Below, piece by piece: positions 1 to 64,000 of a DNA stretch of 64,000 nucleotides (the stretch's first letter is position 1; the number at the start of each line of letters is the position of its first letter). The DNA lies in IMG/VR virus record IMGVR_UViG_3300005529_000001, positions 186,001-250,000 of that record; one strand, written 5' to 3'. The notes beneath the pieces are model-generated. The model saw nothing but the letters and a program-made list of their open reading frames with translations. It was not told where the DNA came from and did not search any database. The position numbers and the translations under genes were made by a program.

Positions 1-321
1 GATGCTAGATCCTCCCATGACGGGTCGTTCGTCTGGGTCACCAACAAGCGGGACAACACGAAGGAGGTCTTCCTCAACGTCCCGTACCTGTTTCGCAAGC
101 CACGACGAACAGTCAGCAAGCAGACCGTTCTTGGTGTGCATCTCCAAGACGATCGGTCTCAGATCAGATGGAATCCACGGGGCCAACGGCATCACTGCAT
201 GGTACACGGGCCTGGCGTTGAAGGGGTCGTTGAAGTCCGCGACGGACACCGCGAGCTCCAACGGCTTGTCTTTGTCAGGATCGATGCCCGTTGACTCAAA
301 GTCAAGCCAGAAGATCTTCAT
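1..321 (-). CDS. orn: Oligoribonuclease (DEDDh 3'-5' exonuclease), 3' end runs out of window
   Basis: Not in ORF track; manual translation from ATG 321: MKIFWLDFESTGIDPDKDKPLELAVSV...EMHTKNGLL...PVMGGSSI, matching Orn WxDxExTG, MHxxxGL and GNS-like motifs; ATGA overlap with upstream gene. Confidence 0.85.
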   Translation of the reverse strand, partial: MKIFWLDFESTGIDPDKDKPLELAVSVADFNDPFNARPVYHAVMPLAPWIPSDLRPIVLEMHTKNGLLADCSSWLAKQVRDVEEDLLRVVPLVGDPDERPVMGGSSI

Positions 322-602
322 GCGTTTCTCAGCGCAGCTGTCAGCAAACCGATCAATGGTCGCAACGTTTGTCCCGTACGCGCTGCCTCTTTCCCACCGC
401 GACTGAGCAGCGCATCTAAGGATAACGCCATTGCTCGAGCTTCATCGTGGTCGAGCTCAATGGTGACTGTCTTCGCCAACCGCTTGGGATCAGTCTTAGC
501 GTTCTCCCAGATGCCCAAGCAAGTGGGACACCCATCGGGATACTTCGCTGTCTTCATCGGCATCCGACGTGCCTGGTACTTCGGGTGTTCTTTGCACTTC
601 AT
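318..602 (-). CDS. Hypothetical protein
   Basis: 94 aa ORF coupled to both neighbours by start/stop overlaps. Confidence 0.65.
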   Translation of the reverse strand: MKCKEHPKYQARRMPMKTAKYPDGCPTCLGIWENAKTDPKRLAKTVTIELDHDEARAMALSLDALLSRGGKEAARTGQTLRPLIGLLTAALRNA

Positions 603-1153
603 CAGACCACCCTGTAGATGAAATAATGAACGTCATCGAGCTCACGTTGGAGGTTCTCATCGTCAACGTTGAGCTTCAGGAGCTTGCATTTGGTCCATGA
701 CGCAAAGTCCATGTACGCATCATGGATCTGCTGGAGCGTCTCCCCCTTGACGGTTGGGTCAAGATCATCAACGATCTTTGAGTAATCTGTACGGCAAGCA
801 AGGATGATGCGAGCGTCGAGCTTGGCCCACTCTTCGTCGAGATGCCTCAGCATCCTGTCGTCAGTCACCCGGCCGAACGTCTTGCTGTAAGCATACTCGC
901 ATGGGTAACCACGATCGAAGATGACAGACTGGCCTGTTTGTTTGAGCAGGTCCATAACCCGGGGGTCAGCATACCGCAGCTGTTCTAGGAACAGCTCACG
1001 TTTCGAGACCCGGCTTGACAAGAAAGCATCGTGCTCGCTCGACGCCTTGAAGTAAGGGATGTCGGTGACCCTGGAGAGGGCCTTGCTTATCTCTGTTTTC
1101 CCAGACATGTCGGGCCCAACGAAGAAAACGATGCGTTGCCGTCCCACGTACAT
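602..1153 (-). CDS. P-loop nucleotide monophosphate kinase (thymidylate kinase-like)
   Basis: Walker A GPDMSGKT, IFDRGY (DR motif), size 183 aa. Confidence 0.75.
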   Translation of the reverse strand: MYVGRQRIVFFVGPDMSGKTEISKALSRVTDIPYFKASSEHDAFLSSRVSKRELFLEQLRYADPRVMDLLKQTGQSVIFDRGYPCEYAYSKTFGRVTDDRMLRHLDEEWAKLDARIILACRTDYSKIVDDLDPTVKGETLQQIHDAYMDFASWTKCKLLKLNVDDENLQRELDDVHYFIYRVV

Positions 1154-1185
1154 GGCTCTATCCTAACCTACCGCCCTGCAAATCG

Positions 1186-1192
1186 ATACTTA
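1186..1192 (+). promoter_or_regulatory. Putative phage late promoter ATACTTA
   Basis: 7 nt upstream of ATG 1200, no SD; motif recurs before structural genes. Confidence 0.6.
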
Positions 1193-1199
1193 GAGAGTC

Positions 1200-4100
1200 A
1201 TGAGGGTCAGTCTGGGCGTCCTGAGGGACTACGTCTCCAACCTGTTGGTTGAGAATCGCATCGATGATGCACGTGAAAAATACCCCGACATCGAAGAGGA
1301 TGTCTTCCAAAACCTCGTCGCGAACCAACCCGGCGGGTCGAACAACAAGTACCTGATGTGGTCAGCCAAGCAGGTTGACGACGAGGTAATGCCTGAAGAG
1401 GTCATCATGGCCATCAGGTTGTTTCACGACAACGTTCACCGTCTCAAGCAAAAGGACATCAACCAGTACGAGAGCGTCGAAGCCCTCGACACCGCCATTG
1501 ACGAGCTCCAGAAGAACAAGAGCAAGAGCCAAGAAGCCAAGCAAGCGAAGGCTGACACCCAGGTCATCTACAACGACGACAACTGGCTCGTTGTCCGCCC
1601 GTACACTGCTGACGCATCATGCAAGTACGGCGCAGGTTCAAAGTGGTGCATCTCGGCCACTGCATCTCGCAACTACTTCAACTCGTACTCAGAGACCAAC
1701 AACAAGTTCTACTTTGTCATCGACAAGAAATCAACTAGCAACACGCCCAACTCAAAGTTCGCTATCGCTATCGTTGCAGCGGGCTTGGCTGCCGCCGGTC
1801 GCGAGATCCAGGTCTACAACGCCTCCGATAGCTTGGTGTCTCTGAACACCGTAGCTAGCGCCGTCGGTAGCAAGTGGCCTGAAATCTGGGAAAAGATCCA
1901 AGCTCACGTCGCAGCAAACCCGAAGACCCGTGAGGTCGAAGACGCTGAGAGAGCGACTGAAGAGCATGTTGCTGCGTTGTTGAAAGGCGAGAAGCTTAGC
2001 GACCAAGCGATGAAGAAGGTCGCCAAGAGCGGCAAGCTATCAAACCAAGTCATCAAGAAGATCCTCGGACGTTACGAGAACTACACGGGACCCACCGATT
2101 ACCGTGATGAACGACAGGACATCATGAACTCGTTGTCCAGCCGCGCCAGTGAGATGGAATCTGAAGGGGCGATGGCTGTATTGAAGTGGATCTCAGAGAA
2201 CAGCGCCAACAGCTATTGGCGTACTTCCTACCTCGAACGCATGTTGGCAGCCGCTCCCTTCAAACCAGAAGACTTCCGTGAGATCGCTAAGACTAACGAT
2301 GAAGAGATCCTCGCTAACATCTTTAGTAACCCAGCAACTCCTGATGACGTAAAGCGAGTGATCTCTGATGCTGCAATGCGTTTCGTGTCGGAGTCAGCTA
2401 CCCGAAAAGTTTACTGGGAGCTCATCAAGTCGGGTGCCATCACCAAAGAGCAGATGGCACACGCGATGGAGATGGATAACAAGAGGGGCTCATACAGGTA
2501 CCTGACAAGCCAGATCCTCAACCATCCTGAAGACGTTCGCATGGAACCCGAGTTGGTCAAGATGTTAACCATCAACAACGCAGGAGAGTTCAAAAACCTG
2601 TTGCGGATCCCGAACGTCCCACACGATTTTGCTGTCAAGATCCTCAGCAAGCTGATGAGCAGCGAGAGCCTGAAGAAATACGACATGCTCGAGTTGCTCC
2701 GGACAACACCGTTGGGTCCGAAGCAGATCGAGAAGCTGTGGGCTGACTGGCCCCAAGCAACCGTCAGGACAGCGTTGCTACAAAACCCTGGGATCGGTGA
2801 GGGGAACGCTAACAAGTTCGCCAAAAGCAAGAACAGCGCGTACCGTTTTTCGGTTGCACACAACACCATCACTCCAGTTGATGCGCTCAACACACTCTCC
2901 AAAGACGAGTCAGTCTCAACCAGGTCAGCTGTCGCTGCTAACCCCAAGACATCACCCGAGACGCTGTACACGCTAGCAAAGGACCAAGCTGTTGCGGTCA
3001 GAGCGAGCGTCGCTAGCAACGCATCGTCACCGACCAACCTTGTACGTGCTCTGAAACGAGACTCAGACGACTTTGTCAGGAAAGCTGCTCGGAAGACGCT
3101 CAAAGCTTTGGACGTGACAGAAGCTTACATCGGGATGGCGATGGGCATGCGTGGTTTGCTCGTTGAAGAGCTGACCGATGATGATGTCACGCCTGACATC
3201 ATGAACCCAAGCTGGCGTGACATCATTCCTAGCACCATTGACAAGGAAGAGTTTGTCGCGGTCTTTCTGTTGCAGAACAATGGTAGCGCAACGCGAGAAG
3301 AGATCACCAAAGCGTACAAGGATTGGATGGGCAGCGCTGGTGGAGCGGGCGAGCTCTGGAAGACAAACAAGTGGAGTGACCAGATCATCCGCGGCATCAT
3401 GTCTCAGGGTAAGGGCTGGTTCTGGTCGCCTCCAGGCATCAACAAAGGTGCTCTGTTTCGTCTGACGCCAGCAGGTGCGAGCGCAGCTTTGGACATTATC
3501 AGGAAACTCGCTCACCTCACGAACCTATCTTCTCCCGTACAGATCACGTCTGCCAAGGCTCGACCAGGAAAGACGTACTTTGTCAAGGGCGCTGAAGAAG
3601 CCCTTGACGTCACGGGCATGGAGAAGGGTGACCTTGAGGTCGAAGAAGTTGCAGCAAACTACAACAACGAGCCCATCAAGACTGATGGGAAATACACGAA
3701 GCTGTCACCAAACCGCAGCTGGCGACAGAAGCGCCGCCAACGCAGCGTGAAGATGTTCAAGTACACCTCCCCAACAGGGGAAGTGAAGTACACTCGAGAG
3801 CTTCCCAAGGTCTCCGTCCCCAACAATGCCAAGGTACAGTTCATCAAGACATTCCACGGCCAGGCGACGAATGACAGGTATTCCACCAGCGAACCCAACC
3901 GAGCGATCGTCAAGTACAACGACAAGTACCTGCTTGTCAAGTTCCCGATGTGGGCAAAAGAGGGTGGTGCTGTTCCAGACAACTCCGAAAAGGAGACAAA
4001 CGTACCGCCGCCCGTCAGGAAGTCTCCTCCACCACGTGAGCTGACGGGCGAACCCGCCGCTGCACCAGCACGAACTGGTGGGGGTGAAGCTCCCGCAGCT

Positions 4101-4313
4101 CCCCGTGGACCCAAAGTCGGTTACAAGATCTACGGCCGCCACCGTGGGGCTCCCGCTCACACGCGTCTGAAGGGCCAAGCTTACGCTGCACCTACAGACA
4201 CCCAGTTCTCACCCGGAGAGCAAGCGACCATCCAGGTCGGTGCTGATGGCAAGCTGAAGGTCAAGAAAGTGGCTGGCGATCACGAACAGACGTGGGACCC
4301 CGTCGAGGGTTGA
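1200..4313 (+). CDS. Large multidomain protein with LRV/HEAT-like helical repeats and shared N-terminal motif; candidate virion internal protein
   Basis: N-term MRVSLGVLRDYVSNLLVE; YGAGSKWC domain; ~24-aa repeats VAHNTITPVDALNTLSKDESVSTRSAVAANPKTSPETLYTLAKDQAVAVRASVASN. Confidence 0.75.
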   Translation: MRVSLGVLRDYVSNLLVENRIDDAREKYPDIEEDVFQNLVANQPGGSNNKYLMWSAKQVDDEVMPEEVIMAIRLFHDNVHRLKQKDINQYESVEALDTAIDELQKNKSKSQEAKQAKADTQVIYNDDNWLVVRPYTADASCKYGAGSKWCISATASRNYFNSYSETNNKFYFVIDKKSTSNTPNSKFAIAIVAAGLAAAGREIQVYNASDSLVSLNTVASAVGSKWPEIWEKIQAHVAANPKTREVEDAERATEEHVAALLKGEKLSDQAMKKVAKSGKLSNQVIKKILGRYENYTGPTDYRDERQDIMNSLSSRASEMESEGAMAVLKWISENSANSYWRTSYLERMLAAAPFKPEDFREIAKTNDEEILANIFSNPATPDDVKRVISDAAMRFVSESATRKVYWELIKSGAITKEQMAHAMEMDNKRGSYRYLTSQILNHPEDVRMEPELVKMLTINNAGEFKNLLRIPNVPHDFAVKILSKLMSSESLKKYDMLELLRTTPLGPKQIEKLWADWPQATVRTALLQNPGIGEGNANKFAKSKNSAYRFSVAHNTITPVDALNTLSKDESVSTRSAVAANPKTSPETLYTLAKDQAVAVRASVASNASSPTNLVRALKRDSDDFVRKAARKTLKALDVTEAYIGMAMGMRGLLVEELTDDDVTPDIMNPSWRDIIPSTIDKEEFVAVFLLQNNGSATREEITKAYKDWMGSAGGAGELWKTNKWSDQIIRGIMSQGKGWFWSPPGINKGALFRLTPAGASAALDIIRKLAHLTNLSSPVQITSAKARPGKTYFVKGAEEALDVTGMEKGDLEVEEVAANYNNEPIKTDGKYTKLSPNRSWRQKRRQRSVKMFKYTSPTGEVKYTRELPKVSVPNNAKVQFIKTFHGQATNDRYSTSEPNRAIVKYNDKYLLVKFPMWAKEGGAVPDNSEKETNVPPPVRKSPPPRELTGEPAAAPARTGGGEAPAAPRGPKVGYKIYGRHRGAPAHTRLKGQAYAAPTDTQFSPGEQATIQVGADGKLKVKKVAGDHEQTWDPVEG

Positions 4314-4661
4314 TCACCCGCCGTGGCCGACGACGCCGTTCACGACTGCAACGGTCGAGAACACAACATCGGGTGGTAACGAGATCGTCTGGGTGTTCTG
4401 TGACAACGTCACGATCTCCTGCTCACGAGCGTCAATCTCGCTCGCCATGCTTGATGCGATCTCAGCGAGCTGGCGAAGCTGTGCGGCGGTCAAGTGCCGA
4501 CTGAGGTACATCTCAGCCTTGCCGTCGCGGTAAGTCACCTGGAAGTCTTGGGTGTGAAGAGAGATCAACCCGCTCCCGGGCCCCTGTGACAGGGTGAAGT
4601 CGGGTTCGAGCGTGTGGGGTGGGCGACTCAGCGTTAGCCTTGTGTCATACGCGATGAGCAT
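4314..4661 (-). CDS. Hypothetical protein
   Basis: 115 aa ORF converging on the large + strand gene. Confidence 0.55.
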   Translation of the reverse strand: MLIAYDTRLTLSRPPHTLEPDFTLSQGPGSGLISLHTQDFQVTYRDGKAEMYLSRHLTAAQLRQLAEIASSMASEIDAREQEIVTLSQNTQTISLPPDVVFSTVAVVNGVVGHGG

Positions 4662-4665
4662 GTTT

Positions 4666-5034
4666 TTACTCCAAAGGTTTCATGTCAACGAAGCCCCACT
4701 GCCGTCGTTTGGGCCCGGTGATGACGATCGACCAGTTGACCTTCTGACCGGTGATGACGTTGTGAACGAACTCCGCAGGCCTGAACAGTACACTACCCGG
4801 GCCGCGCCACTTGCGTTCAGCCTGTGTCCGTTCTAGGTAACCACCCCATAACACGATCGCAACGAAAGACCACGGGTGATCGTGACCTTGCGGGTGCCAC
4901 ACTGGGCACCACAGCCTGTGAACAAACACCCTGAACCAGGGCGTGACCAACAACCGGTAGCGAGTGAACTCTTCGCCGACTTCGGTCCACCCGATCTCTT
5001 CGTGTGGAAAGATGTCAAACCAGCTCTTCACCAC
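4666..5034 (-). CDS. Cupin-fold protein
   Basis: HPQGHDHPWSF...GGYLE and FRPAEFVHNV cupin metal motifs. Confidence 0.75.
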   Translation of the reverse strand: MVKSWFDIFPHEEIGWTEVGEEFTRYRLLVTPWFRVFVHRLWCPVWHPQGHDHPWSFVAIVLWGGYLERTQAERKWRGPGSVLFRPAEFVHNVITGQKVNWSIVITGPKRRQWGFVDMKPLE

Positions 5035-5246
5035 TCACCAGGCCGGCAATACGATGGGTGCTCAGGATGGCGCCGGTCCATCCCGTGCTCGACGCAAAAT
5101 AATTCATGACAAAGTTTGCACTCATCACCGTAAGTGTGATGGAGGTTATGATCGTTGGGCGTGTTTCGCAGCGGCATCTCACATTGGGGACACTTGTACG
5201 TGGACGGACTAGATTGCGGAACGATTATCGGTGGCACCCACATCAC
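5028..5246 (-). CDS. Small Cys/His-rich zinc-finger protein
   Basis: CPQC...CKLC-x4-CVEH-x5-H pattern; coupled to dnaE stop. Confidence 0.55.
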   Translation of the reverse strand: MMWVPPIIVPQSSPSTYKCPQCEMPLRNTPNDHNLHHTYGDECKLCHELFCVEHGMDRRHPEHPSYCRPGEW

Positions 5247-8200
5247 GCGATCTCCTTCACCTTGTAAGCGCTGGTCGCAAACCCATAATCGTCCCGGCGG
5301 ACCTCAGCCGCCATCAGCTTGAAGGGCTCGTACAGGTCCTCTCGCCCCCACACCGTGAGGCGGACTGGCTTCCCGACCGGGCCCGTGACAAACGCTTGGA
5401 TGTACCCCTTCCCCTTCTTGGTCTTTTTCTGGAGCCCGGCGGTGGGCTTGCCACCCTTCTTACCCGCCGCCAGCACGGTGACGAACCAACAGAACCTGTT
5501 GTCGCCATGTTCCAGGTCTTCGATTGGGATGACTCCCATCTTGTCAAGCTTGCTGAGCATCGCCTGCTCAAACATCTGGGTCGGGTCCGAAGTGCCGAAG
5601 TAAAAGGCGTTGAACTCAACCCGTTCACGGTTCGTCCACTCGTCTCGGGCGTCGGTCTCGGCGAGGGCTCTCGCCAGCTCGTAAAAGTTCTTGCGCCCCT
5701 CGTGCGGGTCCTTCTTGGTTGACCGTCGGATCAGGGCCGCGTGTTCACGGACACGCTCGACCATGATGCCCGTGCCCTTCTTTTTCTCAACGGTGTCGGT
5801 GTACTCACCCAACAACGTTTCGTGCATGTGCTTGTACGACTTGAAGACCTTGTCCTCACCGATGCAGCCGACTGACTCGAAAGCGCCGATCTTGATGAGA
5901 GCTTCCAGCGCCTTCTTGTTGAACTTGCTGGGCCGCCAGGTTCCATCCTCGTTCCACAGCATCTCTTCTATGCTGTTGATGGGCCGCATCTGGATTATCT
6001 CCTCGACCGCTGACTCCCCCACCCCCTTCACCGACGTCATCGATGGCATCAGCTTCTTGCCTGGCAACACCGTCCAACCCAGGCCAGCATGGTTGATGTC
6101 GATCGGGACGATGGTGTAACCCAGGGCCCGTGCTTCACCAAATGCTTTGGCACGCTTGACGGGCGTCGTTGAGTACGCTTCAAGGTAAGCCGATAGCCAT
6201 TGTTCCTCGTAGTATGTCATCAGCCAGGCACACCAGAATGAATCGATAGCATACGCCACCGCGTGGGCCTTGTTGAAGCCGTAACCGGCAAAGTAGAGGA
6301 TCTTGTCATACAGGTTGTTGGCGACCTTGTCGGTGTAACCGTTCTTGATGCAACCTTGGACGAACCCGTCACGGGTCTCTTGTGCTGCTTTCTTTGCTGC
6401 CTCGCCGCCGGAGATCGACCGTTTCATGATGGCGCGGCGGACCTCATCGCACTTGTCCTTCGGGAAGCCAGCCACCTTCTCGGCGAGCTCCATGACCTGC
6501 TCCTGGAAGATGATGCAGGAGTTGGTCTTTTTCAGGATGTCATTGATGCGATGGTCACCCCACTCGAGCTCCTTTCCATCGTTCTTAGCCTCGAGGTACA
6601 GCTTGTCAACGTGAGCTGCCAACGGGCCCGGCCGGTAGATGCTGGTCAGGGTCGCGATGTCGATGATGCTCTTTGGCTTGGCCTTGACGAACAGGCGTTG
6701 CGCGCCTTGACTCGTCAGCTGGAAGATGCCTCCCCACTTCGCCTTCTCGTAAACTTCGTAAGGTTTGGGATCGTTGAAGTTGACCCTTGACGGATGAAGG
6801 TGTTCCTCGTACCATGCTTTGACATCGTCAAAAGCGTGGGGCTTGCCTTCCTTGATGAGGATCAGCTCGATCGTCCGCTCGATGAGTCGCAGAGTTTCAA
6901 GACCGAGCAGGTCATACTTGATGAACTCACCGATCTTCTCAAGGTGCTTGTAGTTGACGCCCTCGACCCAGGGTGATTGCGGTTCACGCTTGCCACCATC
7001 GCCCTTCGACGTCACGAGCGGCATCTTGTTGGGAAGGTCGTCGGCGATGAGAACGCCACCAGCGTGCCGACCCAATGACCTGTTCTGCTTGAACAGGATC
7101 TTGATTGACTCAGCCACCACGGGATTTTTGTCAATGAAAGACCTGAACGACGGTGACACGGGCGTGTTACATGACTCAGTGCAACCCTGACAGACTGACT
7201 TCGACACAGCGGTCTTGGGCGCCTTGCAATGGAAACCCATTGCCTCGTCATAGGTGAGGACGAACAGGTTCTTGTCATCGCCCTCCTTCATTGTTGCCTT
7301 GCGGACCTCGTCCTCGACTGACCGGGTCGCTGCATTGGTCTCCTCGAAGGAGACACCGTAAAACTTGCCGATGTCCTTCACCAGCGTCTTCAGCTTGAAA
7401 GTGTTGTAGTTGGAGATAGGAACAACGTTCTCCCAACCGAAGAAGCCCCGAAGCTGCTCCAGTACCTTGTCACGGTCAGCGAGGTCAGTGTCAATGTCAG
7501 GCGCGCCTTTGCGATAGACGCTAAGGAAACGGGCGAATGGCAAGTCCCAAAACAGAGGATCGAGGTCGGTGATGTAGAGGACGTAGGCGACCAACGAACC
7601 ACCGCCGGAACCACGACCGGGTCCGCAGAGGCACACCTTCCGCGCCAGCTCCATGATCTTCTGGTACGAGATGAAGTAGTCAGCGTTCTTCATCTGCTTG
7701 ATGACACCGAGCTCTTCTTTGATGCGATCGATATACTCGGGTCTGTCTTGCAAGCCACGTTTCCGCATACCGTCCATGCAGAGCTTGACCAGGTGATTGA
7801 AGGACGGCGTCCCCTCGGGGATCAGGAGCTTGTTGGGAAACTTGGGTGACCGATCGGGCGGAACCTCACCGATGACCTGGTGAGCGATGTCATGGGTCCG
7901 CTCGATCGCATCGGCGATCAAGTCGTCATCATAGAAACCCGTCCCATCCTTGGAGATGCAATACTCATCCCACATCTGCTGGGCGTTCTTCGGGTACAAC
8001 TCACACTTGAGCTGCTCTTTGGACTTGGGAAGAGAGTCAGCGTTGATCTCGGTGTAGTTCATCCAGCCGAGTTTCTTGTAGAGCTCACGGTCCTTCCACC
8101 GGTCAGGGTTGAAGTAGTGAGCATCACCAGTGACTATCAACTGTTGGGTCTTGTTGTTGCGACGGCAGAACTCGATGATGGCACGGTTCACCAGGTTCTG

Positions 8201-9034
8201 GGCTGGCAGCCGGTTGAACTGGAGCTCGAGGAAGTAGTTCCCCTCGCCGACGGCTTCCACCATCGAGTCATAGACGTTGGCCACAGCCTGGACGCACTTG
8301 TCCATCAAGACCTTGTCATCCAACAGCTTCTCGCTGAACTGGTCGAACTGGATCTTCTGCATTTCCTGGAAGACTGCGTATGCCGGCATCCCACCGATGC
8401 AGGCTGAAGTGACGACCAGGTTACCGTCCTTGCCTGCCTCACGCAGGACCTTCCAGTCGACGCGGGGAAACTTGTAGAACCCGTTTAGGTATGCCTTGGA
8501 CGAAGCCGCGAAGATTTGTTGGAGGCCCCTCTGGTTCTTGGGTAGGATGACGAGATGATGCCGACGATTGATCGGGTTGAAGTGCTTGGTTGACTTGGTT
8601 TCGTCCTCATTCTCAACAGTCAACGCATTGGTTGTCTCGATCTCTTCGGTCTCATCGGCCTGATCAACGACTGCGATGACCTTGGTCGGCAGCTCTTCTT
8701 CTTTGTCTTTTAGCTTTTTGGCAACTTTCTTGTCGAGCTTCGCCTTTTCAGCGGCTTCGTAATCACGTTGCCATTGCTCAAGGTCGGGATGATAGTACGC
8801 CTCGATGCCTGGGATGTACTTGAACTTCTTGTCCTTGTTGGACTTGGACCAGTCCTCGATCCAGAGCTGAGCATGCGCGTACGAATTTAGGTTCCCGTGT
8901 TCCGTGATGGCATGGGCATCGATGCCGTTTGCCATGCAAAACTTAAAATGCTCGTCAGGATACCCCAGCCCGTCAAACGGTGAAAAACCCGTGTGATTGT
9001 GAAGACCAACAAAGCGATTCGGGACCCTGGACAT
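5243..9034 (-). CDS. dnaE: DNA polymerase III alpha subunit (DnaE, family C)
   Basis: PHP motifs HNHTGFSPFDG, ITEHG, GDAHY; GPGRGSGGGSLVAY; catalytic PDIDTD; HAGG; KYDLLGL; FAGYGFNKAH. Start taken at MSRVP. Confidence 0.97.
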   Translation of the reverse strand: MSRVPNRFVGLHNHTGFSPFDGLGYPDEHFKFCMANGIDAHAITEHGNLNSYAHAQLWIEDWSKSNKDKKFKYIPGIEAYYHPDLEQWQRDYEAAEKAKLDKKVAKKLKDKEEELPTKVIAVVDQADETEEIETTNALTVENEDETKSTKHFNPINRRHHLVILPKNQRGLQQIFAASSKAYLNGFYKFPRVDWKVLREAGKDGNLVVTSACIGGMPAYAVFQEMQKIQFDQFSEKLLDDKVLMDKCVQAVANVYDSMVEAVGEGNYFLELQFNRLPAQNLVNRAIIEFCRRNNKTQQLIVTGDAHYFNPDRWKDRELYKKLGWMNYTEINADSLPKSKEQLKCELYPKNAQQMWDEYCISKDGTGFYDDDLIADAIERTHDIAHQVIGEVPPDRSPKFPNKLLIPEGTPSFNHLVKLCMDGMRKRGLQDRPEYIDRIKEELGVIKQMKNADYFISYQKIMELARKVCLCGPGRGSGGGSLVAYVLYITDLDPLFWDLPFARFLSVYRKGAPDIDTDLADRDKVLEQLRGFFGWENVVPISNYNTFKLKTLVKDIGKFYGVSFEETNAATRSVEDEVRKATMKEGDDKNLFVLTYDEAMGFHCKAPKTAVSKSVCQGCTESCNTPVSPSFRSFIDKNPVVAESIKILFKQNRSLGRHAGGVLIADDLPNKMPLVTSKGDGGKREPQSPWVEGVNYKHLEKIGEFIKYDLLGLETLRLIERTIELILIKEGKPHAFDDVKAWYEEHLHPSRVNFNDPKPYEVYEKAKWGGIFQLTSQGAQRLFVKAKPKSIIDIATLTSIYRPGPLAAHVDKLYLEAKNDGKELEWGDHRINDILKKTNSCIIFQEQVMELAEKVAGFPKDKCDEVRRAIMKRSISGGEAAKKAAQETRDGFVQGCIKNGYTDKVANNLYDKILYFAGYGFNKAHAVAYAIDSFWCAWLMTYYEEQWLSAYLEAYSTTPVKRAKAFGEARALGYTIVPIDINHAGLGWTVLPGKKLMPSMTSVKGVGESAVEEIIQMRPINSIEEMLWNEDGTWRPSKFNKKALEALIKIGAFESVGCIGEDKVFKSYKHMHETLLGEYTDTVEKKKGTGIMVERVREHAALIRRSTKKDPHEGRKNFYELARALAETDARDEWTNRERVEFNAFYFGTSDPTQMFEQAMLSKLDKMGVIPIEDLEHGDNRFCWFVTVLAAGKKGGKPTAGLQKKTKKGKGYIQAFVTGPVGKPVRLTVWGREDLYEPFKLMAAEVRRDDYGFATSAYKVKEIA

Positions 9035-9083
9035 GTGTGTCCATCGTACCACTCGTCAAGTCAGTCCTACACCTTAAACGACA

Positions 9084-9105
9084 AACGGGTCCAATCGGAC
9101 CCGTT
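9084..9105 (-). terminator. Intrinsic terminator-like hairpin
   Basis: AACGGGTCC-GATT-GGACCCGTT 9-bp stem followed by TGTCGTTT on minus strand, downstream of 9130 gene. Confidence 0.6.
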
Positions 9106-9129
9106 CATCATCACTTCGTGTTGGTTACT

Positions 9130-9405
9130 TCACTTCGCGGCGGGGGCCTTCTCCGCCTCAGCAAGGCCAGGCAGGAGCAGAGCGGCAGACGTGACGATCG
9201 CAGTCATCACATCGGTGCCTGTTGCAGCGCCACCAAACCAGGTGATGACCTGCGGGAGGTCAAGGACCAGGACGGGAGCAGCGACCGCGAGCCAACGTGG
9301 CATCTTCGCCCAGTAGGGCTGTGCTGCAACGAGAAGCTTTGAAGCGGCGAGAGCACCAGCTCCGACGTAAGACACGACATCGACAAAAGTGGTTCCAACG
9401 GACAT
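9130..9405 (-). CDS. Small hydrophobic membrane protein (holin candidate)
   Basis: Several hydrophobic segments, charged C-term EAEKAPAAK; GGAGG SD before ATG 9405. Confidence 0.55.
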   Translation of the reverse strand: MSVGTTFVDVVSYVGAGALAASKLLVAAQPYWAKMPRWLAVAAPVLVLDLPQVITWFGGAATGTDVMTAIVTSAALLLPGLAEAEKAPAAK

Positions 9406-9424
9406 GATTGAATCCTCCGTCAAG

Positions 9425-9431
9425 TAACTAT
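9425..9431 (-). promoter_or_regulatory. Putative late promoter ATAGTTA
   Basis: Same motif as before the tail tube gene. Confidence 0.5.
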
Positions 9432-9435
9432 GGCT

Positions 9436-9693
9436 TCAACGCCTGTTTCGCCAAGCTGCCCGTTTCGCAACTTCTTCGTGCGTGGTGCCCTCTTCCTTAC
9501 AGCGGGTGTCGTAGAGCACATCCAAGATCCCGATCACAAATCCGCTTGCGAGTGCACCGTGCGTGCAGCTATCCAGCACCTCAAGCACCTGGAGCGTTGA
9601 TGGCGGGCAATCCCACTTTTCGATCATCAGCTTCGCCGTGTCATCCAGCTGTGAATTTGGCGCTCGCAGCAGAACCTCTATTGCTTCTTTCAC
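9436..9693 (-). CDS. Hypothetical protein
   Basis: 85 aa ORF coupled to upstream epimerase gene. Confidence 0.6.
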   Translation of the reverse strand: MKEAIEVLLRAPNSQLDDTAKLMIEKWDCPPSTLQVLEVLDSCTHGALASGFVIGILDVLYDTRCKEEGTTHEEVAKRAAWRNRR

Positions 9694-10688
9694 TTCGTCA
9701 CTTTTTGGATGTACGCGATCGTCTTATCAAGGCCCTGATCCAATGTCACGACTGGGTTCCATCCCAACAATGTTTTTGCTCTGCTGATGTCCGGGCATCG
9801 GCGTCTCGGATCATCGATGGGCAGGTCGCGCATCTGAATGTTGTTGTTGATACCGTTTGAGTCTAGAGGAATGTTGTGTACCTTGTTGATCACCTTGCAC
9901 GCCAGATGCCAGACAGTAAACTCATCTGGGTTACCCAAGTTGACAGGACAGCGTGGGTTCTCTTTGAGAGCTCCCATTGCAACGATGCCCCGGATCAGGT
10001 CATCAACATAACAAAACGACCGCGTCTGCCTACCCTCGCCATAGACCGTCAGCTGTTCGTTCTTGAGAGCTTGGCGGATGAAATTGCTGACGACACGCCC
10101 ATCAAACGGGTCCATGTTAGGACCGTAAGTGTTGAAGATCCTGACAAGACGAGCGTCAACTCCCTCCTGATTGAGGTAATCAAAACATAGAGCTTCCGCA
10201 GCGCGCTTTCCCTCGTCATAGCACGAGCGTGGACCGTATGAGTTGACACAACCCTTGTAATCTTCCCGCTGCGGTGACACATCTGGGTCGCCATACACCT
10301 CGCTGGTTGACGCATGAACTAGCACTGCGTCATAGTGATCAGCGAGTCGCAGCATCCGTTCAGTGCCCACAACGCAGGTCAACATCGTGTGGATGGGCTG
10401 TTCCTGATAGCGTGGTGGCGAAGCAGGACACGCAAAGTTATAGATGAGATTGAGCCCACGGTGGTGGTACTGCCATCCGTTGACATGGCTAGCGATCGCC
10501 GGGTCGGTGATGTTGCTCTGGGCGAAGCTGAAGTTCTCGTAAGAACACAGGTCTTTCAGGTGAAGAGAGCCCTTGTCAGACGAGCTGAAATCATCAACGC
10601 CGAGGACCCTGTCGCCCTTCTCAAGGTGGTGTTTCGCCAGGTGCGATCCCAAGAACCCCGCTGCGCCCGTCACCAGAACGTTCTTCAT
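9690..10688 (-). CDS. UDP-glucuronic acid decarboxylase-like NAD-dependent epimerase/dehydratase
   Basis: TGAAGFLG Rossmann motif, ACPASPP, STSEVYG, YDEGKR (YxxxK), RIFNTYGP, QTRSFCYVDD. Confidence 0.92.
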   Translation of the reverse strand: MKNVLVTGAAGFLGSHLAKHHLEKGDRVLGVDDFSSSDKGSLHLKDLCSYENFSFAQSNITDPAIASHVNGWQYHHRGLNLIYNFACPASPPRYQEQPIHTMLTCVVGTERMLRLADHYDAVLVHASTSEVYGDPDVSPQREDYKGCVNSYGPRSCYDEGKRAAEALCFDYLNQEGVDARLVRIFNTYGPNMDPFDGRVVSNFIRQALKNEQLTVYGEGRQTRSFCYVDDLIRGIVAMGALKENPRCPVNLGNPDEFTVWHLACKVINKVHNIPLDSNGINNNIQMRDLPIDDPRRRCPDISRAKTLLGWNPVVTLDQGLDKTIAYIQKVTK

Positions 10689-11028
10689 CTGCAGACACTA
10701 CCCCGTGTTCTACGTCCTGTTCAGGGTACGCAGATCGGAAGATATCGAGCAACTCACGTGCCAGAGTCGCGCCCTGTTCACCCTCAAGCTGTTGGTTAAA
10801 CCAGAACATGAACGTGCTCTGGATTGTGTGATAAGCGTGTTCATACGCGTCCTGTTCGGGCATCCTGATTATGAGGCCCTCAACGAACCTTGATAGGATC
10901 GATAACGCTTCCGATTCATACTCTCTCTCCCTGTTTGGGTCGTCAGGAGAGCAGTATCCCAGCGGGTCACGTTCGAAAAGGTGTTTGGTGAACTCTTCTA
11001 GGAGTTGCGAGCGACTCTTCTTCATCAT
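10621..11028 (-). CDS. Hypothetical protein
   Basis: 135 aa ORF; 3' end overlaps next gene by 68 nt. Confidence 0.55.
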   Translation of the reverse strand: MMKKSRSQLLEEFTKHLFERDPLGYCSPDDPNREREYESEALSILSRFVEGLIIRMPEQDAYEHAYHTIQSTFMFWFNQQLEGEQGATLARELLDIFRSAYPEQDVEHGVVSADEERSGDGRSGVLGIAPGETPP

Positions 11029-11035
11029 GTCAAGC

Positions 11036-11557
11036 TCACGGCGTGACGGTGAGTGTTCCCTTCATCATCATGTAATGGCCGGGGAACGTGCAGATGTACG
11101 GGTACTTGCCCGCCTCGGGCGCGGTAAACGTGACCTCAGTGCTCTCGCCCGCCTTTGCCTGCGGCGTGAACGTCATCAGGTCATGGTCCCTGACATCAAC
11201 GTATCCCGCTCTCTCGCCCATGTTGAGACCGTGAAGCGCAACGCTCGCTTCAGTCCCAGGCCTCACCAGTGCCCAGTTGTGCTGCATGGTGGTCATCGTC
11301 GAGTTGTTCTTGAAAACGAGGTGAACCTCGGCACCCGTTGGGACCGTCAGAGTTACCTTGTCAAACCTCATCTCGTTGCCGACGCTAGCAACTTGCAACT
11401 CGACGTGAACAGCCGGTGGTTTGGGAGCCTCAACGACGGACGGTGTCGGGGCTGGAGCCACAACGGTGGGTGCGGGTGGAGCAACGTTCTGCTGGGGAGC
11501 GGGCTTTCCGCAAGCGAAACAAGCGACAGTCGCTAGAGCGATCAGGTGAGCTTTCAT
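11036..11557 (-). CDS. Azurin/auracyanin-like blue copper lipoprotein
   Basis: Lipobox FAC-G, Pro-rich linker, type-1 Cu ligands QHNW and YICTFPGHYMMM. Confidence 0.9.
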   Translation of the reverse strand: MKAHLIALATVACFACGKPAPQQNVAPPAPTVVAPAPTPSVVEAPKPPAVHVELQVASVGNEMRFDKVTLTVPTGAEVHLVFKNNSTMTTMQHNWALVRPGTEASVALHGLNMGERAGYVDVRDHDLMTFTPQAKAGESTEVTFTAPEAGKYPYICTFPGHYMMMKGTLTVTP

Positions 11558-11595
11558 GGCCACAAAGTAGGCCCCCGCACCGCTCGTGTTCAGCC

Positions 11596-11602
11596 ATACT
11601 TA
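11596..11602 (+). promoter_or_regulatory. Putative late promoter ATACTTA
   Basis: 6 nt upstream of ATG 11609. Confidence 0.6.
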
Positions 11603-11608
11603 CCCATC

Positions 11609-12568
11609 ATGAAACCACAGCTGACAGAAGCTCACGTTGCCGAGATCATGGAACACTTGCTGGAGCGTTTCGGCGAGCCCATCGGCGATGCACAGGGTGA
11701 TCGCCAAGGGATCCCATCCAAGGGCGGTCGCAAGGAAAAGATGGGCAACCGGGGCTTCGGTGCGAAGCTTGAACACGTCGGGCTGCCCGGAGCGTGTGGG
11801 GGTTGTGGCGGCATGATGGGAATCGAGGGCGACACTTGCACTAACTGCGGCGAGATGCCCAACGCCCTGGAGCCCTCTCCCAGCCCGCCCAAGACTGCAG
11901 GCAACAGCGTCGCCATCGTTGTCAAGGGATCAACACCCGAGGGTGGCAGCCGCGGGGGCAAGTTCGCCCAGGGCCTGAAGGTCAAGGACATGGACGGCAT
12001 CCCATCAACGGGATCAGGCCGGGGCACGCAAGCTCCGGCATCCCCTCCGAAACCGATGCCCAAGGCTCCGGCTCCCGGTCCAGCTGAGCCCACCCCCATG
12101 CCAGCAACGCTCGATCAGGCTGACCTTGCGGGTGCTGATGAGCTCGACGAAGAGTCGACAGAAGACAAGCAAGAGCGTCTGCACTATGATATCGACCGTG
12201 ATGGCGAGGTTGGTGAGAGCCCGGAACACCGTGAGAAGGTTCTTGGTCACGAAGACGATGAGCTCGACGAAGATGCGATGCCAAGCGGCAGCTCTTCGCC
12301 CCCTCCTCCCCCGTCTAGCAGCTCTCCCGCTCCAGCACCAAAGCCACCGTCGCCCCCGCCATCATCAGGTGGATCATCACCCCCTCCCCCAAGCGGCGGG
12401 TCGTCATCGTCTCCGCCGCCCGCTGAGGAGATGCAGGAAGACATGGACCTCGATGAGGTCACGCCTCCCGGACGTGAGAAGCAAGTCAAAGCCCTGAAAA
12501 AGAAGGGCGACGTCAAGAACCCATGGGCAGTCGCTTGGTCTTCCTACAACAAGAGTCACAAGAAGTGA
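11609..12568 (+). CDS. Low-complexity acidic/Pro-rich protein, candidate head scaffold or internal protein
   Basis: Start MKPQLTEAHVAEIMEHLLE; CxxC pairs; P/S-rich tract; repeated ELDEE/ELDED/DLDEV; KNPWAVAW C-term. Confidence 0.7.
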   Translation: MKPQLTEAHVAEIMEHLLERFGEPIGDAQGDRQGIPSKGGRKEKMGNRGFGAKLEHVGLPGACGGCGGMMGIEGDTCTNCGEMPNALEPSPSPPKTAGNSVAIVVKGSTPEGGSRGGKFAQGLKVKDMDGIPSTGSGRGTQAPASPPKPMPKAPAPGPAEPTPMPATLDQADLAGADELDEESTEDKQERLHYDIDRDGEVGESPEHREKVLGHEDDELDEDAMPSGSSSPPPPPSSSSPAPAPKPPSPPPSSGGSSPPPPSGGSSSSPPPAEEMQEDMDLDEVTPPGREKQVKALKKKGDVKNPWAVAWSSYNKSHKK

Positions 12569-12570
12569 CC

Positions 12571-12885
12571 ATGAAAACAACAGTTGGTAATTTGAAGGCG
12601 ATGGTTGCTCAAGTCATCGCTGAAACCCGTGGTCACCTCAACCCACAGGAAGTGCTGACCACATACGAAGACCTGTACATCAACTCGGTCAGGAACAACC
12701 GCGCTGGTGACCACGCTATGGGCCCGGCGGGAGTTGTCCCGCTGGAGACGCTAGCCAGCATGCTCGGTGCATCGCCCGAACAGCTCGCTGCTGTGATGCA
12801 CAAAGCGGGTCTGATTGTTGATCGTGACGGCAACGTGGTCGAGCGCGGCAACACGCCGCCCCCGATGAAAGCCGTCAAGGGCTAA
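12571..12885 (+). CDS. Hypothetical protein with shared N-terminal motif
   Basis: Start MKTTVGNLKAMVAQVIAE, 2 nt after previous stop. Confidence 0.7.
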   Translation: MKTTVGNLKAMVAQVIAETRGHLNPQEVLTTYEDLYINSVRNNRAGDHAMGPAGVVPLETLASMLGASPEQLAAVMHKAGLIVDRDGNVVERGNTPPPMKAVKG

Positions 12886-12889
12886 GGGC

Positions 12890-14074
12890 TTAGTTCAGTG
12901 AGACGGTGAAGCCGACCTTTGAAAGGTCGACTGGGTGGGTCGTCCACTGGAGCCTGATGGGCTCACCTGCCGCAGCTTGCCTCTTGTTCCAGTGCTCGCA
13001 GAACATGTCGAGCGCTCGCTCGTCGATTGCACGGAAAGAACCACCGTGAGGCAACCAGCCGATGACAGGCATCGGGGTGACCTTGGTGTTGCCCTCGCCG
13101 AGACGGTACTTGCGAATCGCCATCGGGAGCTGCCCTTCCTGGACGCGGAACAACGTCTTGGCTTGCTCGATGAACTGCTCACCCGTCAGACGGGCCTCAA
13201 CCAGCTTGCGGACCGGGTCTTCGACCTCGTTGAGCTCGGGCAGCATGCCCTCGTTCAGGGCCTCTTCCTCTGCCTGTTGCTCGAGGTAAGCAAGCGTTGA
13301 CTTGAGGGCGTTCTCTCTCAGAGAGTTTCGTTCCATGGCGAGTTCTTCCTTTTCTTTGATCAGGTCTTTGACACACTTCAGAAGCTTGGTTTCGTCGATC
13401 TCAATCAATGACGTTGCCTTGATGCTGTTGCAGAATCGACGGACCGCCAACTCTTCCCAAGCGTATTCAATGTTACGTCCGTACTCGTGCATCAATCGCC
13501 AAGCTTGCTGGCGGTACCAAGTCTCGCTAAGTTCGGGACCCGGCGCGGTCTTGGCTGCGTCGCCGTAAGCTTCCGCGCCCTCAACCGGGTCATGGCCCAT
13601 CGGTTCAGCCTTGGGTTGGGAGACACCTGCCTCATGGAGCTTAGCTGCCTTGCGCTTGCGATAGATGAGACGCAGTTCATCATCATTCTTGAACTTCTTC
13701 AACATCTCGCGGACAGTCTCGAGCGGGACGCGGCTGGCGACGATGTGACGGACCTTGGGCTCAGCATCGCTCGTCAGCTTGCCAAGGAATTTCTCGGGCA
13801 CCACACGTGCCGCGAACTCACGGACTGACGGGTGACGGTGATCGAGGAAACCCGTTGTCACTTGAGCGAGGAAATCAAACCGAGACGAACGTCCCGTGCG
13901 GTCAAGGACATCCATCCAGCTGTTTGCTGACTGGACAACGTCTTCGATCCGGCCTTCAATGATGACCGCTGGACCAAGGACGCGCTTGATCTCATTCTTG
14001 AGTTCCTCAACTGCCCTCTCTTCGTCGAGGGTCCGCTTGACAGCGGCCTGTAGGTCCCTGAGGTTCAGACGCAT
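12890..14074 (-). CDS. Protein with shared N-terminal motif and LRV/HEAT-like repeats
   Basis: MRLNLRDLQAAVKRTLDEE; HPSVREFAARVVPEKFLGKLTSDAEPKVRHIVASR; AGGAG SD. Confidence 0.75.
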   Translation of the reverse strand: MRLNLRDLQAAVKRTLDEERAVEELKNEIKRVLGPAVIIEGRIEDVVQSANSWMDVLDRTGRSSRFDFLAQVTTGFLDHRHPSVREFAARVVPEKFLGKLTSDAEPKVRHIVASRVPLETVREMLKKFKNDDELRLIYRKRKAAKLHEAGVSQPKAEPMGHDPVEGAEAYGDAAKTAPGPELSETWYRQQAWRLMHEYGRNIEYAWEELAVRRFCNSIKATSLIEIDETKLLKCVKDLIKEKEELAMERNSLRENALKSTLAYLEQQAEEEALNEGMLPELNEVEDPVRKLVEARLTGEQFIEQAKTLFRVQEGQLPMAIRKYRLGEGNTKVTPMPVIGWLPHGGSFRAIDERALDMFCEHWNKRQAAAGEPIRLQWTTHPVDLSKVGFTVSLN

Positions 14075-14094
14075 GCGTGCACGGCTCCTGGGGG

Positions 14095-14101
14095 TAAGTA
14101 T
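14095..14101 (-). promoter_or_regulatory. Putative late promoter ATACTTA
   Basis: Upstream of SD and ATG 14074. Confidence 0.6.
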
Positions 14102-14106
14102 GGCCC

Positions 14107-14328
14107 TCAGGGGCGTCCCCTCTTCATCGGTCGAGACAGTCCCATCTTCTCAAGGTACGAGCTGATCTGCTTCTTGACATCGTTGGGCACCATGACGCTT
14201 TCTTTCTGGTGCGCAGGATCGTCTTCGAGCAGCTCGCTATATGTCTCGTCAGGCCGGGAGCCACCCCAACAATCGGGTTCGATCTCCTCAGATAACAGGT
14301 TCCGTAGCTGGCCCAGGGTTAAGCGCAT
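14107..14328 (-). CDS. Small protein with shared N-terminal motif
   Basis: MRLTLGQLRNLLSEE; TGATG overlap with upstream gene. Confidence 0.7.
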   Translation of the reverse strand: MRLTLGQLRNLLSEEIEPDCWGGSRPDETYSELLEDDPAHQKESVMVPNDVKKQISSYLEKMGLSRPMKRGRP

Positions 14329-14705
14329 CAAGCACCCTCAAGGGGGAACCAATCATCACGGTGTGGGTCCCAGGTTGCCAGCTCGACTTGCGGCATCTCA
14401 GCCATCGAGACCCGTAATTGCTGTCCGATCTTGAACCACAACGACCGGGCCTTGATGACCTGTGGATCGTCAGCAAACGGGTAATCTGGGAACATGTCAG
14501 GAACGACTTCGGCCCACGCGTCAGCAGCGCCGGGGAACATGTGCTCGACCTGGGCAGTTGACAGCTCTTGGTTCTCTTCTTCGACCTTGCCGAGCTTGAA
14601 TTGCCGGCCGCCGGGCTTAGTCTTTCGCAGGCCTCCTGACGGTGTCCCGAACTCGTTCAGAGCCTCAGCAAGCAGCTGCCGGACCTTGCCCCATGTCGTT
14701 TTCAT
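14328..14705 (-). CDS. Protein with shared N-terminal motif
   Basis: MKTTWGKVRQLLAEALNEF. Confidence 0.7.
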   Translation of the reverse strand: MKTTWGKVRQLLAEALNEFGTPSGGLRKTKPGGRQFKLGKVEEENQELSTAQVEHMFPGAADAWAEVVPDMFPDYPFADDPQVIKARSLWFKIGQQLRVSMAEMPQVELATWDPHRDDWFPLEGA

Positions 14706-14892
14706 GGAGACTAAATACCACGATCTCCCTGTCTAGACGCCGACGAGCACGGCGGAGACCCTTCTTGCGTCCCCACCGCCAGCTCGCGTGGCGTTTCTTG
14801 TCACGGTAGCACGGGACCATGCCCGCGTGGAGACCGTCCCAACCGTGCATGCTGGGACGCTGAGCGCGGATAACGCTAGCCGCCGCGCTCAC
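14665..14892 (-). CDS. Possible small basic protein
   Basis: GTGA-coupled to HNH gene, Arg-rich; overlaps next gene. Confidence 0.35.
   Translation of the reverse strand: MSAAASVIRAQRPSMHGWDGLHAGMVPCYRDKKRHASWRWGRKKGLRRARRRLDREIVVFSLHENDMGQGPAAAC
14712..14718 (-). promoter_or_regulatory. Putative late promoter GTATTTA
   Basis: 6 nt upstream of ATG 14705, no SD. Confidence 0.55.
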
Positions 14893-15419
14893 TCTTCCCT
14901 CGGGATGAACGTGTCCCAGTCCTCGTGCCAGCTGTCGCTACGAAGCGCGTCCCAGAAGTGCAGGGAAGTCGGGTTCACCGGCTTCTTCAGCAACTTCATG
15001 CCCGCTTCTTCGGGCGTCTGACAGTCTTTCCGCCTGTTGCACGGGCGACAAGCTGACACACAGTTCAGCCACGATGTGGGCCCACCACGGGCCTGGGGCA
15101 TGACGTGGTCAATGGTGATCGACTGCCATCCTAGCTTGGTCCCGCAGTACTGGCACTTCCAACCGTCGCGGTTGAACAGCACCTTCTTGCGAAAACGCGG
15201 TGGCTTCCACTTCTTCTTGACCCACTTGAGGACGCGGATCGTGGCCGGGACACGGATCGAGGTGGAGGGCGAGCTCCAGACCTCGTCCCACTCAGACGGT
15301 TTGCCCGTCGCAGTGTTGACGTAGACCTCCGCGCGCCCCTTGTAGAAGAGGATGATCGCCTCCTCGTCCGACACAAAGTGCAACGGAGTAAAATCCGAAT
15401 TGAGCAGCAGGGCTCTCAC
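14889..15419 (-). CDS. HNH endonuclease
   Basis: RDGWKCQYCG, TIDHVMPQARGG, NCVSACRPCNRRK. Confidence 0.92.
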   Translation of the reverse strand: MRALLLNSDFTPLHFVSDEEAIILFYKGRAEVYVNTATGKPSEWDEVWSSPSTSIRVPATIRVLKWVKKKWKPPRFRKKVLFNRDGWKCQYCGTKLGWQSITIDHVMPQARGGPTSWLNCVSACRPCNRRKDCQTPEEAGMKLLKKPVNPTSLHFWDALRSDSWHEDWDTFIPREE

Positions 15420-15486
15420 TGTACGTCACGTCTCCCATCTCGCCAGTTTTCACAATCCTATATCTAGGACGCACGATTGTGCACCG

Positions 15487-15873
15487 TCATTTGAAGGTAA
15501 TCGAGTGACCGCAGCCACACCGTGACGCTTCACGAGGATTGTCAAACTCAAAACCCTGCTTCATCAACGTCTTTGTCCAACTCACTGTTGAACCCGACAA
15601 GTAAATGGCTGACTTCTTGTCAACCATGAAAATCAAGCCGCCCTCTTGCCATGAAATGTCCCTGAGTCCGGGCATGTCGTACTCGAAACCAAGGTAGTAA
15701 GTGAAACCCGAGCAACCCCCGCCCGTCAGCCCAAACCGGTAACCCACAGGACCCATTCCGGGATCCCTCTCGCCCAGCGCCAGCTGCTTCTGGAACTGCT
15801 CGAGGGCCTCAGGAGTAATCTTGACGACGGGGTCCATTGCCACACCGTACCGAGAACGCAAATTCTTGTTCAA
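15487..15873 (-). CDS. iscA: IscA/HesB Fe-S cluster assembly A-type carrier
   Basis: KITPEA, GGGCSGFTY, FEFDNP...CGCGHS; start may be ATG 15837. Confidence 0.9.
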   Translation of the reverse strand: MNKNLRSRYGVAMDPVVKITPEALEQFQKQLALGERDPGMGPVGYRFGLTGGGCSGFTYYLGFEYDMPGLRDISWQEGGLIFMVDKKSAIYLSGSTVSWTKTLMKQGFEFDNPREASRCGCGHSITFK

Positions 15874-16841
15874 GCCATCGCAAAGTCAAACGATACCATG
15901 CCGGTGTCAGCATCCATGGTGCACATCGCGCCGACGGGCACCGGGATCGTCCAGTCACCGTGAGAGAAGCTATAACCGTACACGCAAGGTGGTCCCTCGC
16001 TCAGGTACTGCACCAAGACGTCATCGATGCTTGGGACTTTGCCGTCACGCTTCTGGGGTACGTCGCAGAACTCCCCGACCACGATGCCCGCGATCTTGTC
16101 AAGGACTCCGGCGAGCCTACAATGGATCAGGAGACGAGCGATCACCTCTCCGTCCTTGTGAACGTCCTCGATGAAGAGGATCGCGCCTTCAAAATCAGGA
16201 CAGAATGGCGAACCGAGCAACGTGCAAAAAGTGTCAAGGTTGCCACCGATGATGTGGCCCCGGGCTTTTCCGGGTGATACCGTCCTGGGCATGTATTGGT
16301 TGATGGTGAAGGGCTTCTGCTCCCATGGCTCGGGCGACATCATGAACTGCGTCGCAAACCGCAACGACTCTTCGTCGGTGTAACGAAAGTGTTGGCCCTC
16401 GTCAACCCGGATCGCTGGGTACTGCCCGTTGATGCTGATCAAGCCCGCTCCGGCAAGGATGCCGTTGTTTAGAGCGGTGATGTCGCTGAGGCCGATGAGT
16501 GCACGTTGGCTCTGGCGGATCGCGCCATAATCAAGGTACGGGAGCAGCTCACCTGAACCCATGCCGCCGAGACAGGTATAGATGCCCTCGATTCCTGGCG
16601 CGGTGAATGCCCACATCAGCTCCTCCACCCGGTCCATCAAGGGGGCCGCGTGGATGTCTAACGTGTTGAGGGTCTTGACATTCTTGCCCAAGACGGGCTC
16701 TAAGCCACATTCCTTGATGATATCAAGGCCAGCAACGAGCTCGTCAGTCCGGATGGGCGAAGCAGGAGCAACAATGGCTACACGCGCACCAGGGTTGATC
16801 CTCTTGGGAGCGATGAAGGGCATCGACCCTAAGTAGGTCAC
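15870..16841 (-). CDS. LD-carboxypeptidase (S66 peptidase, LdcA/MccF family)
   Basis: IVAPAS, GLSDITAL (Ser), GGNL, LFIEDV (Glu), FSHG (His). Confidence 0.92.
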   Translation of the reverse strand: MTYLGSMPFIAPKRINPGARVAIVAPASPIRTDELVAGLDIIKECGLEPVLGKNVKTLNTLDIHAAPLMDRVEELMWAFTAPGIEGIYTCLGGMGSGELLPYLDYGAIRQSQRALIGLSDITALNNGILAGAGLISINGQYPAIRVDEGQHFRYTDEESLRFATQFMMSPEPWEQKPFTINQYMPRTVSPGKARGHIIGGNLDTFCTLLGSPFCPDFEGAILFIEDVHKDGEVIARLLIHCRLAGVLDKIAGIVVGEFCDVPQKRDGKVPSIDDVLVQYLSEGPPCVYGYSFSHGDWTIPVPVGAMCTMDADTGMVSFDFAMA

Positions 16842-17773
16842 TTCGGGGGCATGCGGCGATGGATCTCCTGCATTGCAAGGTCGTACTTTAGGGGCTCCTG
16901 GAACCAGGTTGACAGCTCCAACAGCTGCTCACCCGTCATGTGTCGCATCGCGGGACCCAACATGGTCTGTATGACTTTGGGCGAAGTCAGGATGAACCTT
17001 CGTAGTTTGTCGAGCCTCTGGAGACGCTCGTCGTTCGGGTTGAGCTTCTGGATGTCTTCGATGTGGGAGGCTTTCCAGTCAAGCGTCTTTGATACGAGAC
17101 GCATGATGTGATCCGCGACGGCGGGGGTCACGCTCTGGTAACGTTTGCGATGCAGCCATTTGAAGACGCGGTTTATCGTCCACTTAGACTCCCACGTCAC
17201 AACGTGAAGCATCCTCTCGCGTTCTAACATCTCCAGGTGCTCTGGGAAGACGAGTGAGTCTTCTGTCACCGCGACCATGCCGTTGTAGATGTCAAATCGT
17301 GATAGCTGTTCGACGATGGGCGCCACGTACTGGGTGATGACTTGGACACGCGCATCCCCATCAACTAGGTACTCAATCGCAGTGTTCGTCACTGTTGGAG
17401 TGATCTGTAACCCAGTCAACGACAACAACTTGGGAGAGTGCGTGAACGCCGTCAGGTTCTTCACGTGTGGGAACCAAACGTCAATGTCACCGCATCCAGC
17501 GTTTTGAAAAGGGCCAAGATCTGCGTCAAGTCGCTTTGGAGCACCTAGATGCATGCGAACTGCGTTCCATAACTCACCTTCATCCGGCATGGGTTCCAAC
17601 AACCCAAACTGGTTCCGTGCCAGGATGTTGGCAAAACCACCCGCGATATAACCACCGTTCTCGAATGCTGCTTCGAGCAAGGTCCTCGTCGTACGCTTCA
17701 GCGTAAAATTGTTAGCCATCATCTGAAGGAATGGCTTTGGAAGCTTGACGGTCTTGAAGTTCAGATCTTCCAT
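16838..17773 (-). CDS. Putative Pol-beta-type nucleotidyltransferase (CCA/poly(A) polymerase head-like)
   Basis: YIAGGF...GDIDVWF motif and SRFDI. Confidence 0.5.
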   Translation of the reverse strand: MEDLNFKTVKLPKPFLQMMANNFTLKRTTRTLLEAAFENGGYIAGGFANILARNQFGLLEPMPDEGELWNAVRMHLGAPKRLDADLGPFQNAGCGDIDVWFPHVKNLTAFTHSPKLLSLTGLQITPTVTNTAIEYLVDGDARVQVITQYVAPIVEQLSRFDIYNGMVAVTEDSLVFPEHLEMLERERMLHVVTWESKWTINRVFKWLHRKRYQSVTPAVADHIMRLVSKTLDWKASHIEDIQKLNPNDERLQRLDKLRRFILTSPKVIQTMLGPAMRHMTGEQLLELSTWFQEPLKYDLAMQEIHRRMPPK

Positions 17774-18561
17774 GACACGTCCACACCATCAAAACGCTTC
17801 TGCATCGTCTCGATGGCCCAGGGACTCGTGTCAGCTAACGTAAAGCTCCTGCCATGGACATGTGCAGCATCGCCCGTTGTCCCACTACCAGCGAACACGT
17901 CCATGACGTGGCCGCCCGGTGGGCTGCTGGCAAGCACCGCTCGTTCGATCAACAACCTGGGCTTTTGGGTGGGGTATCCGTTCCGTTCTTTGGCGTTGGT
18001 CCCAATGATACCGATGTCCCAAACGTCAGTGGGAACCTTGCCAAGAGCGATCCTCTCCTCAGCTTCTTCAGGTGACCTGCCCACGCGTTGCATCTCAGGT
18101 GCCTTGTAGGGTACCCGTGGGATGTCATCCCAGCTGAAGATGTGCTGGTCTTCTTCGCGCGAGTAAACGAGGATGTTGTCGTGTTTCTTGGGCCAGCATC
18201 GCTTGCCTCGGCCTCCAAAATCATAGGCCCAGATGATCTCATTCAAGAAGTTCTCAGCACCGAAAACTTCATCGCACATAACCTTGGCCCGATGGACCCA
18301 GTGATGGTCGAGGTGGAGATACATGCTGCCAGTTGGCTTCAACACACGTCGGATGCCCTCAACGTGCATCTGCAACCAAGCAACGTAGTTCTTGTTGGGA
18401 TCCTCGAACTCGACAAAGCTCATCACCTCACCCGCTTTCTTGCGAGCAAGGGTCTGCTTGTGTCCGGTACCAAACGGCGGGTCAATGTAAACGAGATCCA
18501 CGCTGGCTTCGGGCGTCTGTCCAAGAACGCCCATCGCGTTGCAGTGCCAGACAGTGTTCAC
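17761..18561 (-). CDS. DNA methyltransferase, beta class (N6A/N4C)
   Basis: DPPF motif IV, YPTQKP, DVFAGSGTT motif I. Confidence 0.92.
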   Translation of the reverse strand: MNTVWHCNAMGVLGQTPEASVDLVYIDPPFGTGHKQTLARKKAGEVMSFVEFEDPNKNYVAWLQMHVEGIRRVLKPTGSMYLHLDHHWVHRAKVMCDEVFGAENFLNEIIWAYDFGGRGKRCWPKKHDNILVYSREEDQHIFSWDDIPRVPYKAPEMQRVGRSPEEAEERIALGKVPTDVWDIGIIGTNAKERNGYPTQKPRLLIERAVLASSPPGGHVMDVFAGSGTTGDAAHVHGRSFTLADTSPWAIETMQKRFDGVDVSWKI

Positions 18562-18564
18562 TTT

Positions 18565-18990
18565 TCATCCACCAAACGGGTTCTCGTTCTCAGAGACCGT
18601 TGTCGCTGTGGCTGTCCCCGGAGACGGGGGCTGGATGAATGCAGCCGCGTTGTTCTGCAGCTTCGCAATGACTCCCTCGAGCTTCTTCGCCACTTCATCT
18701 GCTGCAGCGACGCACTGCTCGATCGTCTGGGTCGCGGTCACCAGGCGACGGACCATCGTTGCTTTCTTGGCTTGGTCCCACTTCTTGGCCTTTTTGCGAG
18801 ACATCAGCTCCTCAAGGCGCTCCTTTCGGAGGGTCGCTGCCCTGAGCGTGTGCTGGATGTAAGCAAGCTGGTACTGCAACACCATCGGGTGGTCTTGCGG
18901 GACCTCAGCTGCTGGTTTCTGTCCCGTAACAGGCTGTGTCTTCTTGGAGACGGGCAGTGCCGTCGGTGACCTCAACGTGCTCTTGCGCAT
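18565..18990 (-). CDS. Hypothetical coiled-coil protein
   Basis: 141 aa helical, basic ORF. Confidence 0.6.
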   Translation of the reverse strand: MRKSTLRSPTALPVSKKTQPVTGQKPAAEVPQDHPMVLQYQLAYIQHTLRAATLRKERLEELMSRKKAKKWDQAKKATMVRRLVTATQTIEQCVAAADEVAKKLEGVIAKLQNNAAAFIQPPSPGTATATTVSENENPFGG

Positions 18991-19795
18991 GGTTTGAAAC
19001 TACCCACTGGCCATCACCAAGTTCACGTAAATGCTTCAACCTGTGAAGCATCTGTTCGAAGATCTCTTCGTCCTTTTCGATGACAACGAATCTGCGACCG
19101 AGTTTACGAGCAGCAAGCGCTGTCGTCCCCGCACCCGCAAACGGGTCAACGACCCACTCACCCGGTTGGGTGTGGACTTCAATGGGAACCTCGATGACAC
19201 GTTGGGCTTTCTGAGCATCATGGACCTTCCCGCGCATCACCTCGGTCACGTCAGTCCAGACATTGGTTCGCCTGTAGTGCTCGCTCTTTGCTGGGTATTT
19301 CGCGTTGTACCCAGCGTAACCCCGCTTCTCCTCGAGAAGCGGGATGTTGAAGCACCTGGGTTTCTTGATGTCAAGCCCATTGATGAAGTAAGCACACTCT
19401 TCTCGGGTGAAAAGGTAGTTGTGCTTGACACCATAAGCACGTTTCTTTTTCCACGTGATCAAGTTTGCTAGACGAAGCGATGTCTCTTCTTCGACCCTGA
19501 CAAGGTAGCGGAAGAACGGACGAAACTCGGGCGTGCCGATGCCGCCCCAGACATAGAATGCAGCGTTCGGAAGCAACACCCGTTGCCATTGTGACGTCCA
19601 GTACATCATCCAATGGACGAACCTTGTGTCGGGTTCCATGTACTTGTCCCAATATGCGGGCAAGATGTTTCCATAAGGAGGATCAGCAACGATCAGTGGC
19701 ACATCACCAGTGAGCAAACGAATTTGGAGGGGAGTGTCAGCTTGTGCTGAGTCAGCACAGATCGCGTATCCCCCGTCAACTTTTTCGATCCTCAC
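18905..19795 (-). CDS. DNA methyltransferase, beta class
   Basis: DPPY, DPFAGAGTT; start at GTG 19795 (GTGA overlap), not the ORF-track start. Confidence 0.88.
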   Translation of the reverse strand: MRIEKVDGGYAICADSAQADTPLQIRLLTGDVPLIVADPPYGNILPAYWDKYMEPDTRFVHWMMYWTSQWQRVLLPNAAFYVWGGIGTPEFRPFFRYLVRVEEETSLRLANLITWKKKRAYGVKHNYLFTREECAYFINGLDIKKPRCFNIPLLEEKRGYAGYNAKYPAKSEHYRRTNVWTDVTEVMRGKVHDAQKAQRVIEVPIEVHTQPGEWVVDPFAGAGTTALAARKLGRRFVVIEKDEEIFEQMLHRLKHLRELGDGQWVVSNHAQEHVEVTDGTARLQEDTACYGTETSS

Positions 19796-20619
19796 GCCAC
19801 CTCTACCAGACCCGCCAAACCAGGATGCCCGTACTCGGCTCCACCGACCATCACCCTGAGGTTCGGCAAGATCTTTCCTTCGTACTTGCCGTGTGTGTGC
19901 CCTGCGAGCACGGTAAAAGTGACAGCCGGGTACGCTCTTGCAGCGTCCATCAGCATGTCTCCCATCATCTTGCTGGTGAACCACGGCATCACATGGGGTT
20001 CACCTGGCCTGCCCTCATGGACGTGAGCTTGCGCAAACGGCGGGTAGTGAGTCAGGATGACCAGGTTCTTGTGGTAACGGACCGCCTGTTTGATGCTGTT
20101 CTGTACGTAAGTCACACCTTCGTGTGCATATTTCCGTGCCAGAGACGCGATCGTGGCTTTGCTCCCGTTGACCTCAATGAAGTCATGGATAGCATGCCAA
20201 TCCAGCATGTCAAACGAGCTGTTCTGCCAGTCGCCGTAGAGCGCATCGTACCAGCCATCATGGCCCAGGACCGCCGTTTGGCCCGACAGACCGGGACCGT
20301 TCAACGCGACGTACGGGACTGTCGGCAAGTACCGCAAAAACGGGCTAGCGTTGGTGAGGTCTTTCATCAACCGCCGGACTTCTTCGACTCGAGCACCATA
20401 GTAGTCATGGTTCCCCAACACGAAGTAGATCGGTCGCTTGCAGATCTGTTCAAGAGCGCCCAAGTGATATGCCAGCAGCTTTGCCACCGACAAATCACCG
20501 GTCAGGAAGACCCCCGTCGGGGCCTGTTGGACCAGTGACTCACCAAACTGGATGATGCGTTGCCTGTCGTCCCCGAGATGATCGAGGTGAATGTCTGTTG
20601 CCCATGCGAACTTCGCCAT
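19792..20619 (-). CDS. Calcineurin-like metallophosphoesterase
   Basis: DIH, GD, GNHD, THY, GHTH motifs. Confidence 0.9.
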   Translation of the reverse strand: MAKFAWATDIHLDHLGDDRQRIIQFGESLVQQAPTGVFLTGDLSVAKLLAYHLGALEQICKRPIYFVLGNHDYYGARVEEVRRLMKDLTNASPFLRYLPTVPYVALNGPGLSGQTAVLGHDGWYDALYGDWQNSSFDMLDWHAIHDFIEVNGSKATIASLARKYAHEGVTYVQNSIKQAVRYHKNLVILTHYPPFAQAHVHEGRPGEPHVMPWFTSKMMGDMLMDAARAYPAVTFTVLAGHTHGKYEGKILPNLRVMVGGAEYGHPGLAGLVEVA

Positions 20620-20651
20620 GCAATGATCTTACTGCACGGGCGTTACTCTGT

Positions 20652-21305
20652 TCAGTCACGGAGATCCGAACGATTCTCGAATGTTGGATCGTAAACTTTT
20701 TTGATGAATGCCAACAAGTCGTCCTCGTTAGCGACGTGGAACTTCTTGCAATTCCACTTCACATTTTCGGGTTTAATGTCGATCTTGTCGACGCTCTCTC
20801 CCAACAAGACGTTGTAGTCGGCTTGGTCGCAAATCCGTTCACGGAGGTGGGGGCGCAGCCTCACCGCGTCCATATAGACTTCACGGTAATGGATCGCATC
20901 GTGCAATGCGCACCGAGCAAAGAAATCGGGCGGGGCTTCGTCACTAAATTCAGCAAGCATCGCAACCAGCTTACTTGACGGGTGACAGTAGATTTTTTCT
21001 CCGCCATCGAGGCGGCGCTGGCGGTCCTTGAGCCACATCCACTTCCGTTGGACCAAGTCGGGATCGGCGAGCTTGCAATAGACCCTGACGTACCAAAACT
21101 TTTCCTTGTACTGATCGACAGAGATCGTAGACGTCCACGGGTTACCCTGCCCGTTGATCGTTGGGTACGGGTGTTGGAGCCGTGCACCAATGAACTCTGC
21201 GATGGGTCCGATCAACTCGAAGTTCTCTTTGGCTTCTTTGCACTCGTTGGTTTCGTGCCCACGCTCAAAACACCGACGGCAAACGGGTACTTGGAACTCA
21301 TTCAT
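20652..21305 (-). CDS. Hypothetical protein with N-terminal CCHC zinc knuckle
   Basis: CRRCFERGHETNEC = C-x2-C-x4-H-x4-C. Confidence 0.65.
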   Translation of the reverse strand: MNEFQVPVCRRCFERGHETNECKEAKENFELIGPIAEFIGARLQHPYPTINGQGNPWTSTISVDQYKEKFWYVRVYCKLADPDLVQRKWMWLKDRQRRLDGGEKIYCHPSSKLVAMLAEFSDEAPPDFFARCALHDAIHYREVYMDAVRLRPHLRERICDQADYNVLLGESVDKIDIKPENVKWNCKKFHVANEDDLLAFIKKVYDPTFENRSDLRD

Positions 21306-21306
21306 G

Positions 21307-22032
21307 TCAGAAATCCTGGATTGGTTGAGGGGTCCCGTTATTGGGATCGCTACCATCGCTCAGGGGCGTCGTTGACGGGCTCGCGCACTCGGCAAACTGA
21401 GGGATCTGCCATGGTTCAGCACAACCCGTTGAAAACCTGATGAGGACATCCTTGTAGAGGTAAAAGTTCGGGCACGTGATCAGCTTGTTTGGGCACGCGA
21501 TCCCGGCACGCCACCGGCACGGGCACTGGGCAGTGGGAAGCTCTCCCTTGTTCCAACACCCGACGTTTCCAGACTCGACCGGTTTTGGCAACACCTGCTG
21601 CGTTCCATCGCAATTCAACACCCAGTCACCTGCAATTTTGACAACAAAAGACTTCTTGTCGATGGGCAAGTTAATGTGCGTGCCCTTCTCACAGTATGAG
21701 ACTTGAGCAAACCCATCTGGGATGACTCCATCTGGGAAGTTTTTTGCCAAGCACGCTTGGACTTCGTTCGTCAGACGATCGATTAGCTCTCCGGAGATGT
21801 TCTGTCCTGAGGGATCAAATGGGGTCCCCTCGGGAGTCACCATCGTCGGATTGACGTCATACCTGTCAAATTCATGTTGAGTGTAACCCAACCACACCTC
21901 GTTGCAAGAACCCGCATCGCTCGATGCTATGTCACCGCTGCTGCAACTGGTCACGGCTGTTCCCGTTGACCCGTAAAGAACGGTCACGAACAACACGGAA
22001 AGACCACCGACAATCCAGTTCTTTAGCTTCAT
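21307..22032 (-). CDS. Cys-rich exported protein
   Basis: Signal-like N-term MKLKNWIVGGLSVLFVTVLY; many Cys. Confidence 0.7.
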   Translation of the reverse strand: MKLKNWIVGGLSVLFVTVLYGSTGTAVTSCSSGDIASSDAGSCNEVWLGYTQHEFDRYDVNPTMVTPEGTPFDPSGQNISGELIDRLTNEVQACLAKNFPDGVIPDGFAQVSYCEKGTHINLPIDKKSFVVKIAGDWVLNCDGTQQVLPKPVESGNVGCWNKGELPTAQCPCRWRAGIACPNKLITCPNFYLYKDVLIRFSTGCAEPWQIPQFAECASPSTTPLSDGSDPNNGTPQPIQDF

Positions 22033-22832
22033 CCGAACATTGTATCATACGCGCCATCGATCAAGCGGTTCGGGACGATAGGCCTGTTGAGCCAGTGTTC
22101 CTCTTGGTCCATGATCGAGTTCGTAAATGAACTACGGACAAACTTGTAACGACCCAGGACATGGTCAGCGTCCTCCCACTTGATGTAAAGGCCCTCCATC
22201 AGTTCGCTGTGGTCGGTGTGACCCCACGCCTCAGCAGCTACGACTCCAGCTGCTTCGCATGCGTTGTTGAAGTTGAGGATACGTTCCGTAGTGACAAAAT
22301 GGCTACGATGGATGTAATCGCTGAGATCTTTCAGGTGTTCAAACTCACCCACGCCTAGAACCTTGACGGGATACGCAACGTCGCTAGCAAAACGAAGCAG
22401 CTTGTCACGGGCTGGCGTAGACAGGAACTTGTCGGTCTCGGTGTCCAGGACGTCGAACTCCATGAAGTAGTGGGGCAGCGCATCGTAGAACATGGTGTGT
22501 TTGGCATACATCCACTCGCCATACATGATGTAACGAGTGCCCAACAGCTGGCGTAACTCGCTCTGACGAGCGTTGGCCCACGTCTTTAGCAGGTCGAAGT
22601 GCTTTTCACGAGGTCCACCACGTAGGTAGTGCCCGCGTGACTGGATCAGTAGTTTGCCATCTTCATCGAAGCTGATGCCTGCATTGGCACCGTCCATTTT
22701 CTCTTCGAGAACGAGACGCACGCCACGAAGATCGTCCCAAGGAACAGCTTCAAGATCATGATCTCCGTGTTGGAATCGTGATCCTCTTACATGTGCTGTC
22801 CGCGGATACTTTCGCATCTCAGGAGAGATCAC
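22029..22832 (-). CDS. ATP-dependent RNA ligase family protein (Rnl2-like adenylation domain)
   Basis: KYPRT, EEKMDGAN (motif I KxDG), YGEW, EFDV, EGLYIK, YKFV. Confidence 0.88.
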   Translation of the reverse strand: MISPEMRKYPRTAHVRGSRFQHGDHDLEAVPWDDLRGVRLVLEEKMDGANAGISFDEDGKLLIQSRGHYLRGGPREKHFDLLKTWANARQSELRQLLGTRYIMYGEWMYAKHTMFYDALPHYFMEFDVLDTETDKFLSTPARDKLLRFASDVAYPVKVLGVGEFEHLKDLSDYIHRSHFVTTERILNFNNACEAAGVVAAEAWGHTDHSELMEGLYIKWEDADHVLGRYKFVRSSFTNSIMDQEEHWLNRPIVPNRLIDGAYDTMFG

Positions 22833-23673
22833 TTTTCCTCTCCTCCAAGATCTGGTCGATCGTCTTCTTCTGATCGCGCCAGTCAGCGAACTCAGCCGCT
22901 GTCATGCCCACCCACTCGTGAACCGAGACGTTCTGGTCAGCCCCAACACGATGTCGCCAATCATGCAGGTCATCTAGAATCTCTCCGGGTTCAGCACAAC
23001 CCGAAGCGTAACGAAGCATGAAGGGACCCTCGCAGATGTTGTCTTTGCGGTTCTGAAACAACATGTCAATCCTCTCTTTGCGGATCTTCGCTTCATATTC
23101 AGCTGCCCGCATGAGGTTATGACTGTTCTCTTGACCCTTCTTGTGTGAACGTAGTCCGCGCCATAGGAACTTGCGAGTTTGGCTGTCAAGTTGCAGTGCC
23201 AGCTTGACAAAAATGAACCAACTGTCAATGTCGAGGGGCGTCAACACTCTGATGCTGAAACGGATCAGGTTGGTCGTGATCCAGAGGGGGCATGTCATGA
23301 TAATCATGGGCAGACCGAAGATGGCGATGCCGATCCCGGCTGAACCCATGTACTCGTCACCCATCATGTCGCCCCATTCAGCGACACCAACGGTGCCCTC
23401 TTCAGCATCAATGGCGATGCTCCAACTCTGGCCTTTGCCATTGACACCCCTGATGATGACCATCGCGGGGGTCTCCAACATCTCAGGTTCCTGAAGGTCG
23501 TGACCATGCCAGTACTTGCCCCACTCATCGGGGTGTTTCCCTCGAGCCCTATAAGTGACATCAGTGACCCGGAGACTGCCAAAGTAAGGCAGGTTCAACG
23601 CCTTGATGGGAGCAATGACGTTGCTCATCAAGAGAGCACCAACCCACGTGTCCAGCAATGAACTAAGCATCAC
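22819..23673 (-). CDS. Hypothetical protein with a central hydrophobic segment
   Basis: 284 aa ORF coupled to neighbours. Confidence 0.6.
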   Translation of the reverse strand: MMLSSLLDTWVGALLMSNVIAPIKALNLPYFGSLRVTDVTYRARGKHPDEWGKYWHGHDLQEPEMLETPAMVIIRGVNGKGQSWSIAIDAEEGTVGVAEWGDMMGDEYMGSAGIGIAIFGLPMIIMTCPLWITTNLIRFSIRVLTPLDIDSWFIFVKLALQLDSQTRKFLWRGLRSHKKGQENSHNLMRAAEYEAKIRKERIDMLFQNRKDNICEGPFMLRYASGCAEPGEILDDLHDWRHRVGADQNVSVHEWVGMTAAEFADWRDQKKTIDQILEERKSDLS

Positions 23674-23981
23674 TCCACCTCCGTCTCGACGTCGACCTTG
23701 ACCGTCGCTTTACCCAAGCTATTGACATGATAGAAGACGAAGTTGGCACCAAATCGTGCAGCATCATCGACAAACATCTCAAGATCGCTCTTCTTGGTGA
23801 AAACAAAGACCCTGACTTCGTCAACGGCATAGGAAGTGCCGCTATCGTGACGGTCGTAAGGGGGTGAGTACTCGTTACGTTGAGTGAAGAGCAGCACTTG
23901 GAAGTGAGGTCCCACGGGCATCTTGTCACGCTTTTTCAGCTCGAAGCTGAGCCAACGATACGTACTGAATTCTTTGTTCAC
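23670..23981 (-). CDS. Hypothetical protein
   Basis: GTGA-coupled 103 aa ORF. Confidence 0.6.
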   Translation of the reverse strand: MNKEFSTYRWLSFELKKRDKMPVGPHFQVLLFTQRNEYSPPYDRHDSGTSYAVDEVRVFVFTKKSDLEMFVDDAARFGANFVFYHVNSLGKATVKVDVETEVE

Positions 23982-24325
23982 CGATCTCTCCTCCCCTTCT
24001 GGCTGTTACGAAGCTGCTTCGCCTTTCGAAGCTGGATCGATTCCTGCTTGTTTGGAATGTGCTCTCGCGTTGCGAGCTCGTTTTTCAGCTCAGCGATGGT
24101 GACCTGCACGTCGACGTAATCGTCATAACCGAACGCTCGTGGCTGCACGTAAGCTTGCTCGTAGTACTTCTCTTTCGACGTGTAGGCATCGATGGGAGGC
24201 AACATGAACATGGCTCGGTCAAAGTTGATCTTGATGAGTTGTTGGTCAAACGCACACGAATACCGCAGGGCCTTCAACAGGACCCGGGTGTGCATGCGCT
24301 TCAGATCTTTGGCGGTGATGCTCAC
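23978..24325 (-). CDS. Hypothetical protein
   Basis: GTGA-coupled 115 aa ORF. Confidence 0.6.
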   Translation of the reverse strand: MSITAKDLKRMHTRVLLKALRYSCAFDQQLIKINFDRAMFMLPPIDAYTSKEKYYEQAYVQPRAFGYDDYVDVQVTIAELKNELATREHIPNKQESIQLRKAKQLRNSQKGRRDR

Positions 24326-24618
24326 TTACACTCGCAGATGGCGGGCTTGGAGCCCCAGACCGAAGTGTCGCTGTATGCGCACTCCTTGACTCCTGCATCA
24401 GCACACTTCTCAGCGCAAGTGATGCAGAAGCACTCTGACTCAAACTTACAACGTCCAGGTTCCTCCGGAGGCGTCTTGACACGACACGAGTGCATCCAAT
24501 TGTCGCACTCGAGGTTCGGGCTGTTGCAGGTGCCATCCTTGTTGCAAGCGCCACCGAAGTCACCGGGATGGTTTTGACAACCAACCAGGAATGCTAACAA
24601 GAACAAGATCTTTTTCAT
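24322..24618 (-). CDS. Small Cys-rich lipoprotein
   Basis: MKKILFLLAFLVGC lipobox, 12 further Cys in 98 aa. Confidence 0.75.
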   Translation of the reverse strand: MKKILFLLAFLVGCQNHPGDFGGACNKDGTCNSPNLECDNWMHSCRVKTPPEEPGRCKFESECFCITCAEKCADAGVKECAYSDTSVWGSKPAICECK

Positions 24619-25610
24619 CAGAAGTTCCCTGGGGCGACTTGGAACGTGTGAAAGCCCATCTCACGCCAGTTGTCAACGACCTGGTTCCGGTCGTCCAAGA
24701 TGAAGAGGATGTTCCACTTCCCCTTGATCTCGTTGTCGTACATCTCACGCTTGATGACGGCGTCCTTGCGCTGGTCACCCGTCTTGCGCATGTGCAGCTC
24801 GTACGGGATTCCAGGCAGGTGCTCCGCCAGGAACCGCTCGGTCGGCTCGCGGTACTTCTCCTGGCGACCCGACGTGAACAGAATCTTGATCGTCTTGGGA
24901 TCCCGGTTTTCCTTGACTGCACGGGCGCACAGGTACACGTACATCCCCTTGATGCACTCGATGACAGGCGTGTTGGGCGGGTCCTGGTCGCAGTTGGTCG
25001 CGTCGTACGGGTCACGGCCGTTCAGCAACGAGGCAGTACCGTCCAGGTCGCTGTCGATGGTCGTCGGCAACGCCGGGTCGAACTCGTAAGCCATCCCGTT
25101 GTCGCCGCCCTGGCCGGGAGCCCAACGGGGCGGGTAGTACGCTTCCTTGTCGGACAGCTTGCGGCCCTTGTCCAGGCCAGCACCACGGGCCATGTCCTTG
25201 ATGACCTTCTCACCAACGTGGGCAAAGCCCTCTCGCTTCGAGTCACGCTCGATGCAAGTGGCGACGCTCTCGTTGATGCCGACCTCGATGACCTTGATGT
25301 CACCGATCGACTTGGCGAGGTCATGCATGCTCCTGACGGTCTTGGGAACCAGGTGGGTGTCATCCAAGATGACATCAAAGCCCTCCCGGATCGCCTGGCG
25401 AACCAGCTCAGCCTTGAAATTGCGGACCAGGTCTTCCCGCTCGTTGCGGTTGCCGCTGTACGGGTTGTTGCCCGGTCCCACGCACATGCCCCGCAGGTCG
25501 TCACGGTTGATCCGGACCCAACGGGTCGGCTCCTTCTTGATGACCTCGGCAGCCTTGCGTGACTTGCCGCTTCCCGGCAAGCCCTTCATGATCATGATCG
25601 TTCGCATCAA
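24618..25610 (-). CDS. pseT: Polynucleotide 5'-kinase/3'-phosphatase (T4 PseT-like)
   Basis: GLPGSGKS, RINRDDLR kinase; DLDGT and DDR HAD phosphatase; VAPGNF end. Confidence 0.92.
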   Translation of the reverse strand: MMRTIMIMKGLPGSGKSRKAAEVIKKEPTRWVRINRDDLRGMCVGPGNNPYSGNRNEREDLVRNFKAELVRQAIREGFDVILDDTHLVPKTVRSMHDLAKSIGDIKVIEVGINESVATCIERDSKREGFAHVGEKVIKDMARGAGLDKGRKLSDKEAYYPPRWAPGQGGDNGMAYEFDPALPTTIDSDLDGTASLLNGRDPYDATNCDQDPPNTPVIECIKGMYVYLCARAVKENRDPKTIKILFTSGRQEKYREPTERFLAEHLPGIPYELHMRKTGDQRKDAVIKREMYDNEIKGKWNILFILDDRNQVVDNWREMGFHTFQVAPGNF

Positions 25611-26029
25611 CCTCTCCTAAGTTTTTCCAACCTTCGTTGCGCCGCAGCTAAGTCAGCCTCGGCTTGCTTCACGCGGTCTGCTTTGAGAGCAGCCTGACGC
25701 TCAGCCTCCTTGCGTTCTTTCGTAGCCTTGGCCTCCGCGACACGAGCTCGCTGGTCAACGACATGAACCTCCGTGACATGGAACTCGATGAGTTCGGGTA
25801 CCATGCCCGGCGTTGACAATGCGGTGATCCTACTCTTTGCTGAACCAAGCTTGATCCAGAGCCTGGCATCTTCAAGTTTCTCTTCCCACCCGGCCCGGAC
25901 GTTTTTCGAGTAGGTCTTGTAATACTTGTTCGACACCGGGTGGCGAATCGCGTAAAAAGTCGCTAGTGGTTTCGGCGACTCCGTCTGGTTCCAGAGCCTA
26001 GAGTGCACGTTGCCGGGGTCGACGTCCAT
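25607..26029 (-). CDS. Hypothetical protein
   Basis: 140 aa ORF with C-terminal coiled coil. Confidence 0.6.
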   Translation of the reverse strand: MDVDPGNVHSRLWNQTESPKPLATFYAIRHPVSNKYYKTYSKNVRAGWEEKLEDARLWIKLGSAKSRITALSTPGMVPELIEFHVTEVHVVDQRARVAEAKATKERKEAERQAALKADRVKQAEADLAAAQRRLEKLRRG

Positions 26030-26066
26030 GCCCGAACCTTAATCCAGACCAGGACGGGTTTTTCAC

Positions 26067-26576
26067 TCACTCGGGCAAAGCTGCCGACCCAAACACACGG
26101 TCCCAGACGAATGAAATGATGCCGTAGTTGACAGTCATGTCATGATGATGCAAGAAATGAAGCCTTCGCAGCCGCTTGTACCACTTGAAGTGACCCCACG
26201 CGTGTTTCCGGACATGAAAGCTGTCATGGACATAGTCGTTGAAGAGCGCGAAAGCAATGATGCAGATACCAAGCACGCCGACCATCCAATGAGGAGCACC
26301 AAGCACCCAAAGCAGCCCACCGAACACCGCTAGAATAACCAAGAGGGGCGGGGTGAAGAGCAATGGGCCGCTGTGGTACCACTTTGCTGTGCGGTACTTG
26401 TCGCTGGTCAGCTTCCCGACGGGATACAGGTCAAGGTGGTGTTCCATGTGACCCTTGTACGCCGGTCCCGCCCATTTCTGGTGGATGGCCCAATGTACAA
26501 CATGACCAAAGAAGCTGGCGATGACGAAGGAGGCTAGGATGGTGAGCAGCAAGAGCATGGCGCCCCTCCTGATCAT
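26067..26576 (-). CDS. Fatty acid hydroxylase / sterol desaturase superfamily membrane di-iron enzyme
   Basis: His boxes HWAIH, HMEHH, VHDSFH, HFLHHH; NYG...WDRVFG; TM segments. Confidence 0.88.
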   Translation of the reverse strand: MIRRGAMLLLLTILASFVIASFFGHVVHWAIHQKWAGPAYKGHMEHHLDLYPVGKLTSDKYRTAKWYHSGPLLFTPPLLVILAVFGGLLWVLGAPHWMVGVLGICIIAFALFNDYVHDSFHVRKHAWGHFKWYKRLRRLHFLHHHDMTVNYGIISFVWDRVFGSAALPE

Positions 26577-26601
26577 AGGATAGGGGCGCCCACGTCCGTG
26601 T

Positions 26602-27663
26602 TCAGCCGCGCAAGCGCAAATATCTTTCAGTCATGTCCACCAGGAACCGGTCGATCGAGACCCGGTCAGCTTCCCGGCGAAGCGTTGACGTCTGGTAGAG
26701 CTCTTCAGCACGTGTTTCGAGCTTCTCGGCGCCCTCGACCAGGTCATCGTACGAGAGCGACCCACGGCGGATGCCCATCAGGAAGTCACGCTGCTCATCA
26801 AACCACTTGACATGGACCCGGTGCTTCTCGAGGATCTCGATCCCCATCAGCTCCAACCGATACAGGTGCATGCCGTGCTTGGTGTCATACCCGAATTTGG
26901 CTTCGAGCTCGGCCCGCTTGGGGTTACGAGTCTTCAGCCAGTTCTGGTATTGCCCGTAATGGGCCATTGCCGCCTGGTACGCTTTCTCCCTGGTGAAGAG
27001 GGTGACAACGTCCTTTGGCAGCTCGATGCCCAGCTTTTCCTCAGCGGCGAGCTTGATGGCGATGGCTTGTTGCATCGGAGACACGTGCGCGCCGTCATCG
27101 ATGCTGGGCATCCCCAGCAACGAATCGAACGCTCCCAGCTCAGACTTGCTGACCTTGACCTTTTCATTCAGGCCAAACTCCTCGCGAGTGGGGGCGGTCT
27201 TGGGCGGGTCCAGCAACCACTTGCGATGGGTCTTGATCCGGTGCAGCTGCGCATGAGCGTATCCCGAAAAAGTGAACTTCGCTTTCTTGGACAGGAAGTC
27301 ATCGCGGCGTGCACGGAGCTCTTCACCAAACGAATCGATCTTGATGATGTCAGAGTCATCGACGTGGAGAACCTCGATGATGTTGGGGTTGCAGTCAGCA
27401 GCCAGGCTCGCGAACTTCTCGAGCGAGTAGATGACCACGTCAGCGTCCTTGCCCTTGAGGGACTTCAACGCAGCAAGGTTGCCACCCTCCTTGTTTCCCA
27501 TCCGCTCGTACTGCTCGAAACGCTGGGTGAAACCAAAGTACGCTTCCTTGGGCTTGATGCACACCCCCTTGAAATCCTCGTCGGACTCGGGCGTGTTCAG
27601 ACCGTAAGCGTGGCTGCCGTGCCTCACCAACAGGATCGAGCGTTGGTCAACATCGAAATTCAT
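26602..27663 (-). CDS. RlaP/YcgL-like Pol-beta nucleotidyltransferase
   Basis: HGSHAYGLNTPESDEDFKG, CNPNIIEVL, GYAHAQL, YDTKHGMHLYRL. Confidence 0.85.
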   Translation of the reverse strand: MNFDVDQRSILLVRHGSHAYGLNTPESDEDFKGVCIKPKEAYFGFTQRFEQYERMGNKEGGNLAALKSLKGKDADVVIYSLEKFASLAADCNPNIIEVLHVDDSDIIKIDSFGEELRARRDDFLSKKAKFTFSGYAHAQLHRIKTHRKWLLDPPKTAPTREEFGLNEKVKVSKSELGAFDSLLGMPSIDDGAHVSPMQQAIAIKLAAEEKLGIELPKDVVTLFTREKAYQAAMAHYGQYQNWLKTRNPKRAELEAKFGYDTKHGMHLYRLELMGIEILEKHRVHVKWFDEQRDFLMGIRRGSLSYDDLVEGAEKLETRAEELYQTSTLRREADRVSIDRFLVDMTERYLRLRG

Positions 27664-27699
27664 AGCCTGCGGATCCTACTACGACCCAACTATGATGGT

Positions 27700-28389
27700 T
27701 CACAACGGGAGATCGTGGACCGTAACCGCAGCGTTGCTGATGACCGTCTCGCCGATCTTGTCCCATCCCGCAGCATGGTGGATGTGGCCACAAAGGACGG
27801 CTTTCAATGGTTTGATGAAACGTCCGTAGTCCATGGCATTTCTCAACGCCACGGTGCCACAATGTTGTCCCCAGCCATTCACATCGAGAGAACCGAACGG
27901 CGGCGAGTGCGTGACCAGCACGTCAACAGAGCCCTGGTTGCAGCGATCGACCAACGTATCAACCAACTCGAGCATCCTCGGAGCTTCGGTGCTGAAAGCC
28001 CACTCTGGACCGATCCAGGGCACGTACGGGAATCCCGTCCACCTCAACCCGCCAACCTCGACAACGTTGTCAACGAGGTTAAACGCGTTGATACCCATCA
28101 CCTTCAGGTCCGGGACCGGATCGAAGAAGTCATGATTGCCCGGACAGAACAAGAAAGGCAGATCACCGCACAGTTGCTTGATGTCAGCTTCAACGCGGTG
28201 AAGCCACGTCTGTTGGGTGTAGACAGACGCAGGCCTGACACGTGAACTAGCATCGAGACGGACCTGTTCATCCTTGGTCAAGTACCCGTCGGGTCCAAAG
28301 TCTCCCGAACACACGACGATGTCATATCCCGTAACCGGTGAGAGGGCCGGGATGCGACCGTGGTTGTCGGAAAAATGAAGGACACGCAC
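27700..28389 (-). CDS. Metallophosphoesterase
   Basis: SDNHG, SGDF, PGNHD, THSPP, GHIH. Confidence 0.9.
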   Translation of the reverse strand: MRVLHFSDNHGRIPALSPVTGYDIVVCSGDFGPDGYLTKDEQVRLDASSRVRPASVYTQQTWLHRVEADIKQLCGDLPFLFCPGNHDFFDPVPDLKVMGINAFNLVDNVVEVGGLRWTGFPYVPWIGPEWAFSTEAPRMLELVDTLVDRCNQGSVDVLVTHSPPFGSLDVNGWGQHCGTVALRNAMDYGRFIKPLKAVLCGHIHHAAGWDKIGETVISNAAVTVHDLPL

Positions 28390-28414
28390 CTGACCGATCG
28401 TACCGCGAAAACCC

Positions 28415-28825
28415 TTAGACTTTCACTCTCGTCGAGACAATCTCAAATGTTTCTGTCTCGATTTGTAGGTAAGTTGTCAACAGGCCTGAGCTGTTGTAAT
28501 CGAGCTTGTCAAACCACATCTTCTGGGGACGTACCCTAAACTTCCACAGCTCAACGACAGTGCCCACAGGGTCCAAGAACTTCAGCTCCCCATCTTTCGA
28601 CAGAGGCGCATCGAGCCAGGCTTTGAGGCGTTCGTTTTGATCGCCACTAGCTACGTTAAAAAGCCCAAGGACCAAAATCTTAGTCGAACTATTTGATTCG
28701 ATCACCGGTGGTTCGACCGTCTTGACGAGGTAGGCGTCAACGCCCTCCAACATCATGACCCAGCGATTGACTCGCAAGGGTTCGAACTTGTTTGGCAACA
28801 GCTTATTTTCGTCTACAATCTTCAT
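28415..28825 (-). CDS. Truncated paralog of tail tube protein
   Basis: Shares LPNKFEP, NRWV, EGxDAYxxKT and LDPVGTVVELW with 57602..58090. Confidence 0.8.
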   Translation of the reverse strand: MKIVDENKLLPNKFEPLRVNRWVMMLEGVDAYLVKTVEPPVIESNSSTKILVLGLFNVASGDQNERLKAWLDAPLSKDGELKFLDPVGTVVELWKFRVRPQKMWFDKLDYNSSGLLTTYLQIETETFEIVSTRVKV

Positions 28826-28851
28826 GATCCTAGCTAGACGCTAGGTCAGGA

Positions 28852-29259
28852 TCAGTAGCCGTTATTGATCCGGTCAGTGTTGACGTCGCCCTTATCCAGG
28901 TACGCCTTGACTAACTCATCAAGGCTGATGCCGCTAGCAATGACCAGCTCGAAGTACAGGTGAAGAGCATCAACCAACTCCTCTTTGTATGCTTCGCGAT
29001 CGACCTCAGGAAGCTCAGTTGCACGGTGAGACTTGGCGTTCTTCAGGTGCAATCCCGCCTCAAACAGCTCTTCAAAGATGTGGTTCCTGATGTCTTTCAG
29101 GAACTTCTGGCCTTTCTTGGACGTGATGTCCGTCGGAAACTCCGGGAAACCACGCTTCTCCTGGAGAAGATGCATGAAAGCGACCTGCTGGTCCCACATC
29201 GCTTTCAACCTGTCAGAATGCTGGTCCCCTGTCGGGGTGAGTTCAATTTCTGCGTTCAT
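28852..29259 (-). CDS. All-alpha dUTP/dCTP pyrophosphatase (MazG-like, T4 gp56-like)
   Basis: EELFEA, KEELVDALH, KGDVNTDRINNGY. Confidence 0.8.
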   Translation of the reverse strand: MNAEIELTPTGDQHSDRLKAMWDQQVAFMHLLQEKRGFPEFPTDITSKKGQKFLKDIRNHIFEELFEAGLHLKNAKSHRATELPEVDREAYKEELVDALHLYFELVIASGISLDELVKAYLDKGDVNTDRINNGY

Positions 29260-29267
29260 GGTTTGTT

Positions 29268-29534
29268 TCAGTTGTCGGAATCAGGTGGGATGATGAACTT
29301 GTTTCCACGCGTCTGGGCCTGGATCTCACGAGCCTGTGCCAACATCTTTTCGTGCATCTCACGGACCTGTTTCTGGTACTCTGGCGACAACACCAACACG
29401 TGAGAGTCTGATTCGTCAGGAATACAGCGGATCTGTCGCAAGTAATCGCTGCAATCTGTCCCGGTCAGCATTGCTTCCTGGACGATTTGGACGACACGGT
29501 GCCACACGCTGTCAGCAAACTTCAGTTCTTTCAT
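29268..29534 (-). CDS. Hypothetical protein
   Basis: 88 aa ORF. Confidence 0.6.
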   Translation of the reverse strand: MKELKFADSVWHRVVQIVQEAMLTGTDCSDYLRQIRCIPDESDSHVLVLSPEYQKQVREMHEKMLAQAREIQAQTRGNKFIIPPDSDN

Positions 29535-29555
29535 TGATAAGCCTCGAACGTGATC

Positions 29556-30173
29556 CTACATCGACTTGAGCCGGCTGATACTGTCCCTGATGTCTTCCCC
29601 GAGTGAAGTTGGGCACTCCCTGCCCACGCAGTGCCATCCTGGAGTGGCACGACGGGCGAACAACTCGAGCCTGTTCGCTTCCGGGAACATGGCCTCAAAG
29701 CTTGCGTGAAGGTGTTGGGGTTTAATGGAATGTCCCAGGTTCGGGTAAAAGCAGACGCTCCTTTGTGAGTGATCTTCCAAGCTCTTGTAGACACTCTTAC
29801 CCGAAGCGCAGATGTATGCTGTCTCGTGTGTCTGTCGAAACAGCCGGCCCATGCCAAAAGCCAAGCACTCATCGACGTACATCATGTGCTTGGGCATCTT
29901 CTTCTTGGTCTTGACCCAGACAAAGTTCTGCTTCAATTTGAAGCCCCAACCCTGGTAGACCTGGATTCCCGCCTCCATGAACGATCCTGGGACCCACAGG
30001 CCCAGGACACAACCATCGGGATCAGCGAGCGACGCTACGTCAAGACCGATGATGTCATTGAGCGTCATCACGCCGTACTGTGACTCCGCCGAACGACGCG
30101 TGTTCGCTTTCATTTTCGCCAGCTTGTCATCGAACGACCAAGGCGGGTCAGCAATGATGACTTGGAATTTCAT
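29556..30173 (-). CDS. MT-A70 family adenine methyltransferase
   Basis: IADPPW, LGLWV, WVK, HSIKP, LELFARR. Confidence 0.9.
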   Translation of the reverse strand: MKFQVIIADPPWSFDDKLAKMKANTRRSAESQYGVMTLNDIIGLDVASLADPDGCVLGLWVPGSFMEAGIQVYQGWGFKLKQNFVWVKTKKKMPKHMMYVDECLAFGMGRLFRQTHETAYICASGKSVYKSLEDHSQRSVCFYPNLGHSIKPQHLHASFEAMFPEANRLELFARRATPGWHCVGRECPTSLGEDIRDSISRLKSM

Positions 30174-30787
30174 GCGTGTTGGCTCGTTGAGCTGCGGATG
30201 ACGTTCGTGTTCTCCAGCAATGCTCGGATGCTGTGATGGACGTCCATGACCGCGTCATGGTTGTCAACCAACGCATGACCGGGCCAGTTCATGCCGATGC
30301 CACGGTAAGCGACCCTCACTTTGGTCTGGAGGTCTGAGTCTTTCTCGTAGGAATCATCCGTGGTCGTTGACCGTTTGTACGAGGTACCTGACAACACCAA
30401 CGTGATGTCAGAACGCTTGACAAGGTTGAACATCCACTTGTTCAACGTGGGGTTGATTCCCTCAGCTTCGCCATAAACGAAGCCAGACAGGGCCCATCGG
30501 TCAAGGATGACGATCTCGTGTTCTCTCATCAGCTTGGGCAGCTTAAACAGCTGGAAGTAGACCTTATTGAGGAACTGGACAAACTGGAACGTGTTGGGGT
30601 GACGTTTAGCAGCACCCGAGTCGAGCATCGAGTAGATGAGTTTCTTCATCCTCGGGTGAGCTTCCTTGGAAGGCTCAACGCGGATGACCCGGAAGCCTTC
30701 GGCTTTCAAGACGTTGGCAAGCAACTTCGATTGCGTTTCTTTGCCCACCTTGTCAGGGCCCTCGAACACCACCAGCTTAGCTCTCAT
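30170..30787 (-). CDS. tmk: Thymidylate kinase
   Basis: FEGPDKVGKETQ, EPS, ILDRWALSGFVY. Confidence 0.88.
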   Translation of the reverse strand: MRAKLVVFEGPDKVGKETQSKLLANVLKAEGFRVIRVEPSKEAHPRMKKLIYSMLDSGAAKRHPNTFQFVQFLNKVYFQLFKLPKLMREHEIVILDRWALSGFVYGEAEGINPTLNKWMFNLVKRSDITLVLSGTSYKRSTTTDDSYEKDSDLQTKVRVAYRGIGMNWPGHALVDNHDAVMDVHHSIRALLENTNVIRSSTSQHA

Positions 30788-30821
30788 TGTCACCACATCC
30801 TATCCCTTATCTGCGTCCAGT

Positions 30822-31793
30822 TCATTCGGCGGGGCGCGCGAGGAAGTTTGCTTCGTGCGGTAACGTCTTCCGAAGCTGGACCCAGCCCCTGAAGTTGCCA
30901 CAGAAGTTTTTGGCTGGATCGAAGTTGTCGGCGATGAATTGACCAGGAGTCCCGTACTTGTATTCCGCCTCACTGACTGTCATCGGACGAGCAACGTGTT
31001 CGAACGGTGACATGTGTCCCGCCTTTTGGAGACGAGTCGCTAGATCGATGTCGGCTTTGATGTCACGCTTGCCGGTGTCATGCGTCAGGTACGACACCCG
31101 AGCACACCGACCAGCGCTGATCCAACACGCTTCCTGCCACCGCATCATCACGCAAGGTCCCGGCACGGGCTCGTTCCACTCAGGCGAGTCATCAGCAAGG
31201 ACAAACTCATCGGGCTGCATTAGCGGCAAATGCCACTCATTGGGCATGACCTGTTTCGGCTGGGACGCATCAAACGCACGCTTCATGTGTTCAGCAGCGG
31301 TTCGCATCTCGGGTTGAGCGGCTTTATGACAACGCAAGCCCCAAAAATTGTCCCACTCCGTTGCAGTAACGATGACCGTGTGCCACAACCATGGCTCAAG
31401 GATCCGGTTGGCGATCTGCTTGTGAAGGTCAATGTCTTCTAGCTGCAAACGCTCAACGTGTCGGACAGCGCTGTCTCGAGCACGCAACCACTCCGCTTCA
31501 GCTTTGACTTTGGGCATAGGTTCCAGTTCAACCTCTGCCTCCATCCCCTTCTGGTTCTTTCCCCAGAAAACAGGAAGGAACGGGTCATTTGTCACCCGTT
31601 CCAACATCTTCTTGATCGGAATCGCTCGGCTAGAAGCACTGTTCCGAGAGAACATCCGATGCGTGTTAAGCTCCGCCAACACGATCCGAGGAAGAGTGAC
31701 TTCCATCGTCACAAGCCGTGGTCCTAACGTTTGATGGTTGGGCCACTTGATTACCGGAATGCTATCAGCAAGAACTCGAGCGCTAAAACCCAT
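30822..31793 (-). CDS. thyX: FAD-dependent thymidylate synthase
   Basis: AELNTHRMFSRNSASSR ThyX signature, AQPE, HMSPFEH. Confidence 0.88.
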   Translation of the reverse strand: MGFSARVLADSIPVIKWPNHQTLGPRLVTMEVTLPRIVLAELNTHRMFSRNSASSRAIPIKKMLERVTNDPFLPVFWGKNQKGMEAEVELEPMPKVKAEAEWLRARDSAVRHVERLQLEDIDLHKQIANRILEPWLWHTVIVTATEWDNFWGLRCHKAAQPEMRTAAEHMKRAFDASQPKQVMPNEWHLPLMQPDEFVLADDSPEWNEPVPGPCVMMRWQEACWISAGRCARVSYLTHDTGKRDIKADIDLATRLQKAGHMSPFEHVARPMTVSEAEYKYGTPGQFIADNFDPAKNFCGNFRGWVQLRKTLPHEANFLARPAE

Positions 31794-31801
31794 ACCCCAA
31801 C

Positions 31802-32068
31802 TTACACCCGACGGGTGAAGTTGAATAACGCATCTTCTAAGACGTCGTAAAGCTTTTCTTCAAGAGTATCACACACATCATTCATCGCAGCAATGGCTTC
31901 ACGCTGGTCTGATGGGTTCTCGCTCTTGTTCAGCAAGATGAATTGCTTGATCCGATCACGGACCTGATCGACAAAGTCAGTCGTGTCTTGGCGCAGCGCC
32001 CATTCTGGAACGCCGTGAAGGTATTCTTCTCTGATCAGCTTTCTGACGGCGCCAAGTCTGACTTTCAC
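31802..32068 (-). CDS. Small protein with shared N-terminal motif
   Basis: MKVRLGAVRKLIREE. Confidence 0.72.
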   Translation of the reverse strand: MKVRLGAVRKLIREEYLHGVPEWALRQDTTDFVDQVRDRIKQFILLNKSENPSDQREAIAAMNDVCDTLEEKLYDVLEDALFNFTRRV

Positions 32069-32436
32069 GCGACAGCTTTCTTAGCGACTGGAGCGGGCTG
32101 TTCAGCTGAACCCGCTTTGGTTGCCTCGGCCCAAGCAGTTTGGACTGCTTTGTGAACACGAGCCATCATCACCTCGGTTGCCTTGTTGGACGCTGCTTTG
32201 ATCTGCTCCCAAGCTTGATCATCGAACTCACGGGTCTCCGCGTTGTATTGGTCCTTTGCCGCGAGCATCATGTTCTGCTGGATCGCGCCCCGAAACGGTT
32301 GCTCTAGCGATGCAAGCGCTTTTGCGATGTTCGGCTGGTCCATCGGATCCTGGACAGGCTTGTTGTTCGCAAACGCAGACGGCGAGACCGCGACCTCTCG
32401 CAAGATCCGTTTCAAAGTGCCCAACCGAACCCTCAT
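32065..32436 (-). CDS. Protein with shared N-terminal motif
   Basis: MRVRLGTLKRILREV. Confidence 0.72.
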   Translation of the reverse strand: MRVRLGTLKRILREVAVSPSAFANNKPVQDPMDQPNIAKALASLEQPFRGAIQQNMMLAAKDQYNAETREFDDQAWEQIKAASNKATEVMMARVHKAVQTAWAEATKAGSAEQPAPVAKKAVA

Positions 32437-32439
32437 GGC

Positions 32440-32979
32440 TCAGTGCCTCCCGCGGGGATGCATGGGAGGCAGGACAGCGTCTTCATCACCGCTAGCGTGG
32501 TAACCGCGTTGCGGCTCACGGCCCGTCGGGGCGTGCTTCTCTGGACCGCCAACATCGACATGGCCCGTGCCACCTGTAACCCCGCCAGCTTTCCCAGTAT
32601 TCCGCGGGTGCATCGGGAGGATGTCATCCTCATCCATCTCGTCAAACTCACCCGACTGGAGCATGTCAGCCGTCTCTCTGACGTCGTTCTCGATCAACCG
32701 GCACAAGTAATGAGAAGCGAGCTTGGCTGCGCGCCCATCGTCTACTTCTACGCCCTCATAGAGCTGGTTGTCTGAGTGAAAAGCCTCGATCAGGTCAATG
32801 ATCGCGTGCTGGAGCGCTGTCGAGAGCTCGACCTTTCTGGGCGTCTCATCGAGCAACTCATCTTCTGCATCGATCCCTTCAAGGATCCGGTGACGCTCCT
32901 GCTGAGAGCTGTGAAACGCTCGTGACTCTTCGATGACGATCTCGTTGATCATCTCCTCTTGACGCTTCGTGAGCCCCAT
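32440..32979 (-). CDS. Acidic protein with looser form of shared N-terminal motif
   Basis: MGLTKRQEEMINEIVIEE after AGGAG SD; PMHPR repeated twice. Confidence 0.68.
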   Translation of the reverse strand: MGLTKRQEEMINEIVIEESRAFHSSQQERHRILEGIDAEDELLDETPRKVELSTALQHAIIDLIEAFHSDNQLYEGVEVDDGRAAKLASHYLCRLIENDVRETADMLQSGEFDEMDEDDILPMHPRNTGKAGGVTGGTGHVDVGGPEKHAPTGREPQRGYHASGDEDAVLPPMHPRGRH

Positions 32980-32998
32980 CTGTGACACTCCTGAGCGA

Positions 32999-33005
32999 TA
33001 AGTAT
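32999..33005 (-). promoter_or_regulatory. Putative late promoter ATACTTA
   Basis: Heads the three-gene motif operon 31802..32979. Confidence 0.6.
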
Positions 33006-33012
33006 GGCTCGC

Positions 33013-35523
33013 TCAGCACTTGCTCCAGCCACACATGGTCCCGTCCTGCTTCACCCCTCCGAGGCACGACACGCATCCCTGCTGGTAAACAAGAGTCTCT
33101 CCCCCGCACTCTGGACACCGTTTCTCGCTAGTGTGAGCCTTGGTCCCGTCAACGATGTAGCCCTTCAGGACCCGGGCGACCACCGAGCTAAAGCTGGTGA
33201 TGTCACTGTGCTTGTCTTTTTTTAGCTGCTCAACCAAGAACTGGACAGGTGTCCCATGGCGGAGAGACAAGCTGATCATCCGGGTGAAAGCCCCGTGAAC
33301 GGGGTTATCAAACATGCTGACGATGTCTTTCAACACTAGCTCGTCATCATCGCCCAATGGGATCCGCAAGTTGTATGTTGCGACGCCGTCTTTCTTGCCG
33401 TTCTTGACGATGAGAGCTTTCTTTGCTTTCTTTGGGATCTCAACCTGTTCGCTGAGGCCTGCGAAGATCTCGTAAGGCCTGTCGCCCAGGGTTCCGACCA
33501 GCATCAGGTATTGCTCGCCTTTGACGTTGACCCGATGGATGTCAGCCTGCATCTCCTTGGGACGCTTGGGAGCGTGAGTCTCAACGATGATCAGGGGCTG
33601 CCCGTTTTCGGACGTTGCACCCTCGTTGACAATGACAGCATCGCGGCTGCCGATCCGGTAGATGGTGACGCCTTTGCACCCAGTTTCCCAACCATGCCAG
33701 CACAGCTCTTCGACGTCATCATTAGAAACGTCTTTGGGCAAGTTGGTGGTGTTGCTGATGCTGTGACAGATCCATTTTTGTGCAGTGGCCTGGATGTCGA
33801 TCTTCTTAATGAAGTCGATCTCTTCAACAGTAGAACCAAAGTAAGGTGACTCTTTGGGATCAGACTTCCCGGTTATCTCCATCCATTTCTTGAACCCGGG
33901 ATGGATGAGATCGTAGTACTGCCACTTGTCTCCCAGGGCATCGACTTCGTCGATCCGTGACGCACGGTCTTCTTCGGTGATCTTACGCTTGCGACGTGAC
34001 TTGACGAACAAAACGGGTTCACAACCGCTGGTCGTTTGGGTCAGGATCGACATGCTGCCTGCCGGAGCCGTCGTTGTCAGAGCGATGTTACGACGACCGA
34101 ACTGCTTGTAAGCACGTCGCAAGTCAGGGTCTTCATCCATGATACGCTCGATGAACGGGTGACCCTTCTCTACATCGTGTGAGAAAATCGGGAACGCACC
34201 ACGCTCCGCTGCCATGTCAACCGTCGATCGGTATGCCGACAGAGCAAGCTGCCTGTAGATCTTGTCTGCAAGCTGGATGCTTGCATCGCTACCATATTGC
34301 AGGTTGCACATCGCAAATGTGTCGCCCAGAGCAGTTATGCCCAACCCAGTGCGGCGGCCGTTGACTGCAGCGTTCTTGATCTTTGTCCACAAATCACGTT
34401 CAACGCGCTTGACGTCAGTAGGCTCGGGATCAACGTCAATCTTCGCCAGAATCCGGTCAACAGCTTCAAGTTCAAGATCGATGAGGTCATCCATCAAGCG
34501 TTGAGCTTGATACGTTGATCTGTCAAAACGCTCAAAATCGAACCTAGCATCTTTGGTGAACGGGTTATTAACGAACTTTGACAGGTTCATCAACAACAGA
34601 CGACACGAGTCGTAAGCTGACAGGGTGATCTCGCCACACGGGTTGGTGCTGATGCTGCCATAACCAGACTCGCGGTAAGCGTCAGCGGGTCCCATCTTCT
34701 CGACCTGGTCCCAAAACAGCATGCCTGGTTCGCTGCAATCACGCATCGCAGCGACGATATTCTTCCAGACTTCTTTTGCATCAACCCATTGTTCGATGAC
34801 ATACTGGCCTGGCTTGCCATCAACTGGGAAACGTTGTTGGTACTTCTCTCCCTTGTTGACAGCGCGCATGAACTCGTCTGTCACGCGGATGGAGACGTTC
34901 GCACCCGTCACCTTTTTCCGGTCACGTTTGATGTTTGCAAACGTCAACACTTCCGGATGATGGACGCTGATCGTCAGCATCAGAGCACCTCGGCGACCAC
35001 CCTGTGCTACTTCTCGGCAGGTGTTGGAGTACCTCTCCATGAAGACGCCGATCCCGTCGGTGGTCCTAGCTGCGTTAGCCGCCGCCATGCCACGGGGCCT
35101 GATCGTCGATAGGTCAAAGCCCACGCCACCACGACGCTTCATGATCTGGACTTCTTCCTGGTCCGTCTTCATGATGCCACCGTAGCTGTCGAAGGGCGAC
35201 TGGATCACAAAGCAATTGCTGAGGCTCTGTACTTGGTATGGGTTGCCAATAGCGGAGAGGGGCCCGCCTTGAGGGACAACTTCCCATGAAGTCAACAGGC
35301 GTTTGATCTCTTCAAACGAGATTGCGTTGACGTACTTGCTTTCAGCACGATGAAATTCCCGAGCAATGCGCTCATGCATCTCATCGGGTGATCGCTCGTA
35401 GAGAACACCCTTCAGGTCTTGAAGCGCGTACTTGCCCGCAAAAACGTCTGCAGCAAGCTCATCTCCGTGAAAATATGTGATCGAGGCATCACGCACCTCG
35501 TTGTAGGTGTATGTCGTCGTCAA
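33013..35523 (-). CDS. nrdJ: Class II (adenosylcobalamin-dependent) ribonucleotide reductase
   Basis: SNCFV, GGVGFDLS, GGRRGALM, TNPCGEI, CRLLLMNL, GLGITA; C-terminal TSCPD-like domain and Zn ribbon; no beta subunit seen. Confidence 0.92.
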   Translation of the reverse strand: MTTTYTYNEVRDASITYFHGDELAADVFAGKYALQDLKGVLYERSPDEMHERIAREFHRAESKYVNAISFEEIKRLLTSWEVVPQGGPLSAIGNPYQVQSLSNCFVIQSPFDSYGGIMKTDQEEVQIMKRRGGVGFDLSTIRPRGMAAANAARTTDGIGVFMERYSNTCREVAQGGRRGALMLTISVHHPEVLTFANIKRDRKKVTGANVSIRVTDEFMRAVNKGEKYQQRFPVDGKPGQYVIEQWVDAKEVWKNIVAAMRDCSEPGMLFWDQVEKMGPADAYRESGYGSISTNPCGEITLSAYDSCRLLLMNLSKFVNNPFTKDARFDFERFDRSTYQAQRLMDDLIDLELEAVDRILAKIDVDPEPTDVKRVERDLWTKIKNAAVNGRRTGLGITALGDTFAMCNLQYGSDASIQLADKIYRQLALSAYRSTVDMAAERGAFPIFSHDVEKGHPFIERIMDEDPDLRRAYKQFGRRNIALTTTAPAGSMSILTQTTSGCEPVLFVKSRRKRKITEEDRASRIDEVDALGDKWQYYDLIHPGFKKWMEITGKSDPKESPYFGSTVEEIDFIKKIDIQATAQKWICHSISNTTNLPKDVSNDDVEELCWHGWETGCKGVTIYRIGSRDAVIVNEGATSENGQPLIIVETHAPKRPKEMQADIHRVNVKGEQYLMLVGTLGDRPYEIFAGLSEQVEIPKKAKKALIVKNGKKDGVATYNLRIPLGDDDELVLKDIVSMFDNPVHGAFTRMISLSLRHGTPVQFLVEQLKKDKHSDITSFSSVVARVLKGYIVDGTKAHTSEKRCPECGGETLVYQQGCVSCLGGVKQDGTMCGWSKC

Positions 35524-35585
35524 GTTCGCCCTCTCCTGGGTGACCGATGTGGTGTGTCAGGGGGCGAGCTGGCGCCGAGCCCGCC
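35523..35585 (-). promoter_or_regulatory. Putative two-state RNA switch in nrdJ leader
   Basis: AGCTCGCC (35570-35563) can pair upstream with GGCGGGCT or downstream across SD/start (CAGGAGAGGGCGAACT). Confidence 0.45.
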
Positions 35586-35606
35586 GGTACGCTATGCAGC
35601 TCATAC

Positions 35607-37049
35607 CTATTCCGCTCCCTGGGCAGGTGCGTTGACGTCAATCAGTTTTGGCGCAACGTTGAGCTGCTCTTTTTTCATCTCTTCGAGTTTGGCAAGAATC
35701 TGCCGCTTGGACGCTTTTTCATCATCTTCGGACGCTTTCTGGAAGCTCATCACGTTGCCTGAAACAGCGAACTTGCTCCGCGCCGTATCGATGAGCAGGG
35801 GATAGACCAGACCATCTCTGCCAAATCGGTTCTTGGCCACGCACAGGCGTCCCTCTCCAGTCGCCTTCTCGTGCGTCCGCCGGCTAAGGCTGAGAACAGC
35901 ATCGGCGACAAACGCCTTGCCATAAGCCTCGCTCATGTTGTTGAGGTCAACAACTTCCTGGCTGCTTCCCTCACGGTTGGACTGAGATGCCGTCCAACCT
36001 GGGATGTGCTTCTCTTGCAAGAACGATCGAAGTTCTTCGTAGATCAGTTTCAGTTCGTGCCGCAATGAGTCGTACTGACGACTAGAACGCATGATGTCAG
36101 CGTAGTCAATCAGCAACAACCCAGGCCGGAAACCTCGCAAGTCAAGCCTCTCCATGTGAGCACGGATGGTGTAGATGGTCGCGGTGTTGGCGGGAAACTC
36201 TTTGATCATCAAACGTCCCAGCTTCATGCCCTGGTATGCTTGGATGACCTTGTCTTTGTTCTCGATAACGACGTTGCTGTCGATGTCGCAAAGATTTGAG
36301 TCGTATCTCAACCCGACTGCAGCTTCTGATAATTCTAGCGTGTAGTGAAGGACATCAACTCCCTCCCTGAGAGCCTGGCAACCCAACGCCACCAAGAAGT
36401 GACTCTTGCCCACACCCGTGGGCGCGACCACCACACCCAGCTCTCCAGCACCGAGCCCGCCTTGGAGGACTTCTTTGCGGTCTAGCTCTTCGATGCCGGT
36501 GGGCACACAGTTCCGCTGGAGACGAGTGAACCTTGACTCGTAGTCAGTGAAAAAATCATGTCCCAGTGACGGGGTGGTGCCCACCTGCACTGCTTTCTTG
36601 ATGCCATCAACGATCTCTTCGTACTTGCCGTCTTGGATCTTTTCCGCCGCGACCATCAGCTCCTGTTTCAGAGCTTGCTTGCGGCAGAAATCGAGTGATT
36701 TTTCTTTGACGAATTGCAAATCTCCAGAGTCAGGGTTCGCACGCATCCGCATCAAGTATTCGATGATCTGGTCACGCAACAGGATGTCGCTACCCTGTTT
36801 CAGGTCATCTTTGATGATAGTCACCAGCAGCTGGAATGACGGAAAGACCTTGTATTTCTTGGAGTAATCAAAGTACCTCTCGCCCAAAAACTGAAGGTAC
36901 TTGAGATCAAAGTAAGAGACGTCAAACACCTCTCCCATCTGTTCTGCCCACTGACGGTCAGTCAGCAGCGCTTGCATGACCTTCTCTTGGAAGGGTTTTC
37001 CATACTGACCGAAGCTGACGTCAGTCCTGACAGATACGTGCTCAGTCAT
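35607..37049 (-). CDS. dnaB: Replicative helicase (DnaB/T4 gp41-like)
   Basis: APTGVGKS, YTLELSE, LIDYAD, TASQSNR, AKNRFG. Confidence 0.92.
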   Translation of the reverse strand: MTEHVSVRTDVSFGQYGKPFQEKVMQALLTDRQWAEQMGEVFDVSYFDLKYLQFLGERYFDYSKKYKVFPSFQLLVTIIKDDLKQGSDILLRDQIIEYLMRMRANPDSGDLQFVKEKSLDFCRKQALKQELMVAAEKIQDGKYEEIVDGIKKAVQVGTTPSLGHDFFTDYESRFTRLQRNCVPTGIEELDRKEVLQGGLGAGELGVVVAPTGVGKSHFLVALGCQALREGVDVLHYTLELSEAAVGLRYDSNLCDIDSNVVIENKDKVIQAYQGMKLGRLMIKEFPANTATIYTIRAHMERLDLRGFRPGLLLIDYADIMRSSRQYDSLRHELKLIYEELRSFLQEKHIPGWTASQSNREGSSQEVVDLNNMSEAYGKAFVADAVLSLSRRTHEKATGEGRLCVAKNRFGRDGLVYPLLIDTARSKFAVSGNVMSFQKASEDDEKASKRQILAKLEEMKKEQLNVAPKLIDVNAPAQGAE

Positions 37050-38026
37050 TCCTTGTCTCCAGATGTTTTGTGTTCGATATTCTCGATGCAATGGAAGGCA
37101 TAGAAGAAGTCTTCTACGTCAAAGTCTCCGATCCCTTCCTTGGCTAGCTGCTTCATCAGACCCATTCTATCCGCCTTGGGCAGGAAGTTTTGGATGCGGT
37201 GATCGATCTGTTGTTGTTGGTTTGCTGATAGCATGCTACCGTCGAGGTAGACCAAACGCCAGTTACGCCTGACGTCATCTTCCTGTTCCACAATCTGTTG
37301 GAATTTGGGAGAGTCATCGGTGTGGGTGTGAGCGTAGTCGATGACCTGTTGCAACACCACGTCATCATCAATTCCCAAAAACGGGAACAGCTTGGCGACC
37401 GTCTTGAAACCCACGCCCTTGATGCCCGGGACGTTGTCTCCGTTATCACCACACAGAGCCTTTGCCAACGCAAAATGCTTAGCTTGCACGCGAAATTCCT
37501 CCATGACTGTTTCTTTAGTCACGAAAGTTTTCTTGTGCAAGCTGTAGACCTTGGTCTGGTCGTCGAGTAGCTGATAAAGGTCCTTGTCCGATGAGACGAT
37601 GATCTTGTCTTCTGCCCGCATCGGTCCGCGGCATAGGTATGCGACTAAGTCGTCTCCTTCGCAATCAGACACATACAGTTGACACACTGGTACGCACCTT
37701 GTCATGTGCAACAACGCTTCGATCTGGTATTTCTTGTTATCATCTGAGTCAGGGATATCATCCTCGTAAAAGCGATTCAGCTTTTCGGGCTTCCGGTTCA
37801 TCTTGTACTCGCTATACAGACGCCGGCGCTTGGTTGATCCCCCTCCCTCCCAACAGATGTAGACTGCCTTGGGTTGTGACTCAAAGACAATACGTCGCAA
37901 CGTTTTCAAGAAACCGATGCAACCTCCCATTTGGTAGCCATGCGCTGACATCGTTGGGTAAGCGCTGTAGCTACGAACAAAGAGGTTCATCGCGTCAACG
38001 ATCAGAACCGGACGCGTGGTTGACAT
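37046..38026 (-). CDS. Stand-alone 5'-3' exonuclease / flap endonuclease (Pol I N-terminal domain, T4 RNase H-like)
   Basis: IVDAMN, YKMNR, EGDD, SSDKDLYQL, GDNGDNVPGIKGVG. Confidence 0.92.
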   Translation of the reverse strand: MSTTRPVLIVDAMNLFVRSYSAYPTMSAHGYQMGGCIGFLKTLRRIVFESQPKAVYICWEGGGSTKRRRLYSEYKMNRKPEKLNRFYEDDIPDSDDNKKYQIEALLHMTRCVPVCQLYVSDCEGDDLVAYLCRGPMRAEDKIIVSSDKDLYQLLDDQTKVYSLHKKTFVTKETVMEEFRVQAKHFALAKALCGDNGDNVPGIKGVGFKTVAKLFPFLGIDDDVVLQQVIDYAHTHTDDSPKFQQIVEQEDDVRRNWRLVYLDGSMLSANQQQQIDHRIQNFLPKADRMGLMKQLAKEGIGDFDVEDFFYAFHCIENIEHKTSGDKE

Positions 38027-38059
38027 GGGCTACACTGTAACCCTATCTGTGCCGAGAGT

Positions 38060-38335
38060 TCAGGCAGCAGGTTTGGGCGTCTCTTTGGGCACCAGAGCAA
38101 CGATCTCCATCACCAGCTGCGCCACAGGTTTGGCGAGGTCTTCCGCATCAAAGGTGACGCTTTCACACGGAGCAACATGGACGAGGTTAAGCTGCAGCTT
38201 GCCCTGGTGAAGTGTGATCGAGTGATGGTGACGCCCGAGGGGCGGGAACTTTTTCGTCAGGTGTGTCAGAAGCGTCTGCGCGCCCGCCAACGTTCCAGGG
38301 ATGGGTACCAACCGTTTGTCTGTCTCTTCGTTCAT
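38060..38335 (-). CDS. Hypothetical protein
   Basis: ATGA-coupled start MNEETDK. Confidence 0.5.
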   Translation of the reverse strand: MNEETDKRLVPIPGTLAGAQTLLTHLTKKFPPLGRHHHSITLHQGKLQLNLVHVAPCESVTFDAEDLAKPVAQLVMEIVALVPKETPKPAA

Positions 38336-38733
38336 CGCGTCACTAGCGCTACGTTGCCGTAACAGCTCTCCCACTCTTCTTTGTTGACCTCGAACTCCAT
38401 CGCGATCCTGACATCATCATCGCCAACGACATTGTCTTCTACGACTTTAAAGAGCTCAAAGTCAGCGACCATCTTCTGCGAATGCGGACGTTTGTCATGA
38501 CGACGGATCTCAAAATCGTCTTTCGTCTCCGAATAGTCACGCCACATCTGGCTTACGCTCAGCAGCTGGCACACTTTGGGAGAAGCATGGACGTCACAGT
38601 AGCGGATCTTGGTGTTGCGGTTGTATGGGTTCCTCGTCTTGACGTGGTTGATCAACTGTTTGCGACAAGCAACGATCGCCTCGACGAGCGAGTCAACCTT
38701 GGATGAGATCTTCCATGTTTCTCTAGCGTCCAC
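38332..38733 (-). CDS. Hypothetical protein
   Basis: GTG 38733 next to upstream stop. Confidence 0.5.
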   Translation of the reverse strand: MDARETWKISSKVDSLVEAIVACRKQLINHVKTRNPYNRNTKIRYCDVHASPKVCQLLSVSQMWRDYSETKDDFEIRRHDKRPHSQKMVADFELFKVVEDNVVGDDDVRIAMEFEVNKEEWESCYGNVALVTR

Positions 38734-39157
38734 TGTTCCTCCATGATTCAACGCTTTTGGCCAAGTCTTCTGCAGTCCGGTTAGGACGGTGTTCTGTCTC
38801 TTCTGCGTGATTGGCACGTAACATGTTCGGGATCTCGCCATTCCAGTCACCCGTGTTTGCTGCCTGAAACGGTTCGACACCGGGACCCTTAATGCCGTAA
38901 CCGATCAGATCGCACATCAACCACAACAGGTTTGCACGTTGGTACTCGTTCAGCGTGATGTGCCAAGCGATCGGCTTGCCATCTTTGTCGAGAGTGACCC
39001 GGGGCGCCTCAGCGGTCGTCCAGTGATCGTACAGCGGCTTGCCTTGCAGCTTGCCCTCGAGCATCGCAATCTGGAACCTAGCCATCGCCAGATCACCCTT
39101 GGTCTCATGCAATTCTCTTCTGAGACGTTGCAGTTCAGTGTCAGGTCCCTCGCCCAT
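38723..39157 (-). CDS. Hypothetical protein
   Basis: 144 aa; TACGAT -10 lies 7 nt upstream. Confidence 0.6.
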   Translation of the reverse strand: MGEGPDTELQRLRRELHETKGDLAMARFQIAMLEGKLQGKPLYDHWTTAEAPRVTLDKDGKPIAWHITLNEYQRANLLWLMCDLIGYGIKGPGVEPFQAANTGDWNGEIPNMLRANHAEETEHRPNRTAEDLAKSVESWRNSGR

Positions 39158-39162
39158 GGGAC

Positions 39163-39594
39163 CTATCGTACACCGGTCGAGCCAAAACCTCCAGCCCCTC
39201 GCGTCGTCTCCGAAAGCTCATCAACCACGTCGAACTCAGCTTGGACGACAGGAGAGAAGACGAACTGCGCGATGCGCATGCCCTTCTCGACCTTGAAATC
39301 GTTGTCGCTGTGGTTGATCAGCAGGACCTTGTTTTCGCCGCGATAATCGCTATCGATCGTGCCCGGTGAGTTGAGGACAGTTATCCCAAACTTCGCCGCC
39401 AAGCCCGACCGCGGCCTGCACTGGCACTCGTACCCTTCGGGCACCTCAAGAAAAAGTCCCGTCCCAACCATGCAGGTTCCCCTGGCTGGGACAATGGCTT
39501 CTTCTGCCGAACACACGTCGCACCCCGCCGACCCCGGCGTCTGGTAGACTGGGATCGGCACTTCGGGGTGCTTCTGCTTGACGCGAACTCTCAC
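39163..39594 (-). CDS. dut: Trimeric dUTPase
   Basis: [37 protein letters not shown] (motifs I-V). Confidence 0.96.
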
Positions 39595-40865
39595 TCTTCG
39601 CCCTCGTCGGTGTCAGGGCTCTCGCCCTCGCCAGATTCCGCTTTCTCACCCGCTTTCGTGGTGTAAGCAGCTTCGATCAGACGATCGACGAAAGGTTGGT
39701 ACTGTGGGCTCGCCATGATCTCGTCGAAGCCACTCTTGGTGAACTTCTTCTCGAGCAAGACCTCTCCCGAGGTCGCGTCTGAGACCTGGAGCTGCCTCCA
39801 AGCTGAAGTGCCGCTGATGCTGCACTCGACCTTGTCGCCCTCTTTTGCTTTTGACTTGGGATCTTCAGCGATGAGAGCGGCGGCAGCGGCCATCGTCAGG
39901 TCCATCGAGACCTTGTTGTTCTCGCAGTACGACCTGACCTCGTCAAAGATGTACTCGTGCTCGACGATCCCCTTGCCGAAGATGATGTCGAACTCGTACT
40001 TCCTGAACGGTGGGGCAACCTTGTTCTTCTTCACCGTCATGATGACGTGGATGCCGATGATGTTGCCCGCCTTGTCCTTAACCTGCGTGCCGCTGGTGAG
40101 GCGGATACGGACCGAGGCGTGGTACGGGATGGCTTTGCCTCCCGGTGTTGTCAGCGGGTCACCGTGAGTCACGCCGATGGCGTCACGGAGCTGGTTGATG
40201 CACAGCAACGTGGCGTGGGTCTGGCCAATGACCCCCGTCACCTTCCGCATGGCGCGGCTGATGATGCGGGCCTGGAGACCGACAGTGTTGTCGTCATACT
40301 CGCCCTCGAGCTCAGCTTTGGGTGAGGATGCTGCAACGCTGTCCCAGATGACGAAGATGGGCCTGTCCTTCGAAGCCGCGATTGACTTGGCTTTCAGGAC
40401 AACGTCTTCGATGATCTTGAAGACCTCTTCAGTGCAGTGGGTGTCGCAGTAGATGAACCGACGGCCGATGTCGACACCCATCGATGCCAGCTTGTCAACT
40501 GGCGTCGCGTTCTCGGTGTCGATGTAAACGACCAGCCCACCCATCTTCTGGACGATCGCCGCACACGCATATGCGATGTGTGACTTGCCGATGGATGGCG
40601 TTCCTGCAACCTCGATGATGCGTCCTTCTGGGAACCCACCACCCGCCGCGTTTCGGATCGCATAGTCCATCTGGATGCTGCTGGTTGGTAACCAGCGCTT
40701 CACAACCGTGGGAGCTTCGTCTTCGCCCAGGTTGTACGCCACCCTCATGCCGAATTCTTTGTTGATATCCTTGATTAAGGACGTGCAGAGCTCATCGAGC
40801 TCGTCACGTTCCTTCTTCTTGGATTTCACCTCGGATTCGGCAGCTCTCGTCGCTGCTTTCGCCAT
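39591..40865 (-). CDS. recA: RecA-family recombinase
   Basis: [56 protein letters not shown]. Confidence 0.95.
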
Positions 40866-40876
40866 GGTGTTTCCTT

Positions 40877-41827
40877 TCACTCGTCGCGCGTCAACTCGTC
40901 AAACGCTTCTTCAAGCGACGTCTTCTTGCCCGCGGGCGCTTCTGCGTCAACGTCTGCATCACCGCGCTTGCCACGCTTGCTCTTGGGAGCTTCAGCCTTG
41001 GGAGACTCCGCCTTCGCAGAGGGCTTCACCTCAGCCTTGACCTCATTCACCAGCTTGTCAAGCTCGTCCTGCGGCTTGTCACCGCGGCTCTCACCGTCGC
41101 TGGAGACATCATCAGCGCCACCACCCTGTAGCCAGTCGTTCAGGACCTTCTCGATCTCGGCCGCTGACTTCTGCGGGTACATGTCATCGATGTTGGGCAC
41201 CGAATCCATCCACTTCTTCGCCTGCTCGGCGTCTCTCGAGAGAGCTGACGGAGCGCGGGCAGCGTCAATGACAGTGTCCATCACTTCCTTGTTATTGAAC
41301 TTCTTGCCCGAGGGCTTGACGGTCACCTTCAGGTCGAACCCACCCTGCGGGTCAAGGATGTCACCAACCTCAGCGTCGGTGAAGAACCCAAGCAAACGCT
41401 GGTAAATGAACTTGTTGAAGCTCCACACCAGGACGCCCTTGGACTCCTGGTTGTCGACGATGTTCCAGTCAGCATCACACTTGCCACGGACGATGACCGC
41501 GGCATACGCCGTCATCTTGGGTTGCAGCTTCTTGGCCAGAGCGCGGTCTTCTGCCTTGCCCGAGCTGTAGAGCTTTCGGAGCAGGTCATTGATCGGATCG
41601 GGCTTCTTGAACTGGGAGGGCGCCAGGATGCGCGGGTTGTCTCCGATGTAGTAGAAGCGACGCTCGACGAACGGCGTGCCGTCGTCCTGAAGGACCGCTG
41701 ACGGCCAGGGGACGCAACGCACCTTGTACTGGCCCGCTTCGGGCTTCCACAGCTGGACATTCGAGTTCTTGCGCTGTCCGTTGAGTTCCTGGACGCGCTT
41801 ACGAATTGCCTCTAGATTGACTGACAT
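40877..41827 (-). CDS. Single-stranded DNA-binding protein (T4 gp32-like)
   Basis: LWKP, VRCVPW, VLVWSF, DILDPQGGFDL, acidic tail; adjacent to recA. Confidence 0.78.
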   Translation of the reverse strand: MSVNLEAIRKRVQELNGQRKNSNVQLWKPEAGQYKVRCVPWPSAVLQDDGTPFVERRFYYIGDNPRILAPSQFKKPDPINDLLRKLYSSGKAEDRALAKKLQPKMTAYAAVIVRGKCDADWNIVDNQESKGVLVWSFNKFIYQRLLGFFTDAEVGDILDPQGGFDLKVTVKPSGKKFNNKEVMDTVIDAARAPSALSRDAEQAKKWMDSVPNIDDMYPQKSAAEIEKVLNDWLQGGGADDVSSDGESRGDKPQDELDKLVNEVKAEVKPSAKAESPKAEAPKSKRGKRGDADVDAEAPAGKKTSLEEAFDELTRDE

Positions 41828-41851
41828 GTTCTTCTCCGATTTCCTTTTTCC

Positions 41852-41899
41852 TACGTTCGATCAACGTAACCTGCAGGATTGCAGGTGAAGCTGATCTTA
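41852..41899 (-). promoter_or_regulatory. SSB promoter (-10 TAAGAT) and tandem leader hairpins
   Basis: TAAGAT 41899-41894; ACCTGCA/TGCAGGT (41869-41886) and TACGTT/AACGTA (41852-41868). Confidence 0.45.
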
Positions 41900-41925
41900 C
41901 ATTCTCTAAGCCGCTTAAGTTCAAG

Positions 41926-41953
41926 CGGCAGCGCAGAAAGATCCGCGCTGCCG
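41926..41953 (-). terminator. Hairpin downstream of 41958 gene
   Basis: CGGCAGCGC/GCGCTGCCG 9-bp stem; weak U tract. Confidence 0.4.
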
Positions 41954-41957
41954 AAGT

Positions 41958-42188
41958 TCATTTCCTACGAGGCTTGTTCTTTTTCCTACCGAGACGATCT
42001 GGGTCCATGCCGAGAGGTGCCGTGTATCCTGCGATACCGCCGCCAACCGCTGCGAACTCGTCCATCTCCTCAGTTGCCTCTTCCGTTTCGCCTTCGTGAC
42101 TTCCGTCCGACACGAGCTGGTTTGGAACCCTTGCCAGGTGACCTTCGACCACTTGCCTAATATAACGCATGAGCAGTTTAGAGCTCAT
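41958..42188 (-). CDS. Small acidic protein with looser form of shared N-terminal motif
   Basis: MSSKLLMRYIRQVVE; EEMDEF. Confidence 0.65.
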   Translation of the reverse strand: MSSKLLMRYIRQVVEGHLARVPNQLVSDGSHEGETEEATEEMDEFAAVGGGIAGYTAPLGMDPDRLGRKKNKPRRK

Positions 42189-42192
42189 GATC

Positions 42193-42199
42193 TAAATAG
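42193..42199 (-). promoter_or_regulatory. Putative late promoter CTATTTA
   Basis: 4 nt upstream of ATG 42188. Confidence 0.5.
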
Positions 42200-42219
42200 G
42201 CGGTCCGGATGGTCTTGCC

Positions 42220-42435
42220 TCAGGTTTTTGCCTTCGCGCAGCTGCTGTGGTGGGCCAACATGCGGCCGTACCCGTGGGGCAATTTTCGGTTCTGCTCACG
42301 GCGGTCAGGCGGGAACCAGTAGTCGGGACACGTACACTTGACGTTCGCCTGAGCTTTGCACGCCAAGCAGTTGTTACGCGAGGCCAGGCCTTCGATGGTG
42401 TTCCAGGGCTGGCAAGTGTGCCCAGCGAAGTTCAT
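42220..42435 (-). CDS. Small Cys-rich hypothetical protein
   Basis: ATGA-coupled; CLAC, CTC. Confidence 0.5.
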   Translation of the reverse strand: MNFAGHTCQPWNTIEGLASRNNCLACKAQANVKCTCPDYWFPPDRREQNRKLPHGYGRMLAHHSSCAKAKT

Positions 42436-43049
42436 TCCACGGGCCAGATGATTCCCGGTTTCTCTTCCATCGTCGAGATGTAGTCAGCAGTCTGAACACC
42501 GTAGACAAGGGGCCTGATCTTCAGACAATATTTTTTGTTTTCTTCGGGCTTGAACCCGTCGTTGAGCTTGATGGCCAGGAACTCATCAACAGTCAGTTGG
42601 ATGCCGTAGTGCTGCATCAGGAACAACGAGCGATCGGGAGTCGAGAAGTAAGGGAGCTCATCGTTGTACTTGTACTCTTCACCCAGCTTTTCAGCGCGCC
42701 AAGCGTCTGTCTGCGGGATGTAGAAATCGTTCTCACTGCCCTTTCCCGGCATGCCAACCTTGCCGATGTCATGGAAGAGCGCCGCGATGATCATCGCTTC
42801 TTTGTTCAGTTTCCAGCCGTACCCGTTATTGAGAACAACGAGGTTGTTGAGCACCCGGAGGCTGTGATCGACCAGCCCACCCGGGAATGCTCCGTGATAA
42901 TCGACCTTTGCCGAAGCTGGAGCTAGGCACAATCGTTCGTCGAGATCATCGAGCATCTCGGACAACGCTTGCCCACGGGTTGGGCATTTGTCACACAACC
43001 CACGAAACTTTTTCCAGTTCTGCTCGATCTCTTCAGGTGTCAACGACAT
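42432..43049 (-). CDS. HD-domain phosphohydrolase (YhaM-like HD domain)
   Basis: APAS..YHGAFPGGLVDHSLRV, FHDIGK. Confidence 0.85.
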   Translation of the reverse strand: MSLTPEEIEQNWKKFRGLCDKCPTRGQALSEMLDDLDERLCLAPASAKVDYHGAFPGGLVDHSLRVLNNLVVLNNGYGWKLNKEAMIIAALFHDIGKVGMPGKGSENDFYIPQTDAWRAEKLGEEYKYNDELPYFSTPDRSLFLMQHYGIQLTVDEFLAIKLNDGFKPEENKKYCLKIRPLVYGVQTADYISTMEEKPGIIWPVE

Positions 43050-43081
43050 GCTGTAATCTTACAAGCACAATCTTAGCTTGT

Positions 43082-44311
43082 TCAACACACGGGTTCGAGT
43101 CTCAGAGGGAACTTCTGCACGTAACCCGTGACCTTAACGTCTGTGATCTTTCTGACCTCGGGCTCTTCATCCAAGTGTACGTCAAGGAACAGAGCATCGT
43201 GCAATGTCCCAATCGCACATGTCTGGGGCGCAGCGTGTTCCAGCTGTTCGATCACTTGAGCAAACCCCAACAGGGTGACATCAACTCCCGTCGATTGAGC
43301 GTAGTAATTTATCAGAATGTTGTCCAGCGGTTCGTCAACGAGCACCCGGCGTCCGTATCGGTTCTCTAGGTAACCCGTCGATACGAACTGGGCCTTGATC
43401 CTCTTCAGGAGATCGTTGGTACGAAAGTACAGCTTCACCTGTTTGAGGAATGCCTTGAGTTCCTTTCCCTCCATTCCCAAGTGCTTTCCCAAGACATAGT
43501 CGGTCATCCCATATAACATCGCGATGACGGCGCCCTTGACGACCTTGCGTTCACGGTTCAGTTCACGTGCCATCATCCCGTACAGGTCAACTTCTTCACA
43601 CCTGCGGCCGAACTCATACAACAGGACACGGACCTCAAGCGCCGCAAAATCCAGAGCAAAAATCCGGCCCCTGTCACCGTGTCGAGACTTGATCAGATTA
43701 CGATGCTCTTTCTTGATCGTCAAGATCTGCGGACCGCTGTCAACGATCAGGCGTCCTGTTAGGGTGCCAAACCTGTTGTAACAGATGGGTTGAGCAAAAC
43801 CATTGGCGTCAGGCTGGAACGATTTGATCGCGGGCACGTTTCCCTCGCCTGCCAAAACGAGGTCACGCCAACGCTCTCCGTCGATGGCCATGGGCCTGAG
43901 GCTGCGGAAGACACGGTTTCCCGGCCCCCACACTGTCCTGTAATAATTCGTGGGAGCCGAAGCCATGGCAACCATCGCGGCATCGACCAGCCCTTTCACG
44001 AAGGCACGGTGTTCAGCAACAGGCATCACCTTTTGCCAGGGTACCGGCGTGTTTGCCAGTGAACCAGACAGCTGCGACATCACGTTGACAAATCGCTTGG
44101 GAGGCGAGACATCGAGCTTGTTCCCACCCAGTTTTAGCACCGTGTCAAAGCACCAGTCGCTCTCGTCTTTGATGTGACCGTTCAACCACCACATCTCGGG
44201 TGGGATCGTGTTCGACCACTCAAACGTCCCGTCGCCAACAACCAAGTGATTGTCAGTTCCGAGGAGACAGCTGTCAATGCACAGACGAGACACGAGATCA
44301 TTGTATTGCAA
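43082..44311 (-). CDS. Compact family A DNA polymerase (polymerase domain only)
   Basis: TLTGRL, motif A ALDFAALEVR, motif B RKVVKGAVIAMLYG, INYYAQSTGVD, motif C LHDA. Confidence 0.85.
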   Translation of the reverse strand: MQYNDLVSRLCIDSCLLGTDNHLVVGDGTFEWSNTIPPEMWWLNGHIKDESDWCFDTVLKLGGNKLDVSPPKRFVNVMSQLSGSLANTPVPWQKVMPVAEHRAFVKGLVDAAMVAMASAPTNYYRTVWGPGNRVFRSLRPMAIDGERWRDLVLAGEGNVPAIKSFQPDANGFAQPICYNRFGTLTGRLIVDSGPQILTIKKEHRNLIKSRHGDRGRIFALDFAALEVRVLLYEFGRRCEEVDLYGMMARELNRERKVVKGAVIAMLYGMTDYVLGKHLGMEGKELKAFLKQVKLYFRTNDLLKRIKAQFVSTGYLENRYGRRVLVDEPLDNILINYYAQSTGVDVTLLGFAQVIEQLEHAAPQTCAIGTLHDALFLDVHLDEEPEVRKITDVKVTGYVQKFPLRLEPVC

Positions 44312-44328
44312 TGACCCCGGAGTCTACA

Positions 44329-47307
44329 TCATCCCTTCTGGCCGGGAACTTTGGCTGACAAGCTAGCGACCCACTGGTCGATCTGCTGGGCACCCTCCCA
44401 GACACCGTACGCGTCAGCGTAACCGAACTGCCACGTTGTCTCGTACTTACCCGGCCCGATCGTGTGCGACAGGCCCGTGACGATGTAGATGTTGTCAAGC
44501 GTCGTGCCCGTCTGAAAATCAATGAAGTACATCTGGGCCATGGTCGCGAGCGGGTTTCCGATCGTTGTCATGTTGAGCATCGCTGGGATAACGCGGACTG
44601 GAAAGCCACGTTCGCCACCGCCAGCGGGATGAGCATCGTTCCTGATGTTCATCGTCCGTTGCATCTGGACAGAAGACACCCGGGGGTCCGCTTTGGATGC
44701 TAGGGCGGCGGAGACGATGGTCGTTCCGTTCGCACCGAACCTGATGGTCGGCACCATCTTTGAGACCAGGTCTTTTGCTTGCTGGTAGCTCGCGGGTTGG
44801 GCGATGATGCTGGCGTTCGTTTTGGGATCCTGTGTCACCTGGCTACCCGGCGCTGCTTGCGCATACGCTTGCGCAAACTTCTGGATCTGCTGGCCGTCAG
44901 ACGGTGACAGCTGCTTGTTTGCCGCGGGGGAGGCCACCTGGATGAAGTCCCGGTTGGCGCTGTCACGTAACAGCGTCGCCGCGCCCTTGTATGGGTTCAG
45001 CTGCTTGTCATAGATGTGAATGCGCATGATGCGCTTGACACCCGCAGCGTTCGGCCCCTTGTTGGCTTCGATCGCAGTGTTCTTGGCCGAGTAACCGATC
45101 AACTGCAAGATGTCGTTTTGGGTGCCCGTGTTATCACCCGGTCGCTGGTGTGCACACTCGATGTACATCTCGATCATCGGTTGCTTGAACGTCCCGTATT
45201 TCAGCTGCCACTTGTCCAGCTCAGACGGGCTGTCACCCTGTCTGTCCTTGACTCTAGCTTCAGGGTTGTTAGAGTCGTAGGGCTGGTAAGCACCCTTCAT
45301 GCCATACCCGAGGTTGCGGGGGTCGAGGAACTGAGCGTTGATGACCAAACCCAAGAAATCTTCCAGGGTCATGTTCTGTCCGCCAGTCCTGATCACATTC
45401 TCTCGGTATTGGTCAGCAAACATGCCCATGTCAATTGGGAACGAAGCAATCGATGTGCTAGAAACAGGCCCACACTGTTCATTCATTTGGTAAAAGAAGA
45501 TCTGGAGCTCGTCATGGCTCCCGAGCTGTGCTGCGCTTGTCAAGTTACGACCCGCAAACACCGAAAACAGCTTTCCAAATGAAACAACGCCCTTCCTGAG
45601 TGTCTGGTTGGAATTCTTGGGCGCAGTAACCCACGCATCTAGAGCTTTTTTCAAGTCGCTTGATCCATCAATCGTCGATTGCTTTTTCAGGGTGGGCAAG
45701 AACGGATCGGGTCCCGTGTAGACCTCCTCAAACATCTTGTTGACCGTGTTATCGACGTTCGTGGGGTTGTAAGCAAACTTTGTTGATGGGTCAACTGACG
45801 CATAGTTCTTCGCATACTGTTGCATCGTCGTGATCAGCTGCGTAGCTTTACCCTGGTCAACACCAGGTGTCTTCGATAGGATCGTAGCTAGCTGTATGAT
45901 CGCTGCGTCCAAAGCGTTCTTTGACAGGTTGGGACGTTGGCCCTGTTCCATCGCATCAAGGACCATGTAAGCACGGCTGTCATGGTTAAGGCCCGCTCCC
46001 ACGCCACCGTTGCCTGACGGGTCTAATCCCGTTGCAACGAACAGCTCTGCGATCTGCTCGCCAACCTGTCTCGCTGACTTGAGCAAAAACGTTTGGTCGT
46101 TATTGTTGTCAGCGATCTTTGATTGACGCATCTCGTTGACACCTTTGGTGAACAGCTCCAACGTCAGAGTGACCTGGCCCACGTTGTCAAACGAAAAATT
46201 GCTGTTGACGATCCCATAGGCTTCTCGCATCAACATGTTGTTGTTGATGTACTCAAAGTATGGGTTATCTTTGGGATCGCTCCTCACCGGAGCTCGCCAC
46301 CCATATGTCAGCCAGACAGTAACACCAGTGTAAACCCTGGGTCTGATCAGGTCGCTGATCTCACTCAGACGTGACCGATCATGGATCTTGATCTGCAATG
46401 TTGCCTTCTTGTAGGTGTAGAAACCTGCACCAGCTGGAACGATGTTGATTGTCGCGTGTTCTAGCGTAGCAAACGGCCGAGTCGGATCGAGCACATCAGC
46501 GTAACGAGCACCCCCAGTAGCTTTCCCAACAGTATTGGGTGATGGGTTGTAGAGCGTCTGGGGAGATGTGAACATCTCCATCCCAGCAAAATCGACTTCA
46601 GGTGAACCGGGTTGGTTTCCGGACGGGTTTGTCGCACCAAGAAGGTGAGCACCTATCATAGCATCGTTCGCCGTCTTGGGGTTAGCCGCGTTGCTGGTAT
46701 CAACAGCTCCGATCAGGAACTTCAACAGTCCAGCAGTCTGGAGCTGGTTGGTGACCCGAGCAGGACGTGATATCATGAACTCAGCTTGTAGGAACGGGAC
46801 TAGCTGTGCCAAGACAGTGTTTGGCATGTTGTTGAGGAACGGTTCAGCACGATGGCAGTTCCTCGTTTGTGGGCTAAAGAACGGCGTGCGGCTGCAGATC
46901 AGTGCAACGTCAAGCGACACGGACCCACCCGTGGGTAATGGGAAATCAGCGCCGATGATCTGTTGCAATGCATTGCCCAGCTTTGCCGTCGCGCCCTGCG
47001 AGTCAACGTAGCTGTCTTGGTCCGAGCTGGTTCCCAGGTTGGGGATGGGTCCTTGCGTAGAATAAAACGACAGGTAATCAGACAAGACTTCCGCGCTTGA
47101 TTTTGTTCCCAAAGCACCGATCTGCGCGATGATGTCAGCAGTGCTGTACACGCCACGACCGCTGTTCTCAAGGACTTGTAACAGTTGCTTGAACACGTCT
47201 TGGTTTTGGGTGTTGGGATCTTGCCCGAGGCTCGGCGTCACCGTCCCAAGCATGTCGCTGGGCGTAAATGAGTTTAAGATCCCTTCGATGGTGGTGAAGT
47301 CAGCCAT
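44329..47307 (-). CDS. Large structural protein, putative baseplate hub (gp27/VgrG position)
   Basis: 992 aa; synteny after LysM/gp53-like gene; WLTYGW...SNFSF and YIVTGLSHTIGPGKYETT segments. Confidence 0.55.
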   Translation of the reverse strand: MADFTTIEGILNSFTPSDMLGTVTPSLGQDPNTQNQDVFKQLLQVLENSGRGVYSTADIIAQIGALGTKSSAEVLSDYLSFYSTQGPIPNLGTSSDQDSYVDSQGATAKLGNALQQIIGADFPLPTGGSVSLDVALICSRTPFFSPQTRNCHRAEPFLNNMPNTVLAQLVPFLQAEFMISRPARVTNQLQTAGLLKFLIGAVDTSNAANPKTANDAMIGAHLLGATNPSGNQPGSPEVDFAGMEMFTSPQTLYNPSPNTVGKATGGARYADVLDPTRPFATLEHATINIVPAGAGFYTYKKATLQIKIHDRSRLSEISDLIRPRVYTGVTVWLTYGWRAPVRSDPKDNPYFEYINNNMLMREAYGIVNSNFSFDNVGQVTLTLELFTKGVNEMRQSKIADNNNDQTFLLKSARQVGEQIAELFVATGLDPSGNGGVGAGLNHDSRAYMVLDAMEQGQRPNLSKNALDAAIIQLATILSKTPGVDQGKATQLITTMQQYAKNYASVDPSTKFAYNPTNVDNTVNKMFEEVYTGPDPFLPTLKKQSTIDGSSDLKKALDAWVTAPKNSNQTLRKGVVSFGKLFSVFAGRNLTSAAQLGSHDELQIFFYQMNEQCGPVSSTSIASFPIDMGMFADQYRENVIRTGGQNMTLEDFLGLVINAQFLDPRNLGYGMKGAYQPYDSNNPEARVKDRQGDSPSELDKWQLKYGTFKQPMIEMYIECAHQRPGDNTGTQNDILQLIGYSAKNTAIEANKGPNAAGVKRIMRIHIYDKQLNPYKGAATLLRDSANRDFIQVASPAANKQLSPSDGQQIQKFAQAYAQAAPGSQVTQDPKTNASIIAQPASYQQAKDLVSKMVPTIRFGANGTTIVSAALASKADPRVSSVQMQRTMNIRNDAHPAGGGERGFPVRVIPAMLNMTTIGNPLATMAQMYFIDFQTGTTLDNIYIVTGLSHTIGPGKYETTWQFGYADAYGVWEGAQQIDQWVASLSAKVPGQKG

Positions 47308-47600
47308 CAGGTCACCAATGCAGCGACCTGTACCAGGTTAGGTACCGTCAGAAGCGTTCCTGGGGGCACTTGAAGCCCCCAACCGATGTTACTCGCTGCC
47401 GCCAAGACCCACCAGTACCGTGCGTCACCGTAGATCACACCTGCCATGGTGTCTAGGCGTTCACGACCACGAAGAACGATCTGGTTTGACTGGATCAAAC
47501 CGCTCTTGATCCCAGCGCGGATAGCTTCTGCAGCACGGCCTGTCCCATATTGCTGTCCGTAGGCGAGGATGGGCGTTCGAGTGTATCTGCTAGACGGCAT
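47307..47600 (-). CDS. LysM/gp53-like baseplate protein
   Basis: GRERLDTMAGVIYGDARYWWVLAAASNIG..VPPGTLLTVP. Confidence 0.78.
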   Translation of the reverse strand: MPSSRYTRTPILAYGQQYGTGRAAEAIRAGIKSGLIQSNQIVLRGRERLDTMAGVIYGDARYWWVLAAASNIGWGLQVPPGTLLTVPNLVQVAALVT

Positions 47601-47608
47601 CGATCACC

Positions 47609-50600
47609 TCATTGGTTCGTCGGAGGGATAAAACCAGGAGCCATTGGACCAACCGGGTAGACTGGTGCGCGGTTGTAACCAAAGTGATCAAGACCCGGGC
47701 TGATGTCATGAACGGGTGAAAAGTTCAAAGTGACTTTGCACAGTTTTGGTGCAACGCGACCCGTGTGAAGCTCCCACGTCACCTTGTCATACCAGTCAAA
47801 ACTCATCGTCTCGATGAAACCAGCTAGACCCTTTCCACCAGTATCAGCAAACGACTTAGCAATCGCATTACTGGCGGGAGACAGGAAGTTTGTCAGGTCA
47901 TCGGCGCCTGTCTGTGATCCAGGAGCTTGTTTTGCGATGATGTTCTGTCGCGTCTTGGACGTTGGAGTCAAAGCATTGGGTGGGATGATGTATTGCCCAC
48001 CGATGACATTGCGAATCAGTTTGTCAGTGTTTGCGTACTCTCCTTGAGCGGCTTGGATTGCCTTAGCATACGCCAGCTGGAACTGTGGGTCATCATTCAC
48101 CTTGACTTGGCAGACTAACGGTGCTGGATAACCAGGTGGGTTGATTCCCTGCGCTGCTGCGGTTGATTTCATCGCTGTCACTGTGAACAAGTGAGGGATG
48201 TGAGCTTTTTGGGGTTCAAACGTGGGTGCAAACTGCGGAGCGTTGCTTGACCCGCCCAGAGCGCCACCCAGAGCGCCGGCACCAAGGCTGATCCCACCAT
48301 TGTTGGAAGCAAGAGCATATGTGCCAGGCGCAATGTAATAATCGTTGGTCCCGTCAGGGTTTGCAAGAGCCGTTGCGATGAGAGTCGGTAGCTTGTCAAT
48401 GATACCCTGGTCAATTGTTGCAGTGCTCTGGTAGCTGTTCACCTTGAAGTTGTTGTTTCCCATCCCAAACAGACGAGCAAGAGCGAACTGGCTGTAATTT
48501 CCATGAAGCAGGTTACCCAACCTGATCCGGATCAGCGGTGAGGCGCCAATCAACTGGCTGAACGGCTGCGTGAAAACGTAATTCCCGTCGGGAGAAGACA
48601 GCTGCACGCCCTGGGTGTACTGCGGGTAAACCAGGGTGATGAGCTTGTTGATCTTTACCCACATGTCATCAAAATCGGGCTCGCTGGTCGCTGCGATGAA
48701 GAAAGACAAGCCTATCCTTCTCTCCGTTGACTTGTAGACCCGGACGGGCTCAACGCGTCCATAACCCTCTGTCTTTTCATACGCCGCTGAGAAATCATCG
48801 GTCAGTGACGCAAGGAATGCATGGAATGCCACCATTTCATTCGTCCGCAAGTCGTGGAAATAGAACGGCACGTACTCGGAGTCCAACGTGGCTTCGAACG
48901 CTTGCGCCGTTGCAGAATCGATCCGAGCCAGGCCTTGTGAGCTGTCAACGACCTTAGCGGTCACATTTGACAGAGGATCATGTTTGATGCCAATGATCGG
49001 ATCAAACTGACCCAGACCAGTGATCCCGGCACTGGCGGCGATGATGGTGCTGGGTAACAGGACCTGTGCAGGTGCTCGGTTGGATGCCCAAGCCAGCTTG
49101 AGGCTGTTCTGCAACCTAGACTTGCCTGCCGCGTGGGTCAGGTTATCGTCTAGCTGGTCCATGGTGCTGATCTTGGTCCCGCCCACCGCTGTGGAGTCTG
49201 TGTCGCTAGATGGCAACGTCAAGATCTGATCGCCCAGCGTTGCCCACACGTTGATCGCGGCAACAACTTTTGAACCGCGGATGGTGTCGATCATCGACAA
49301 GACCGAGTTGATGACATTCATCGGGTTGCCGCCGATCTTTGACAGAGACTTGCTGATGACGACAAACCCCCTGATGATCGAACGAGAAACGTTGACCAAA
49401 AAACCTGGAGAGTCGGTCGCGGTGCTCAGGCTCAAACTGAGGCTGATCCCGCCGGAAGGTTGTGGCAAGCCATAGAATGCAGCCAAGCCCGAGTTCATCG
49501 CTTGTGACAGCGGAAATACGGTCGGGTTTATGCCCAACAGGGCGCCGAAGTTCAAAGACGCCAACGCGCTGATCGCCCCCAACGGCCCACCACCGGACAC
49601 TGCATTGGGTGGCTTGCTAGCTGGGAAATACTGACCCACAGCATAGCGACCGACGCTGTCACGTTGGGCTACTTTCGTTTGCGGGGTCACCAAGCCCATC
49701 AAGATGCCCAAAGCACCGATGACGACCTGAACTCCAGCAACCAATGCTAATGTCAGCGTCACCATGCCCAAAGCGTTCGTGCCATCATATGGATCGTTTG
49801 TGTCATTGAGCTGGCCCCATGATTGCGATCCCGGGCTGATGACGTTGGAGCTTGGCACTTCGTCATTTGTCAACGAATTGAGGATGTCTTTGGCTTGCAA
49901 GACATGTTGGTCGATCGTTGCCGTCCCGAGCTGAGCCAATCCCGGCAACAACGCAGCTGCCTCCATGCCGCCCGAGTTCGGATCAGCACCCGCTGATGTC
50001 GCGCCCAATGTCGTGGTCGCACGGAGCCCCAATAGCGGACCGATCGTCGCTAGACGCCCGGTCGTATACGACTTTGCACTAGGATCCCACTCGCCCAGCT
50101 TGCTCTGCACTGACAAGGCAGGATCGTAACCGTTACCCGGATCAGTAACGTCAGCAACCTGAGCAAACGCTGCATGCGCGCTCGTGAAACGGTTGTTAGA
50201 CAGCACTGCTGACGTGTATGGGTTGATGATCTTGGCGCTTGTGTCGGTGCGGCCCGGGATCGATGTCTGCTTTAGCTGCGGAGCATCACCCACCAAGCTT
50301 GTCGGGTCAGTCGCAACGTAAGTGCTCGTCCCTGTCACACCAGGCAACAGATCATTGCCATCAGTAGCGTTAGCGCTAGACAGTCCCTTCTTGACTAGCT
50401 GTTGGATCGACGTAAACTGCTGGGTTGGGTAATCGACCTGCTTCTCTGCACCGCCCGCAAAGGTGGCTGGGTTCTGGGGAGGTAGCTCTAGTGGGGCAGG
50501 AAAGCCCTTGGAGTCTGTGGTTGACACCGTGTTCAACGTCGCGGTCCCGTCGCCCACTGGGTACTTGTTACCTACGGGCGGTGCGTTGGTCGGGTCAGCC

Positions 50601-50854
50601 CCCTCCTGGCCCATCGTCAGCTTGCTGAGGTACTGGGCTAGCGTTGTCTTTGTCGGGGTTGAGAGGTCCTTCGGCTTCCCAGACGAATCCTGGTAACCAT
50701 CGCTGACATCGACGCCCTTGGTGTAAGAACCGTAGCCCGGCTGCCCGTTGATCTGTGCCTTTGCATCGGGCACGCCAACGTCATACGTTTGTTTTCTCCC
50801 GTTGAGGGGGAAACCATTGTCGCCAGTGTTGAGATTCTTTCCAGGGTCGGCCAT
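47609..50854 (-). CDS. Tail tube initiator / baseplate protein with long N-terminal extension
   Basis: C-terminal FHAFLASLTDDFSAAYEKTEGYGRVEPVRVYKSTERRIGLSF..SPLIRIRLG tube-like fold; follows tape measure. Confidence 0.65.
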   Translation of the reverse strand: MADPGKNLNTGDNGFPLNGRKQTYDVGVPDAKAQINGQPGYGSYTKGVDVSDGYQDSSGKPKDLSTPTKTTLAQYLSKLTMGQEGADPTNAPPVGNKYPVGDGTATLNTVSTTDSKGFPAPLELPPQNPATFAGGAEKQVDYPTQQFTSIQQLVKKGLSSANATDGNDLLPGVTGTSTYVATDPTSLVGDAPQLKQTSIPGRTDTSAKIINPYTSAVLSNNRFTSAHAAFAQVADVTDPGNGYDPALSVQSKLGEWDPSAKSYTTGRLATIGPLLGLRATTTLGATSAGADPNSGGMEAAALLPGLAQLGTATIDQHVLQAKDILNSLTNDEVPSSNVISPGSQSWGQLNDTNDPYDGTNALGMVTLTLALVAGVQVVIGALGILMGLVTPQTKVAQRDSVGRYAVGQYFPASKPPNAVSGGGPLGAISALASLNFGALLGINPTVFPLSQAMNSGLAAFYGLPQPSGGISLSLSLSTATDSPGFLVNVSRSIIRGFVVISKSLSKIGGNPMNVINSVLSMIDTIRGSKVVAAINVWATLGDQILTLPSSDTDSTAVGGTKISTMDQLDDNLTHAAGKSRLQNSLKLAWASNRAPAQVLLPSTIIAASAGITGLGQFDPIIGIKHDPLSNVTAKVVDSSQGLARIDSATAQAFEATLDSEYVPFYFHDLRTNEMVAFHAFLASLTDDFSAAYEKTEGYGRVEPVRVYKSTERRIGLSFFIAATSEPDFDDMWVKINKLITLVYPQYTQGVQLSSPDGNYVFTQPFSQLIGASPLIRIRLGNLLHGNYSQFALARLFGMGNNNFKVNSYQSTATIDQGIIDKLPTLIATALANPDGTNDYYIAPGTYALASNNGGISLGAGALGGALGGSSNAPQFAPTFEPQKAHIPHLFTVTAMKSTAAAQGINPPGYPAPLVCQVKVNDDPQFQLAYAKAIQAAQGEYANTDKLIRNVIGGQYIIPPNALTPTSKTRQNIIAKQAPGSQTGADDLTNFLSPASNAIAKSFADTGGKGLAGFIETMSFDWYDKVTWELHTGRVAPKLCKVTLNFSPVHDISPGLDHFGYNRAPVYPVGPMAPGFIPPTNQ

Positions 50855-50859
50855 GGGCT

Positions 50860-51129
50860 TCAGGCAATAGAACCAGAGGTCGGTGTCTGGCTCTGGTTGC
50901 TAAGTACGCTCTGCTTCTCAACCAATGCCTGGCCAAGTTTAGCAGCGAACTCGGGGTCGTTTTCTGCCCGTTCGATGGCGGGACCCAAGATGTCAGCAAA
51001 CGGGGCCACAAAGCCCTCCACGAGCTTTTGGATGGTTTTTCGTTCGCCAGCGTTCTGGGCACGGCCCAAGGCTTCGCGGTATGCCGGGTCTTCTCTCAAG
51101 CGCTTGAGAAACTCGTCCCTCGTTTTCAT
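50860..51129 (-). CDS. Hypothetical protein
   Basis: 89 aa; TAGGAT -10 lies 6 nt upstream. Confidence 0.6.
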   Translation of the reverse strand: MKTRDEFLKRLREDPAYREALGRAQNAGERKTIQKLVEGFVAPFADILGPAIERAENDPEFAAKLGQALVEKQSVLSNQSQTPTSGSIA

Positions 51130-51141
51130 GTCACGATCCTA

Positions 51142-54100
51142 TCAACCGGCGCCTACTGGGTTCGGGCCCGGAACGTTGTCAGACGGGGTGTAACCGCTCA
51201 ACGGGTTGGATGCTTTCTGGTCTGGATGTGACGTTGCAAAGTCAATACGATCTCGAACGATCGATCCAGCACGGAGGATCATGACCTTTTCCACCTTGTC
51301 GACGTCCATCGTCACCTCCAGGTTGATGTTGAGCTGGACGTTTCTGCTTGGGTTGACTTGGTAGTTGACCTTGCCTCCCAGACCGACTGTCTTAGCGACC
51401 TGGTCCAGCTTGGCTTTGACGTCAAAGTCCTTGTTGAGACCCTGTAGCGCTGTGTCAAGATCATTGCTCGCCTTGACCATCTCGCTGATGGCGACAAGCG
51501 CGCCTGTCACGCCACCCTTGCCATCACCCCTCAACGTTGAACCGAGCGCGCTCATGTTCTGTTCGAAACCTTGCAGCGTATCGCTGATCAACTTGGAGTT
51601 GCCGGTTAGCTTGGTGAGTGAAGCGATCTGGTCATCATTGATGACATTGAAATCGACTTTTGATAGCTTGTCCTTGATCGTCTGAAGCGTCCCAGCGATG
51701 TCAAAGTTCTTGTCATCAAGCTGCTTCTGGACATCTTTCACTGCGCTGATGTTTTCAGACACTTGTGAGATGACGCTGGTCGTGCTTGCGGCAGCGTCTC
51801 GTGCGGCATCGGCGGTAGCATCGGTCGTTGTCTTGGTCATCGCTGCGGCTTTACGAGCTGCTTCTGACGCTTTGTCTTTCTCCGACCTAAGGTACTTGTC
51901 TTGGATCTCATCAGACGCTTGTGAGAATGCCGCTGACACGTCAGACATGCCCTTCGTCATCTGGTCAGACTTCTGATCGATGGTCTTCTTGATGCTGTCA
52001 GTGAACCCATCGATCTTCTTAGCAAAGTCCGTACCAAAGACCTTGTCCAGACCCGAAGCCATTGAGCTGGCTAGCGATCCCACCAATCCCAGGACAACGT
52101 TTTCGATCATCGTGAACAGCTGGATGCCTAGTTTGCCCAACACGATGGGCAACTGGATGAAAACGAGGTTCACCGCACCGACCAACAACCTCAACACCGA
52201 CAACCCTAGGTCTTTCATCGATTGGTTGATCGAAGCTTGGTCGCCCGTGAACAGGTTTGTCAAGACCGTCCACACAGAACCAAAGACCTCAAAAGCTCCC
52301 GCAAGAGCTTTCTTGAGAGAGTTACCGAACCCAGTCCCAAATGCTGAGTTGATGCTCTTGAAGAGCGTATCAACGACCTTGGCTAGCACGTTTGCGATCG
52401 TCGTCTGCAGGTCATCGGGCAACAAGCCCAATGTCAGAGCATCGATCAACCCCGTGGTGCCCGCCGCGATGACGGCCGAGGACCGATCAAGAGTTGACGT
52501 CACGTCTTTGGTGTACTTGGCAACGCCACTGCCCACCGCAGCGGCAGCTGCAACGAACGCAGCAGGACCAGCAAACTTGGAGACGCCCTTCATCAACCCT
52601 TCGCCGGCTGTTGACTTAGCAAGCGATGCTCCAGCCTTCTGGATGACAGTCTTTGTCAAGCTTGGGATCACGTTTTTCAGTATCGTTGTTCCCAATGCGC
52701 CCAGGATGCCACGACCAAACGCAGGACCAAACAGCATCGCTGCGAGAGCACCAAGCACGGGTTTCGCTATCGTAGCGATCTCCTTTTGGTGCTTTTTCAT
52801 GAACTGGACAAACAACCGTCCCATTGTCTTGACAAGCGATTCCAAAGCGGGAGCGAGCACTGTCCATGCATGCTTCAAAGCATCGACCAACGGGGTGATG
52901 ACCTCCTGAAGGAAGCCCAAGCCTCCCTTTGCCGTCGCACCGGCTCCCTGGGCATAAGCCGACAAGCCTCCCGGTGTCGTCAGCATCTTGACGATCTCTC
53001 GGGCCCCCGTTGCAATCTCATCAGCGAGGTACTTGATGCCAGCTGCAGCGGTGGTGCTGAGGAACTTGAAGAACGTCTTGAAACCGCTAACCAGCTTCTT
53101 GGCACCGGGCTTTTCAATGTCAAAGAAGTTTTGGAACGTTTTCTTCAGGTTCATCACCAAGTCAGGGATGGAACCCTTTGATGGGTTCTTTGGATCCATG
53201 CCAGGCTTGCCCAAGAACTTTTCGATAGCCTCGCTCACGCCCTTGAAGAGCGACGTGATCTTCTTTGGGTCAAACATCTCATTAAGAGCTTTGCCAACCT
53301 CTTGGAAACCCGGGACTATCTTCACCAATGCACGTCCCAGGTCAACACCGATGTACATGACCTGACGCAAAGCGATGCGAATCTTGTACATCAAGCCCAC
53401 AAATTCCTGGCTTGACATGATGCCACGTCCGATGCCCGCGACGAACATCTTCCAGAAGCCGCCCTCCATGCCACCGCCCGAGAAGACCATGCGCTCGATG
53501 GCGTCGGCAAGCTTGCTCATCGCTTCAGCCTGGGTCAACGTCTTCTTCTCAGCCATGACGCTCTTCTTCTGGACTTGGTCCATCGAGAGCCCCTGATTCT
53601 TGAGAGAAAGAGCTGATTGCACCGTTGCTTCATCAAGGCCCGTTGTTGACGCCACCAGCTTCAACTGCGCGCGGTTGAACTGGCTGGCATCCACCCCCGC
53701 CTTAGCAAAGCTCTTGCGCAACATGTCGAGCTGTTCAGCTGGCGACTGCGCCGACATCATCTCAAAAGCATCGACCTGGACACCCATCGCTTGTGACAGC
53801 TTGGCGGCATTCTCTGCGGCGGTGTCAAAGGTGTCAAAAGCGTCAAGCGTTCCCGTGATGTCTTTCAGCTCAAACCCTAGCTTGCGAGCGTACGTTGACG
53901 CTTCAGCGATCTGCTTGACGGTTGCACCACCAAAGTGAGCAACATCGCCCAACGCTTTGCCCATGTCCCTTGAGATCAGCTTAGCATCCAAGCTAAACGC
54001 ATCGCCAAGCTCATAAGAGTACTTCGTCATGTCACGGAGGTTCTTCTCCGTCTTGGTCCCCATCGCAGTGCTGCGCATGGTGACGGCCTTCATCTCCTCG

Positions 54101-54891
54101 CCGGCCAGGCCCAAGCCCTTCTGGTAACCGAGGATCGCGCCACCGTTGTTCTCCATCTCGGCACGCAGCTTGGAGAAGGAGCCTCCCATGTCTTTGGCTA
54201 GCTCACCGATGTACTTCAAGCGGTCTGCCATGTTACCAAAGACGCGCCAGGTTGACAGCCCGGTATCTTTGAACCCAGTCATCGACTTTGACGTGTCAAT
54301 GATCGCTTTGTTGGTCGGTCCGTAGAAAGCTCCGAACTCCTTACGCAAGTCTTCAAGGGCTTGCATCAGCTCGTTGCTACCCCCAGCGCTCTGGGCTGCC
54401 ATATCAATGAGCCCGCTAAAGATCTTGATTGGGATCGCCAAGATCGATGCGGTAATGTTCCCAAGCCCTGATATGAAGCTGGTCACAAAGCCGCCGACAC
54501 CCTTGCCCACCGCGATGATGTTGCTCAAGCCCTGCGACAAGCCCGAGATTGCGCCAGTCGCTATGCCAACCGACTTGGGAAACTTGTCGTGGAACTGCTT
54601 GCTAGACTCCTCAACTTTCTTGCCCAGCTTCTTGAAAACTGACTCACCCGTACGGCTGGTATCATCAAGCCCGCCCTTCACTTTTTTCAGCGCATCAGCT
54701 AGCGCCTGTACTCCCTGAACGCTTCCCTGGACGTTGAGCTGTGACAGGGCTTGAGCCAGCTGTCCGAGCGTTGCTGATTGAGCGGTGTACGATCCCTCGA
54801 GCTTCTCCGCAGCGGCAGCCATGCGCTCGACCTGGGCGGCCAGCTTGGTCGTCAGCGCTAACTGTTCTGAGAGCTCGTCTTTTGAAGGCAC
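51142..54891 (-). CDS. Tail tape measure protein
   Basis: 1249 aa Ala/Gly/Lys-rich helical protein with hydrophobic mid-section, downstream of tube and chaperone. Confidence 0.85.
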   Translation of the reverse strand: MPSKDELSEQLALTTKLAAQVERMAAAAEKLEGSYTAQSATLGQLAQALSQLNVQGSVQGVQALADALKKVKGGLDDTSRTGESVFKKLGKKVEESSKQFHDKFPKSVGIATGAISGLSQGLSNIIAVGKGVGGFVTSFISGLGNITASILAIPIKIFSGLIDMAAQSAGGSNELMQALEDLRKEFGAFYGPTNKAIIDTSKSMTGFKDTGLSTWRVFGNMADRLKYIGELAKDMGGSFSKLRAEMENNGGAILGYQKGLGLAGEEMKAVTMRSTAMGTKTEKNLRDMTKYSYELGDAFSLDAKLISRDMGKALGDVAHFGGATVKQIAEASTYARKLGFELKDITGTLDAFDTFDTAAENAAKLSQAMGVQVDAFEMMSAQSPAEQLDMLRKSFAKAGVDASQFNRAQLKLVASTTGLDEATVQSALSLKNQGLSMDQVQKKSVMAEKKTLTQAEAMSKLADAIERMVFSGGGMEGGFWKMFVAGIGRGIMSSQEFVGLMYKIRIALRQVMYIGVDLGRALVKIVPGFQEVGKALNEMFDPKKITSLFKGVSEAIEKFLGKPGMDPKNPSKGSIPDLVMNLKKTFQNFFDIEKPGAKKLVSGFKTFFKFLSTTAAAGIKYLADEIATGAREIVKMLTTPGGLSAYAQGAGATAKGGLGFLQEVITPLVDALKHAWTVLAPALESLVKTMGRLFVQFMKKHQKEIATIAKPVLGALAAMLFGPAFGRGILGALGTTILKNVIPSLTKTVIQKAGASLAKSTAGEGLMKGVSKFAGPAAFVAAAAAVGSGVAKYTKDVTSTLDRSSAVIAAGTTGLIDALTLGLLPDDLQTTIANVLAKVVDTLFKSINSAFGTGFGNSLKKALAGAFEVFGSVWTVLTNLFTGDQASINQSMKDLGLSVLRLLVGAVNLVFIQLPIVLGKLGIQLFTMIENVVLGLVGSLASSMASGLDKVFGTDFAKKIDGFTDSIKKTIDQKSDQMTKGMSDVSAAFSQASDEIQDKYLRSEKDKASEAARKAAAMTKTTTDATADAARDAAASTTSVISQVSENISAVKDVQKQLDDKNFDIAGTLQTIKDKLSKVDFNVINDDQIASLTKLTGNSKLISDTLQGFEQNMSALGSTLRGDGKGGVTGALVAISEMVKASNDLDTALQGLNKDFDVKAKLDQVAKTVGLGGKVNYQVNPSRNVQLNINLEVTMDVDKVEKVMILRAGSIVRDRIDFATSHPDQKASNPLSGYTPSDNVPGPNPVGAG

Positions 54892-54918
54892 GCGTCACCC
54901 ACCCTGCAGAAACTTATC

Positions 54919-55212
54919 TCACAGGGGCCACGGGACGCCCAAGATCCGCTCGAACTCCCGGGCGCTCGCGTGTTTCAGGTTGAGCTTTTGCATCACTGTC
55001 TCAACTGTCGCACCAGACCTGTTGAGTTCCTGCTGGAAACGTCGAGATGCCATCAATGCGCTACTGACGGCTTGCACTTCCGCGGGAGTTCCCCTGATCT
55101 TCAGGTTTATGGCCCTGCCGACCAACCAAGCCGCTGCTGCAGTGAAAAAGATCTTCCCGAGCAAGTTGAGCTTTAGCTCGTTTATCGAAACCTTGGTGTC
55201 AACGCCGTCCAT
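54919..55212 (-). CDS. Hypothetical tail-associated protein
   Basis: 97 aa; CTATTTA motif (55218-55224) lies 5 nt upstream. Confidence 0.65.
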   Translation of the reverse strand: MDGVDTKVSINELKLNLLGKIFFTAAAAWLVGRAINLKIRGTPAEVQAVSSALMASRRFQQELNRSGATVETVMQKLNLKHASAREFERILGVPWPL

Positions 55213-55227
55213 GACCCTAAATAGGCC

Positions 55228-55512
55228 TCACTGGAACCGCCTGAGGCGACTCGGGGACTGGCTTCGCATCCTGCCCTGCATTGTCCTGACATCAGGAGCG
55301 TTCTGGTGAAGTGCTCGTGACTGTGATGAGCTCCCATTCGGATCGTTCGGGTTGCTCTTGTTCAGTTCGGTGACGATCCTCTCGATCCACCACCGTTTGA
55401 TGGGCACGGGGAGGTTGTACGCCTCCCCCGCTGTCATCCCACCGTAGTAGACCAACAGGAAGCACGGCTCCCAGATCAGCTGTTCTTTATCGCTGGGCTG
55501 CAGGCCAAAGAA
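55228..55512 (-). CDS. Frameshift-extension (T) segment of tail assembly chaperone
   Basis: Overlaps chaperone 3' end in +1 frame, no convincing own start; FFGLQPSDKE...YNLPVPIKRWWI. Confidence 0.65.
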   Translation of the reverse strand, partial: FFGLQPSDKEQLIWEPCFLLVYYGGMTAGEAYNLPVPIKRWWIERIVTELNKSNPNDPNGSSSQSRALHQNAPDVRTMQGRMRSQSPSRLRRFQ

Positions 55513-56374
55513 AGTTGACCCCGATTGGCATCGAGACCTCCTCTTCGTGACCACAAGACGCACACGTCACTTCCTGGCGCATGATCATTCCTGGCTCATT
55601 GTCACGAATGTAGTTTCGCAAAGCCAGAGAGTCACGAGCGGGCATCATGCGGACGAACGCCGCGATCTTGGCTCGGTCTTCGATGTTATCGACAGACTGG
55701 ATGCAGTGAAGCAGGTTTGATGTCACTGACGTCTCGTTCTGAGACAGCGCCAGCTTCTTCTGCTTCTCCTGCAAGGCAGTGATCTGCTCTTCGTCACGGC
55801 CCGTCAAGAACTTGAAGCGGACGGTCTTCTTGCTCATGGGCAGCTGGAACTCAAACAGGTTCATCCCCTCTTGCACGGGGGCGATGCTCAGTCGCTTGAT
55901 CGGCAGCTGGGCGAGGTTGAACGCTCTGGGTCCCTTCGTCTCGCACTCACCGCACTCGAGCTCCGCGTCATAATCAGCGCCGTACATGGTGATGCGGATC
56001 GCGACCATCAACGCATAGCGATCGCCGATGACCATGTCAATCGGATCGATCGCTTTGTTGACAAGGCACGACTTGATCAGCTCGGTGATGACCGTCCCCT
56101 TCTTCAGGAGGGCTCGGCTCGTCAAGATGTCTTCTTCACGAGCGGTACCAGCCCGGATCTCAACGAGCTCAACGCCGTGTAGCGGGTGGTTGGGCGGGTA
56201 GACGCGGCCTGCAGACGGCAACGGGACCGTCTCAACCGGGATCTCGATGCCGAAGTCCGCCTTGAACTTCTCAGCCTGCGAGAGAGCCTGGACGCCCGCT
56301 TGGACTGCGCCCGGGGGCGGTGCTTGTGTTGATGCAGAAAAGACTTGGTTACGCTGCTCGCGTTCCTCAGACAT
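55487..56374 (-). CDS. Tail assembly chaperone / T4 gp26-like baseplate hub assembly protein
   Basis: VPLPSAGRVY, TAREEDILTS, GDRYALMVAIRITMYG, two CxxC, ends PIGVNFLWP; AGGAG SD. Confidence 0.75.
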   Translation of the reverse strand: MSEEREQRNQVFSASTQAPPPGAVQAGVQALSQAEKFKADFGIEIPVETVPLPSAGRVYPPNHPLHGVELVEIRAGTAREEDILTSRALLKKGTVITELIKSCLVNKAIDPIDMVIGDRYALMVAIRITMYGADYDAELECGECETKGPRAFNLAQLPIKRLSIAPVQEGMNLFEFQLPMSKKTVRFKFLTGRDEEQITALQEKQKKLALSQNETSVTSNLLHCIQSVDNIEDRAKIAAFVRMMPARDSLALRNYIRDNEPGMIMRQEVTCASCGHEEEVSMPIGVNFLWPAAQR

Positions 56375-56417
56375 GTTCGCTCCTAGTGTTCAGAAATTAC
56401 TCCTGCCACCTCGAGCG

Positions 56418-56424
56418 TAAATGT
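56418..56424 (-). promoter_or_regulatory. Possible late promoter variant ACATTTA
   Basis: Upstream of chaperone gene. Confidence 0.35.
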
Positions 56425-56452
56425 AAGGGTTGCTACGATTCCCGAGCCGTTT

Positions 56453-56659
56453 TCAGCACTTGAACAGCGGGCTCTCAGCTCTCTTCTGCGGCGTCCATCG
56501 CTTCTCAACCTCGGTCGCGAACTCTTCCCAAGTCCACCCAGCGAACTCGATCAGCTCGTTCCACTCGTTGACATACTCAGAATCGTCAATTCGATGATGC
56601 AAAAAGTCGTCAGTGAGCTTCTCAAGCATCGCCTCGAGCTGGTCCCACCCGAGCTTCAT
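56453..56659 (-). CDS. Hypothetical protein
   Basis: 68 aa; TACAGT -10 lies 6 nt upstream. Confidence 0.55.
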   Translation of the reverse strand: MKLGWDQLEAMLEKLTDDFLHHRIDDSEYVNEWNELIEFAGWTWEEFATEVEKRWTPQKRAESPLFKC

Positions 56660-56675
56660 GCTCTGACTGTATCAC

Positions 56676-56954
56676 TCACCAGTGCGCTTTTGCAGGAGTT
56701 GGCTTCGCAACGAGATGCCATACGATATCTTCGTCACGAAAGCCGTGTGCTTTCAGCCCGTTTGCATCCAGTGGGACGACGAGCCCACGTTCCTGCATTG
56801 TCTCGAGCATCTCCTGCGTCCGAGCCAACGACCACCCAACGTACAGCGAGATGGCTCCCAAGTACATAGGGCGGGCAACCCTATGGAGGTAACGCTCGAT
56901 TATTTCGAGGACAACCTGTGGGGGCTGCTTGCCATCACGGAGCCACGAGGCCAT
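56676..56954 (-). CDS. Hypothetical protein, possible winged helix
   Basis: 92 aa; LGAISLYVGWSLARTQEMLETMQERGLV. Confidence 0.5.
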   Translation of the reverse strand: MASWLRDGKQPPQVVLEIIERYLHRVARPMYLGAISLYVGWSLARTQEMLETMQERGLVVPLDANGLKAHGFRDEDIVWHLVAKPTPAKAHW

Positions 56955-56970
56955 CGGTCTACACCCTACA

Positions 56971-57462
56971 TCAGTCAGCTGCGGGTGGAAACAGGTCAGG
57001 ACGAGATTTCATCCATTCATCAGCTTCTTTAGCGAACTGTTCGACTTTCTCGGTCACCGTGTAGAGCAGCGAGTTCCCCCGTTTGCCTACGTCCTTGACC
57101 AAGCCTCGAACCAGGACGCCCTGGGCCAACGGTCCCGTCACATCGTTTGGGACTTCTTCATAGTTCCCAAGGAAACGACCCGGGGTCTCCGGGTCTTGGA
57201 CGAGTTGGCCGTGTTCGTTACGTTGCCACTGCATCTTCATTCTCGTTGCAGGGGCCCAGTACGAAACGTTGCTCGTTGGCTTGAAGCTAACGGGATCCTT
57301 GCCTTCAAGGCTATGAACTTGCTGCATCACCTCGGGACGGGTCAGCGGACGCCCAGCATGCCACAGAACATAACAGATCATGTGGACCTTGTCTCCGGGA
57401 TAGCCCCTGTCACCGACAGCTTCCCGGATCACGGACTTCAGCTCTGCGAGGGTCAGCTGCAT
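56971..57462 (-). CDS. Protein with shared N-terminal motif
   Basis: MQLTLAELKSVIREA; ATACATA (57468-57474) lies 5 nt upstream. Confidence 0.72.
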   Translation of the reverse strand: MQLTLAELKSVIREAVGDRGYPGDKVHMICYVLWHAGRPLTRPEVMQQVHSLEGKDPVSFKPTSNVSYWAPATRMKMQWQRNEHGQLVQDPETPGRFLGNYEEVPNDVTGPLAQGVLVRGLVKDVGKRGNSLLYTVTEKVEQFAKEADEWMKSRPDLFPPAAD

Positions 57463-57492
57463 GCTCATATGTATCGCGTGTGTCAGAAACGA

Positions 57493-57529
57493 CAAGCCCC
57501 GGGCATCGTTTCAGACGAGCCGGGACTTG
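57493..57529 (-). terminator. Terminator-like hairpin after tail tube gene
   Basis: CAAGTCCCGG...CCGGGGCTTG imperfect long stem followed by TCGTTTCT. Confidence 0.55.
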
Positions 57530-57551
57530 GAGGCAGGACCGCCGCTGTCTA

Positions 57552-58109
57552 CCGGTGACAGGAGAACCAGCGGCGCCCGCACCTGGCCGGAGTGCCAGGA
57601 ATCAGAACTGCAGAACGGCGTTGTCGAAGCGCAGCGTCAGGCTGATCTCAGCCAGGGTACCGTCTTCATAGGTGAGCTCGCCGAAGTTAGCTTCGGTTAT
57701 CCAGGCGCCCTTGATGTCCCAGAGCTCGACAACGGTGCCGACCGGGTCAAGCAGCTTCAGCTGGATGTCACGCTTGTAGAAGTCAGCGTAGCCAGCGCGG
57801 CCCGAGACAGTCTCCAGGGTCAGGCGGATCCACTCCATGACCTGCTGCGCGCCCGAGGGAGCGATCGGGTCATAGAGCGTCACAGCCAGGGTATTGAACT
57901 TCGTCAATCCCGCAAGGTAACGACGGAAGTTGATGAACGGCACCTCGACCTCTTCCGTGGTCACGGTCGGGCGTGCAGTGGTCTTCATGATGTAGGCGTC
58001 GATTCCCTCGATCATGAGCACCCAACGGTTCTTCCGCTTGGGTTCAAACTTGTTTGGAAGCATCGACGTTACGTCGAGTGTCTCAGCCATTTTTCTCTCC
58101 TGTCACCGG
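57552..58109. repeat. 14-bp perfect inverted repeat flanking tail tube gene
   Basis: ccggtgacaggaga (57552-57565) vs tctcctgtcaccgg (58096-58109). Confidence 0.9.
57602..58090 (-). CDS. Tail tube protein (T4 gp19-like)
   Basis: FEPKRKNRW, RPTV..EEVEVPFIN..RYLAG..F..L.VTLYD, LLDPVG..VELW...GAWI...NFGEL.Y. Confidence 0.9.
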   Translation of the reverse strand: MAETLDVTSMLPNKFEPKRKNRWVLMIEGIDAYIMKTTARPTVTTEEVEVPFINFRRYLAGLTKFNTLAVTLYDPIAPSGAQQVMEWIRLTLETVSGRAGYADFYKRDIQLKLLDPVGTVVELWDIKGAWITEANFGELTYEDGTLAEISLTLRFDNAVLQF

Positions 58110-58118
58110 GTTCGATCG

Positions 58119-58125
58119 TAACTAT
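58119..58125 (-). promoter_or_regulatory. Putative late promoter ATAGTTA
   Basis: Upstream of tube leader and SD. Confidence 0.55.
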
Positions 58126-58156
58126 CGGCCTTGCGAGTTCGCTGCCCCTTGCGGGA

Positions 58157-58564
58157 TCAGTTCTGTCCGTACATCGCCGCCTCGGCGGTCTGGACAAATT
58201 GCTTGATTCGTTTCAAATAGTTGGCAGCACTGTCTTCGTCGCCGATGCTGACGGCGTTCTCGAGACGTTCGACAGAAGCCTTCAGCATCCCGACCGTCTT
58301 GCCGACCTTTTCTAGGCGAGGGTTACCCTTGCTGATCTTCTTCTCGCTGCCGGAGTAGTTGAACAGGTCCTCATTCATGACGCTGTGCTCAATGAGCGCA
58401 TCATCATATTCTTCATCAACGATCTGTTGCAACTGTTCTAGCGTTACGATGGGCCCGCTGATCTGCACGGGCTCACGGTAAACGGGCACGTCTTCGCCAA
58501 GGTCCAGCTTACGCCGGACAGCTTCGCGGATGATGCTTCGGAGCTGGTTCTTTGTCACCTTCAT
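58157..58564 (-). CDS. Protein with shared N-terminal motif (plus an internal copy)
   Basis: MKVTKNQLRSIIREA; internal IVTLEQLQQIVDEE; TGATTTA at 58575-58581. Confidence 0.75.
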   Translation of the reverse strand: MKVTKNQLRSIIREAVRRKLDLGEDVPVYREPVQISGPIVTLEQLQQIVDEEYDDALIEHSVMNEDLFNYSGSEKKISKGNPRLEKVGKTVGMLKASVERLENAVSIGDEDSAANYLKRIKQFVQTAEAAMYGQN

Positions 58565-58578
58565 GAAGCTACCCTAAA

Positions 58579-61500
58579 TCACCCCTGTTGCGAGATGTTG
58601 TTCGTCACAACGAAGTCCAACGAGACGTACTCGAGCGACTTGGTGGGCTGGACGAAGATCTTCCCGCGGATGGTGTTGTTCTCGATGTCGAGCTGCGTCG
58701 TTGTCGAGGAGTCGATGACGACCTTGAAACGCTGCAGGCCAGCCTGGGCCTGGATCTTCTGCAAGACGGGGGTGACCGCCGCAGAGAACCGAGCCAGGGT
58801 TGCGTCACGGTTCTGCTCGAACAGGATGGTGTTGGCAATGTCACGGACCTGGCGACGGATCTCGATCAGGAGGCGCCGCACGTTGACACGGTCAAGGGCC
58901 GAAGCAGCTTGCTGGAGCGTCTTCTGTCCCCAGACCACCACGCCACCCTTCGGGTTGGTGCCGCCCGAAGCGTTGCCCGGGAAGGCGACCAACGGGTTGA
59001 CGTTGGCGTCGTAAAGGGCGTCCATGTTGGTCTTCGACAGCTTGACACGAGCCTCGAGGGTCGTCTGCAACGCACCACGAGTGAAGCCTGCGGGAGCGAA
59101 CCATGGGTGACCGACCGCGTCGTTGAGAGCGAGAGCGCCCAGGACGGCGACAGACGGGGGAGCAACGACGTTGTTGCCCGTGTTCGGATCGGGCATCACG
59201 ACGTCTGGGAAGTACGCTGCACCGAAGCTGCTGTTCACTGACCGCAGCAGGAAGTTCTGCAGCGTGTATGTCACGCTGGGCAGCTGCGTGTCGGTGGTGA
59301 CCAGCTGGTCGTTGTTATCATACTGGTCGATGTCCATCAAGAACATGCAATCAAAGCGCTGTTCACAAGCCGCCAATGCTGCGTCAGTGACGACCGGGTG
59401 CCTGATGCCGGGAACGGCGAGCAACATGATGTCCACGTTCGTGGTGTCGCTCATGATGTTGAGGCCAGCGTTGTAAGCTGACACTGTCGATCCGAGGTTG
59501 AAACCACGGTTCGATGCATTCATGTCATCTTCAACGGCGGTGTTCGTCAGCTGGCGCTGGTCGGGATCAAACAGGTTGGTCCCATCGAAACCTCCCTGGA
59601 CCATGAACGTCCACTTGAGGAAGCGCCTGTTGGCCTGGACGAAGTCGCTCGGCAACAGCGCACGGGTTGCAGCGGAGTTGTTCGTTGCAATGTTCCCGTT
59701 GCGGACATAGACTGCGTTCACCCACTGTGTCGGGTCGGCGATGCCAGCCGAGCTGGTGACGACCTGGATGTTCAGCAAGCTGAAGGCGTTGAAGTTGAAC
59801 CTGTCGGCGTCCATGATGGCGCCGTTGACGGTGGGTGCTCCGGGCTTGCCACCGTTCTCATACCCAATGCGGACGTTCTGCGCATCGGTGCGGAACTCGG
59901 GCAAGAACTTTGCAAAAGCATGCATTGACTGGTTTGCCAGCGTGCTCAAGTTCGGGGTTGACACACTAGCAACGTGCTCAAACTGCATGCCCCAGTACAG
60001 CAAGGGGTTGACCTGCAGCTTGGCGCCAGAGCCCTGCGTGATGTTCTGCCGCAGCGGGACCGGCGGCTCGATGACTTGGCTTGCCCAGGTGGTGCTGTTC
60101 AGCGCGATCTCGCTAGAGCTACCGCTGATCAACGAGTTTGCAGGCTGTGCCAGGCAACCGCCAGCTGTCACCAAGTGATGGATGCCACGAAGACCGACAG
60201 GCAACACCGTCGGATCGACCTGGCCGAGGTCAGTTGACGTATCCATCTCGATGCGGATGTAGTTCGAAGCGTTCGGGTACTGGCCATCAACGACCAGCTT
60301 CTGTGCGGTCGGTCCACGGTCAAAGTCAAAGAACGCGTGGGCGTCACCGATGACAGCAGCGATGTACCGTGAGTCGCTTGGGTTCAGCGTCAGGCCGCGG
60401 AACTGCTCGAGGTAGACGGGTGCTCCGTCGGTGTCACCCCACTGGCGGACGACCAGGTCAAAGGTGCCGTACTGGTTCAACGGATCGGTCGAGAGCGCGA
60501 TGTTCTCGATGCTGATCTTGTAAAGCCTGCTAACGTTGAAGCCGTCATCAAGGGCGTGGACGCGGAACAGGTTGTGGGGCTTGCCGCCGAACGGTTGTGA
60601 GACAACCCACGGTGACGTTGCGTGCTCAAACCGGTCACGGAAGTCCTCATAGTCGGGGACGGTCGATGAACCGTTGTCATACTGCAACGAGCTGGTCAAG
60701 ATGAACGCTGCAAACTCAGCGCCCGGAACGTTTGCAGACGCTGCGCCGGCGCCGAACGAGGAGCTGACGAGACCCGATCCGGTGACCACTGCCTGCGCAG
60801 GGTGGATATCATAGTGGCTGTAGAGGTAGTGACCTGCCTGTTGCAGGTTGTCAGGGTTGGTGTTCAGGACGTTCGCAAAGTAGTTTGGCGACGTCATGTC
60901 GAACGACGCGGTGATCACGTTCGGGAACAGTGGGTTCGTTCCCATGAGACCGTTAAGGAAGAGGACGAAGTCTTGCTTGGCGATCGACCCAGCGAACAAC
61001 GTCACGTCACCGATGCTTGCACCGTTGTTGTCAGTCGCTACTGCAGTTGCAGGCGGAGCAACGTTGGTCTGCGCTCCCGTGAGCGGGAACGAAGCTGACA
61101 GCGTCAGGATGACGCCTGAGGCGGCCATGATCATGCCGCGGACGATCGGGACACACGAACCGGACGTTGACGTTGTCTGGATGCCCGCAGACGAGAAGAA
61201 CGTTGAGCCGGCCGACTCGGACATGAAAGCGCCCAAGAAGTACGTACGACCCGACAGGTAGCTGGTCCGGCCTGGTTGGACGGGAGTTGCTCCCGTCGAT
61301 GACGTCGGGTTAGCATAAGGGTTTGGGCTCAGCTGACCATTGTTGTTGGGATCAGGTTCCTTTTCGCCGACTGTCCAGCCTGCGCCTGTCACGCCACCTG
61401 TTGCACTGTTGGGACCCGAGGGTTGGCTAGCGAGACCCTGCCGTGCTTGTCCCTGGCCAACGCCGAGCACCCTGACGTAGGTCAGCGCTTGCGCGTTGCG

Positions 61501-61725
61501 GAGCCACTCTGTCACCGCAAGCGGGCCAAACTTCCGGCCATCAGTCTGACCAAACTTTCCATAGAAGTCGTTGACCAGACCAACAGTGACAGGAACGAAT
61601 GCTGGGCCCTTCAAAGAAGTGCCAACAACGCCTGCTGGGGTGCCTGTCGGGGTGATCGCTAGCGGTTGAGAGAGATCGATCTCTGTCGTCGATACTCCTG
61701 GCGCGCCGAACTTGAGCTGTGACAT
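58579..61725 (-). CDS. Tail sheath protein 1
   Basis: FGAPGVSTTEIDLS N-term; WFAPAGFTRG, VVVWGQKTLQ..SALDRVNVRRLL, LEYVSLDF. Confidence 0.95.
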   Translation of the reverse strand: MSQLKFGAPGVSTTEIDLSQPLAITPTGTPAGVVGTSLKGPAFVPVTVGLVNDFYGKFGQTDGRKFGPLAVTEWLRNAQALTYVRVLGVGQGQARQGLASQPSGPNSATGGVTGAGWTVGEKEPDPNNNGQLSPNPYANPTSSTGATPVQPGRTSYLSGRTYFLGAFMSESAGSTFFSSAGIQTTSTSGSCVPIVRGMIMAASGVILTLSASFPLTGAQTNVAPPATAVATDNNGASIGDVTLFAGSIAKQDFVLFLNGLMGTNPLFPNVITASFDMTSPNYFANVLNTNPDNLQQAGHYLYSHYDIHPAQAVVTGSGLVSSSFGAGAASANVPGAEFAAFILTSSLQYDNGSSTVPDYEDFRDRFEHATSPWVVSQPFGGKPHNLFRVHALDDGFNVSRLYKISIENIALSTDPLNQYGTFDLVVRQWGDTDGAPVYLEQFRGLTLNPSDSRYIAAVIGDAHAFFDFDRGPTAQKLVVDGQYPNASNYIRIEMDTSTDLGQVDPTVLPVGLRGIHHLVTAGGCLAQPANSLISGSSSEIALNSTTWASQVIEPPVPLRQNITQGSGAKLQVNPLLYWGMQFEHVASVSTPNLSTLANQSMHAFAKFLPEFRTDAQNVRIGYENGGKPGAPTVNGAIMDADRFNFNAFSLLNIQVVTSSAGIADPTQWVNAVYVRNGNIATNNSAATRALLPSDFVQANRRFLKWTFMVQGGFDGTNLFDPDQRQLTNTAVEDDMNASNRGFNLGSTVSAYNAGLNIMSDTTNVDIMLLAVPGIRHPVVTDAALAACEQRFDCMFLMDIDQYDNNDQLVTTDTQLPSVTYTLQNFLLRSVNSSFGAAYFPDVVMPDPNTGNNVVAPPSVAVLGALALNDAVGHPWFAPAGFTRGALQTTLEARVKLSKTNMDALYDANVNPLVAFPGNASGGTNPKGGVVVWGQKTLQQAASALDRVNVRRLLIEIRRQVRDIANTILFEQNRDATLARFSAAVTPVLQKIQAQAGLQRFKVVIDSSTTTQLDIENNTIRGKIFVQPTKSLEYVSLDFVVTNNISQQG

Positions 61726-61742
61726 CTAGTGCCTCTGCGCTC

Positions 61743-61749
61743 TAAGTAT
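61743..61749 (-). promoter_or_regulatory. Putative late promoter ATACTTA
   Basis: Upstream of sheath 1 start. Confidence 0.6.
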
Positions 61750-61775
61750 CGGATCGTCACGTTTATGGACCCACG

Positions 61776-61826
61776 AAAGAAAACGGCCCGAGAAACTCAA
61801 CGAGCCCCTATGTAAAGGGCCCGTTG
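61776..61826 (-). terminator. Terminator-like region with alternative hairpins between sheath genes
   Basis: CAACGGGCCC/GGGCTCGTTG hairpin competes with GGCTC..GAG-TTT-CTC-GGGCC hairpin preceding TTTTCTTT. Confidence 0.5.
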
Positions 61827-61834
61827 TGAGTGAC

Positions 61835-64000
61835 TCACACGAACTGGACGCCGCTGTTCGTGATGATGAAGTCAACTGCGATGAACTCAACCACGCGGGT
61901 CGGGACCACGACGATCCGACCGTTCATCTTGTACTGGTCAACGTCAGCTTGCGAGTTGTTGGTCGAGTTGCAGATGACCTGGAAGGCTTCGATGCCTGCC
62001 TGGGTCTGGATCAGTCCCAGTTGCAACACTGCCTGTGCAGTGAACTTGTTCTGGGTGTCGGGCGTGTTCTGCTCGAACTCCAGTTGCAGAGCGATGTTGC
62101 TGATGATGCGCTTGACCTCCAGCAACAGACGCCTAACGTTGACCCGGTCAAGAGCCGAGGGCTTGGCTTGCAGTGTCTTCTGGCCGAAGATGACGAATCC
62201 CTGTCGTGGGAACGTTGCGATCGGGTTGATGCGGCTAGAGTACAGCGTGTCCCGGTCGCTCGAGTTGAGACGCACGCCCACGTTGACAACGAAGTCGAGC
62301 GCTGCGCGGTTGAAGCCCGCAGGAGCGAACCATGGGTAACCGATCTTGTCGTTGAAGCCCAGGGCTCCCAACGCTGCGATCGAAGCGGGCACCTTGACAC
62401 GACGGTTGTTGACCACGTCCTGGATGAAGACATCCGGGAAGTAGGTTCCCATGTAGTTGTTGTCGATAGCACGGGTGTTGAGACCGACGCTGGTCTGACC
62501 CACGTCTGCACGGACCGCGCTACCGTTTGCCCCGATGGTGGTCGAGTACAATCTGTTCTGTAGCTCGTCATAGTTTACCAGGTCCATGACGTAGAAGGCC
62601 AAGCCGTAGTCACGGACATGGCTTCCCGCGTAATCCGTCAGGAAGGGCTCTCGGATGCCCGGCATCGCCAGGATGTTGTGGTTGACCTGCATCGGGTCAG
62701 TCATGATGGTGAGGGCCGTGACGTACGAGGAGACGTTGGAGTTGCTCTGGCCCGTTCCGTTCATGTTGGCAGCAAACCCAGGCGGGATGAAGCCCGGGAA
62801 CGCACCGCCAGTATCACCCAACAGGTTCGAATCGAACGACGTTGACTTGTCGTTCATGCGGCTAGCGTCAGGATCCAAGAAGTTGACACCGTCCCAGCCG
62901 CCGGCCAAGAAGGTCGAGAACTTCAGGTAAGGAGCAAAGCGGTTGAACTGCTGTGCTGTTCCCTTGGCGAGCAAGGTTGCCAGGGTGACACGCCGGCTTG
63001 CCGTCTTCTGGTTGTTGAGCTCGACCGGATCGATGTAAACGTACGTCGCGCCATCCAGCACGCCGTTTCTGATGTAAGCTGCTTCACGCATGTGACCGTC
63101 GATCGACGCCGTCAAGCCGCTGAGGCTCGTCCCATCAAAGACGTCGGTGAAGTCGTTCGAAAGAGCAACCTTGGCCAGCGTGAACTTGTTGTCACAGAAC
63201 TGGTCTGCGCCTGCCCCGGTGACGAACGTGTCCAAGCCAGAGCAACCCAGGAACTGGGTGTAAGAGCTGATGCAGTTGTTTGCCACCGTCTCAACGTTCG
63301 GGTTGAGTGGGATGTCGAGACGCTCGAACTGGACGCCCCAGTACAACGGCGGGTAAGAGATCTCGGTGGGAGCGGGGTTGCCGAACCAGGACGTTGACGT
63401 CGGGCGGTTTCCCTTGGTCACCTTGGTGCGGAACGGAACTGGGGGCAAGACCGAACCAGTCAACGCGTTTGCGCTGCCCGAGGTCACGCCATACAGACGA
63501 GTGAAAGCTGCCTGGAGAGCGTTGCTTGCACCTGCCGACAGGACGCCGTTTGACGCACCATCAGTCAAGCTATCGTTGGTCTTCAACAGTGCCGCGCCGC
63601 GGAAACCGAAGGGCAAGCACTGCGGCGGCACTCGAGCCTGGTCAACTGCGTCAGTTGGGATGACGCGGATGTAAGCAGACTGGTTCTGGTACTTGCCACG
63701 TGACACGACACGTTGCTCGGTGCTGATCGTTGCATCAAAGTTGTAGTAGACCTTGCGATCGCCGATCACGTTAGCGATGTAGTTTGCAGCCGTCGGGTCA
63801 AGGCTCAGGTTGTTGAACTGCTCCAGGACGTTCGGGTTGATGTCGGTGTCATCCCAGCTGCGGACCTGCAACGCAAAGGTTCCGTACTTGTAGCTGTCAA
63901 CGGTCGATGCTTGCAGGTTGACGATGCTGATCTTGAAGAGGTTGTTGGCGTACTGGCCGTCATCGAGCGCTTCGACACGGAACAGGTCGTACTCCACCTT
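61835..64000 (-). CDS. Tail sheath protein 2 (5' part outside window)
   Basis: WFAPAGFNRA, FVIFGQKTLQ..SALDRVNVRRLL, VEFIAVDF; frame open to window end. Confidence 0.95.
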   Translation of the reverse strand, partial: KVEYDLFRVEALDDGQYANNLFKISIVNLQASTVDSYKYGTFALQVRSWDDTDINPNVLEQFNNLSLDPTAANYIANVIGDRKVYYNFDATISTEQRVVSRGKYQNQSAYIRVIPTDAVDQARVPPQCLPFGFRGAALLKTNDSLTDGASNGVLSAGASNALQAAFTRLYGVTSGSANALTGSVLPPVPFRTKVTKGNRPTSTSWFGNPAPTEISYPPLYWGVQFERLDIPLNPNVETVANNCISSYTQFLGCSGLDTFVTGAGADQFCDNKFTLAKVALSNDFTDVFDGTSLSGLTASIDGHMREAAYIRNGVLDGATYVYIDPVELNNQKTASRRVTLATLLAKGTAQQFNRFAPYLKFSTFLAGGWDGVNFLDPDASRMNDKSTSFDSNLLGDTGGAFPGFIPPGFAANMNGTGQSNSNVSSYVTALTIMTDPMQVNHNILAMPGIREPFLTDYAGSHVRDYGLAFYVMDLVNYDELQNRLYSTTIGANGSAVRADVGQTSVGLNTRAIDNNYMGTYFPDVFIQDVVNNRRVKVPASIAALGALGFNDKIGYPWFAPAGFNRAALDFVVNVGVRLNSSDRDTLYSSRINPIATFPRQGFVIFGQKTLQAKPSALDRVNVRRLLLEVKRIISNIALQLEFEQNTPDTQNKFTAQAVLQLGLIQTQAGIEAFQVICNSTNNSQADVDQYKMNGRIVVVPTRVVEFIAVDFIITNSGVQFV

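What the first reader, a model, noticed from the sequence alone, without database searches (positions are those of the whole stretch)
1186..61749. Phage-specific late promoter motif NTA[CGT]TTA defining a dispersed late regulon
Seen on the coding strand upstream of starts: ATACTTA (1186, 11596, 14095, 32999, 61743), ATAGTTA (9425, 58119), GTATTTA (14712), CTATTTA (42193, 55218), and looser TGATTTA (58575), ATACATA (57468), ACATTTA (56418). All precede tail genes, N-terminal-motif genes or the holin candidate; none was noticed before replication enzymes. Several are only 4-7 nt from ATG with no SD. Established: T4 late promoters are a -10-only element (TATAAATA) read by sigma factor gp55. Inference: a different -10-only late consensus read by a phage sigma factor encoded outside this window.
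Basis: partly seen in the sequence, partly recalled or inferred. Interest (0 to 1): 0.6.

Follow-up and report, generated by a model that had tools for sequence, protein, structure and literature searches.

The report
Late-gene promoter motif of a jumbo phage
A short DNA word, (C/G)(A/C)TA(C/T/G)TTA, sits just upstream of the capsid, tail and lysis genes of this 369-kb uncultured T4-like phage and its relatives, and is most likely the promoter that switches on late genes through a phage-encoded sigma factor.

Summary
The window holds 13 TA[CGT]TTA hexamers, no more than chance (9.6±3.0). But 12 of them lie 4-46 nt upstream of a same-strand start codon. Genome-wide (369,475 bp), 48 of 91 sites lie in the 50 nt before a start, against 5.5±2.3 in shuffles and 4 for the reverse complement. 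TACTTA is the most enriched upstream hexamer.

The element is S-M-T-A-B-T-T-A, with nothing conserved upstream to -55. Its modal distance to ATG is 5-6 nt. More than 100 sigma-70-type TAnnnT boxes in this genome sit 6 nt from their start codon, so these transcripts look leaderless.

Annotated targets are major capsid, two tail sheaths, tail tube, baseplate, adaptor, endolysin and LD-carboxypeptidase. None is a replication gene. The same words top the enrichment lists in three relatives (GC 47-59%). In 202 orthologue pairs, motif presence is concordant (odds ratio 72, p=2e-18).

The genome has no RNA polymerase gene. It has two sigma genes, both outside the window: a gp55-like factor and an RpoD-like factor lacking the region 4.2 recognition helix. 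I favour the gp55-like reader.

No RNA data exist. Promoter function and late timing are inferred. This is a new variant of the T4-type late promoter.

The parts
1187..1192 (+). TACTTA (cgaTACTTA), 7 nt before the ATG at 1200 of a 1037-aa LRV-repeat protein with N-terminus MRVSLGVLRDY; no room for an SD
9425..9430 (-). TAGTTA (ccaTAGTTA), 19 nt before an ATG at about 9405 that is preceded by GGAGG; small protein of unknown function (ORF 9130-9423)
11597..11602 (+). TACTTA (ccaTACTTA), 6 nt before the ATG at 11609 of a 319-aa protein of unknown function; leaderless geometry
14095..14100 (-). TACTTA (ccaTACTTA), 20 nt before the ATG at 14074 of a 394-aa protein, with AGGAG between; the G002 orthologue also has TACTTA
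14712..14717 (-). TATTTA (ggTATTTA), 6 nt before the ATG at 14705 of a 125-aa protein (N-terminus MKTTWGKVRQL)
16830..16835 (-).
32999..33004 (-). TACTTA (ccaTACTTA), just downstream of the ribonucleotide reductase gene; 10 nt before a GTG or 19 nt before an ATG preceded by AGGAG; ORF 32440-32988 of unknown function
42193..42198 (-). TATTTA (gccTATTTA), 4 nt before the ATG at 42188 of a 76-aa protein; the G002 orthologue has TACTTA
50901..50906 (-).
55218..55223 (-). TATTTA (gccTATTTA), 5 nt before the ATG at 55212 of a 97-aa protein; the G002 orthologue has TACTTA 5 nt before its ATG
56418..56424 (-). ACATTTA, probably a degenerate member, 43 nt before the T4-type baseplate gene 55487-56374; the G002 orthologue has a perfect TATTTA at the matching place
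58119..58124 (-). TAGTTA (cgaTAGTTA), 28 nt before the ATG at 58090 of the gp19-like tail tube gene, with GGAGAG between; the orthologue has TATTTA
61743..61748 (-). TACTTA (cgaTACTTA), 17 nt before the ATG at 61725 of the 1048-aa tail sheath gene; the orthologue has gaTACTTA followed by a similar leader
44444..44449 (+). TACTTA antisense inside the 992-aa gene, with no start downstream; taken as a chance occurrence and not part of the regulon
58565..58581 (-).

Best explanation
The motif is the -10-region box of this phage's late promoters. Host RNA polymerase core, carrying a phage-encoded sigma factor, recognises the 8-bp word S-M-T-A-B-T-T-A without any -35 contact. It starts transcription about 5-7 nt downstream.

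At about half of the sites that start point is the A of the ATG, or a base or two before it, giving leaderless mRNAs. At the other sites a leader of about 10-40 nt carries a GGAG ribosome-binding site.

About 50-55 such promoters drive the capsid, tail, baseplate, connector and lysis genes, plus a family of genes of unknown function.

The most likely reader is the gp55-like sigma at genome 340,740-341,660. The system would then be a diverged version of T4 late transcription with a different box sequence.

Shown: placement, orientation, spacing, target functions, conservation, and the presence of the sigma genes. Inferred: that it is a promoter, that it acts late, and which sigma reads it.
For: 1. 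Placement. 48 of 91 genome sites lie 50 nt or less upstream of a same-strand start, against 5.5±2.3 in shuffles and 4 for the reverse complement. In the window it is 12 of 13.

2. Geometry. The motif-to-ATG gap peaks at 5 and 6 nt (12 and 11 sites). In the same genome TAnnnT boxes with a TGAAA -35 and a GTGG extension sit exactly 6 nt before 105 start codons; 145 sit at 5-7 nt, against about 35 at control distances. The motif therefore occupies the -10 position of a leaderless promoter.

3. No conserved base from -55 to -3.

4. Targets are major capsid, two tail sheaths, tail tube, baseplate wedge, head-tail adaptor, head closure, endolysin and LD-carboxypeptidase. Ten large genes behind TAnnnT boxes are ligase, exonuclease, polymerase domain, HNH, CCA-adding enzyme, GroEL and the like, with none structural. 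The motif is absent from the 60-100 kb cluster of 39 strong sigma-70-type promoters and dense in 140-310 kb.

5. Conservation. TACTTA, TAGTTA and TATTTA (ATACTTA, ATAGTTA) top the upstream enrichment in relatives G002, G004 and G005, of GC 56, 59 and 47%. TABTTA-N4-7-ATG is strand-biased in four relatives. Among 202 orthologue pairs with G002 (mean 53% identity), the motif is in both 24 times, one only 15, neither 163; odds ratio 72, p=2e-18. The flanks are unalignable, and C, T and G interchange at position 3.

6. Reader. No T7-like RNAP or beta' domain was found. The gp55-like ORF matches phrog_234, 'late sigma transcription factor', at E=3e-6 and 6e-5. Its model's best structural match is T4 gp55 in 7d7c_F: Z 10.6, rmsd 3.4 Å over 116 residues. 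All top Foldseek hits are sigma factors. It is a conserved core gene, 59-91% identical in 80 relatives.

7. In the phage collection its homologues occur only in the phages with the nearest capsid proteins. Two of these, Flavobacterium phage immuto and Microcystis phage Mel-JY01, lack any Sigma70_r2 gene. Both show the T-variant ATATTTAT upstream of genes in one orientation, 19:1 and 21:2, including the scaffold-capsid operon.

8. The box fits no canonical sigma-70 register. With TA at -12/-11, position -7 is an invariant A. Shifted by two, position -11 is A, C or G. The RpoD-like factor keeps a near-canonical region 2.3-2.4.

9. T4 has about 50 late promoters: an 8-bp box at -13 to -6 with no -35 (PMC2988020).
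Against: - There is no transcript data. Only three DNA metagenome runs hold the sequence, so start sites and timing are untested.
- Gene calls and start codons are my own and home-made.
- The gp55 assignment rests on a weak profile hit. Its structural Z is within 1 unit of generic sigma domain-2 matches. hhalign against the single T4 sequence gave 1% probability. A profile search of PDB sequences missed gp55.
- T4's partners are not detectable: no gp33, no gp45, no DnaN C-terminal domain.
- A second phage sigma without the -35-reading helix is an obvious alternative reader of a -35-less promoter.
- In immuto, ATATTTA is also part of early promoters that have a GTTGC upstream box. AT-rich intergenic DNA inflates such words. 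The cross-phage argument for gp55 is therefore only moderate.
- Many targets have no known function. About 35 motif copies lie in coding DNA.
Confidence: 0.75

Rival explanations
1. Same promoter function, different reader. The RpoD-like phage sigma (genome 33,359-34,174; regions 1.2-4.1 present, recognition helix of 4.2 absent) reads the box. The gp55-like protein would then do something else, for example read another class or act as a co-factor.
For: The protein has Sigma70_r2 (E=3e-22) and r3 but no r4. It stops after the first helix of the 4.2 helix-turn-helix. That truncation is conserved in all 28 relatives examined. A sigma that cannot read a -35 fits a -35-less promoter. Residues that in E. 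coli sigma-70 contact -12/-13 and the TG extension differ (T440G, R441Q, E458T by my alignment to the E. coli sequence from memory).
Against: Its region 2.3-2.4 is near-canonical (FSTYATWWIKQAI). That predicts an A(-11)/T(-7) type box, which the motif does not offer in any register. It fits better the many TAnnnT promoters with a weak -35 before replication and metabolism genes. Immuto and Mel-JY01 have the gp55-like gene and an ATATTTAT upstream word but no Sigma70_r2 gene.
Confidence: 0.17
2. The word acts at the RNA level. It would be a processing site for a phage or host endoribonuclease (as T4 RegB cuts at GGAG), or a translation signal in polycistronic late transcripts. Cleavage would free mRNAs that begin near the start codon.
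For: The motif is strand-specific and lies in transcribed intergenic regions of long same-strand gene arrays. No RNA data exclude it.
Against: The spacing to ATG copies that of the TAnnnT -10 boxes, which come with a -35 and a TG-type extension and are clearly DNA promoters. Distance to the start codon varies from 4 to 46 nt, and a separate GGAG appears whenever there is room, so it is not a ribosome-binding signal. The word resembles the T4 late box (xxTAxxTA), and a gp55-like sigma is present.
Confidence: 0.05
3. The enrichment is a compositional by-product. AT-rich words are excluded from GC-rich coding DNA and so pile up in intergenic spacers, with no specific function.
For: The window's raw count is at chance level (13 against 9.6±3.0). 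AT-rich hexamers are generally rare in this 56% GC genome.
Against: Shuffling each upstream zone while keeping its own dinucleotides gives 5.5±2.3 against 48 observed. The reverse complement occurs 4 times in the same zones. Other AT-rich hexamers are far less enriched. There is a sharp distance peak at 5-6 nt. The motif is conserved at orthologous genes while the flanks diverge, and it is the top word in a 47% GC relative too.
Confidence: 0.02

Closest known systems
Bacteriophage T4 late promoters (TATAAATA at -13 to -6) read by gp55 with gp33 and the gp45 clamp
   Same: Both are an 8-bp box in the -10 region with no -35 element. Both have about 50 copies per genome, before head, tail and lysis genes on either strand. 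The phage has T4-type capsid (gp23), sheath, tube (gp19) and baseplate genes and a gp55-like sigma. TA is shared at box positions 3-4 and 7-8 (PMC2988020).
   Different: The middle of the box is [CTG]T instead of AA, and A never occurs at that position. The first two positions are S-M instead of TA. No gp33 or gp45 homologue was detected, and the replicase is DnaE-type. The gp55-like protein is longer (306 against 185 aa), with a K/A-rich N-terminus and an extra C-terminal helical domain that overlays sigma domain 4 in full-length sigma matches. About half of the promoters abut the start codon.
In-silico late promoter consensus of other T4-related phages (KVP40, 44RR, cyanophage S-PM2; variant in Aeromonas phage Aeh1)
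   Same: It is a family-wide -10-only box that drifts in sequence between lineages. Aeh1 differs from T4 at -13/-12, as this phage does (PMC2988020).
   Different: In the published variants named in PMC2988020 only the first two positions of the box change. Here the core itself differs. I found no paper in the held library that reports ATACTTA as a phage promoter. That is not proof of absence.
Group 2 jumbo phages (gp23-type capsid, no RNAP, phage-encoded 'minimal' and RpoD-like sigma factors), Iyer et al. 2021
   Same: The phage has a gp23-type capsid and no RNAP gene. It has one minimal or diverged sigma plus one RpoD-like sigma (PMC7824862).
   Different: That group is defined with a family B DNA polymerase and a gp33 orthologue. 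This phage has a Pol III alpha (DnaE) and no detectable gp33. The review gives no promoter motifs for this lineage.
Sigma-70-type extended -10 promoters giving leaderless mRNAs (common in Actinobacteria and Deinococcus-Thermus; recalled from memory, with PMC4633059 for mycobacteria)
   Same: The -10 box lies 6 nt from the start codon, so transcription and translation start at the same base. This is the layout of more than 100 other genes in this genome.
   Different: The motif lacks the T at -7, the TG extension and the -35 that the genome's sigma-70-type promoters have.

Membership tests
T4-type late transcription system | Promoter is a short box in the -10 region with no -35 element | tested here: met
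   51 aligned sites: information only at -2 to +5 of the box; nothing from -55 to -3
T4-type late transcription system | Box sequence TATAAATA (or the near variants of other T4 relatives) | tested here: not met
   Consensus is S-M-T-A-[C>T,G]-T-T-A. A never occurs at box position 5
T4-type late transcription system | gp55-family sigma factor encoded by the phage | tested here: met
   phrog_234 match at E=3e-6 and 6e-5 over profile positions 7-111. Best structural match is T4 gp55 7d7c_F, Z 10.6. Weak by hhalign, so membership is probable, not certain
T4-type late transcription system | gp33 co-activator | tested here: not met
   phrog_254: no match at E<=10 in the complete genome. The protein is small and fast-evolving, so a distant homologue could be missed
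T4-type late transcription system | gp45-type sliding clamp as activator | tested here: not met
   phrog_223: no match. No DnaN C-terminal domain either. A conserved hydrophobic C-terminal tail, KF(R/K)LF, on the gp55-like protein is unique in the proteome
T4-type late transcription system | Drives virion and lysis genes, not early or replication genes | tested here: met
   Targets. Contrast set. Map along the genome:
T4-type late transcription system | Primary transcript 5' ends a few nt downstream, appearing late and depending on replication | not testable with these tools
   Only DNA metagenome runs hold the sequence
Canonical sigma-70 (-35/-10) promoter | TAnnnT hexamer with A at -11 and T at -7, plus a -35 or a TG extension | tested here: not met
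   The last box base is an invariant A. The bases before TA are S-M, not TG. There is no -35. The genome's true sigma-70-type sites form a separate class
Leaderless mRNA | Transcription starts at, or within 1-2 nt of, the start codon | tested here: inconclusive
   The geometry fits: gap 5-6 nt, no room for an SD, same register as the TAnnnT boxes. No 5'-end data exist

The most novel reading that the evidence does not exclude
This large, mostly uncultured clade of T4-like phages (more than 500 related contigs in IMG/VR) may run late transcription with a single fused factor. That factor would combine a gp55-like sigma domain 2 with a sigma domain 4-like C-terminal domain that takes the place of gp33. 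Its conserved KFRLF tail might tether it to the host beta clamp used by the phage's DnaE replicase, instead of to a gp45 clamp. The phage may also translate well over a hundred of its genes from leaderless mRNAs.
Probability: 0.2. Interest if true: 0.75.

Novelty: new variant of a known kind. Interest (0 to 1): 0.55.

Why it matters
The motif gives a sequence-only way to mark late genes in a widespread clade of uncultured jumbo phages. About 50 genes per genome could be marked, most of them of unknown function. Unknown proteins could then be sorted into likely virion or lysis components and the rest.

It shows that the T4 late-promoter principle, a -10-only box read by a minimal phage sigma, persists after the box sequence, the replicase and the detectable co-factors have all changed.

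It also reveals a phage in which most promoters abut the start codon. That points to a host that translates leaderless mRNAs well, which is a usable clue for host assignment.

Two cultured relatives, Flavobacterium phage immuto and Microcystis phage Mel-JY01, carry the same sigma, annotated only as hypothetical. The idea can therefore be tested at the bench.

Tried and rejected
- Megablast of 6.5 kb against the phage collection found no close relative.
- Search for RNA evidence found only three DNA metagenome runs (soil, mine).
- The second Sigma70_r2 hit, at about 49 kb, is an aminotransferase-like ORF and was rejected.
- A profile of the gp55-like family against PDB sequences gave only chance kinase hits. 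hhalign against T4 gp55 alone gave 1% probability. Foldseek E-values were weak. Only the VIA re-alignment put T4 gp55 first.
- Host identification through capsid relatives in bacterial genome bins gave five bins from unrelated phyla, so it was uninformative.
- TAATTA is absent from the genome. The Markov expectation is only 3.1 and G002 has 10 copies, so this is not meaningful.
- I looked for other proteins sharing the KFRLF C-terminal tail, as a possible common clamp-binding peptide. None exists in the proteome.
- TACTGA enrichment upstream of starts is an artefact of upstream stop codons (TAC TGA). TACCTA and TACGTA include a few likely weak variants, such as genome 29917, whose orthologue has TAGTTA.
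- Phage immuto was used to decide between the two sigmas. The test is ambiguous, because ATATTTA is also part of its early promoters, which have a GTTGC upstream box.
- Complex prediction was not used. The host RNAP is unknown, and no binding claim rests on it.

Full report
**Context.** The window is bases 186,001-250,000 of a complete 369,475-bp virus record with direct terminal repeats. It has 56% GC and comes from a soil metagenome. I called 552 genes with a home-made codon-usage caller.

The window carries replication and structural genes:
- a DnaE-type Pol III alpha (5243-8935)
- a ribonucleotide reductase (33013-35523)
- DnaB (35607-37049)
- a RecA/UvsX protein (39591-40880)
- a T4-type baseplate protein (55487-56374)
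- a gp19-like tail tube (57602-58090)
- a 1048-aa tail sheath (58579-61725), and the start of a second sheath gene

The major capsid protein, outside the window, is gp23-like. Its nearest database relatives are Microcystis phage Mel-JY01, Flavobacterium phage immuto and an uncultured 484-kb phage. More than 500 related contigs exist in IMG/VR.

The number of TA[CGT]TTA hexamers in the window is ordinary: 13, against 9.56±3.00 in shuffles. What is not ordinary is where they lie. 12 of 13 are 4-46 nt upstream of a same-strand start.

Genome-wide, 48 of 91 copies fall in the 50 nt before a start, which is 3.7% of strand positions. Dinucleotide shuffles of those very zones give 5.5±2.3 (maximum 14 of 500). 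The reverse complement occurs there only 4 times. In an unbiased scan, TACTTA and TATTTA are the two most enriched upstream hexamers and ATACTTA is the top heptamer.

Single-base variants show that T1, A2, T5 and A6 are essentially fixed. Position 3 takes C, T or G, but A was never seen. Position 4 tolerates C or G weakly. The two bases before the hexamer are S then A/C, never T. Nothing is conserved further upstream to -55.

- 56418 is probably a decayed member, because its orthologue has TATTTA.
- 57468 has no support.
- 58575 belongs to the other promoter class.

**What the surroundings say.** The same k-mer scan turned up a second, larger class: gGTGAAAg, about 15-18 nt, GTGG-TAnnnT, then exactly 6 nt, then ATG. 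TAnnnT lies 5-7 nt from a candidate start in 145 genes, and at exactly 6 nt in 105. At control distances the count is about 35. Clear -35 (T-G-A-A-A) and extended -10 signals accompany it.

These are sigma-70-type promoters whose start point coincides with the start codon. The genome is therefore built largely around leaderless mRNAs.

The finding's motif occupies the same place. Its distance to ATG/GTG peaks at 5 and 6 nt. Among TA-initial hexamers at 6 nt, 86 end in T and 11 end in A, and the latter are almost all TAYTTA. At 5 nt the A-ending ones dominate.

So the observation 'only 4-7 nt from ATG with no SD' is explained by leaderless geometry. The remaining sites are 10-46 nt upstream, with a GGAG in between.

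**Which genes?** Targets with a family assignment are:
- major capsid
- both sheath paralogues
- tail tube
- baseplate wedge
- head-tail adaptor
- a head-closure/HNH protein
- endolysin
- LD-carboxypeptidase

The decayed site stands before the baseplate hub gene.

Ten large genes behind TAnnnT boxes were used as a contrast. They are DNA ligase, exonuclease, a polymerase domain, HNH endonuclease, CCA-adding enzyme, epimerase, phosphoesterase and GroEL, with none structural.

Along the genome, 39 of 61 sigma-70-type promoters with a strong -35 lie at 60-100 kb, before small genes. The motif has no copy there. It is densest at 140-310 kb, which holds the structural module.

One copy, at 32999, sits right after RNR, before a 182-aa gene of unknown function.

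**Conservation.** I fetched three large relatives and repeated the blind scan. The motif words lead the enrichment lists in all three:
- G002 (309 kb, 56% GC): TACTTA, TAGTTA and TATTTA are the top three hexamers.
- G004 (340 kb, 59% GC): TAGTTA and TACTTA are the top two hexamers.
- G005 (324 kb, 47% GC): ATAGTTA and ATACTTA are among the top three heptamers.

The pattern TABTTA-N4-7-ATG is strongly biased to the coding strand in four relatives. In G002 it is 21 against 4, with controls at 4 and 4.

In 202 reciprocal-best orthologue pairs between the window's genome and G002 (mean 53% amino-acid identity), the motif is upstream of both members 24 times, of one member 15 times and of neither 163 times. 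The odds ratio is 72 and p=2e-18. The flanking DNA is not alignable, and C, T and G swap at position 3. This is the strongest evidence that the word is functional.

**Who reads it?** No T7-like RNAP domain and no beta' domain were found. Host RNAP is therefore presumably used. Two sigma-like genes exist, both outside the window.

(a) The first is a 271-aa RpoD-like protein with regions 2 and 3. It stops after the first helix of the region 4.2 helix-turn-helix. This truncated form is conserved in 28 relatives.

(b) The second is a 306-aa protein that matches the PHROG of T4 gp55 at E=3e-6 and 6e-5.
- Its AlphaFold model (pLDDT 79.5) hits only sigma factors in Foldseek.
- On re-alignment, T4 gp55 in the late open complex (7d7c_F) is the best match: Z 10.6, 116 residues, rmsd 3.4 Å.
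- It is a highly conserved core gene.
- In the phage collection its only homologues are in the phages with the nearest capsids, where they are annotated as hypothetical.
- Both sigma genes lie in operons behind TAnnnT-type promoters, not behind the motif.

I favour (b) for three reasons. First, the box fits no sigma-70 register. That would require A at -7, or a non-conserved -11. Meanwhile (a) keeps a near-canonical region 2.3-2.4. Second, T4 sets the precedent of an 8-bp -10-only box with about 50 copies, and the two boxes share xxTAxxTA (PMC2988020). Third, immuto and Mel-JY01 have (b) but no Sigma70_r2 gene. Both show the T-variant ATATTTAT upstream of genes in one orientation, including the scaffold-capsid operon.

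The third argument is weakened by AT-rich backgrounds. In immuto the same word is also part of its early promoters.

T4's partners gp33 and gp45 are not detectable, and neither is a DnaN C-terminal domain. The gp55-like protein has an extra C-terminal helical domain that overlays sigma domain 4 in full-length matches. It also has a conserved hydrophobic tail, KF(R/K)LF, which is unique in the proteome. What these features do is speculation.

**Comparison and novelty.** In how it works, this is a T4-type late promoter. As a family member it passes on box architecture, target genes and a gp55-like sigma. It fails on box sequence and on detectable gp33 and gp45.

Group 2 jumbo phages are known to carry a minimal sigma and an RpoD-like sigma (PMC7824862). 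No promoter has been described for this lineage in the papers I could search. I therefore rate it a new variant of a known kind.

**Limits.**
- There are no RNA data.
- Gene starts are my own calls.
- The host is unknown.
- Many targets have unknown function.
- About 35 copies of the hexamer lie inside genes and are presumably inactive or weak.

None of the operators' special cautions was triggered.

Noticed in passing
genome-wide; in the window e.g. upstream of 25607-26029 (26030-26075), 27700-28389, 19792-20619, 42432-43049, 602-1153: More than 100 genes have a sigma-70-type promoter (-35 gTGAAAg, extension GTGG, TAnnnT) ending exactly 6 nt before the start codon, so most of this phage's mRNAs look leaderless. 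The strongest ones cluster at genome 57-85 kb before small genes, probably the early region.
   Followed up: partly
G000:C1:33359-34174 (-), = L001:1060-1875: The phage RpoD-like sigma factor has regions 2 and 3 but ends after the first helix of region 4.2, so it lacks the -35-reading helix. The truncation is conserved in 28 relatives.
   Followed up: partly
window 1200, 14074, 14331, 14705, 32068, 32436 (gene starts) and at least 8 more in the genome: A gene family of very different lengths (74-1037 aa) shares an N-terminal peptide M-[KR]-[IVL]-[RST]-L-G-x-L-[RK]-x-x-[IL]-x-E. Half of its members start 4-7 nt after the late box. Codons differ between members, so the conservation is at protein level. 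It may be a targeting or packaging signal.
   Followed up: no
window 58579-61725 and 61835-64000 (continues to 65023): There are two tandem tail sheath paralogues of about 1050 aa, roughly twice the size of the PHROG tail-sheath profile they match (496 positions). Each has its own copy of the late box. Both are conserved in relative G002.
   Followed up: no
window 9690-10688, 19792-20619, 37046-38026 upstream regions; also genome 125186, 133899, 337053: A subset of the TAnnnT promoters has cTGAAC(a/t) rather than GTGAAAG at -35. This may be a third promoter subclass before metabolism and replication genes.
   Followed up: no
G000:C1:340740-341660 (+) = L200:1267-2187; NC_055915.1 78174-78872; PP395634.1 158764-159534: The gp55-like sigma of this clade is annotated as 'hypothetical protein' in the cultured phages immuto and Mel-JY01. 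Closer relatives share an extreme C-terminal KF(R/K)LF tail.
   Followed up: partly
NC_055915.1 about 60-76 kb (loci L325): Flavobacterium phage immuto has about 20 near-identical early promoter-leader cassettes (aGTTGC...N...cgtATATTTAGGTATCAATAATTAAAACA, then about 10 nt, then ATG) before small genes.
   Followed up: no
L025-L102 (capsid gene upstream regions of relatives): Upstream of the capsid gene, the block AACCAAC followed by TACTTA is kept in relatives of roughly 48-63% GC. In most lower-GC members (about 40-50%) it is replaced by AACCAAC/AACAAC followed by TTT-rich words such as CAACTTTTTGA. The box may have drifted within the clade.
   Followed up: no
G000:C1:133899-135548 (-): The phage encodes a full-length GroEL chaperonin (phrog_5725, E=2.7e-150) behind a TAGAAT leaderless promoter.
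   Followed up: no

What the first reader, a model, noticed from the sequence alone, without database searches (positions are those of the whole stretch)
1200..58564. Family of unrelated proteins sharing an N-terminal amphipathic peptide ending in Glu: candidate capsid-targeting/cargo system
Seen: nine otherwise unrelated proteins start with about M-[KRQ]-[VLT]-[TSRN]-x-x-x-[LV]-[RKQ]-x-x-[ILV]...E: 1200 MRVSLGVLRDYVSNLLVE, 12571 MKTTVGNLKAMVAQVIAE, 14074 MRLNLRDLQAAVKRTLDEE, 14328 MRLTLGQLRNLLSEE, 14705 MKTTWGKVRQLLAE, 32068 MKVRLGAVRKLIREE, 32436 MRVRLGTLKRILRE, 57462 MQLTLAELKSVIRE, 58564 MKVTKNQLRSIIRE. Looser copies occur at 11609, 32979 and 42188. Every one, or the head of its operon, is preceded by the AT-rich motif that also precedes the sheath and tube genes, although most lie among replication/metabolic genes; all three + strand genes belong to the set. 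Established: T4 internal proteins carry a ~10-aa capsid-targeting sequence (MKTYQEFIAE-type) removed by prohead protease gp21, which cleaves after Glu in (I/L)xE. Inference: a longer, analogous packaging signal loads a diverse cargo set into the head for injection, with genes added as portable promoter+tag cassettes. I cannot confirm whether this motif has been described.
Basis: partly seen in the sequence, partly recalled or inferred. Interest (0 to 1): 0.85.

Follow-up and report, generated by a model that had tools for sequence, protein, structure and literature searches.

The report
Shared head-targeting leader on phage proteins
A 370-kb soil phage related to T4 puts the same 14- or 18-residue N-terminal peptide, ending in the T4 head-protease cleavage motif, on many unrelated proteins; this is most likely a longer version of T4's capsid-targeting tag, so it may let the packaged proteins of uncultured phages be read from sequence.

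Summary
All nine N-termini are at the stated positions. A profile built from them scores them at 22 bits or more and every other candidate start at 11 bits or less. Conservation is at the amino-acid level, and the mature parts are unrelated.

The leader is 14 aa in six genes and 18 aa in three, and it always ends [LI]-x-E, the T4 gp21 cleavage motif.

By walking the 369.5-kb contig I found a gp21-type protease (Peptidase_S77, catalytic His and Ser conserved) and a Gp23 capsid protein. The capsid protein's L-K-E60 aligns with T4's known L-T-E65 cleavage site. Four more leader proteins lie inside that head module.

The leader is widespread. It occurs in relatives' head modules, in a 484-kb huge phage, and in at least 120 IMG/VR stretches (MKITKSQLKQIIKEE type). 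Thirty of 79 such loci carry T4-type terminase, portal or protease genes, with leader genes between portal and protease, where T4 has core genes 67 and 68.

Intervals between conserved genes hold varying sets of leader genes in relatives.

Best reading: a T4-like capsid-targeting propeptide, a new variant of a known kind. Packaging, cleavage and injection are inferred, not shown.

The parts
1200..4313 (+). Leader protein, 1037 aa. The 18-aa leader MRVSLGVLRDYVSNLLVE is at 1200-1253. The body has a HEAT/LRV-repeat solenoid plus domains of unknown function.
   Evidence: There are at least 50 orthologs, and E18 is invariant in 29 of 29 aligned. AlphaFold2 gives pLDDT below 50 for residues 1-4 and 13-18, and the folded body starts at residue 20. 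Foldseek matches the PP2A A subunit, a solenoid.
12571..12885 (+). Leader protein, 104 aa. The 18-aa leader MKTTVGNLKAMVAQVIAE is at 12571-12624. It is the second gene of the + strand unit headed by 11609.
   Evidence: leave-one-out rank 2.
12890..14074 (-). Leader protein, 394 aa, with LRV repeats. The 18-aa leader MRLNLRDLQAAVKRTLDE is at 14021-14074.
   Evidence: It is weak in leave-one-out (rank 58), but the ortholog in L224 keeps MRLKLSDLQKVVKETLQE.
14107..14328 (-). Leader protein, 73 aa. The 14-aa leader is MRLTLGQLRNLLSE. Its start overlaps the stop of the upstream gene.
   Evidence: leave-one-out rank 2.
14328..14705 (-). Leader protein, 125 aa. The 14-aa leader is MKTTWGKVRQLLAE.
   Evidence: leave-one-out rank 1. 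TATTTA lies 6 nt upstream.
31802..32068 (-). Leader protein, 88 aa, GTG start. The 14-aa leader is (M)KVRLGAVRKLIRE.
   Evidence: The family is conserved, leader included, in L177, L178, L179, L180, L181 and L184.
32065..32436 (-). Leader protein, 123 aa. The 14-aa leader is MRVRLGTLKRILRE.
   Evidence: Orthologs are present in L180 and L181.
32440..32979 (-). Probable leader protein, 179 aa, with the variant 18-aa leader MGLTKRQEEMINEIVIEE. It heads the operon that contains 32436 and 32068.
   Evidence: Not among the listed profile hits (down to 4.3 bits). The family M[GRK]LT[KP]RQA..[VI]N.II.EE is conserved in relatives. TACTTA is at 32999-33004.
56971..57462 (-). Leader protein, 163 aa, in the tail module. 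The 14-aa leader is MQLTLAELKSVIRE.
   Evidence: The L001 ortholog begins MELTLRQLRRLIRE, with GATACTTAGAGCC upstream.
58157..58564 (-). Leader protein, 135 aa, between the sheath and tube genes. The 14-aa leader is MKVTKNQLRSIIRE.
   Evidence: The first 23 aa are identical in three homologs whose best local alignments are only 42-70% identical.
11609..12568 (+). Possible leader protein, 319 aa, rich in Pro, Ser and Gly and probably disordered. N-terminus MKPQLTEAHVAEIMEHLLE.
   Evidence: TACTTA lies 6 nt upstream. Not recognised by the profile, and no ortholog was examined.
41958..42188 (-). Probable leader protein, 76 aa, with the variant 15-aa leader MSSKLLMRYIRQVVE.
   Evidence: TATTTA lies 4 nt upstream. 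Orthologs in L224 and L264 begin MS..[KR]...[YF][IV]R..[VL].E, and in L264 three canonical leader genes follow.
1187..1192 (+). TACTTA late-promoter-like element, 7 nt before the ATG at 1200.
11597..11602 (+). TACTTA element heading the unit 11609 then 12571.
14095..14100 (-). TACTTA element, 20 nt before the ATG at 14074.
14712..14717 (-). TATTTA element heading the unit 14705 then 14328.
32999..33004 (-). TACTTA element heading the unit 32979 then 32436 then 32068.
42193..42198 (-). TATTTA element, 4 nt before the ATG at 42188.
61743..61748 (-). TACTTA element before the tail sheath gene. This is the reference late gene within the window.
   Evidence: The same element precedes the capsid, scaffold and other head genes outside the window.

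Best explanation
The shared N-terminus is a capsid-targeting propeptide of the T4 type. It is a basic, amphipathic helix of about 12 residues (M-[KR]-[VLT]-[TRS]-x-G/x-x-[LV]-[KR]-x-[LIV]-[LIV]). It is followed, at residue 14 or 18, by an [LI]-x-E site.

Proposed mechanism. Late in infection, proteins carrying the leader dock by this helix onto the scaffolding core of the growing prohead and are enclosed by the shell. The gp21-family protease then cuts after the Glu. This frees the mature protein inside the head, and it leaves with the DNA at the next infection.

What is shown:
- the motif and its specificity;
- the presence of the protease;
- the conserved cleavage-type site in the capsid protein;
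- the placement of leader genes in head modules;
- the spread of the motif across a large uncultured T4-like lineage.

What is inferred: docking, cleavage, packaging and ejection.
For: 1. All nine leaders end [LI]-x-E: LVE, IAE, LDE, LSE, LAE, IRE, LRE, IRE, IRE. T4 gp21 cleaves after L/I-X-E (PMC9026906). T4's own leaders, read from NC_000866, end FIAE|A, ITE|A, LIAE|A and LLRE|S.
2. The contig encodes a Peptidase_S77 protease (Pfam E 1.7e-24; PDB 5JBL T4 gp21 E 2.6e-15). A His and a Ser-Ser pair are invariant across the four aligned proteases; I take these to be the catalytic residues.
3. The capsid protein (Gp23, E 5.9e-78) has an invariant Glu60 in VLKE|V. It aligns with T4 LTE|AE, which I take from my own knowledge to be the cut; the 65-residue gp23 propeptide is stated in PMC5694885.
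4. The head module holds further leader proteins: 164 aa MPLTRGELKALVKELIVE, 182 aa MTIGQLKREIRE, 93 aa and 105 aa.
5. In 79 relatives' head loci the profile finds 41 such ORFs, including conserved families of about 140 aa and about 100 aa between protease and capsid gene.
6. A DNA-pattern scan of IMG/VR found at least 120 stretches. Of 102 complete ORFs, 101 are 40 aa or longer. Thirty of 79 loci carry T4-type head genes, in the orders p287>LEADER>protease and protease>LEADER>scaffold>capsid. In T4 the genes between portal and protease are core genes 67 and 68.
7. When hits are defined on residues 1-12 only, Glu is at position 14 in 72 of 96 distinct N-termini, against a 5.8% background.
8. 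Orthologs of the 1037-aa protein have a length-variable leader, but Glu18 is invariant and is followed by a strongly conserved RVDDAREK. In the AlphaFold2 model the site falls in a low-confidence linker.
9. TAYTTA precedes the capsid, scaffold and sheath genes and also the leader units.
10. None of about 28 Pfam-annotated enzymes carries the leader.
11. The T4 literature states that T-even internal proteins share only the targeting sequence (PMC3012670).
Against: - There is no direct evidence of packaging or cleavage. No cultured relative with virion proteomics was found.
- The leader has no detectable sequence homology to the T4 targeting sequence: no hit of 8 bits or more in the T4 loci.
- In relatives, position 16 is hydrophobic in 68 of 96 N-termini and Glu15 is common. 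The helix therefore runs on past Glu14, which would also fit an uncleaved helix.
- [LI]-x-E is not depleted in the mature parts (23 observed against 19.8 +/- 4 expected).
- Some leader genes lie directly upstream of the large terminase, where a small terminase subunit would be expected. They have no annotation.
- Two leader genes sit in the tail module.
Confidence: 0.6

Rival explanations
1. The helix is a docking or oligomerisation element of prohead core or scaffold-type proteins that is not removed. It would not mark injected cargo. Instead, the proteins would be structural or assembly factors of the head (or of head and tail) that bind a common partner.
For: - The helix continues past Glu14 in many relatives (position 16 hydrophobic in 68 of 96).
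- The best-conserved families lie inside head modules.
- Two window genes flank the tail tube gene.
- Some leader genes sit in the small-terminase slot.
Against: - A Glu at a fixed distance after a hydrophobic pair, with P3 Leu or Ile, is needed for a protease site but not for a docking helix.
- Tandem sites (VKE-LVE-LSE-G) occur in the 140-aa family.
- Glu18 is invariant at the junction with the conserved body of the 1037-aa family, despite insertions and deletions in the leader.
- The variable arrays of unrelated small genes among replication genes look like accessory cargo rather than assembly factors.
Confidence: 0.2
2. The leader targets late proteins to some other common partner or place that has nothing to do with the capsid. 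Examples are the membrane, a host complex, or a chaperone or quality-control factor.
For: - It is an amphipathic basic helix (hydrophobic moment 0.23-0.66 for the nine).
- Most window members lie among replication genes.
- The mature parts have no known function.
Against: - There is a strong, repeated linkage to T4-type head genes in loci that were picked only by the leader pattern (30 of 79).
- The leader ends in the cleavage motif of the head protease.
- There is no hydrophobic core or signal-peptide character.
Confidence: 0.12
3. It is not a protein signal at all. It would be a nucleotide-level feature of late, nearly leaderless mRNAs, recent duplication of a 5' gene segment, or chance resemblance of helical N-termini.
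For: Several members have TAYTTA only 4-7 nt before the ATG, so the 5' coding sequence could influence initiation.
Against: - Synonymous codons vary freely: only 44 of 137 identical residue pairs share a codon, and third positions are 32% identical.
- Members inside operons have the leader too.
- The motif is kept across lineages with very different base composition.
- The profile separates members from the other 2,864 candidate starts by 11 bits.
Confidence: 0.03

Closest known systems
Capsid targeting sequence (CTS) of phage T4 internal proteins IPI/II/III and Alt, removed by prohead protease gp21 (Mullaney and Black 1996; reviewed in PMC9026906, PMC3012670, PMC5694885)
   Same: - A short N-terminal peptide is the only thing shared by otherwise unrelated proteins.
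- It ends in L/I-x-E.
- The genome has a gp21-family (Peptidase_S77) protease and a Gp23 capsid protein with the cleavage-type site conserved.
- The same kind of leader is also found on head-module proteins (in T4: gp22 and gp24).
- Internal-protein repertoires differ between related T-even phages.
   Different: - It is 14 or 18 residues, not 10, with its own consensus (MK[VLI]T...L[KR]..[IV][IV].E). There is no detectable homology to MKTYQEFIAE.
- There are many more genes: 13-16 in about 100 kb of this genome.
- Cargo includes a conserved HEAT-repeat protein of about 1000 aa.
- It is spread over a large uncultured lineage with the gene order terminase-portal-p287-protease-scaffold-capsid.
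- Nothing has been shown experimentally.
Propeptides of inner-body and ejection proteins of phiKZ, 201phi2-1 and SPN3US, cut by gp175 or gp245 (distant gp21 homologs)
   Same: - Many head proteins are processed after Glu at a three-residue motif.
- Propeptides can hold several sites.
- The diverged paralogs gp53 and gp54 of SPN3US keep identical 15-residue N-termini (PMC5694885). This resembles the 23 identical residues in the homologs of 58157-58564.
   Different: - The motif there is A/S/G-x-E, whereas here P3 is Leu or Ile as in T4.
- Most of those propeptides exceed 100 residues and belong to paralog families rather than to unrelated proteins.
Cargo-loading peptides of encapsulins
   Same: A short terminal peptide directs diverse cargo into a shell built from an HK97-fold protein.
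   Different: - In the encapsulins I know of, the peptide is usually C-terminal, binds the shell directly and is not cleaved.
- No phage scaffold or protease is involved.
- This comparison comes from my own knowledge and was not tested here.

Membership tests
T4-type capsid-targeting propeptide system | A short N-terminal peptide (10-20 aa) shared by otherwise unrelated proteins | tested here: met
   Nine proteins score 22 bits or more against the profile, and the next-best candidate start scores 11 bits. The mature parts are unrelated by BLAST.
T4-type capsid-targeting propeptide system | The peptide ends in the gp21 cleavage motif L/I-x-E | tested here: met
   Met in 9 of 9. In relatives, Glu14 is present in 72 of 96 N-termini defined on residues 1-12 only. 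The motif itself is taken from PMC9026906.
T4-type capsid-targeting propeptide system | The genome encodes a gp21-family prohead protease with its catalytic residues | tested here: met
   L088 815-1474: PF03420 E 1.7e-24; PDB 5JBL E 2.6e-15; His91 and Ser146/147 invariant, taken to be the catalytic residues. The gene lies on the same contig but outside the window.
T4-type capsid-targeting propeptide system | Bona fide head proteins of the same phage carry the same kind of site or leader | tested here: met
   The capsid protein's L-K-E60 aligns with T4 L-T-E65. Head-module proteins of 164, 182, 93 and 105 aa carry the leader.
T4-type capsid-targeting propeptide system | Late expression together with head genes | tested here: inconclusive
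   TAYTTA is shared with the capsid, scaffold and sheath genes and heads 7 of the 9 leader genes' units. There are no transcript data, and 2 of the 9 have only one-mismatch variants.
T4-type capsid-targeting propeptide system | Sequence homology to the T4 targeting sequence (MKTYQEFIAE) | tested here: not met
   The profile finds nothing at 8 bits or more in the T4 ip, alt and head loci. The lengths and consensus differ. It is therefore an analog or a distant variant, not a sequence-family member.
T4-type capsid-targeting propeptide system | The peptide is necessary and sufficient for incorporation into the prohead, and is removed by the protease | not testable with these tools
   This needs virion proteomics or fusion experiments.
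phiKZ/SPN3US-type head propeptides | Cleavage motif A/S/G-x-E and long (over 100 aa) propeptides | tested here: not met
   P3 is Leu or Ile in all nine, and the leaders are 14-18 aa. The phiKZ/SPN3US motif is taken from PMC5694885.
T4 prohead core proteins gp67/gp68 | Homology of the leader proteins lying between portal and scaffold to T4 gp68 | tested here: not met
   hhalign of the 140-aa family (A5) against T4 gp68 gives probability 0.13. The correspondence is positional only. gp67 was not tested.

The most novel reading that the evidence does not exclude
A tag that can be recognised from sequence alone (MK[LIV]T...L[KR]..I[IV].E[E]) marks the whole set of proteins loaded into the head, and probably injected, across a very large uncultured T4-like lineage. 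That lineage includes 370-480-kb phages and abundant marine phages. A single genome would carry a dozen or more such proteins, and hypervariable arrays between conserved genes would act as a fast-evolving arsenal delivered with the DNA. Injected proteomes could then be predicted from metagenomes, and the tag could be reused to load foreign proteins.
Probability: 0.45. Interest if true: 0.78.

Novelty: new variant of a known kind. Interest (0 to 1): 0.64.

Why it matters
T4's capsid-targeting sequence has been documented experimentally only in T4 and its close relatives. Reviews merely suggest that it might be a general way for T4-like phages to load proteins (PMC9026906).

If this leader is the equivalent tag, three things follow.
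- The packaged and injected proteins of thousands of uncultured phages, huge phages included, could be listed by a simple profile search.
- The variable arrays would point to candidate counter-defence or take-over proteins that act before any phage gene is expressed.
- The tag-plus-protease pair would offer a new handle for loading cargo into large capsids.

No Pfam or PHROG family covers the leader, and I found no paper that describes it.

Tried and rejected
- **Nucleotide-level explanation.** Rejected on codon diversity.
- **Searches of cultured phages.** tblastn of a 29-aa leader, of a marine leader protein and of the 1037-aa protein all gave no match. No isolate with proteomics could be brought in.
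- **Family searches.** Pfam and PHROGs on 40 leader proteins gave only LRV repeats and two PHROGs of unknown function.
- **PDB sequence search of cargo.** Only an LRV repeat matched.
- **Atlas and Foldseek on the 1037-aa protein.** They showed a HEAT/ARM solenoid and no enzyme.
- **Homology to T4 gp68.** hhalign of the 140-aa head-module family found none.
- **Depletion of [LI]-x-E in mature parts.** None seen, so the test is uninformative.
- **First attempt to reach the head module.** Using the Mel-JY01 capsid protein as the query was swamped by its own close relatives (57-71% identical capsid proteins). Walking the contig worked instead.
- **P-SSM2 (Kyanoviridae).** Its head module lacks the leader, so the leader is not a feature of all T4-like phages.
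- **gp32-like protein (40877-41827).** Its N-terminus resembles the motif by eye, but it is not among the listed profile hits, which run down to 4.3 bits.

Full report
**What the window is.** It is the reverse complement of bases 277,610-341,609 of a 369,506-bp metagenomic contig (ENA ERZ27279688 k141_1055159). The same genome was assembled independently as a 369,475-bp JGI/IMG-VR contig with a different start point, so it is probably complete and circular or circularly permuted. GC content is 55%, and almost all genes are on the - strand.
- Positions 43-64 kb hold a T4-like tail module: sheath, gp19 tube, a T4 baseplate protein and a large putative tape-measure protein.
- Positions 4-43 kb hold replication and nucleotide-metabolism genes: Pol III alpha, a class II-like ribonucleotide reductase, ThyX, dUTPase, RecA/UvsX, a gp32-like protein, DnaB, a flap nuclease, methylases and an RNA-repair set.
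- The nearest cultured phages are distant. Capsid protein identity is 34-42% to Microcystis phage Mel-JY01, the Flavobacterium immuto phages and Rhodothermus phage RM378, and 50% to the uncultured 484-kb phage LR756508.

Nine of these are at gene starts, and there are two internal matches in 20,801 residues of called proteins.
- A profile built from the nine scores them at 22-34 bits. The best of the other 2,864 ORF starts scores 11 bits.
- In leave-one-out tests the six 14-residue members rank first or second. The three 18-residue members rank 2, 4 and 58.
- The constraint is on the protein. Leu, Arg and other residues use different codons, only 44 of 137 identical residue pairs share a codon, and third positions are 32% identical.
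- After residue 24 the proteins show no similarity to each other.

The three 'looser' copies are not recognised by the profile. Two of them are nonetheless conserved leader variants in relatives: the 32979 family reads M[GRK]LT[KP]RQA..[VI]N.II.EE, and the 42188 family reads MS.[KR]...[YF][IV]R..[VL].E.

**The promoter claim is partly right.** TAYTTA occurs 11 times in the window, against 6.0 +/- 2.3 in shuffles. Ten of the 11 copies lie 4-52 nt upstream of a start codon on the coding strand.
- The element heads the transcription units that contain seven of the nine leader genes.
- The other two (58564 and 57462) have one-mismatch variants, and the tube gene has TAGTTA.
- Outside the window the same element precedes the capsid, scaffold and other head genes.

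This makes it a plausible late promoter, although there are no transcript data.

**Is there a gp21-like protease?** Yes. I walked the contig with exact-protein look-ups and reached the head module about 16 kb beyond the window's right end. Its gene order is:

terminase, 105-aa protein, T4-type portal, 287-aa protein, Peptidase_S77 protease, 138-aa protein, GIY-YIG endonuclease, peptide deformylase, 164-aa protein, 93-aa protein, 180-aa protein, 706-aa scaffold-like protein, Gp23 capsid protein, 153-aa protein, 182-aa protein.

- The protease matches Pfam PF03420 (E 1.7e-24) and the solved T4 gp21 structure 5JBL (E 2.6e-15). His91 and Ser146/147 are invariant across the four aligned proteases, and I take them to be the catalytic residues.
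- Aligned with T4 gp23, the capsid protein has an invariant Glu60 in V-L-K-E|V opposite T4's L-T-E|A-E.
- T4 gp23 loses a 65-residue propeptide (PMC5694885), and gp21 cuts after L/I-X-E (PMC9026906).

So the specificity the hypothesis needs is plausible for this phage.

**The leader is tied to head assembly.** Four proteins in the head module carry it:
- 164 aa, MPLTRGELKALVKELIVE (19.7 bits);
- 182 aa, MTIGQLKREIRE (a 12-residue form);
- 93 aa, with the motif body displaced by 8 residues;
- 105 aa, between terminase and portal, MTTKTPKVTLERLKEIIAEE.

Evidence from relatives and from wider collections points the same way.
- In 79 IMG/VR head loci with 69-90% capsid identity, the window-trained profile finds 41 ORFs. 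These include conserved families of about 140 aa and about 100 aa between protease and capsid gene.
- In the 140-aa family the first 23 residues are nearly invariant (MK.TK.ELKAIVKECLVEILSEG, with three tandem hydrophobic-x-E sites). They are followed by a hypervariable linker.
- LR756508 has at least ten such N-termini in 41 kb around its capsid gene.
Of the 102 complete ORFs, 101 are 40 aa or longer, with a median of 107 aa. They are typically MKITKSQLKQIIKEEL..., often in tandem arrays.
- These loci were chosen only by the leader pattern, yet 30 of 79 contain T4-type terminase, portal, p287 or S77 protease genes homologous to this phage's. The leader genes lie upstream of the terminase, between p287 and the protease, or between the protease and the scaffold. 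In T4 the genes between portal and protease are the prohead core genes 67 and 68.
- hhalign found no homology between the 140-aa family and gp68, so that correspondence is positional only.

**Evidence that the Glu is a functional boundary.**
- When hits in relatives are defined on residues 1-12 alone, Glu is at position 14 in 72 of 96 distinct N-termini, against a 5.8% background. Most of the rest have it at position 15.
- The 1037-aa protein has at least 50 orthologs. Their leaders share the first 11-13 residues. They then differ by insertions of 0 to about 7 residues. They rejoin at hydrophobic-hydrophobic-x-E followed by a strongly conserved RVDDAREK. Glu18 is invariant in 29 of 29, and many longer leaders also have a Glu14 site.
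- In the AlphaFold2 model (mean pLDDT 82.6), residues 1-4 and 13-18 fall below 50, a short helix spans residues 5-12, and the confident body begins at residue 20.
- Homologs of 58157-58564 keep the first 23 residues identical, while their best local alignments are only 42-70% identical.

**Cargo and cassettes.** None of the cargo has a recognisable enzymatic domain.
- Two proteins carry LRV/HEAT repeats, and the 1037-aa protein's centre is a PP2A-A-like solenoid.
- The rest are small and mostly acidic or neutral, and some are disordered.
- The reductase-ThyX interval holds one to four leader genes in eleven relatives, in different combinations.
- The HD-gp32 interval holds one leader gene in L224 and four in L264.
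- L001 has an extra leader gene between sheath and tube.

This resembles the variable internal-protein repertoires of T-even phages (PMC3012670; PMC9026906). The 1037-aa and 88-aa families, by contrast, are vertically conserved, so 'portable cassette' fits only part of the set.

**Weighing.** The best-supported reading is a T4-type capsid-targeting propeptide of a new sequence class. The following count against certainty.
- There is no experimental link.
- There is no sequence homology to the T4 tag.
- The helix often continues beyond Glu14.
- [LI]-x-E sites are not depleted in the mature parts.
- Some leader genes occupy the small-terminase slot.
- P-SSM2, a T4-like cyanophage, lacks the leader in its head module, so it belongs to one T4-like lineage and not to all.

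I put the capsid-targeting, cleaved-propeptide model at about 0.6. An uncleaved head-assembly docking helix gets about 0.2, another common partner about 0.1, and artefact or RNA-level explanations a few percent.

**Novelty.** The mechanism class is known from T4, and in a different form from phiKZ and SPN3US. This leader, its breadth and its expansion in huge phages appear to be undescribed. No Pfam or PHROG family covers it, and four literature searches found only the T4, phiKZ and SPN3US work.

Noticed in passing
window 1187-1200, 11597-11609, 14705-14717, 16821-16835, 42188-42198, 55212-55223: TAYTTA ends only 4-7 nt before the ATG of six genes, and there is no Shine-Dalgarno sequence. If the element acts like a -10 box, these late mRNAs would be leaderless or nearly so. 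The capsid, scaffold and sheath genes, by contrast, have 17-30-nt leaders; GGAG is seen before the capsid and scaffold genes.
   Followed up: partly
window, e.g. upstream of 1153, 27663, 28825, 29534, 30796, 51129: A second hexamer family, TAGGAT/TAGGGT, is enriched just upstream of starts (TAGGAT: 7 of its 15 copies). It may be another promoter class or a ribosome-binding variant.
   Followed up: no
window 28415-28825 (-): A tail-tube paralog (33% identical to the tube protein 57602-58090, E 6e-21) sits alone among nucleotide-metabolism genes. It has no Pfam hit.
   Followed up: partly
window 61835-63997 (-), continuing in L002 6703-9891: A second sheath-like protein of 1062 aa lies directly upstream of the 1048-aa sheath (32% identity, E 1e-159). 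There are therefore two sheath paralogs in tandem.
   Followed up: partly
window 5243-9052 (-), 43082-44311 (-): The phage encodes a bacterial-type DNA polymerase III alpha subunit (PHP, NTPase, finger and HHH domains). It also encodes a separate 409-aa family A polymerase-like protein.
   Followed up: no
window 22029-27663 (-): An RNA-repair set is present: RNA ligase, a polynucleotide kinase-phosphatase and an RlaP-family nucleotidyltransferase.
   Followed up: no
window 15870-16841 (-): The LD-carboxypeptidase (Peptidase_S66) gene probably starts at ATG 16823, 6 nt after a TACTTA, and not at the upstream GTG. It is the one late-promoter unit in the replication region that lacks a leader.
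   Followed up: partly
window 54919-55212 (-): This 97-aa protein before the large putative tape-measure gene has the motif body displaced by 5 residues (TKVSINELKLNLLGKIF). It lacks the Glu and runs into a hydrophobic stretch, and it has its own TATTTA. I did not count it as a member.
   Followed up: no
L088 1932-3187 (outside the window, head module): A GIY-YIG endonuclease and a peptide deformylase lie between the prohead protease and the scaffold and capsid genes.
   Followed up: no
window 11609-12568 (+): This 319-aa protein is very rich in Pro, Ser and Gly, with long PPPP/SSS runs and a Cys cluster (CGGCGG...CTNCG). It is probably largely disordered.
   Followed up: no
L003 7916-8452 and L170 8421-8642, 8644-9726 (cultured phages Mel-JY01 and immuto 3-5A): Head-module proteins of these isolates begin with leader-like helices: MNKSDIIDFIKKIRE and MKKSQIVKAVQEVLEE. 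One has ...KEHFIAE|A, the same ending as the T4 tag. These phages could serve as experimental entry points.
   Followed up: partly

What the first reader, a model, noticed from the sequence alone, without database searches (positions are those of the whole stretch)
57493..58125. Tail-tube mRNA 5' leader (with RBS) is perfectly complementary to a 14-nt element displayed in its own 3' UTR stem-loop
Seen: the leader CCGGUGACAGGAGA (58109-58096, contains SD AGGAG, 5 nt before AUG) is the exact complement of UCUCCUGUCACCGG (57565-57552), 36 nt past the stop; a G-U pair extends it to 15. The 3' arm lies inside the ~20-nt loop of a 7-bp stem (GCCGCUG/CAGCGGC, 57541-57574), between another hairpin (57582-57599) and a terminator-like hairpin (57493-57529). 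The putative promoter (58119-58125) would start transcription just before the 5' arm, so the arm is most of the leader. A 14-nt perfect match at exactly these two places is very unlikely by chance. Inference: a closed-loop or kissing interaction that shuts off translation of completed transcripts (dosing tube subunits), protects both ends, or forms an RNase III site. A DNA-level recombination role is less likely, as no recombinase is nearby.
Basis: partly seen in the sequence, partly recalled or inferred. Interest (0 to 1): 0.8.

Follow-up and report, generated by a model that had tools for sequence, protein, structure and literature searches.

The report
Anti-leader RNA hairpin behind tail-tube gene
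Just after the tail-tube gene of this uncultured soil jumbo phage lies a conserved RNA hairpin whose loop is complementary to the gene's own ribosome-binding leader, so it probably tunes how much tube protein is made, acting either within the same mRNA or as a small separate RNA.

Summary
On its own it is not significant: 24% of shuffled windows hold such a repeat. Relatives make it real. In 21 distinct related loci (tube protein 81-100% identical) the 3' arm lies in the loop of a hairpin (H2). Fourteen of H2's 15 stem pairs show compensatory changes. The loop core CCTGTCACC never varies and always matches the leader core GGTGACAGG. One C:G to A:T double change (L046) keeps the inter-arm pairing. 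H2 was found only in loci that have this leader.

The cis "closed loop" reading is only partly supported. In about 9 relatives an inserted ORF (Zn-finger/HNH-like, apparently mobile) pushes H2 0.8-2.1 kb from the tube stop. There, H2 is preceded by a late-promoter-like motif in 8 of 9 loci, against 0 of 14 where H2 is adjacent. So H2 probably has to be transcribed, and it may act in trans.

Best reading: an antisense, anti-Shine-Dalgarno RNA that limits tube translation. The closest known systems are the icaR 5'-3' UTR pairing and the OppZ/CarZ autoregulatory 3'-UTR sRNAs. No RNA data could be obtained, so the function is inferred.

The parts
58119..58125 (-). Late-promoter-like motif ATAGTTA, 28 nt before the tube ATG
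   Evidence: ATASTTA occurs 7 times in the window against 1.6 expected. It lies before several structural genes. ATAnTTA lies 16-49 nt before the tube ATG in 93 of 126 distinct relatives and in 0 of 126 control windows. The transcription start a few nt downstream is inferred by analogy with T4 late promoters and is not shown.
58096..58109 (-). 5' arm: leader CCGGTGACAGGAGA, including the SD AGGAGA (58101-58096)
   Evidence: The core GGTGACAGG is invariant in all 21 loci that carry H2. It is also kept in several relatives where no H2 was found.
57602..58090 (-). Tail tube gene (162 aa)
   Evidence: phrog_4542 tail tube, E 3.6e-29. Pfam Phage_T4_gp19, 29.9 bits against a cut-off of 28.2.
57582..57599 (-). 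H1: small 6-bp hairpin directly after the stop codon
   Evidence: Fold. It is present with compensatory changes in most adjacent-type relatives and absent in L004.
57533..57580 (-). H2: 13-bp stem with a 2-nt bulge and a loop of about 20 nt that displays the anti-leader sequence (3' arm 57552-57565)
   Evidence: Fold. RNAalifold and pair counts give 96-98% of cells paired, 14 of 15 pairs with changes on both sides against 2-4 in slid controls, and 0 of 500 shuffles as high. Covariance model R1 scores the window copy at 71 bits and finds the element in 21 distinct loci.
57484..57528 (-). Terminator-like hairpin (57528-57494) plus T-rich tract (57493-57484)
   Evidence: Fold. The stem is conserved with compensatory changes. 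A GC-rich hairpin with a T tract follows H2 in the distal-type loci too.
57462..57475 (-). Boundary of the next transcription unit: promoter-like GATACATA (57475-57468) 5 nt before the ATG (57462) of the downstream 163-aa gene
   Evidence: The same place in relatives holds GATAGTTA, GATACTTA or a close variant, 5-8 nt before the ATG, with no SD. This implies that H2 and the terminator end the tube unit.

Best explanation
H2 is a conserved, structured antisense RNA element directed at the tail-tube mRNA leader. It is transcribed either as the 3' UTR of the tube mRNA (the window and 13 relatives) or, where an inserted ORF has separated it from the tube gene, from its own late-promoter-like motif as a small transcript of roughly 90-110 nt ending at the same terminator. 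Its exposed loop (core CCUGUCACC, extended to UCUCCUGUCACCGG in the window) pairs with the leader (core GGUGACAGG, extended to CCGGUGACAGGAGA). The leader is predicted to be unstructured and to lie within a few nt of the 5' end. The duplex covers part or all of the Shine-Dalgarno sequence. It should therefore compete with 30S binding and lower tube translation in proportion to the amount of finished transcript, which amounts to negative feedback or dosing. The pairing may occur within one mRNA or between molecules. Shown here: the sequence, the hairpin with covariation, the invariant loop, the complementarity in all 21 loci, one compensatory change, and the promoter-motif association. Inferred: that the RNAs exist with these ends, that they pair in vivo, and that the result is repression.
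For: The complementarity is exact. The H2 stem covaries while an 11-nt loop block is the longest invariant stretch of the 3' UTR alignment. Ten base pairs are kept in 20-21 of 21 distinct loci, and L046 shows a C:G to A:T double change. Cognate leader/3'UTR duplexes score -29 to -33.5 kcal/mol in the 11 element-bearing loci scored. The other 122 loci form a continuum no stronger than -22.6. Net cofold gain after opening H2 is -8 to -20 kcal/mol. The long-range duplex appears in both the MFE and the centroid of the whole mRNA. The tube leader is the only strong target of the loop among the window's start regions. H2 is retained with an intact loop when it is displaced 0.8-2.1 kb. It then has a promoter-like motif 8-29 nt upstream in 8 of 9 loci, against 0 of 14 when adjacent. 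H2 was found only in loci with this leader.
Against: There are no RNA data at all, so the transcript ends, the pairing and the effect are all unobserved. The leader core is invariant among H2 loci, so only one compensatory event supports the intermolecular helix. Mismatches at the outer pair are uncompensated in L283, L286 and L001. The leader motif persists in relatives with no H2 within reach (L005, L082, L292; L006 was checked over 13 kb). The leader is therefore constrained by something else as well, and H2 is dispensable. In more distant members the SD-proximal part of the duplex is lost (L020, L036, L295), which weakens a pure SD-masking model. Fourteen base pairs cannot form inside a closed 20-nt loop unless the stem opens. 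Part of the loop is weakly self-paired in the MFE. Repressing a very abundant structural protein is not an obvious need.
Confidence: 0.5

Rival explanations
1. Strict cis closed loop for stability. The 3' loop pairs with the extreme 5' end of the same mRNA. This shields the 5' end and a 5'-UTR cleavage site from 5'-end-dependent RNases and anchors the 3' end. Translation continues in dynamic competition. The model is the 14-bp 5'/3'-UTR interaction of B. subtilis hbs.
For: The 5' arm begins only about 2-4 nt after the inferred transcription start. The 3' arm lies in the same transcription unit in the window and 13 relatives. The whole-mRNA fold favours the end-to-end duplex. There is a precedent in PMC5737220.
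Against: The duplex covers the SD, which would block the ribosomes that such an mRNA needs. In 9 relatives H2 lies behind another ORF and a terminator-like hairpin and has its own promoter-like motif, which a purely intramolecular role does not explain. The transcript ends are unknown.
Confidence: 0.12
2. Both arms are binding sites for one protein. This could be a DNA-binding regulator that loops an operator at +3..+17 to a second site 530 bp downstream. It could instead be an RNA-binding repressor that recognises the quasi-palindromic core CCnGUnACnGG in both leader and loop. On this view the complementarity is a by-product.
For: The 11-nt core is 4/5 self-complementary (read directly). A dimeric protein could therefore read either orientation, and leader and loop share 8 of 11 letters in the same sense. 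The leader motif is conserved even where H2 is absent. An operator plus a distal site is a classical looping layout (established knowledge: lac O1/O2).
Against: A DNA site needs no flanking stem, yet 14 of 15 H2 stem pairs show compensatory changes. This is the signature of selection on a folded RNA. The palindromic skeleton is broken in several loci (L001, L283, L286, L046) while complementarity is kept. The distance between the two sites varies from 0.5 to 2.6 kb. No candidate regulator was identified.
Confidence: 0.15
3. The duplex, in cis or in trans, is mainly a nuclease entry site of the RNase III type, as in icaR, and triggers irreversible decay of the tube mRNA rather than reversible masking.
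For: icaR shows that an SD/3'-UTR duplex can be an RNase III substrate (PMC3868564). The duplex reaches 14-15 bp in the window subclade.
Against: The conserved core is only 10-11 bp, shorter than usual RNase III substrates (established knowledge: about two helical turns). No data on cleavage, and the host is unknown.
Confidence: 0.08
4. H2 is a conserved 3'-end structure with another role (processing signal, exonuclease barrier or termination aid). Its match to the leader has no function: it arose from a copied piece of leader or by chance and was inherited.
For: The match in a single genome is not significant (24% of shuffles). All carriers belong to one clade, so co-occurrence with the leader is confounded by descent. 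Some clade members lack H2.
Against: The loop block stays invariant over 21 distinct loci whose stems and flanks have diverged (mean column identity 59-66%). A stability hairpin does not need an invariant 11-nt loop. The chance that a given conserved 11-mer is complementary to a 25-nt leader is about 6e-6 (own arithmetic). L046 shows a compensatory change.
Confidence: 0.1
5. The two arms form a DNA-level inverted repeat for site-specific inversion or another recombination of the tube gene.
For: Perfect 14-bp inverted repeats flank one gene.
Against: The tube gene has the same orientation relative to sheath and baseplate genes in all roughly 180 loci examined. No joints or inverted forms appear in contigs of three DNA runs, although contigs drop rare variants. 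No recombinase was seen among the neighbouring genes. The stem covariation points to RNA.
Confidence: 0.01

Closest known systems
icaR mRNA 5'-UTR/3'-UTR pairing in Staphylococcus aureus (Ruiz de los Mozos et al. 2013, PMC3868564)
   Same: An anti-SD motif (UCCCCUG there, UCUCCUG... here) in the 3' UTR of an mRNA is complementary to that mRNA's own Shine-Dalgarno region. The expected results are a block of the initiation complex and possible nuclease entry.
   Different: icaR has a long (>100 nt) 3' UTR in a bacterial regulator gene, and its function was shown by toeprinting, RNase III assays and mutants. Here the gene is a phage structural gene and the motif sits in the loop of a covarying hairpin next to the terminator. 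The conserved pairing lies mostly upstream of the SD. The element can also sit on a separate transcription unit. Nothing has been tested experimentally.
Autoregulatory 3'-UTR-derived sRNAs OppZ and CarZ of Vibrio cholerae (Hoyos et al. 2020, PMC7398697)
   Same: An RNA that shares the 3' end and terminator of an mRNA base-pairs with its own transcript to inhibit translation, which gives post-transcriptional negative feedback. The hairpin-plus-terminator layout of H2, and its survival as an apparently independent small unit, fit a diffusible sRNA.
   Different: OppZ and CarZ are released by RNase E and need Hfq. Here the processing, the chaperone and the host are all unknown. The pairing region is a hairpin loop rather than a single-stranded seed at the 5' end of the sRNA.
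hbs mRNA 5'/3'-UTR interaction in Bacillus subtilis (Braun et al. 2017, PMC5737220)
   Same: A 14-bp long-range pairing between the two UTRs of a short, highly expressed mRNA.
   Different: In hbs the duplex overlaps an RNase Y site, not the SD, and it stabilises the mRNA. Here the duplex reaches into the SD.
Phage antisense RNAs that mask ribosome-binding sites, such as the c4 RNA of P1/P7 and sar of P22 (from my own knowledge, not checked here)
   Same: Small phage-encoded RNAs with loop-displayed antisense sequences block an RBS. P1 c4 is made from the same operon as its target.
   Different: Those RNAs control lysogeny and immunity genes. A virion structural gene as the target and a 3'-UTR location would be new. 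There is no sequence or Rfam relationship.

Membership tests
icaR-type 5'-3' UTR anti-SD interaction | The 3' UTR of the same mRNA contains a motif complementary to the mRNA's own SD region | tested here: met
   14 nt perfect plus one G.U pair, covering AGGAGA. Ten to fifteen base pairs are kept in 21 loci. In distant members only the first 2-3 nt of the SD are covered.
icaR-type 5'-3' UTR anti-SD interaction | Both arms lie on one transcript (intramolecular pairing) | tested here: inconclusive
   This is plausible in the window: promoter motif, gene, H2, terminator. In 9 relatives H2 lies 0.8-2.1 kb away, behind an ORF with a terminator-like hairpin, and has its own promoter-like motif. No RNA data.
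icaR-type 5'-3' UTR anti-SD interaction | Pairing blocks the translation initiation complex and creates an RNase III substrate | not testable with these tools
   This needs toeprinting, RNase III assays and mutants.
Autoregulatory 3'-UTR-derived sRNA (OppZ/CarZ type) | A stable small RNA that shares the mRNA's terminator accumulates | not testable with these tools
   Only the layout fits: a stable hairpin plus a terminator hairpin (z = -2.8). No RNA run was listed.
Autoregulatory 3'-UTR-derived sRNA (OppZ/CarZ type) | The sRNA base-pairs with the translation initiation region of its own parent transcript | tested here: met
   Sequence-level complementarity is conserved, with one compensatory change. 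The tube leader is the only strong target in the window.
Autoregulatory 3'-UTR-derived sRNA (OppZ/CarZ type) | RNase E processing and Hfq dependence | not testable with these tools
   The host is unknown and there are no RNA data.
hbs-type stabilising 5'/3' UTR pairing | The duplex overlaps an endonuclease site in the 5' UTR and raises mRNA stability | not testable with these tools
   Only the length (14 bp) and the geometry are alike. Here the duplex overlaps the SD.
Any curated RNA family (Rfam 15) | A match to a covariance model at or near its gathering score | tested here: not met
   Only two chance-level matches (11.5-11.9 bits against gathering scores of 45-53.5), and neither lies on H2.
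Invertible DNA segment | Inverted repeats flank a segment that is found in both orientations, with a recombinase nearby | tested here: not met
   Inverted repeats are present, but only one orientation occurs in about 180 loci. There are no joints in contigs of 3 DNA runs and no recombinase among the neighbours.

The most novel reading that the evidence does not exclude
A family of jumbo phages carries a portable autoregulatory module: a small anti-leader RNA that doses the tail-tube protein. Normally it rides as the tube mRNA's 3' UTR. When a mobile endonuclease-like gene inserts between the stop codon and the hairpin, the hairpin is expressed from a late promoter that overlaps the inserted gene's stop codon. 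The feedback loop therefore survives as a trans-acting sRNA. This would be the first 3'-UTR-type autoregulatory sRNA known to control a virion structural protein. It would also be a natural example of a cis-to-trans conversion of an RNA regulator.
Probability: 0.3. Interest if true: 0.75.

Novelty: new variant of a known kind. Interest (0 to 1): 0.62.

Why it matters
Post-transcriptional control by 3' UTRs and 3'-UTR-derived sRNAs is established in a handful of bacterial genes. It is almost unexplored in phages, and unknown for virion structural genes, whose stoichiometry is usually attributed to promoter and RBS strength. Here comparative data alone define a new structured RNA family (21 distinct members, strong covariation) with a specific, conserved predicted target. 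A natural experiment, displacement by an inserted ORF, also suggests that the RNA works as a diffusible regulator. The module is small: a leader of about 25 nt and a hairpin-terminator of about 90 nt. It can be tested in a heterologous reporter without culturing the phage. If confirmed, it would give both a mechanism for dosing tail components and a compact orthogonal feedback part.

Tried and rejected
1. Significance of the repeat in the single sequence: rejected, because 24% of shuffles hold a 14-nt inverted repeat within 1 kb.

2. DNA similarity to cultured phages: none. The tube protein is at most 45% identical to those of Microcystis, Flavobacterium and Rhodothermus phages.

3. Rfam: nothing.

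4. Exact 14-mer scans of IMG/VR: almost all hits were chance matches in unrelated contigs. The only useful outcome was a longer flank for the L006 contig (L306).

5. Search for a compensatory loop in L006, whose leader core is GGTGACTGG: no H2 within about 13 kb.

6. General rule "tube leaders pair with their own 3' UTRs" across all clades: not supported. The median cognate duplex is -13.7 kcal/mol against -13.1 for all pairs. Isolated 9-12-nt matches (L060, L057, L090, L068, L129) are at chance level or lack a hairpin context.

7. The R1 hit in L041 on the opposite strand, inside coding sequence, was dismissed as a false positive.

8. Other targets of the loop in the window: GGTGACAGG also lies inside the downstream gene (57406-57414) and inside gene 43082-44311, but it is not conserved in relatives.

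9. RNA evidence: no RNA run was listed. DNA contigs showed no joints.

10. Family of the inserted ORF: no Pfam, PHROG or PDB match of note. HNH-like and Zn-finger motifs were seen only by eye in the translation.

11. Antiterminator idea (leader pairing frees an H2 strand to disrupt the terminator): the cofold keeps the terminator intact.

Full report
**1. What is in the sequence**

The gene at 57602-58090 (minus strand) is a T4 gp19-type tail tube protein (phrog_4542, E 3.6e-29; Pfam PF06841). Upstream of it lie a 135-aa ORF and two sheath-like genes. A baseplate-hub gene lies further downstream. The exact tube protein is on record on a contig of 369,506 bp, and the window matches an IMG/VR contig of 369,475 bp. 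The source is therefore an uncultured soil jumbo myophage. It has no DNA match among cultured phages.

On the coding strand the leader reads ATAGTTA (58125-58119), 9 nt, CCGGTGACAGGAGA (58109-58096), GAAAA, ATG. The exact reverse complement lies at 57565-57552, 36 nt after the stop, and a G.U pair extends it. The 3' UTR folds into three hairpins (-58.9 kcal/mol, z -2.8):

- H1 (57599-57582).
- H2 (57580-57533): a 13-bp stem with a 2-nt bulge, whose loop of about 20 nt carries the 3' arm.
- A terminator-like hairpin (57528-57494) followed by a T-rich tract.

**2. Is it more than chance?**

Not by itself. In 100 dinucleotide shuffles of the window, 24 contained at least one 14-nt perfect inverted repeat within 1 kb. 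The case rests on relatives.

**3. Relatives**

I collected loci as follows:

- 80 IMG/VR loci and 80 metagenome loci with tube proteins 70-99% identical.
- 24 further loci through exact-protein look-ups of close homologues.

Eleven distinct 3' UTRs directly resemble the window's (alignment A1). Their mean column identity is only 66%. Even so, the block TCCTGTCACCG is invariant and is the longest invariant stretch.

The H2 stem changes extensively but stays paired. RNAalifold and explicit pair counts give 98% of cells paired. Thirteen pairs show changes on both sides, against 0-3 in slid controls, and 0 of 500 shuffles reach this.

A covariance model of H2 (R1) then found the element in 21 distinct loci. 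Their tube identity goes down to 81%. On that set, 14 of 15 stem pairs show compensatory changes and 96.5% of cells are paired (this alignment is fitted to the model, but the MAFFT alignments A1 and A2 agree). H2 is therefore a genuine, selected RNA hairpin with an invariant loop. It has no Rfam family.

**4. Leader-loop relationship**

All 21 H2 loci have the leader core GGTGACAGG. H2 was not found in any of the roughly 115 distinct loci with other leaders, although this co-occurrence is confounded by common descent.

I anchored the two cores and read outward:

- Ten pairs, (C/A)GGTGACAGG with CCTGTCACC(G/T), are formed in 20-21 of 21 loci.
- The next outer pair is formed in 16 of 21.
- The three SD-proximal pairs (AGA/TCT) are formed in 13-17 of 21.
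- L046 has leader A where the others have C, and loop T where the others have G. This is a compensatory C:G to A:T change.
- Outer-pair mismatches in L283, L286 and L001 are not compensated.

The energies point the same way:

- Cognate leader/3'-UTR duplexes in the 11 element-bearing loci scored are -29 to -33.5 kcal/mol. The other 122 loci form a continuum no stronger than -22.6.
- After paying to open H2, the net cofold gain is -8 to -20 kcal/mol.
- The 629-nt mRNA model places the 5'-3' duplex in both the MFE and the centroid.
- Among the window's start regions, no other leader is a comparable target of the loop. The next best scores -21.

**5. The finding that changes the interpretation**

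Several relatives first looked element-negative, because a different sequence follows the tube stop. They do have H2, further downstream on the same strand:

- +783 to +970 nt in L286, L010, L020, L085, L036 and L295/L297.
- +1769 nt in L011, where the stem is degenerate.
- +2117 nt in L046.

The intervening DNA is mostly one ORF of about 270 aa. It has an N-terminal C2H2-like finger and a C-terminal CxxC...HH...N...CxxCH...H pattern. It looks like an HNH homing endonuclease, but no library confirmed this. A terminator-like hairpin precedes it, directly after the tube stop.

The same tube protein (P0017) occurs with this ORF (L295) and without it (L298-L300, where H2 begins 3 nt after the stop). 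The ORF is therefore a presence/absence insertion between the stop codon and H2.

Where H2 is displaced, a late-promoter-like heptamer ([A/C]TA[G/C][T/G/A]TA) lies 8-29 nt before the H2 stem in 8 of 9 loci. Where H2 is adjacent to the tube gene, the motif is absent in all 14. In the four ORF-bearing loci examined, the ORF's TAG stop codon lies inside this heptamer.

The heptamer is the same kind of motif that precedes the tube gene in 93 of 126 distinct relatives, against 0 of 126 control windows. It is also over-represented in the window, before structural genes.

The simplest reading is that H2 has to be transcribed. When it is cut off from the tube mRNA it is expressed as its own small unit. 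This favours an RNA that can act in trans. It does not exclude pairing in cis in the window's arrangement, nor read-through transcripts in the others.

**6. Mechanism**

My committed model is as follows. H2 is an antisense RNA against the tube leader. Its loop nucleates pairing with the leader, which is unstructured (-2.6 kcal/mol alone) and lies near the 5' end. The duplex runs into or across the SD, so it competes with 30S binding. Because H2 is made in proportion to tube transcripts, the result is negative feedback on tube synthesis.

Steps shown: the anatomy, the conservation, the covariation of the hairpin, the conserved complementarity with one compensatory change, and the promoter-motif association.

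Steps inferred: the transcript ends, the pairing in vivo, the direction of the effect, and cis versus trans.

Caveats:

- The leader motif is also conserved in clade members without detectable H2 (L005, L082, L292; L006 over 13 kb). The leader therefore has another constraint, and H2 is an accessory.
- The only two leader-core variants in the clade (L006, L083) are in loci without detected H2. This is suggestive but not significant (p about 0.08, own arithmetic).
- In distant members the pairing barely touches the SD.

Rival explanations are listed separately, with probabilities: end protection (hbs-like), an RNase III entry site, one protein that binds both arms (the core CCnGTnACnGG is quasi-palindromic), a non-functional match, and DNA inversion.

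**7. Comparison with known systems**

The logic is that of icaR (PMC3868564) and of the autoregulatory 3'-UTR sRNAs OppZ and CarZ (PMC7398697). The geometry recalls hbs (PMC5737220). The sequence-level features of those classes are met. The biochemical ones cannot be tested here.

I found no paper describing such an element in a phage structural gene, though the search was limited. I therefore rate it a new variant of a known kind. It is a new RNA family in jumbo phages with an unusual natural cis/trans polymorphism.

**8. Limits**

No transcript data exist for these uncultured phages. DNA contigs only show the absence of rearranged forms, and weakly. One variant read there (57547 G>A on the plus strand) turns an H2 G-C pair into G.U and so preserves the structure. 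All H2 carriers belong to one clade.

Noticed in passing
window 57462-57475 (-) and 1186-1202 (+): The late-promoter-like motifs GATACATA and GATACTTA sit only 5-7 nt before an ATG, with no Shine-Dalgarno sequence. The genes are the 163-aa gene downstream of the tube and the 1037-aa gene at 1200-4313. This suggests leaderless or near-leaderless late mRNAs. The same layout is conserved before the downstream gene in relatives.
   Followed up: partly
L286:2100-2909, L010, L020, L085, L295:3522-4352 (relatives); absent from the window: An ORF of about 270 aa with Zn-finger and HNH-like motifs is inserted between the tube stop codon and H2. Phages with identical tube proteins differ in whether they carry it (L295 against L298). 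Its TAG stop codon lies inside a promoter-like heptamer. No Pfam, PHROG or PDB family match.
   Followed up: partly
window 58579-61725 (-) and 61835-63997 (-): Two large sheath-like genes lie in tandem (1048 aa and at least 720 aa). Both match tail-sheath PHROGs in their C-terminal parts. This is an unusual duplication for a contractile tail.
   Followed up: no
L142, L147, L149 (AT-rich clade, tube about 72% identical), 13-16 nt after the tube stop: A 10-12-nt perfect complement of that clade's own, different leader (GGAGAAAATTT, including the SD) sits single-stranded between the stop codon and the terminator hairpin. It could be an independent analogue of the anti-leader arrangement. However, the sequence is AT-rich and self-complementary, and only 3-4 related loci show it.
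   Followed up: partly
L129, about 40-77 nt after the tube stop: Just after the terminator lies a degenerate inverted copy, about 30 nt long, of the whole promoter-leader region (duplex -21.4 kcal/mol). Sister loci lack it.
   Followed up: no
L001, L286, L036, downstream of the H2 terminator: The next gene is preceded by CTAAGTA(C/T), the reverse complement of the (G/A)TACTTA promoter-like motif, instead of the forward motif. This could be a convergent promoter or a coincidence.
   Followed up: no
window 58129-58158 (+ strand coordinates): Two direct copies of CGCAAGG-containing 12-mers, 18 nt apart, lie just upstream of the tube promoter motif. One copy is also an 11-nt perfect inverted repeat with 57907-57917 inside the tube ORF. 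It is not conserved in L081 or L002 and is at chance level.
   Followed up: partly
window 3181-3226 (+): A 13-nt perfect inverted repeat (ATGATGTCACGCC) with a 20-nt spacer lies inside the 1037-aa gene. It is the only other inverted repeat of 13 nt or more within 1 kb in the window.
   Followed up: no
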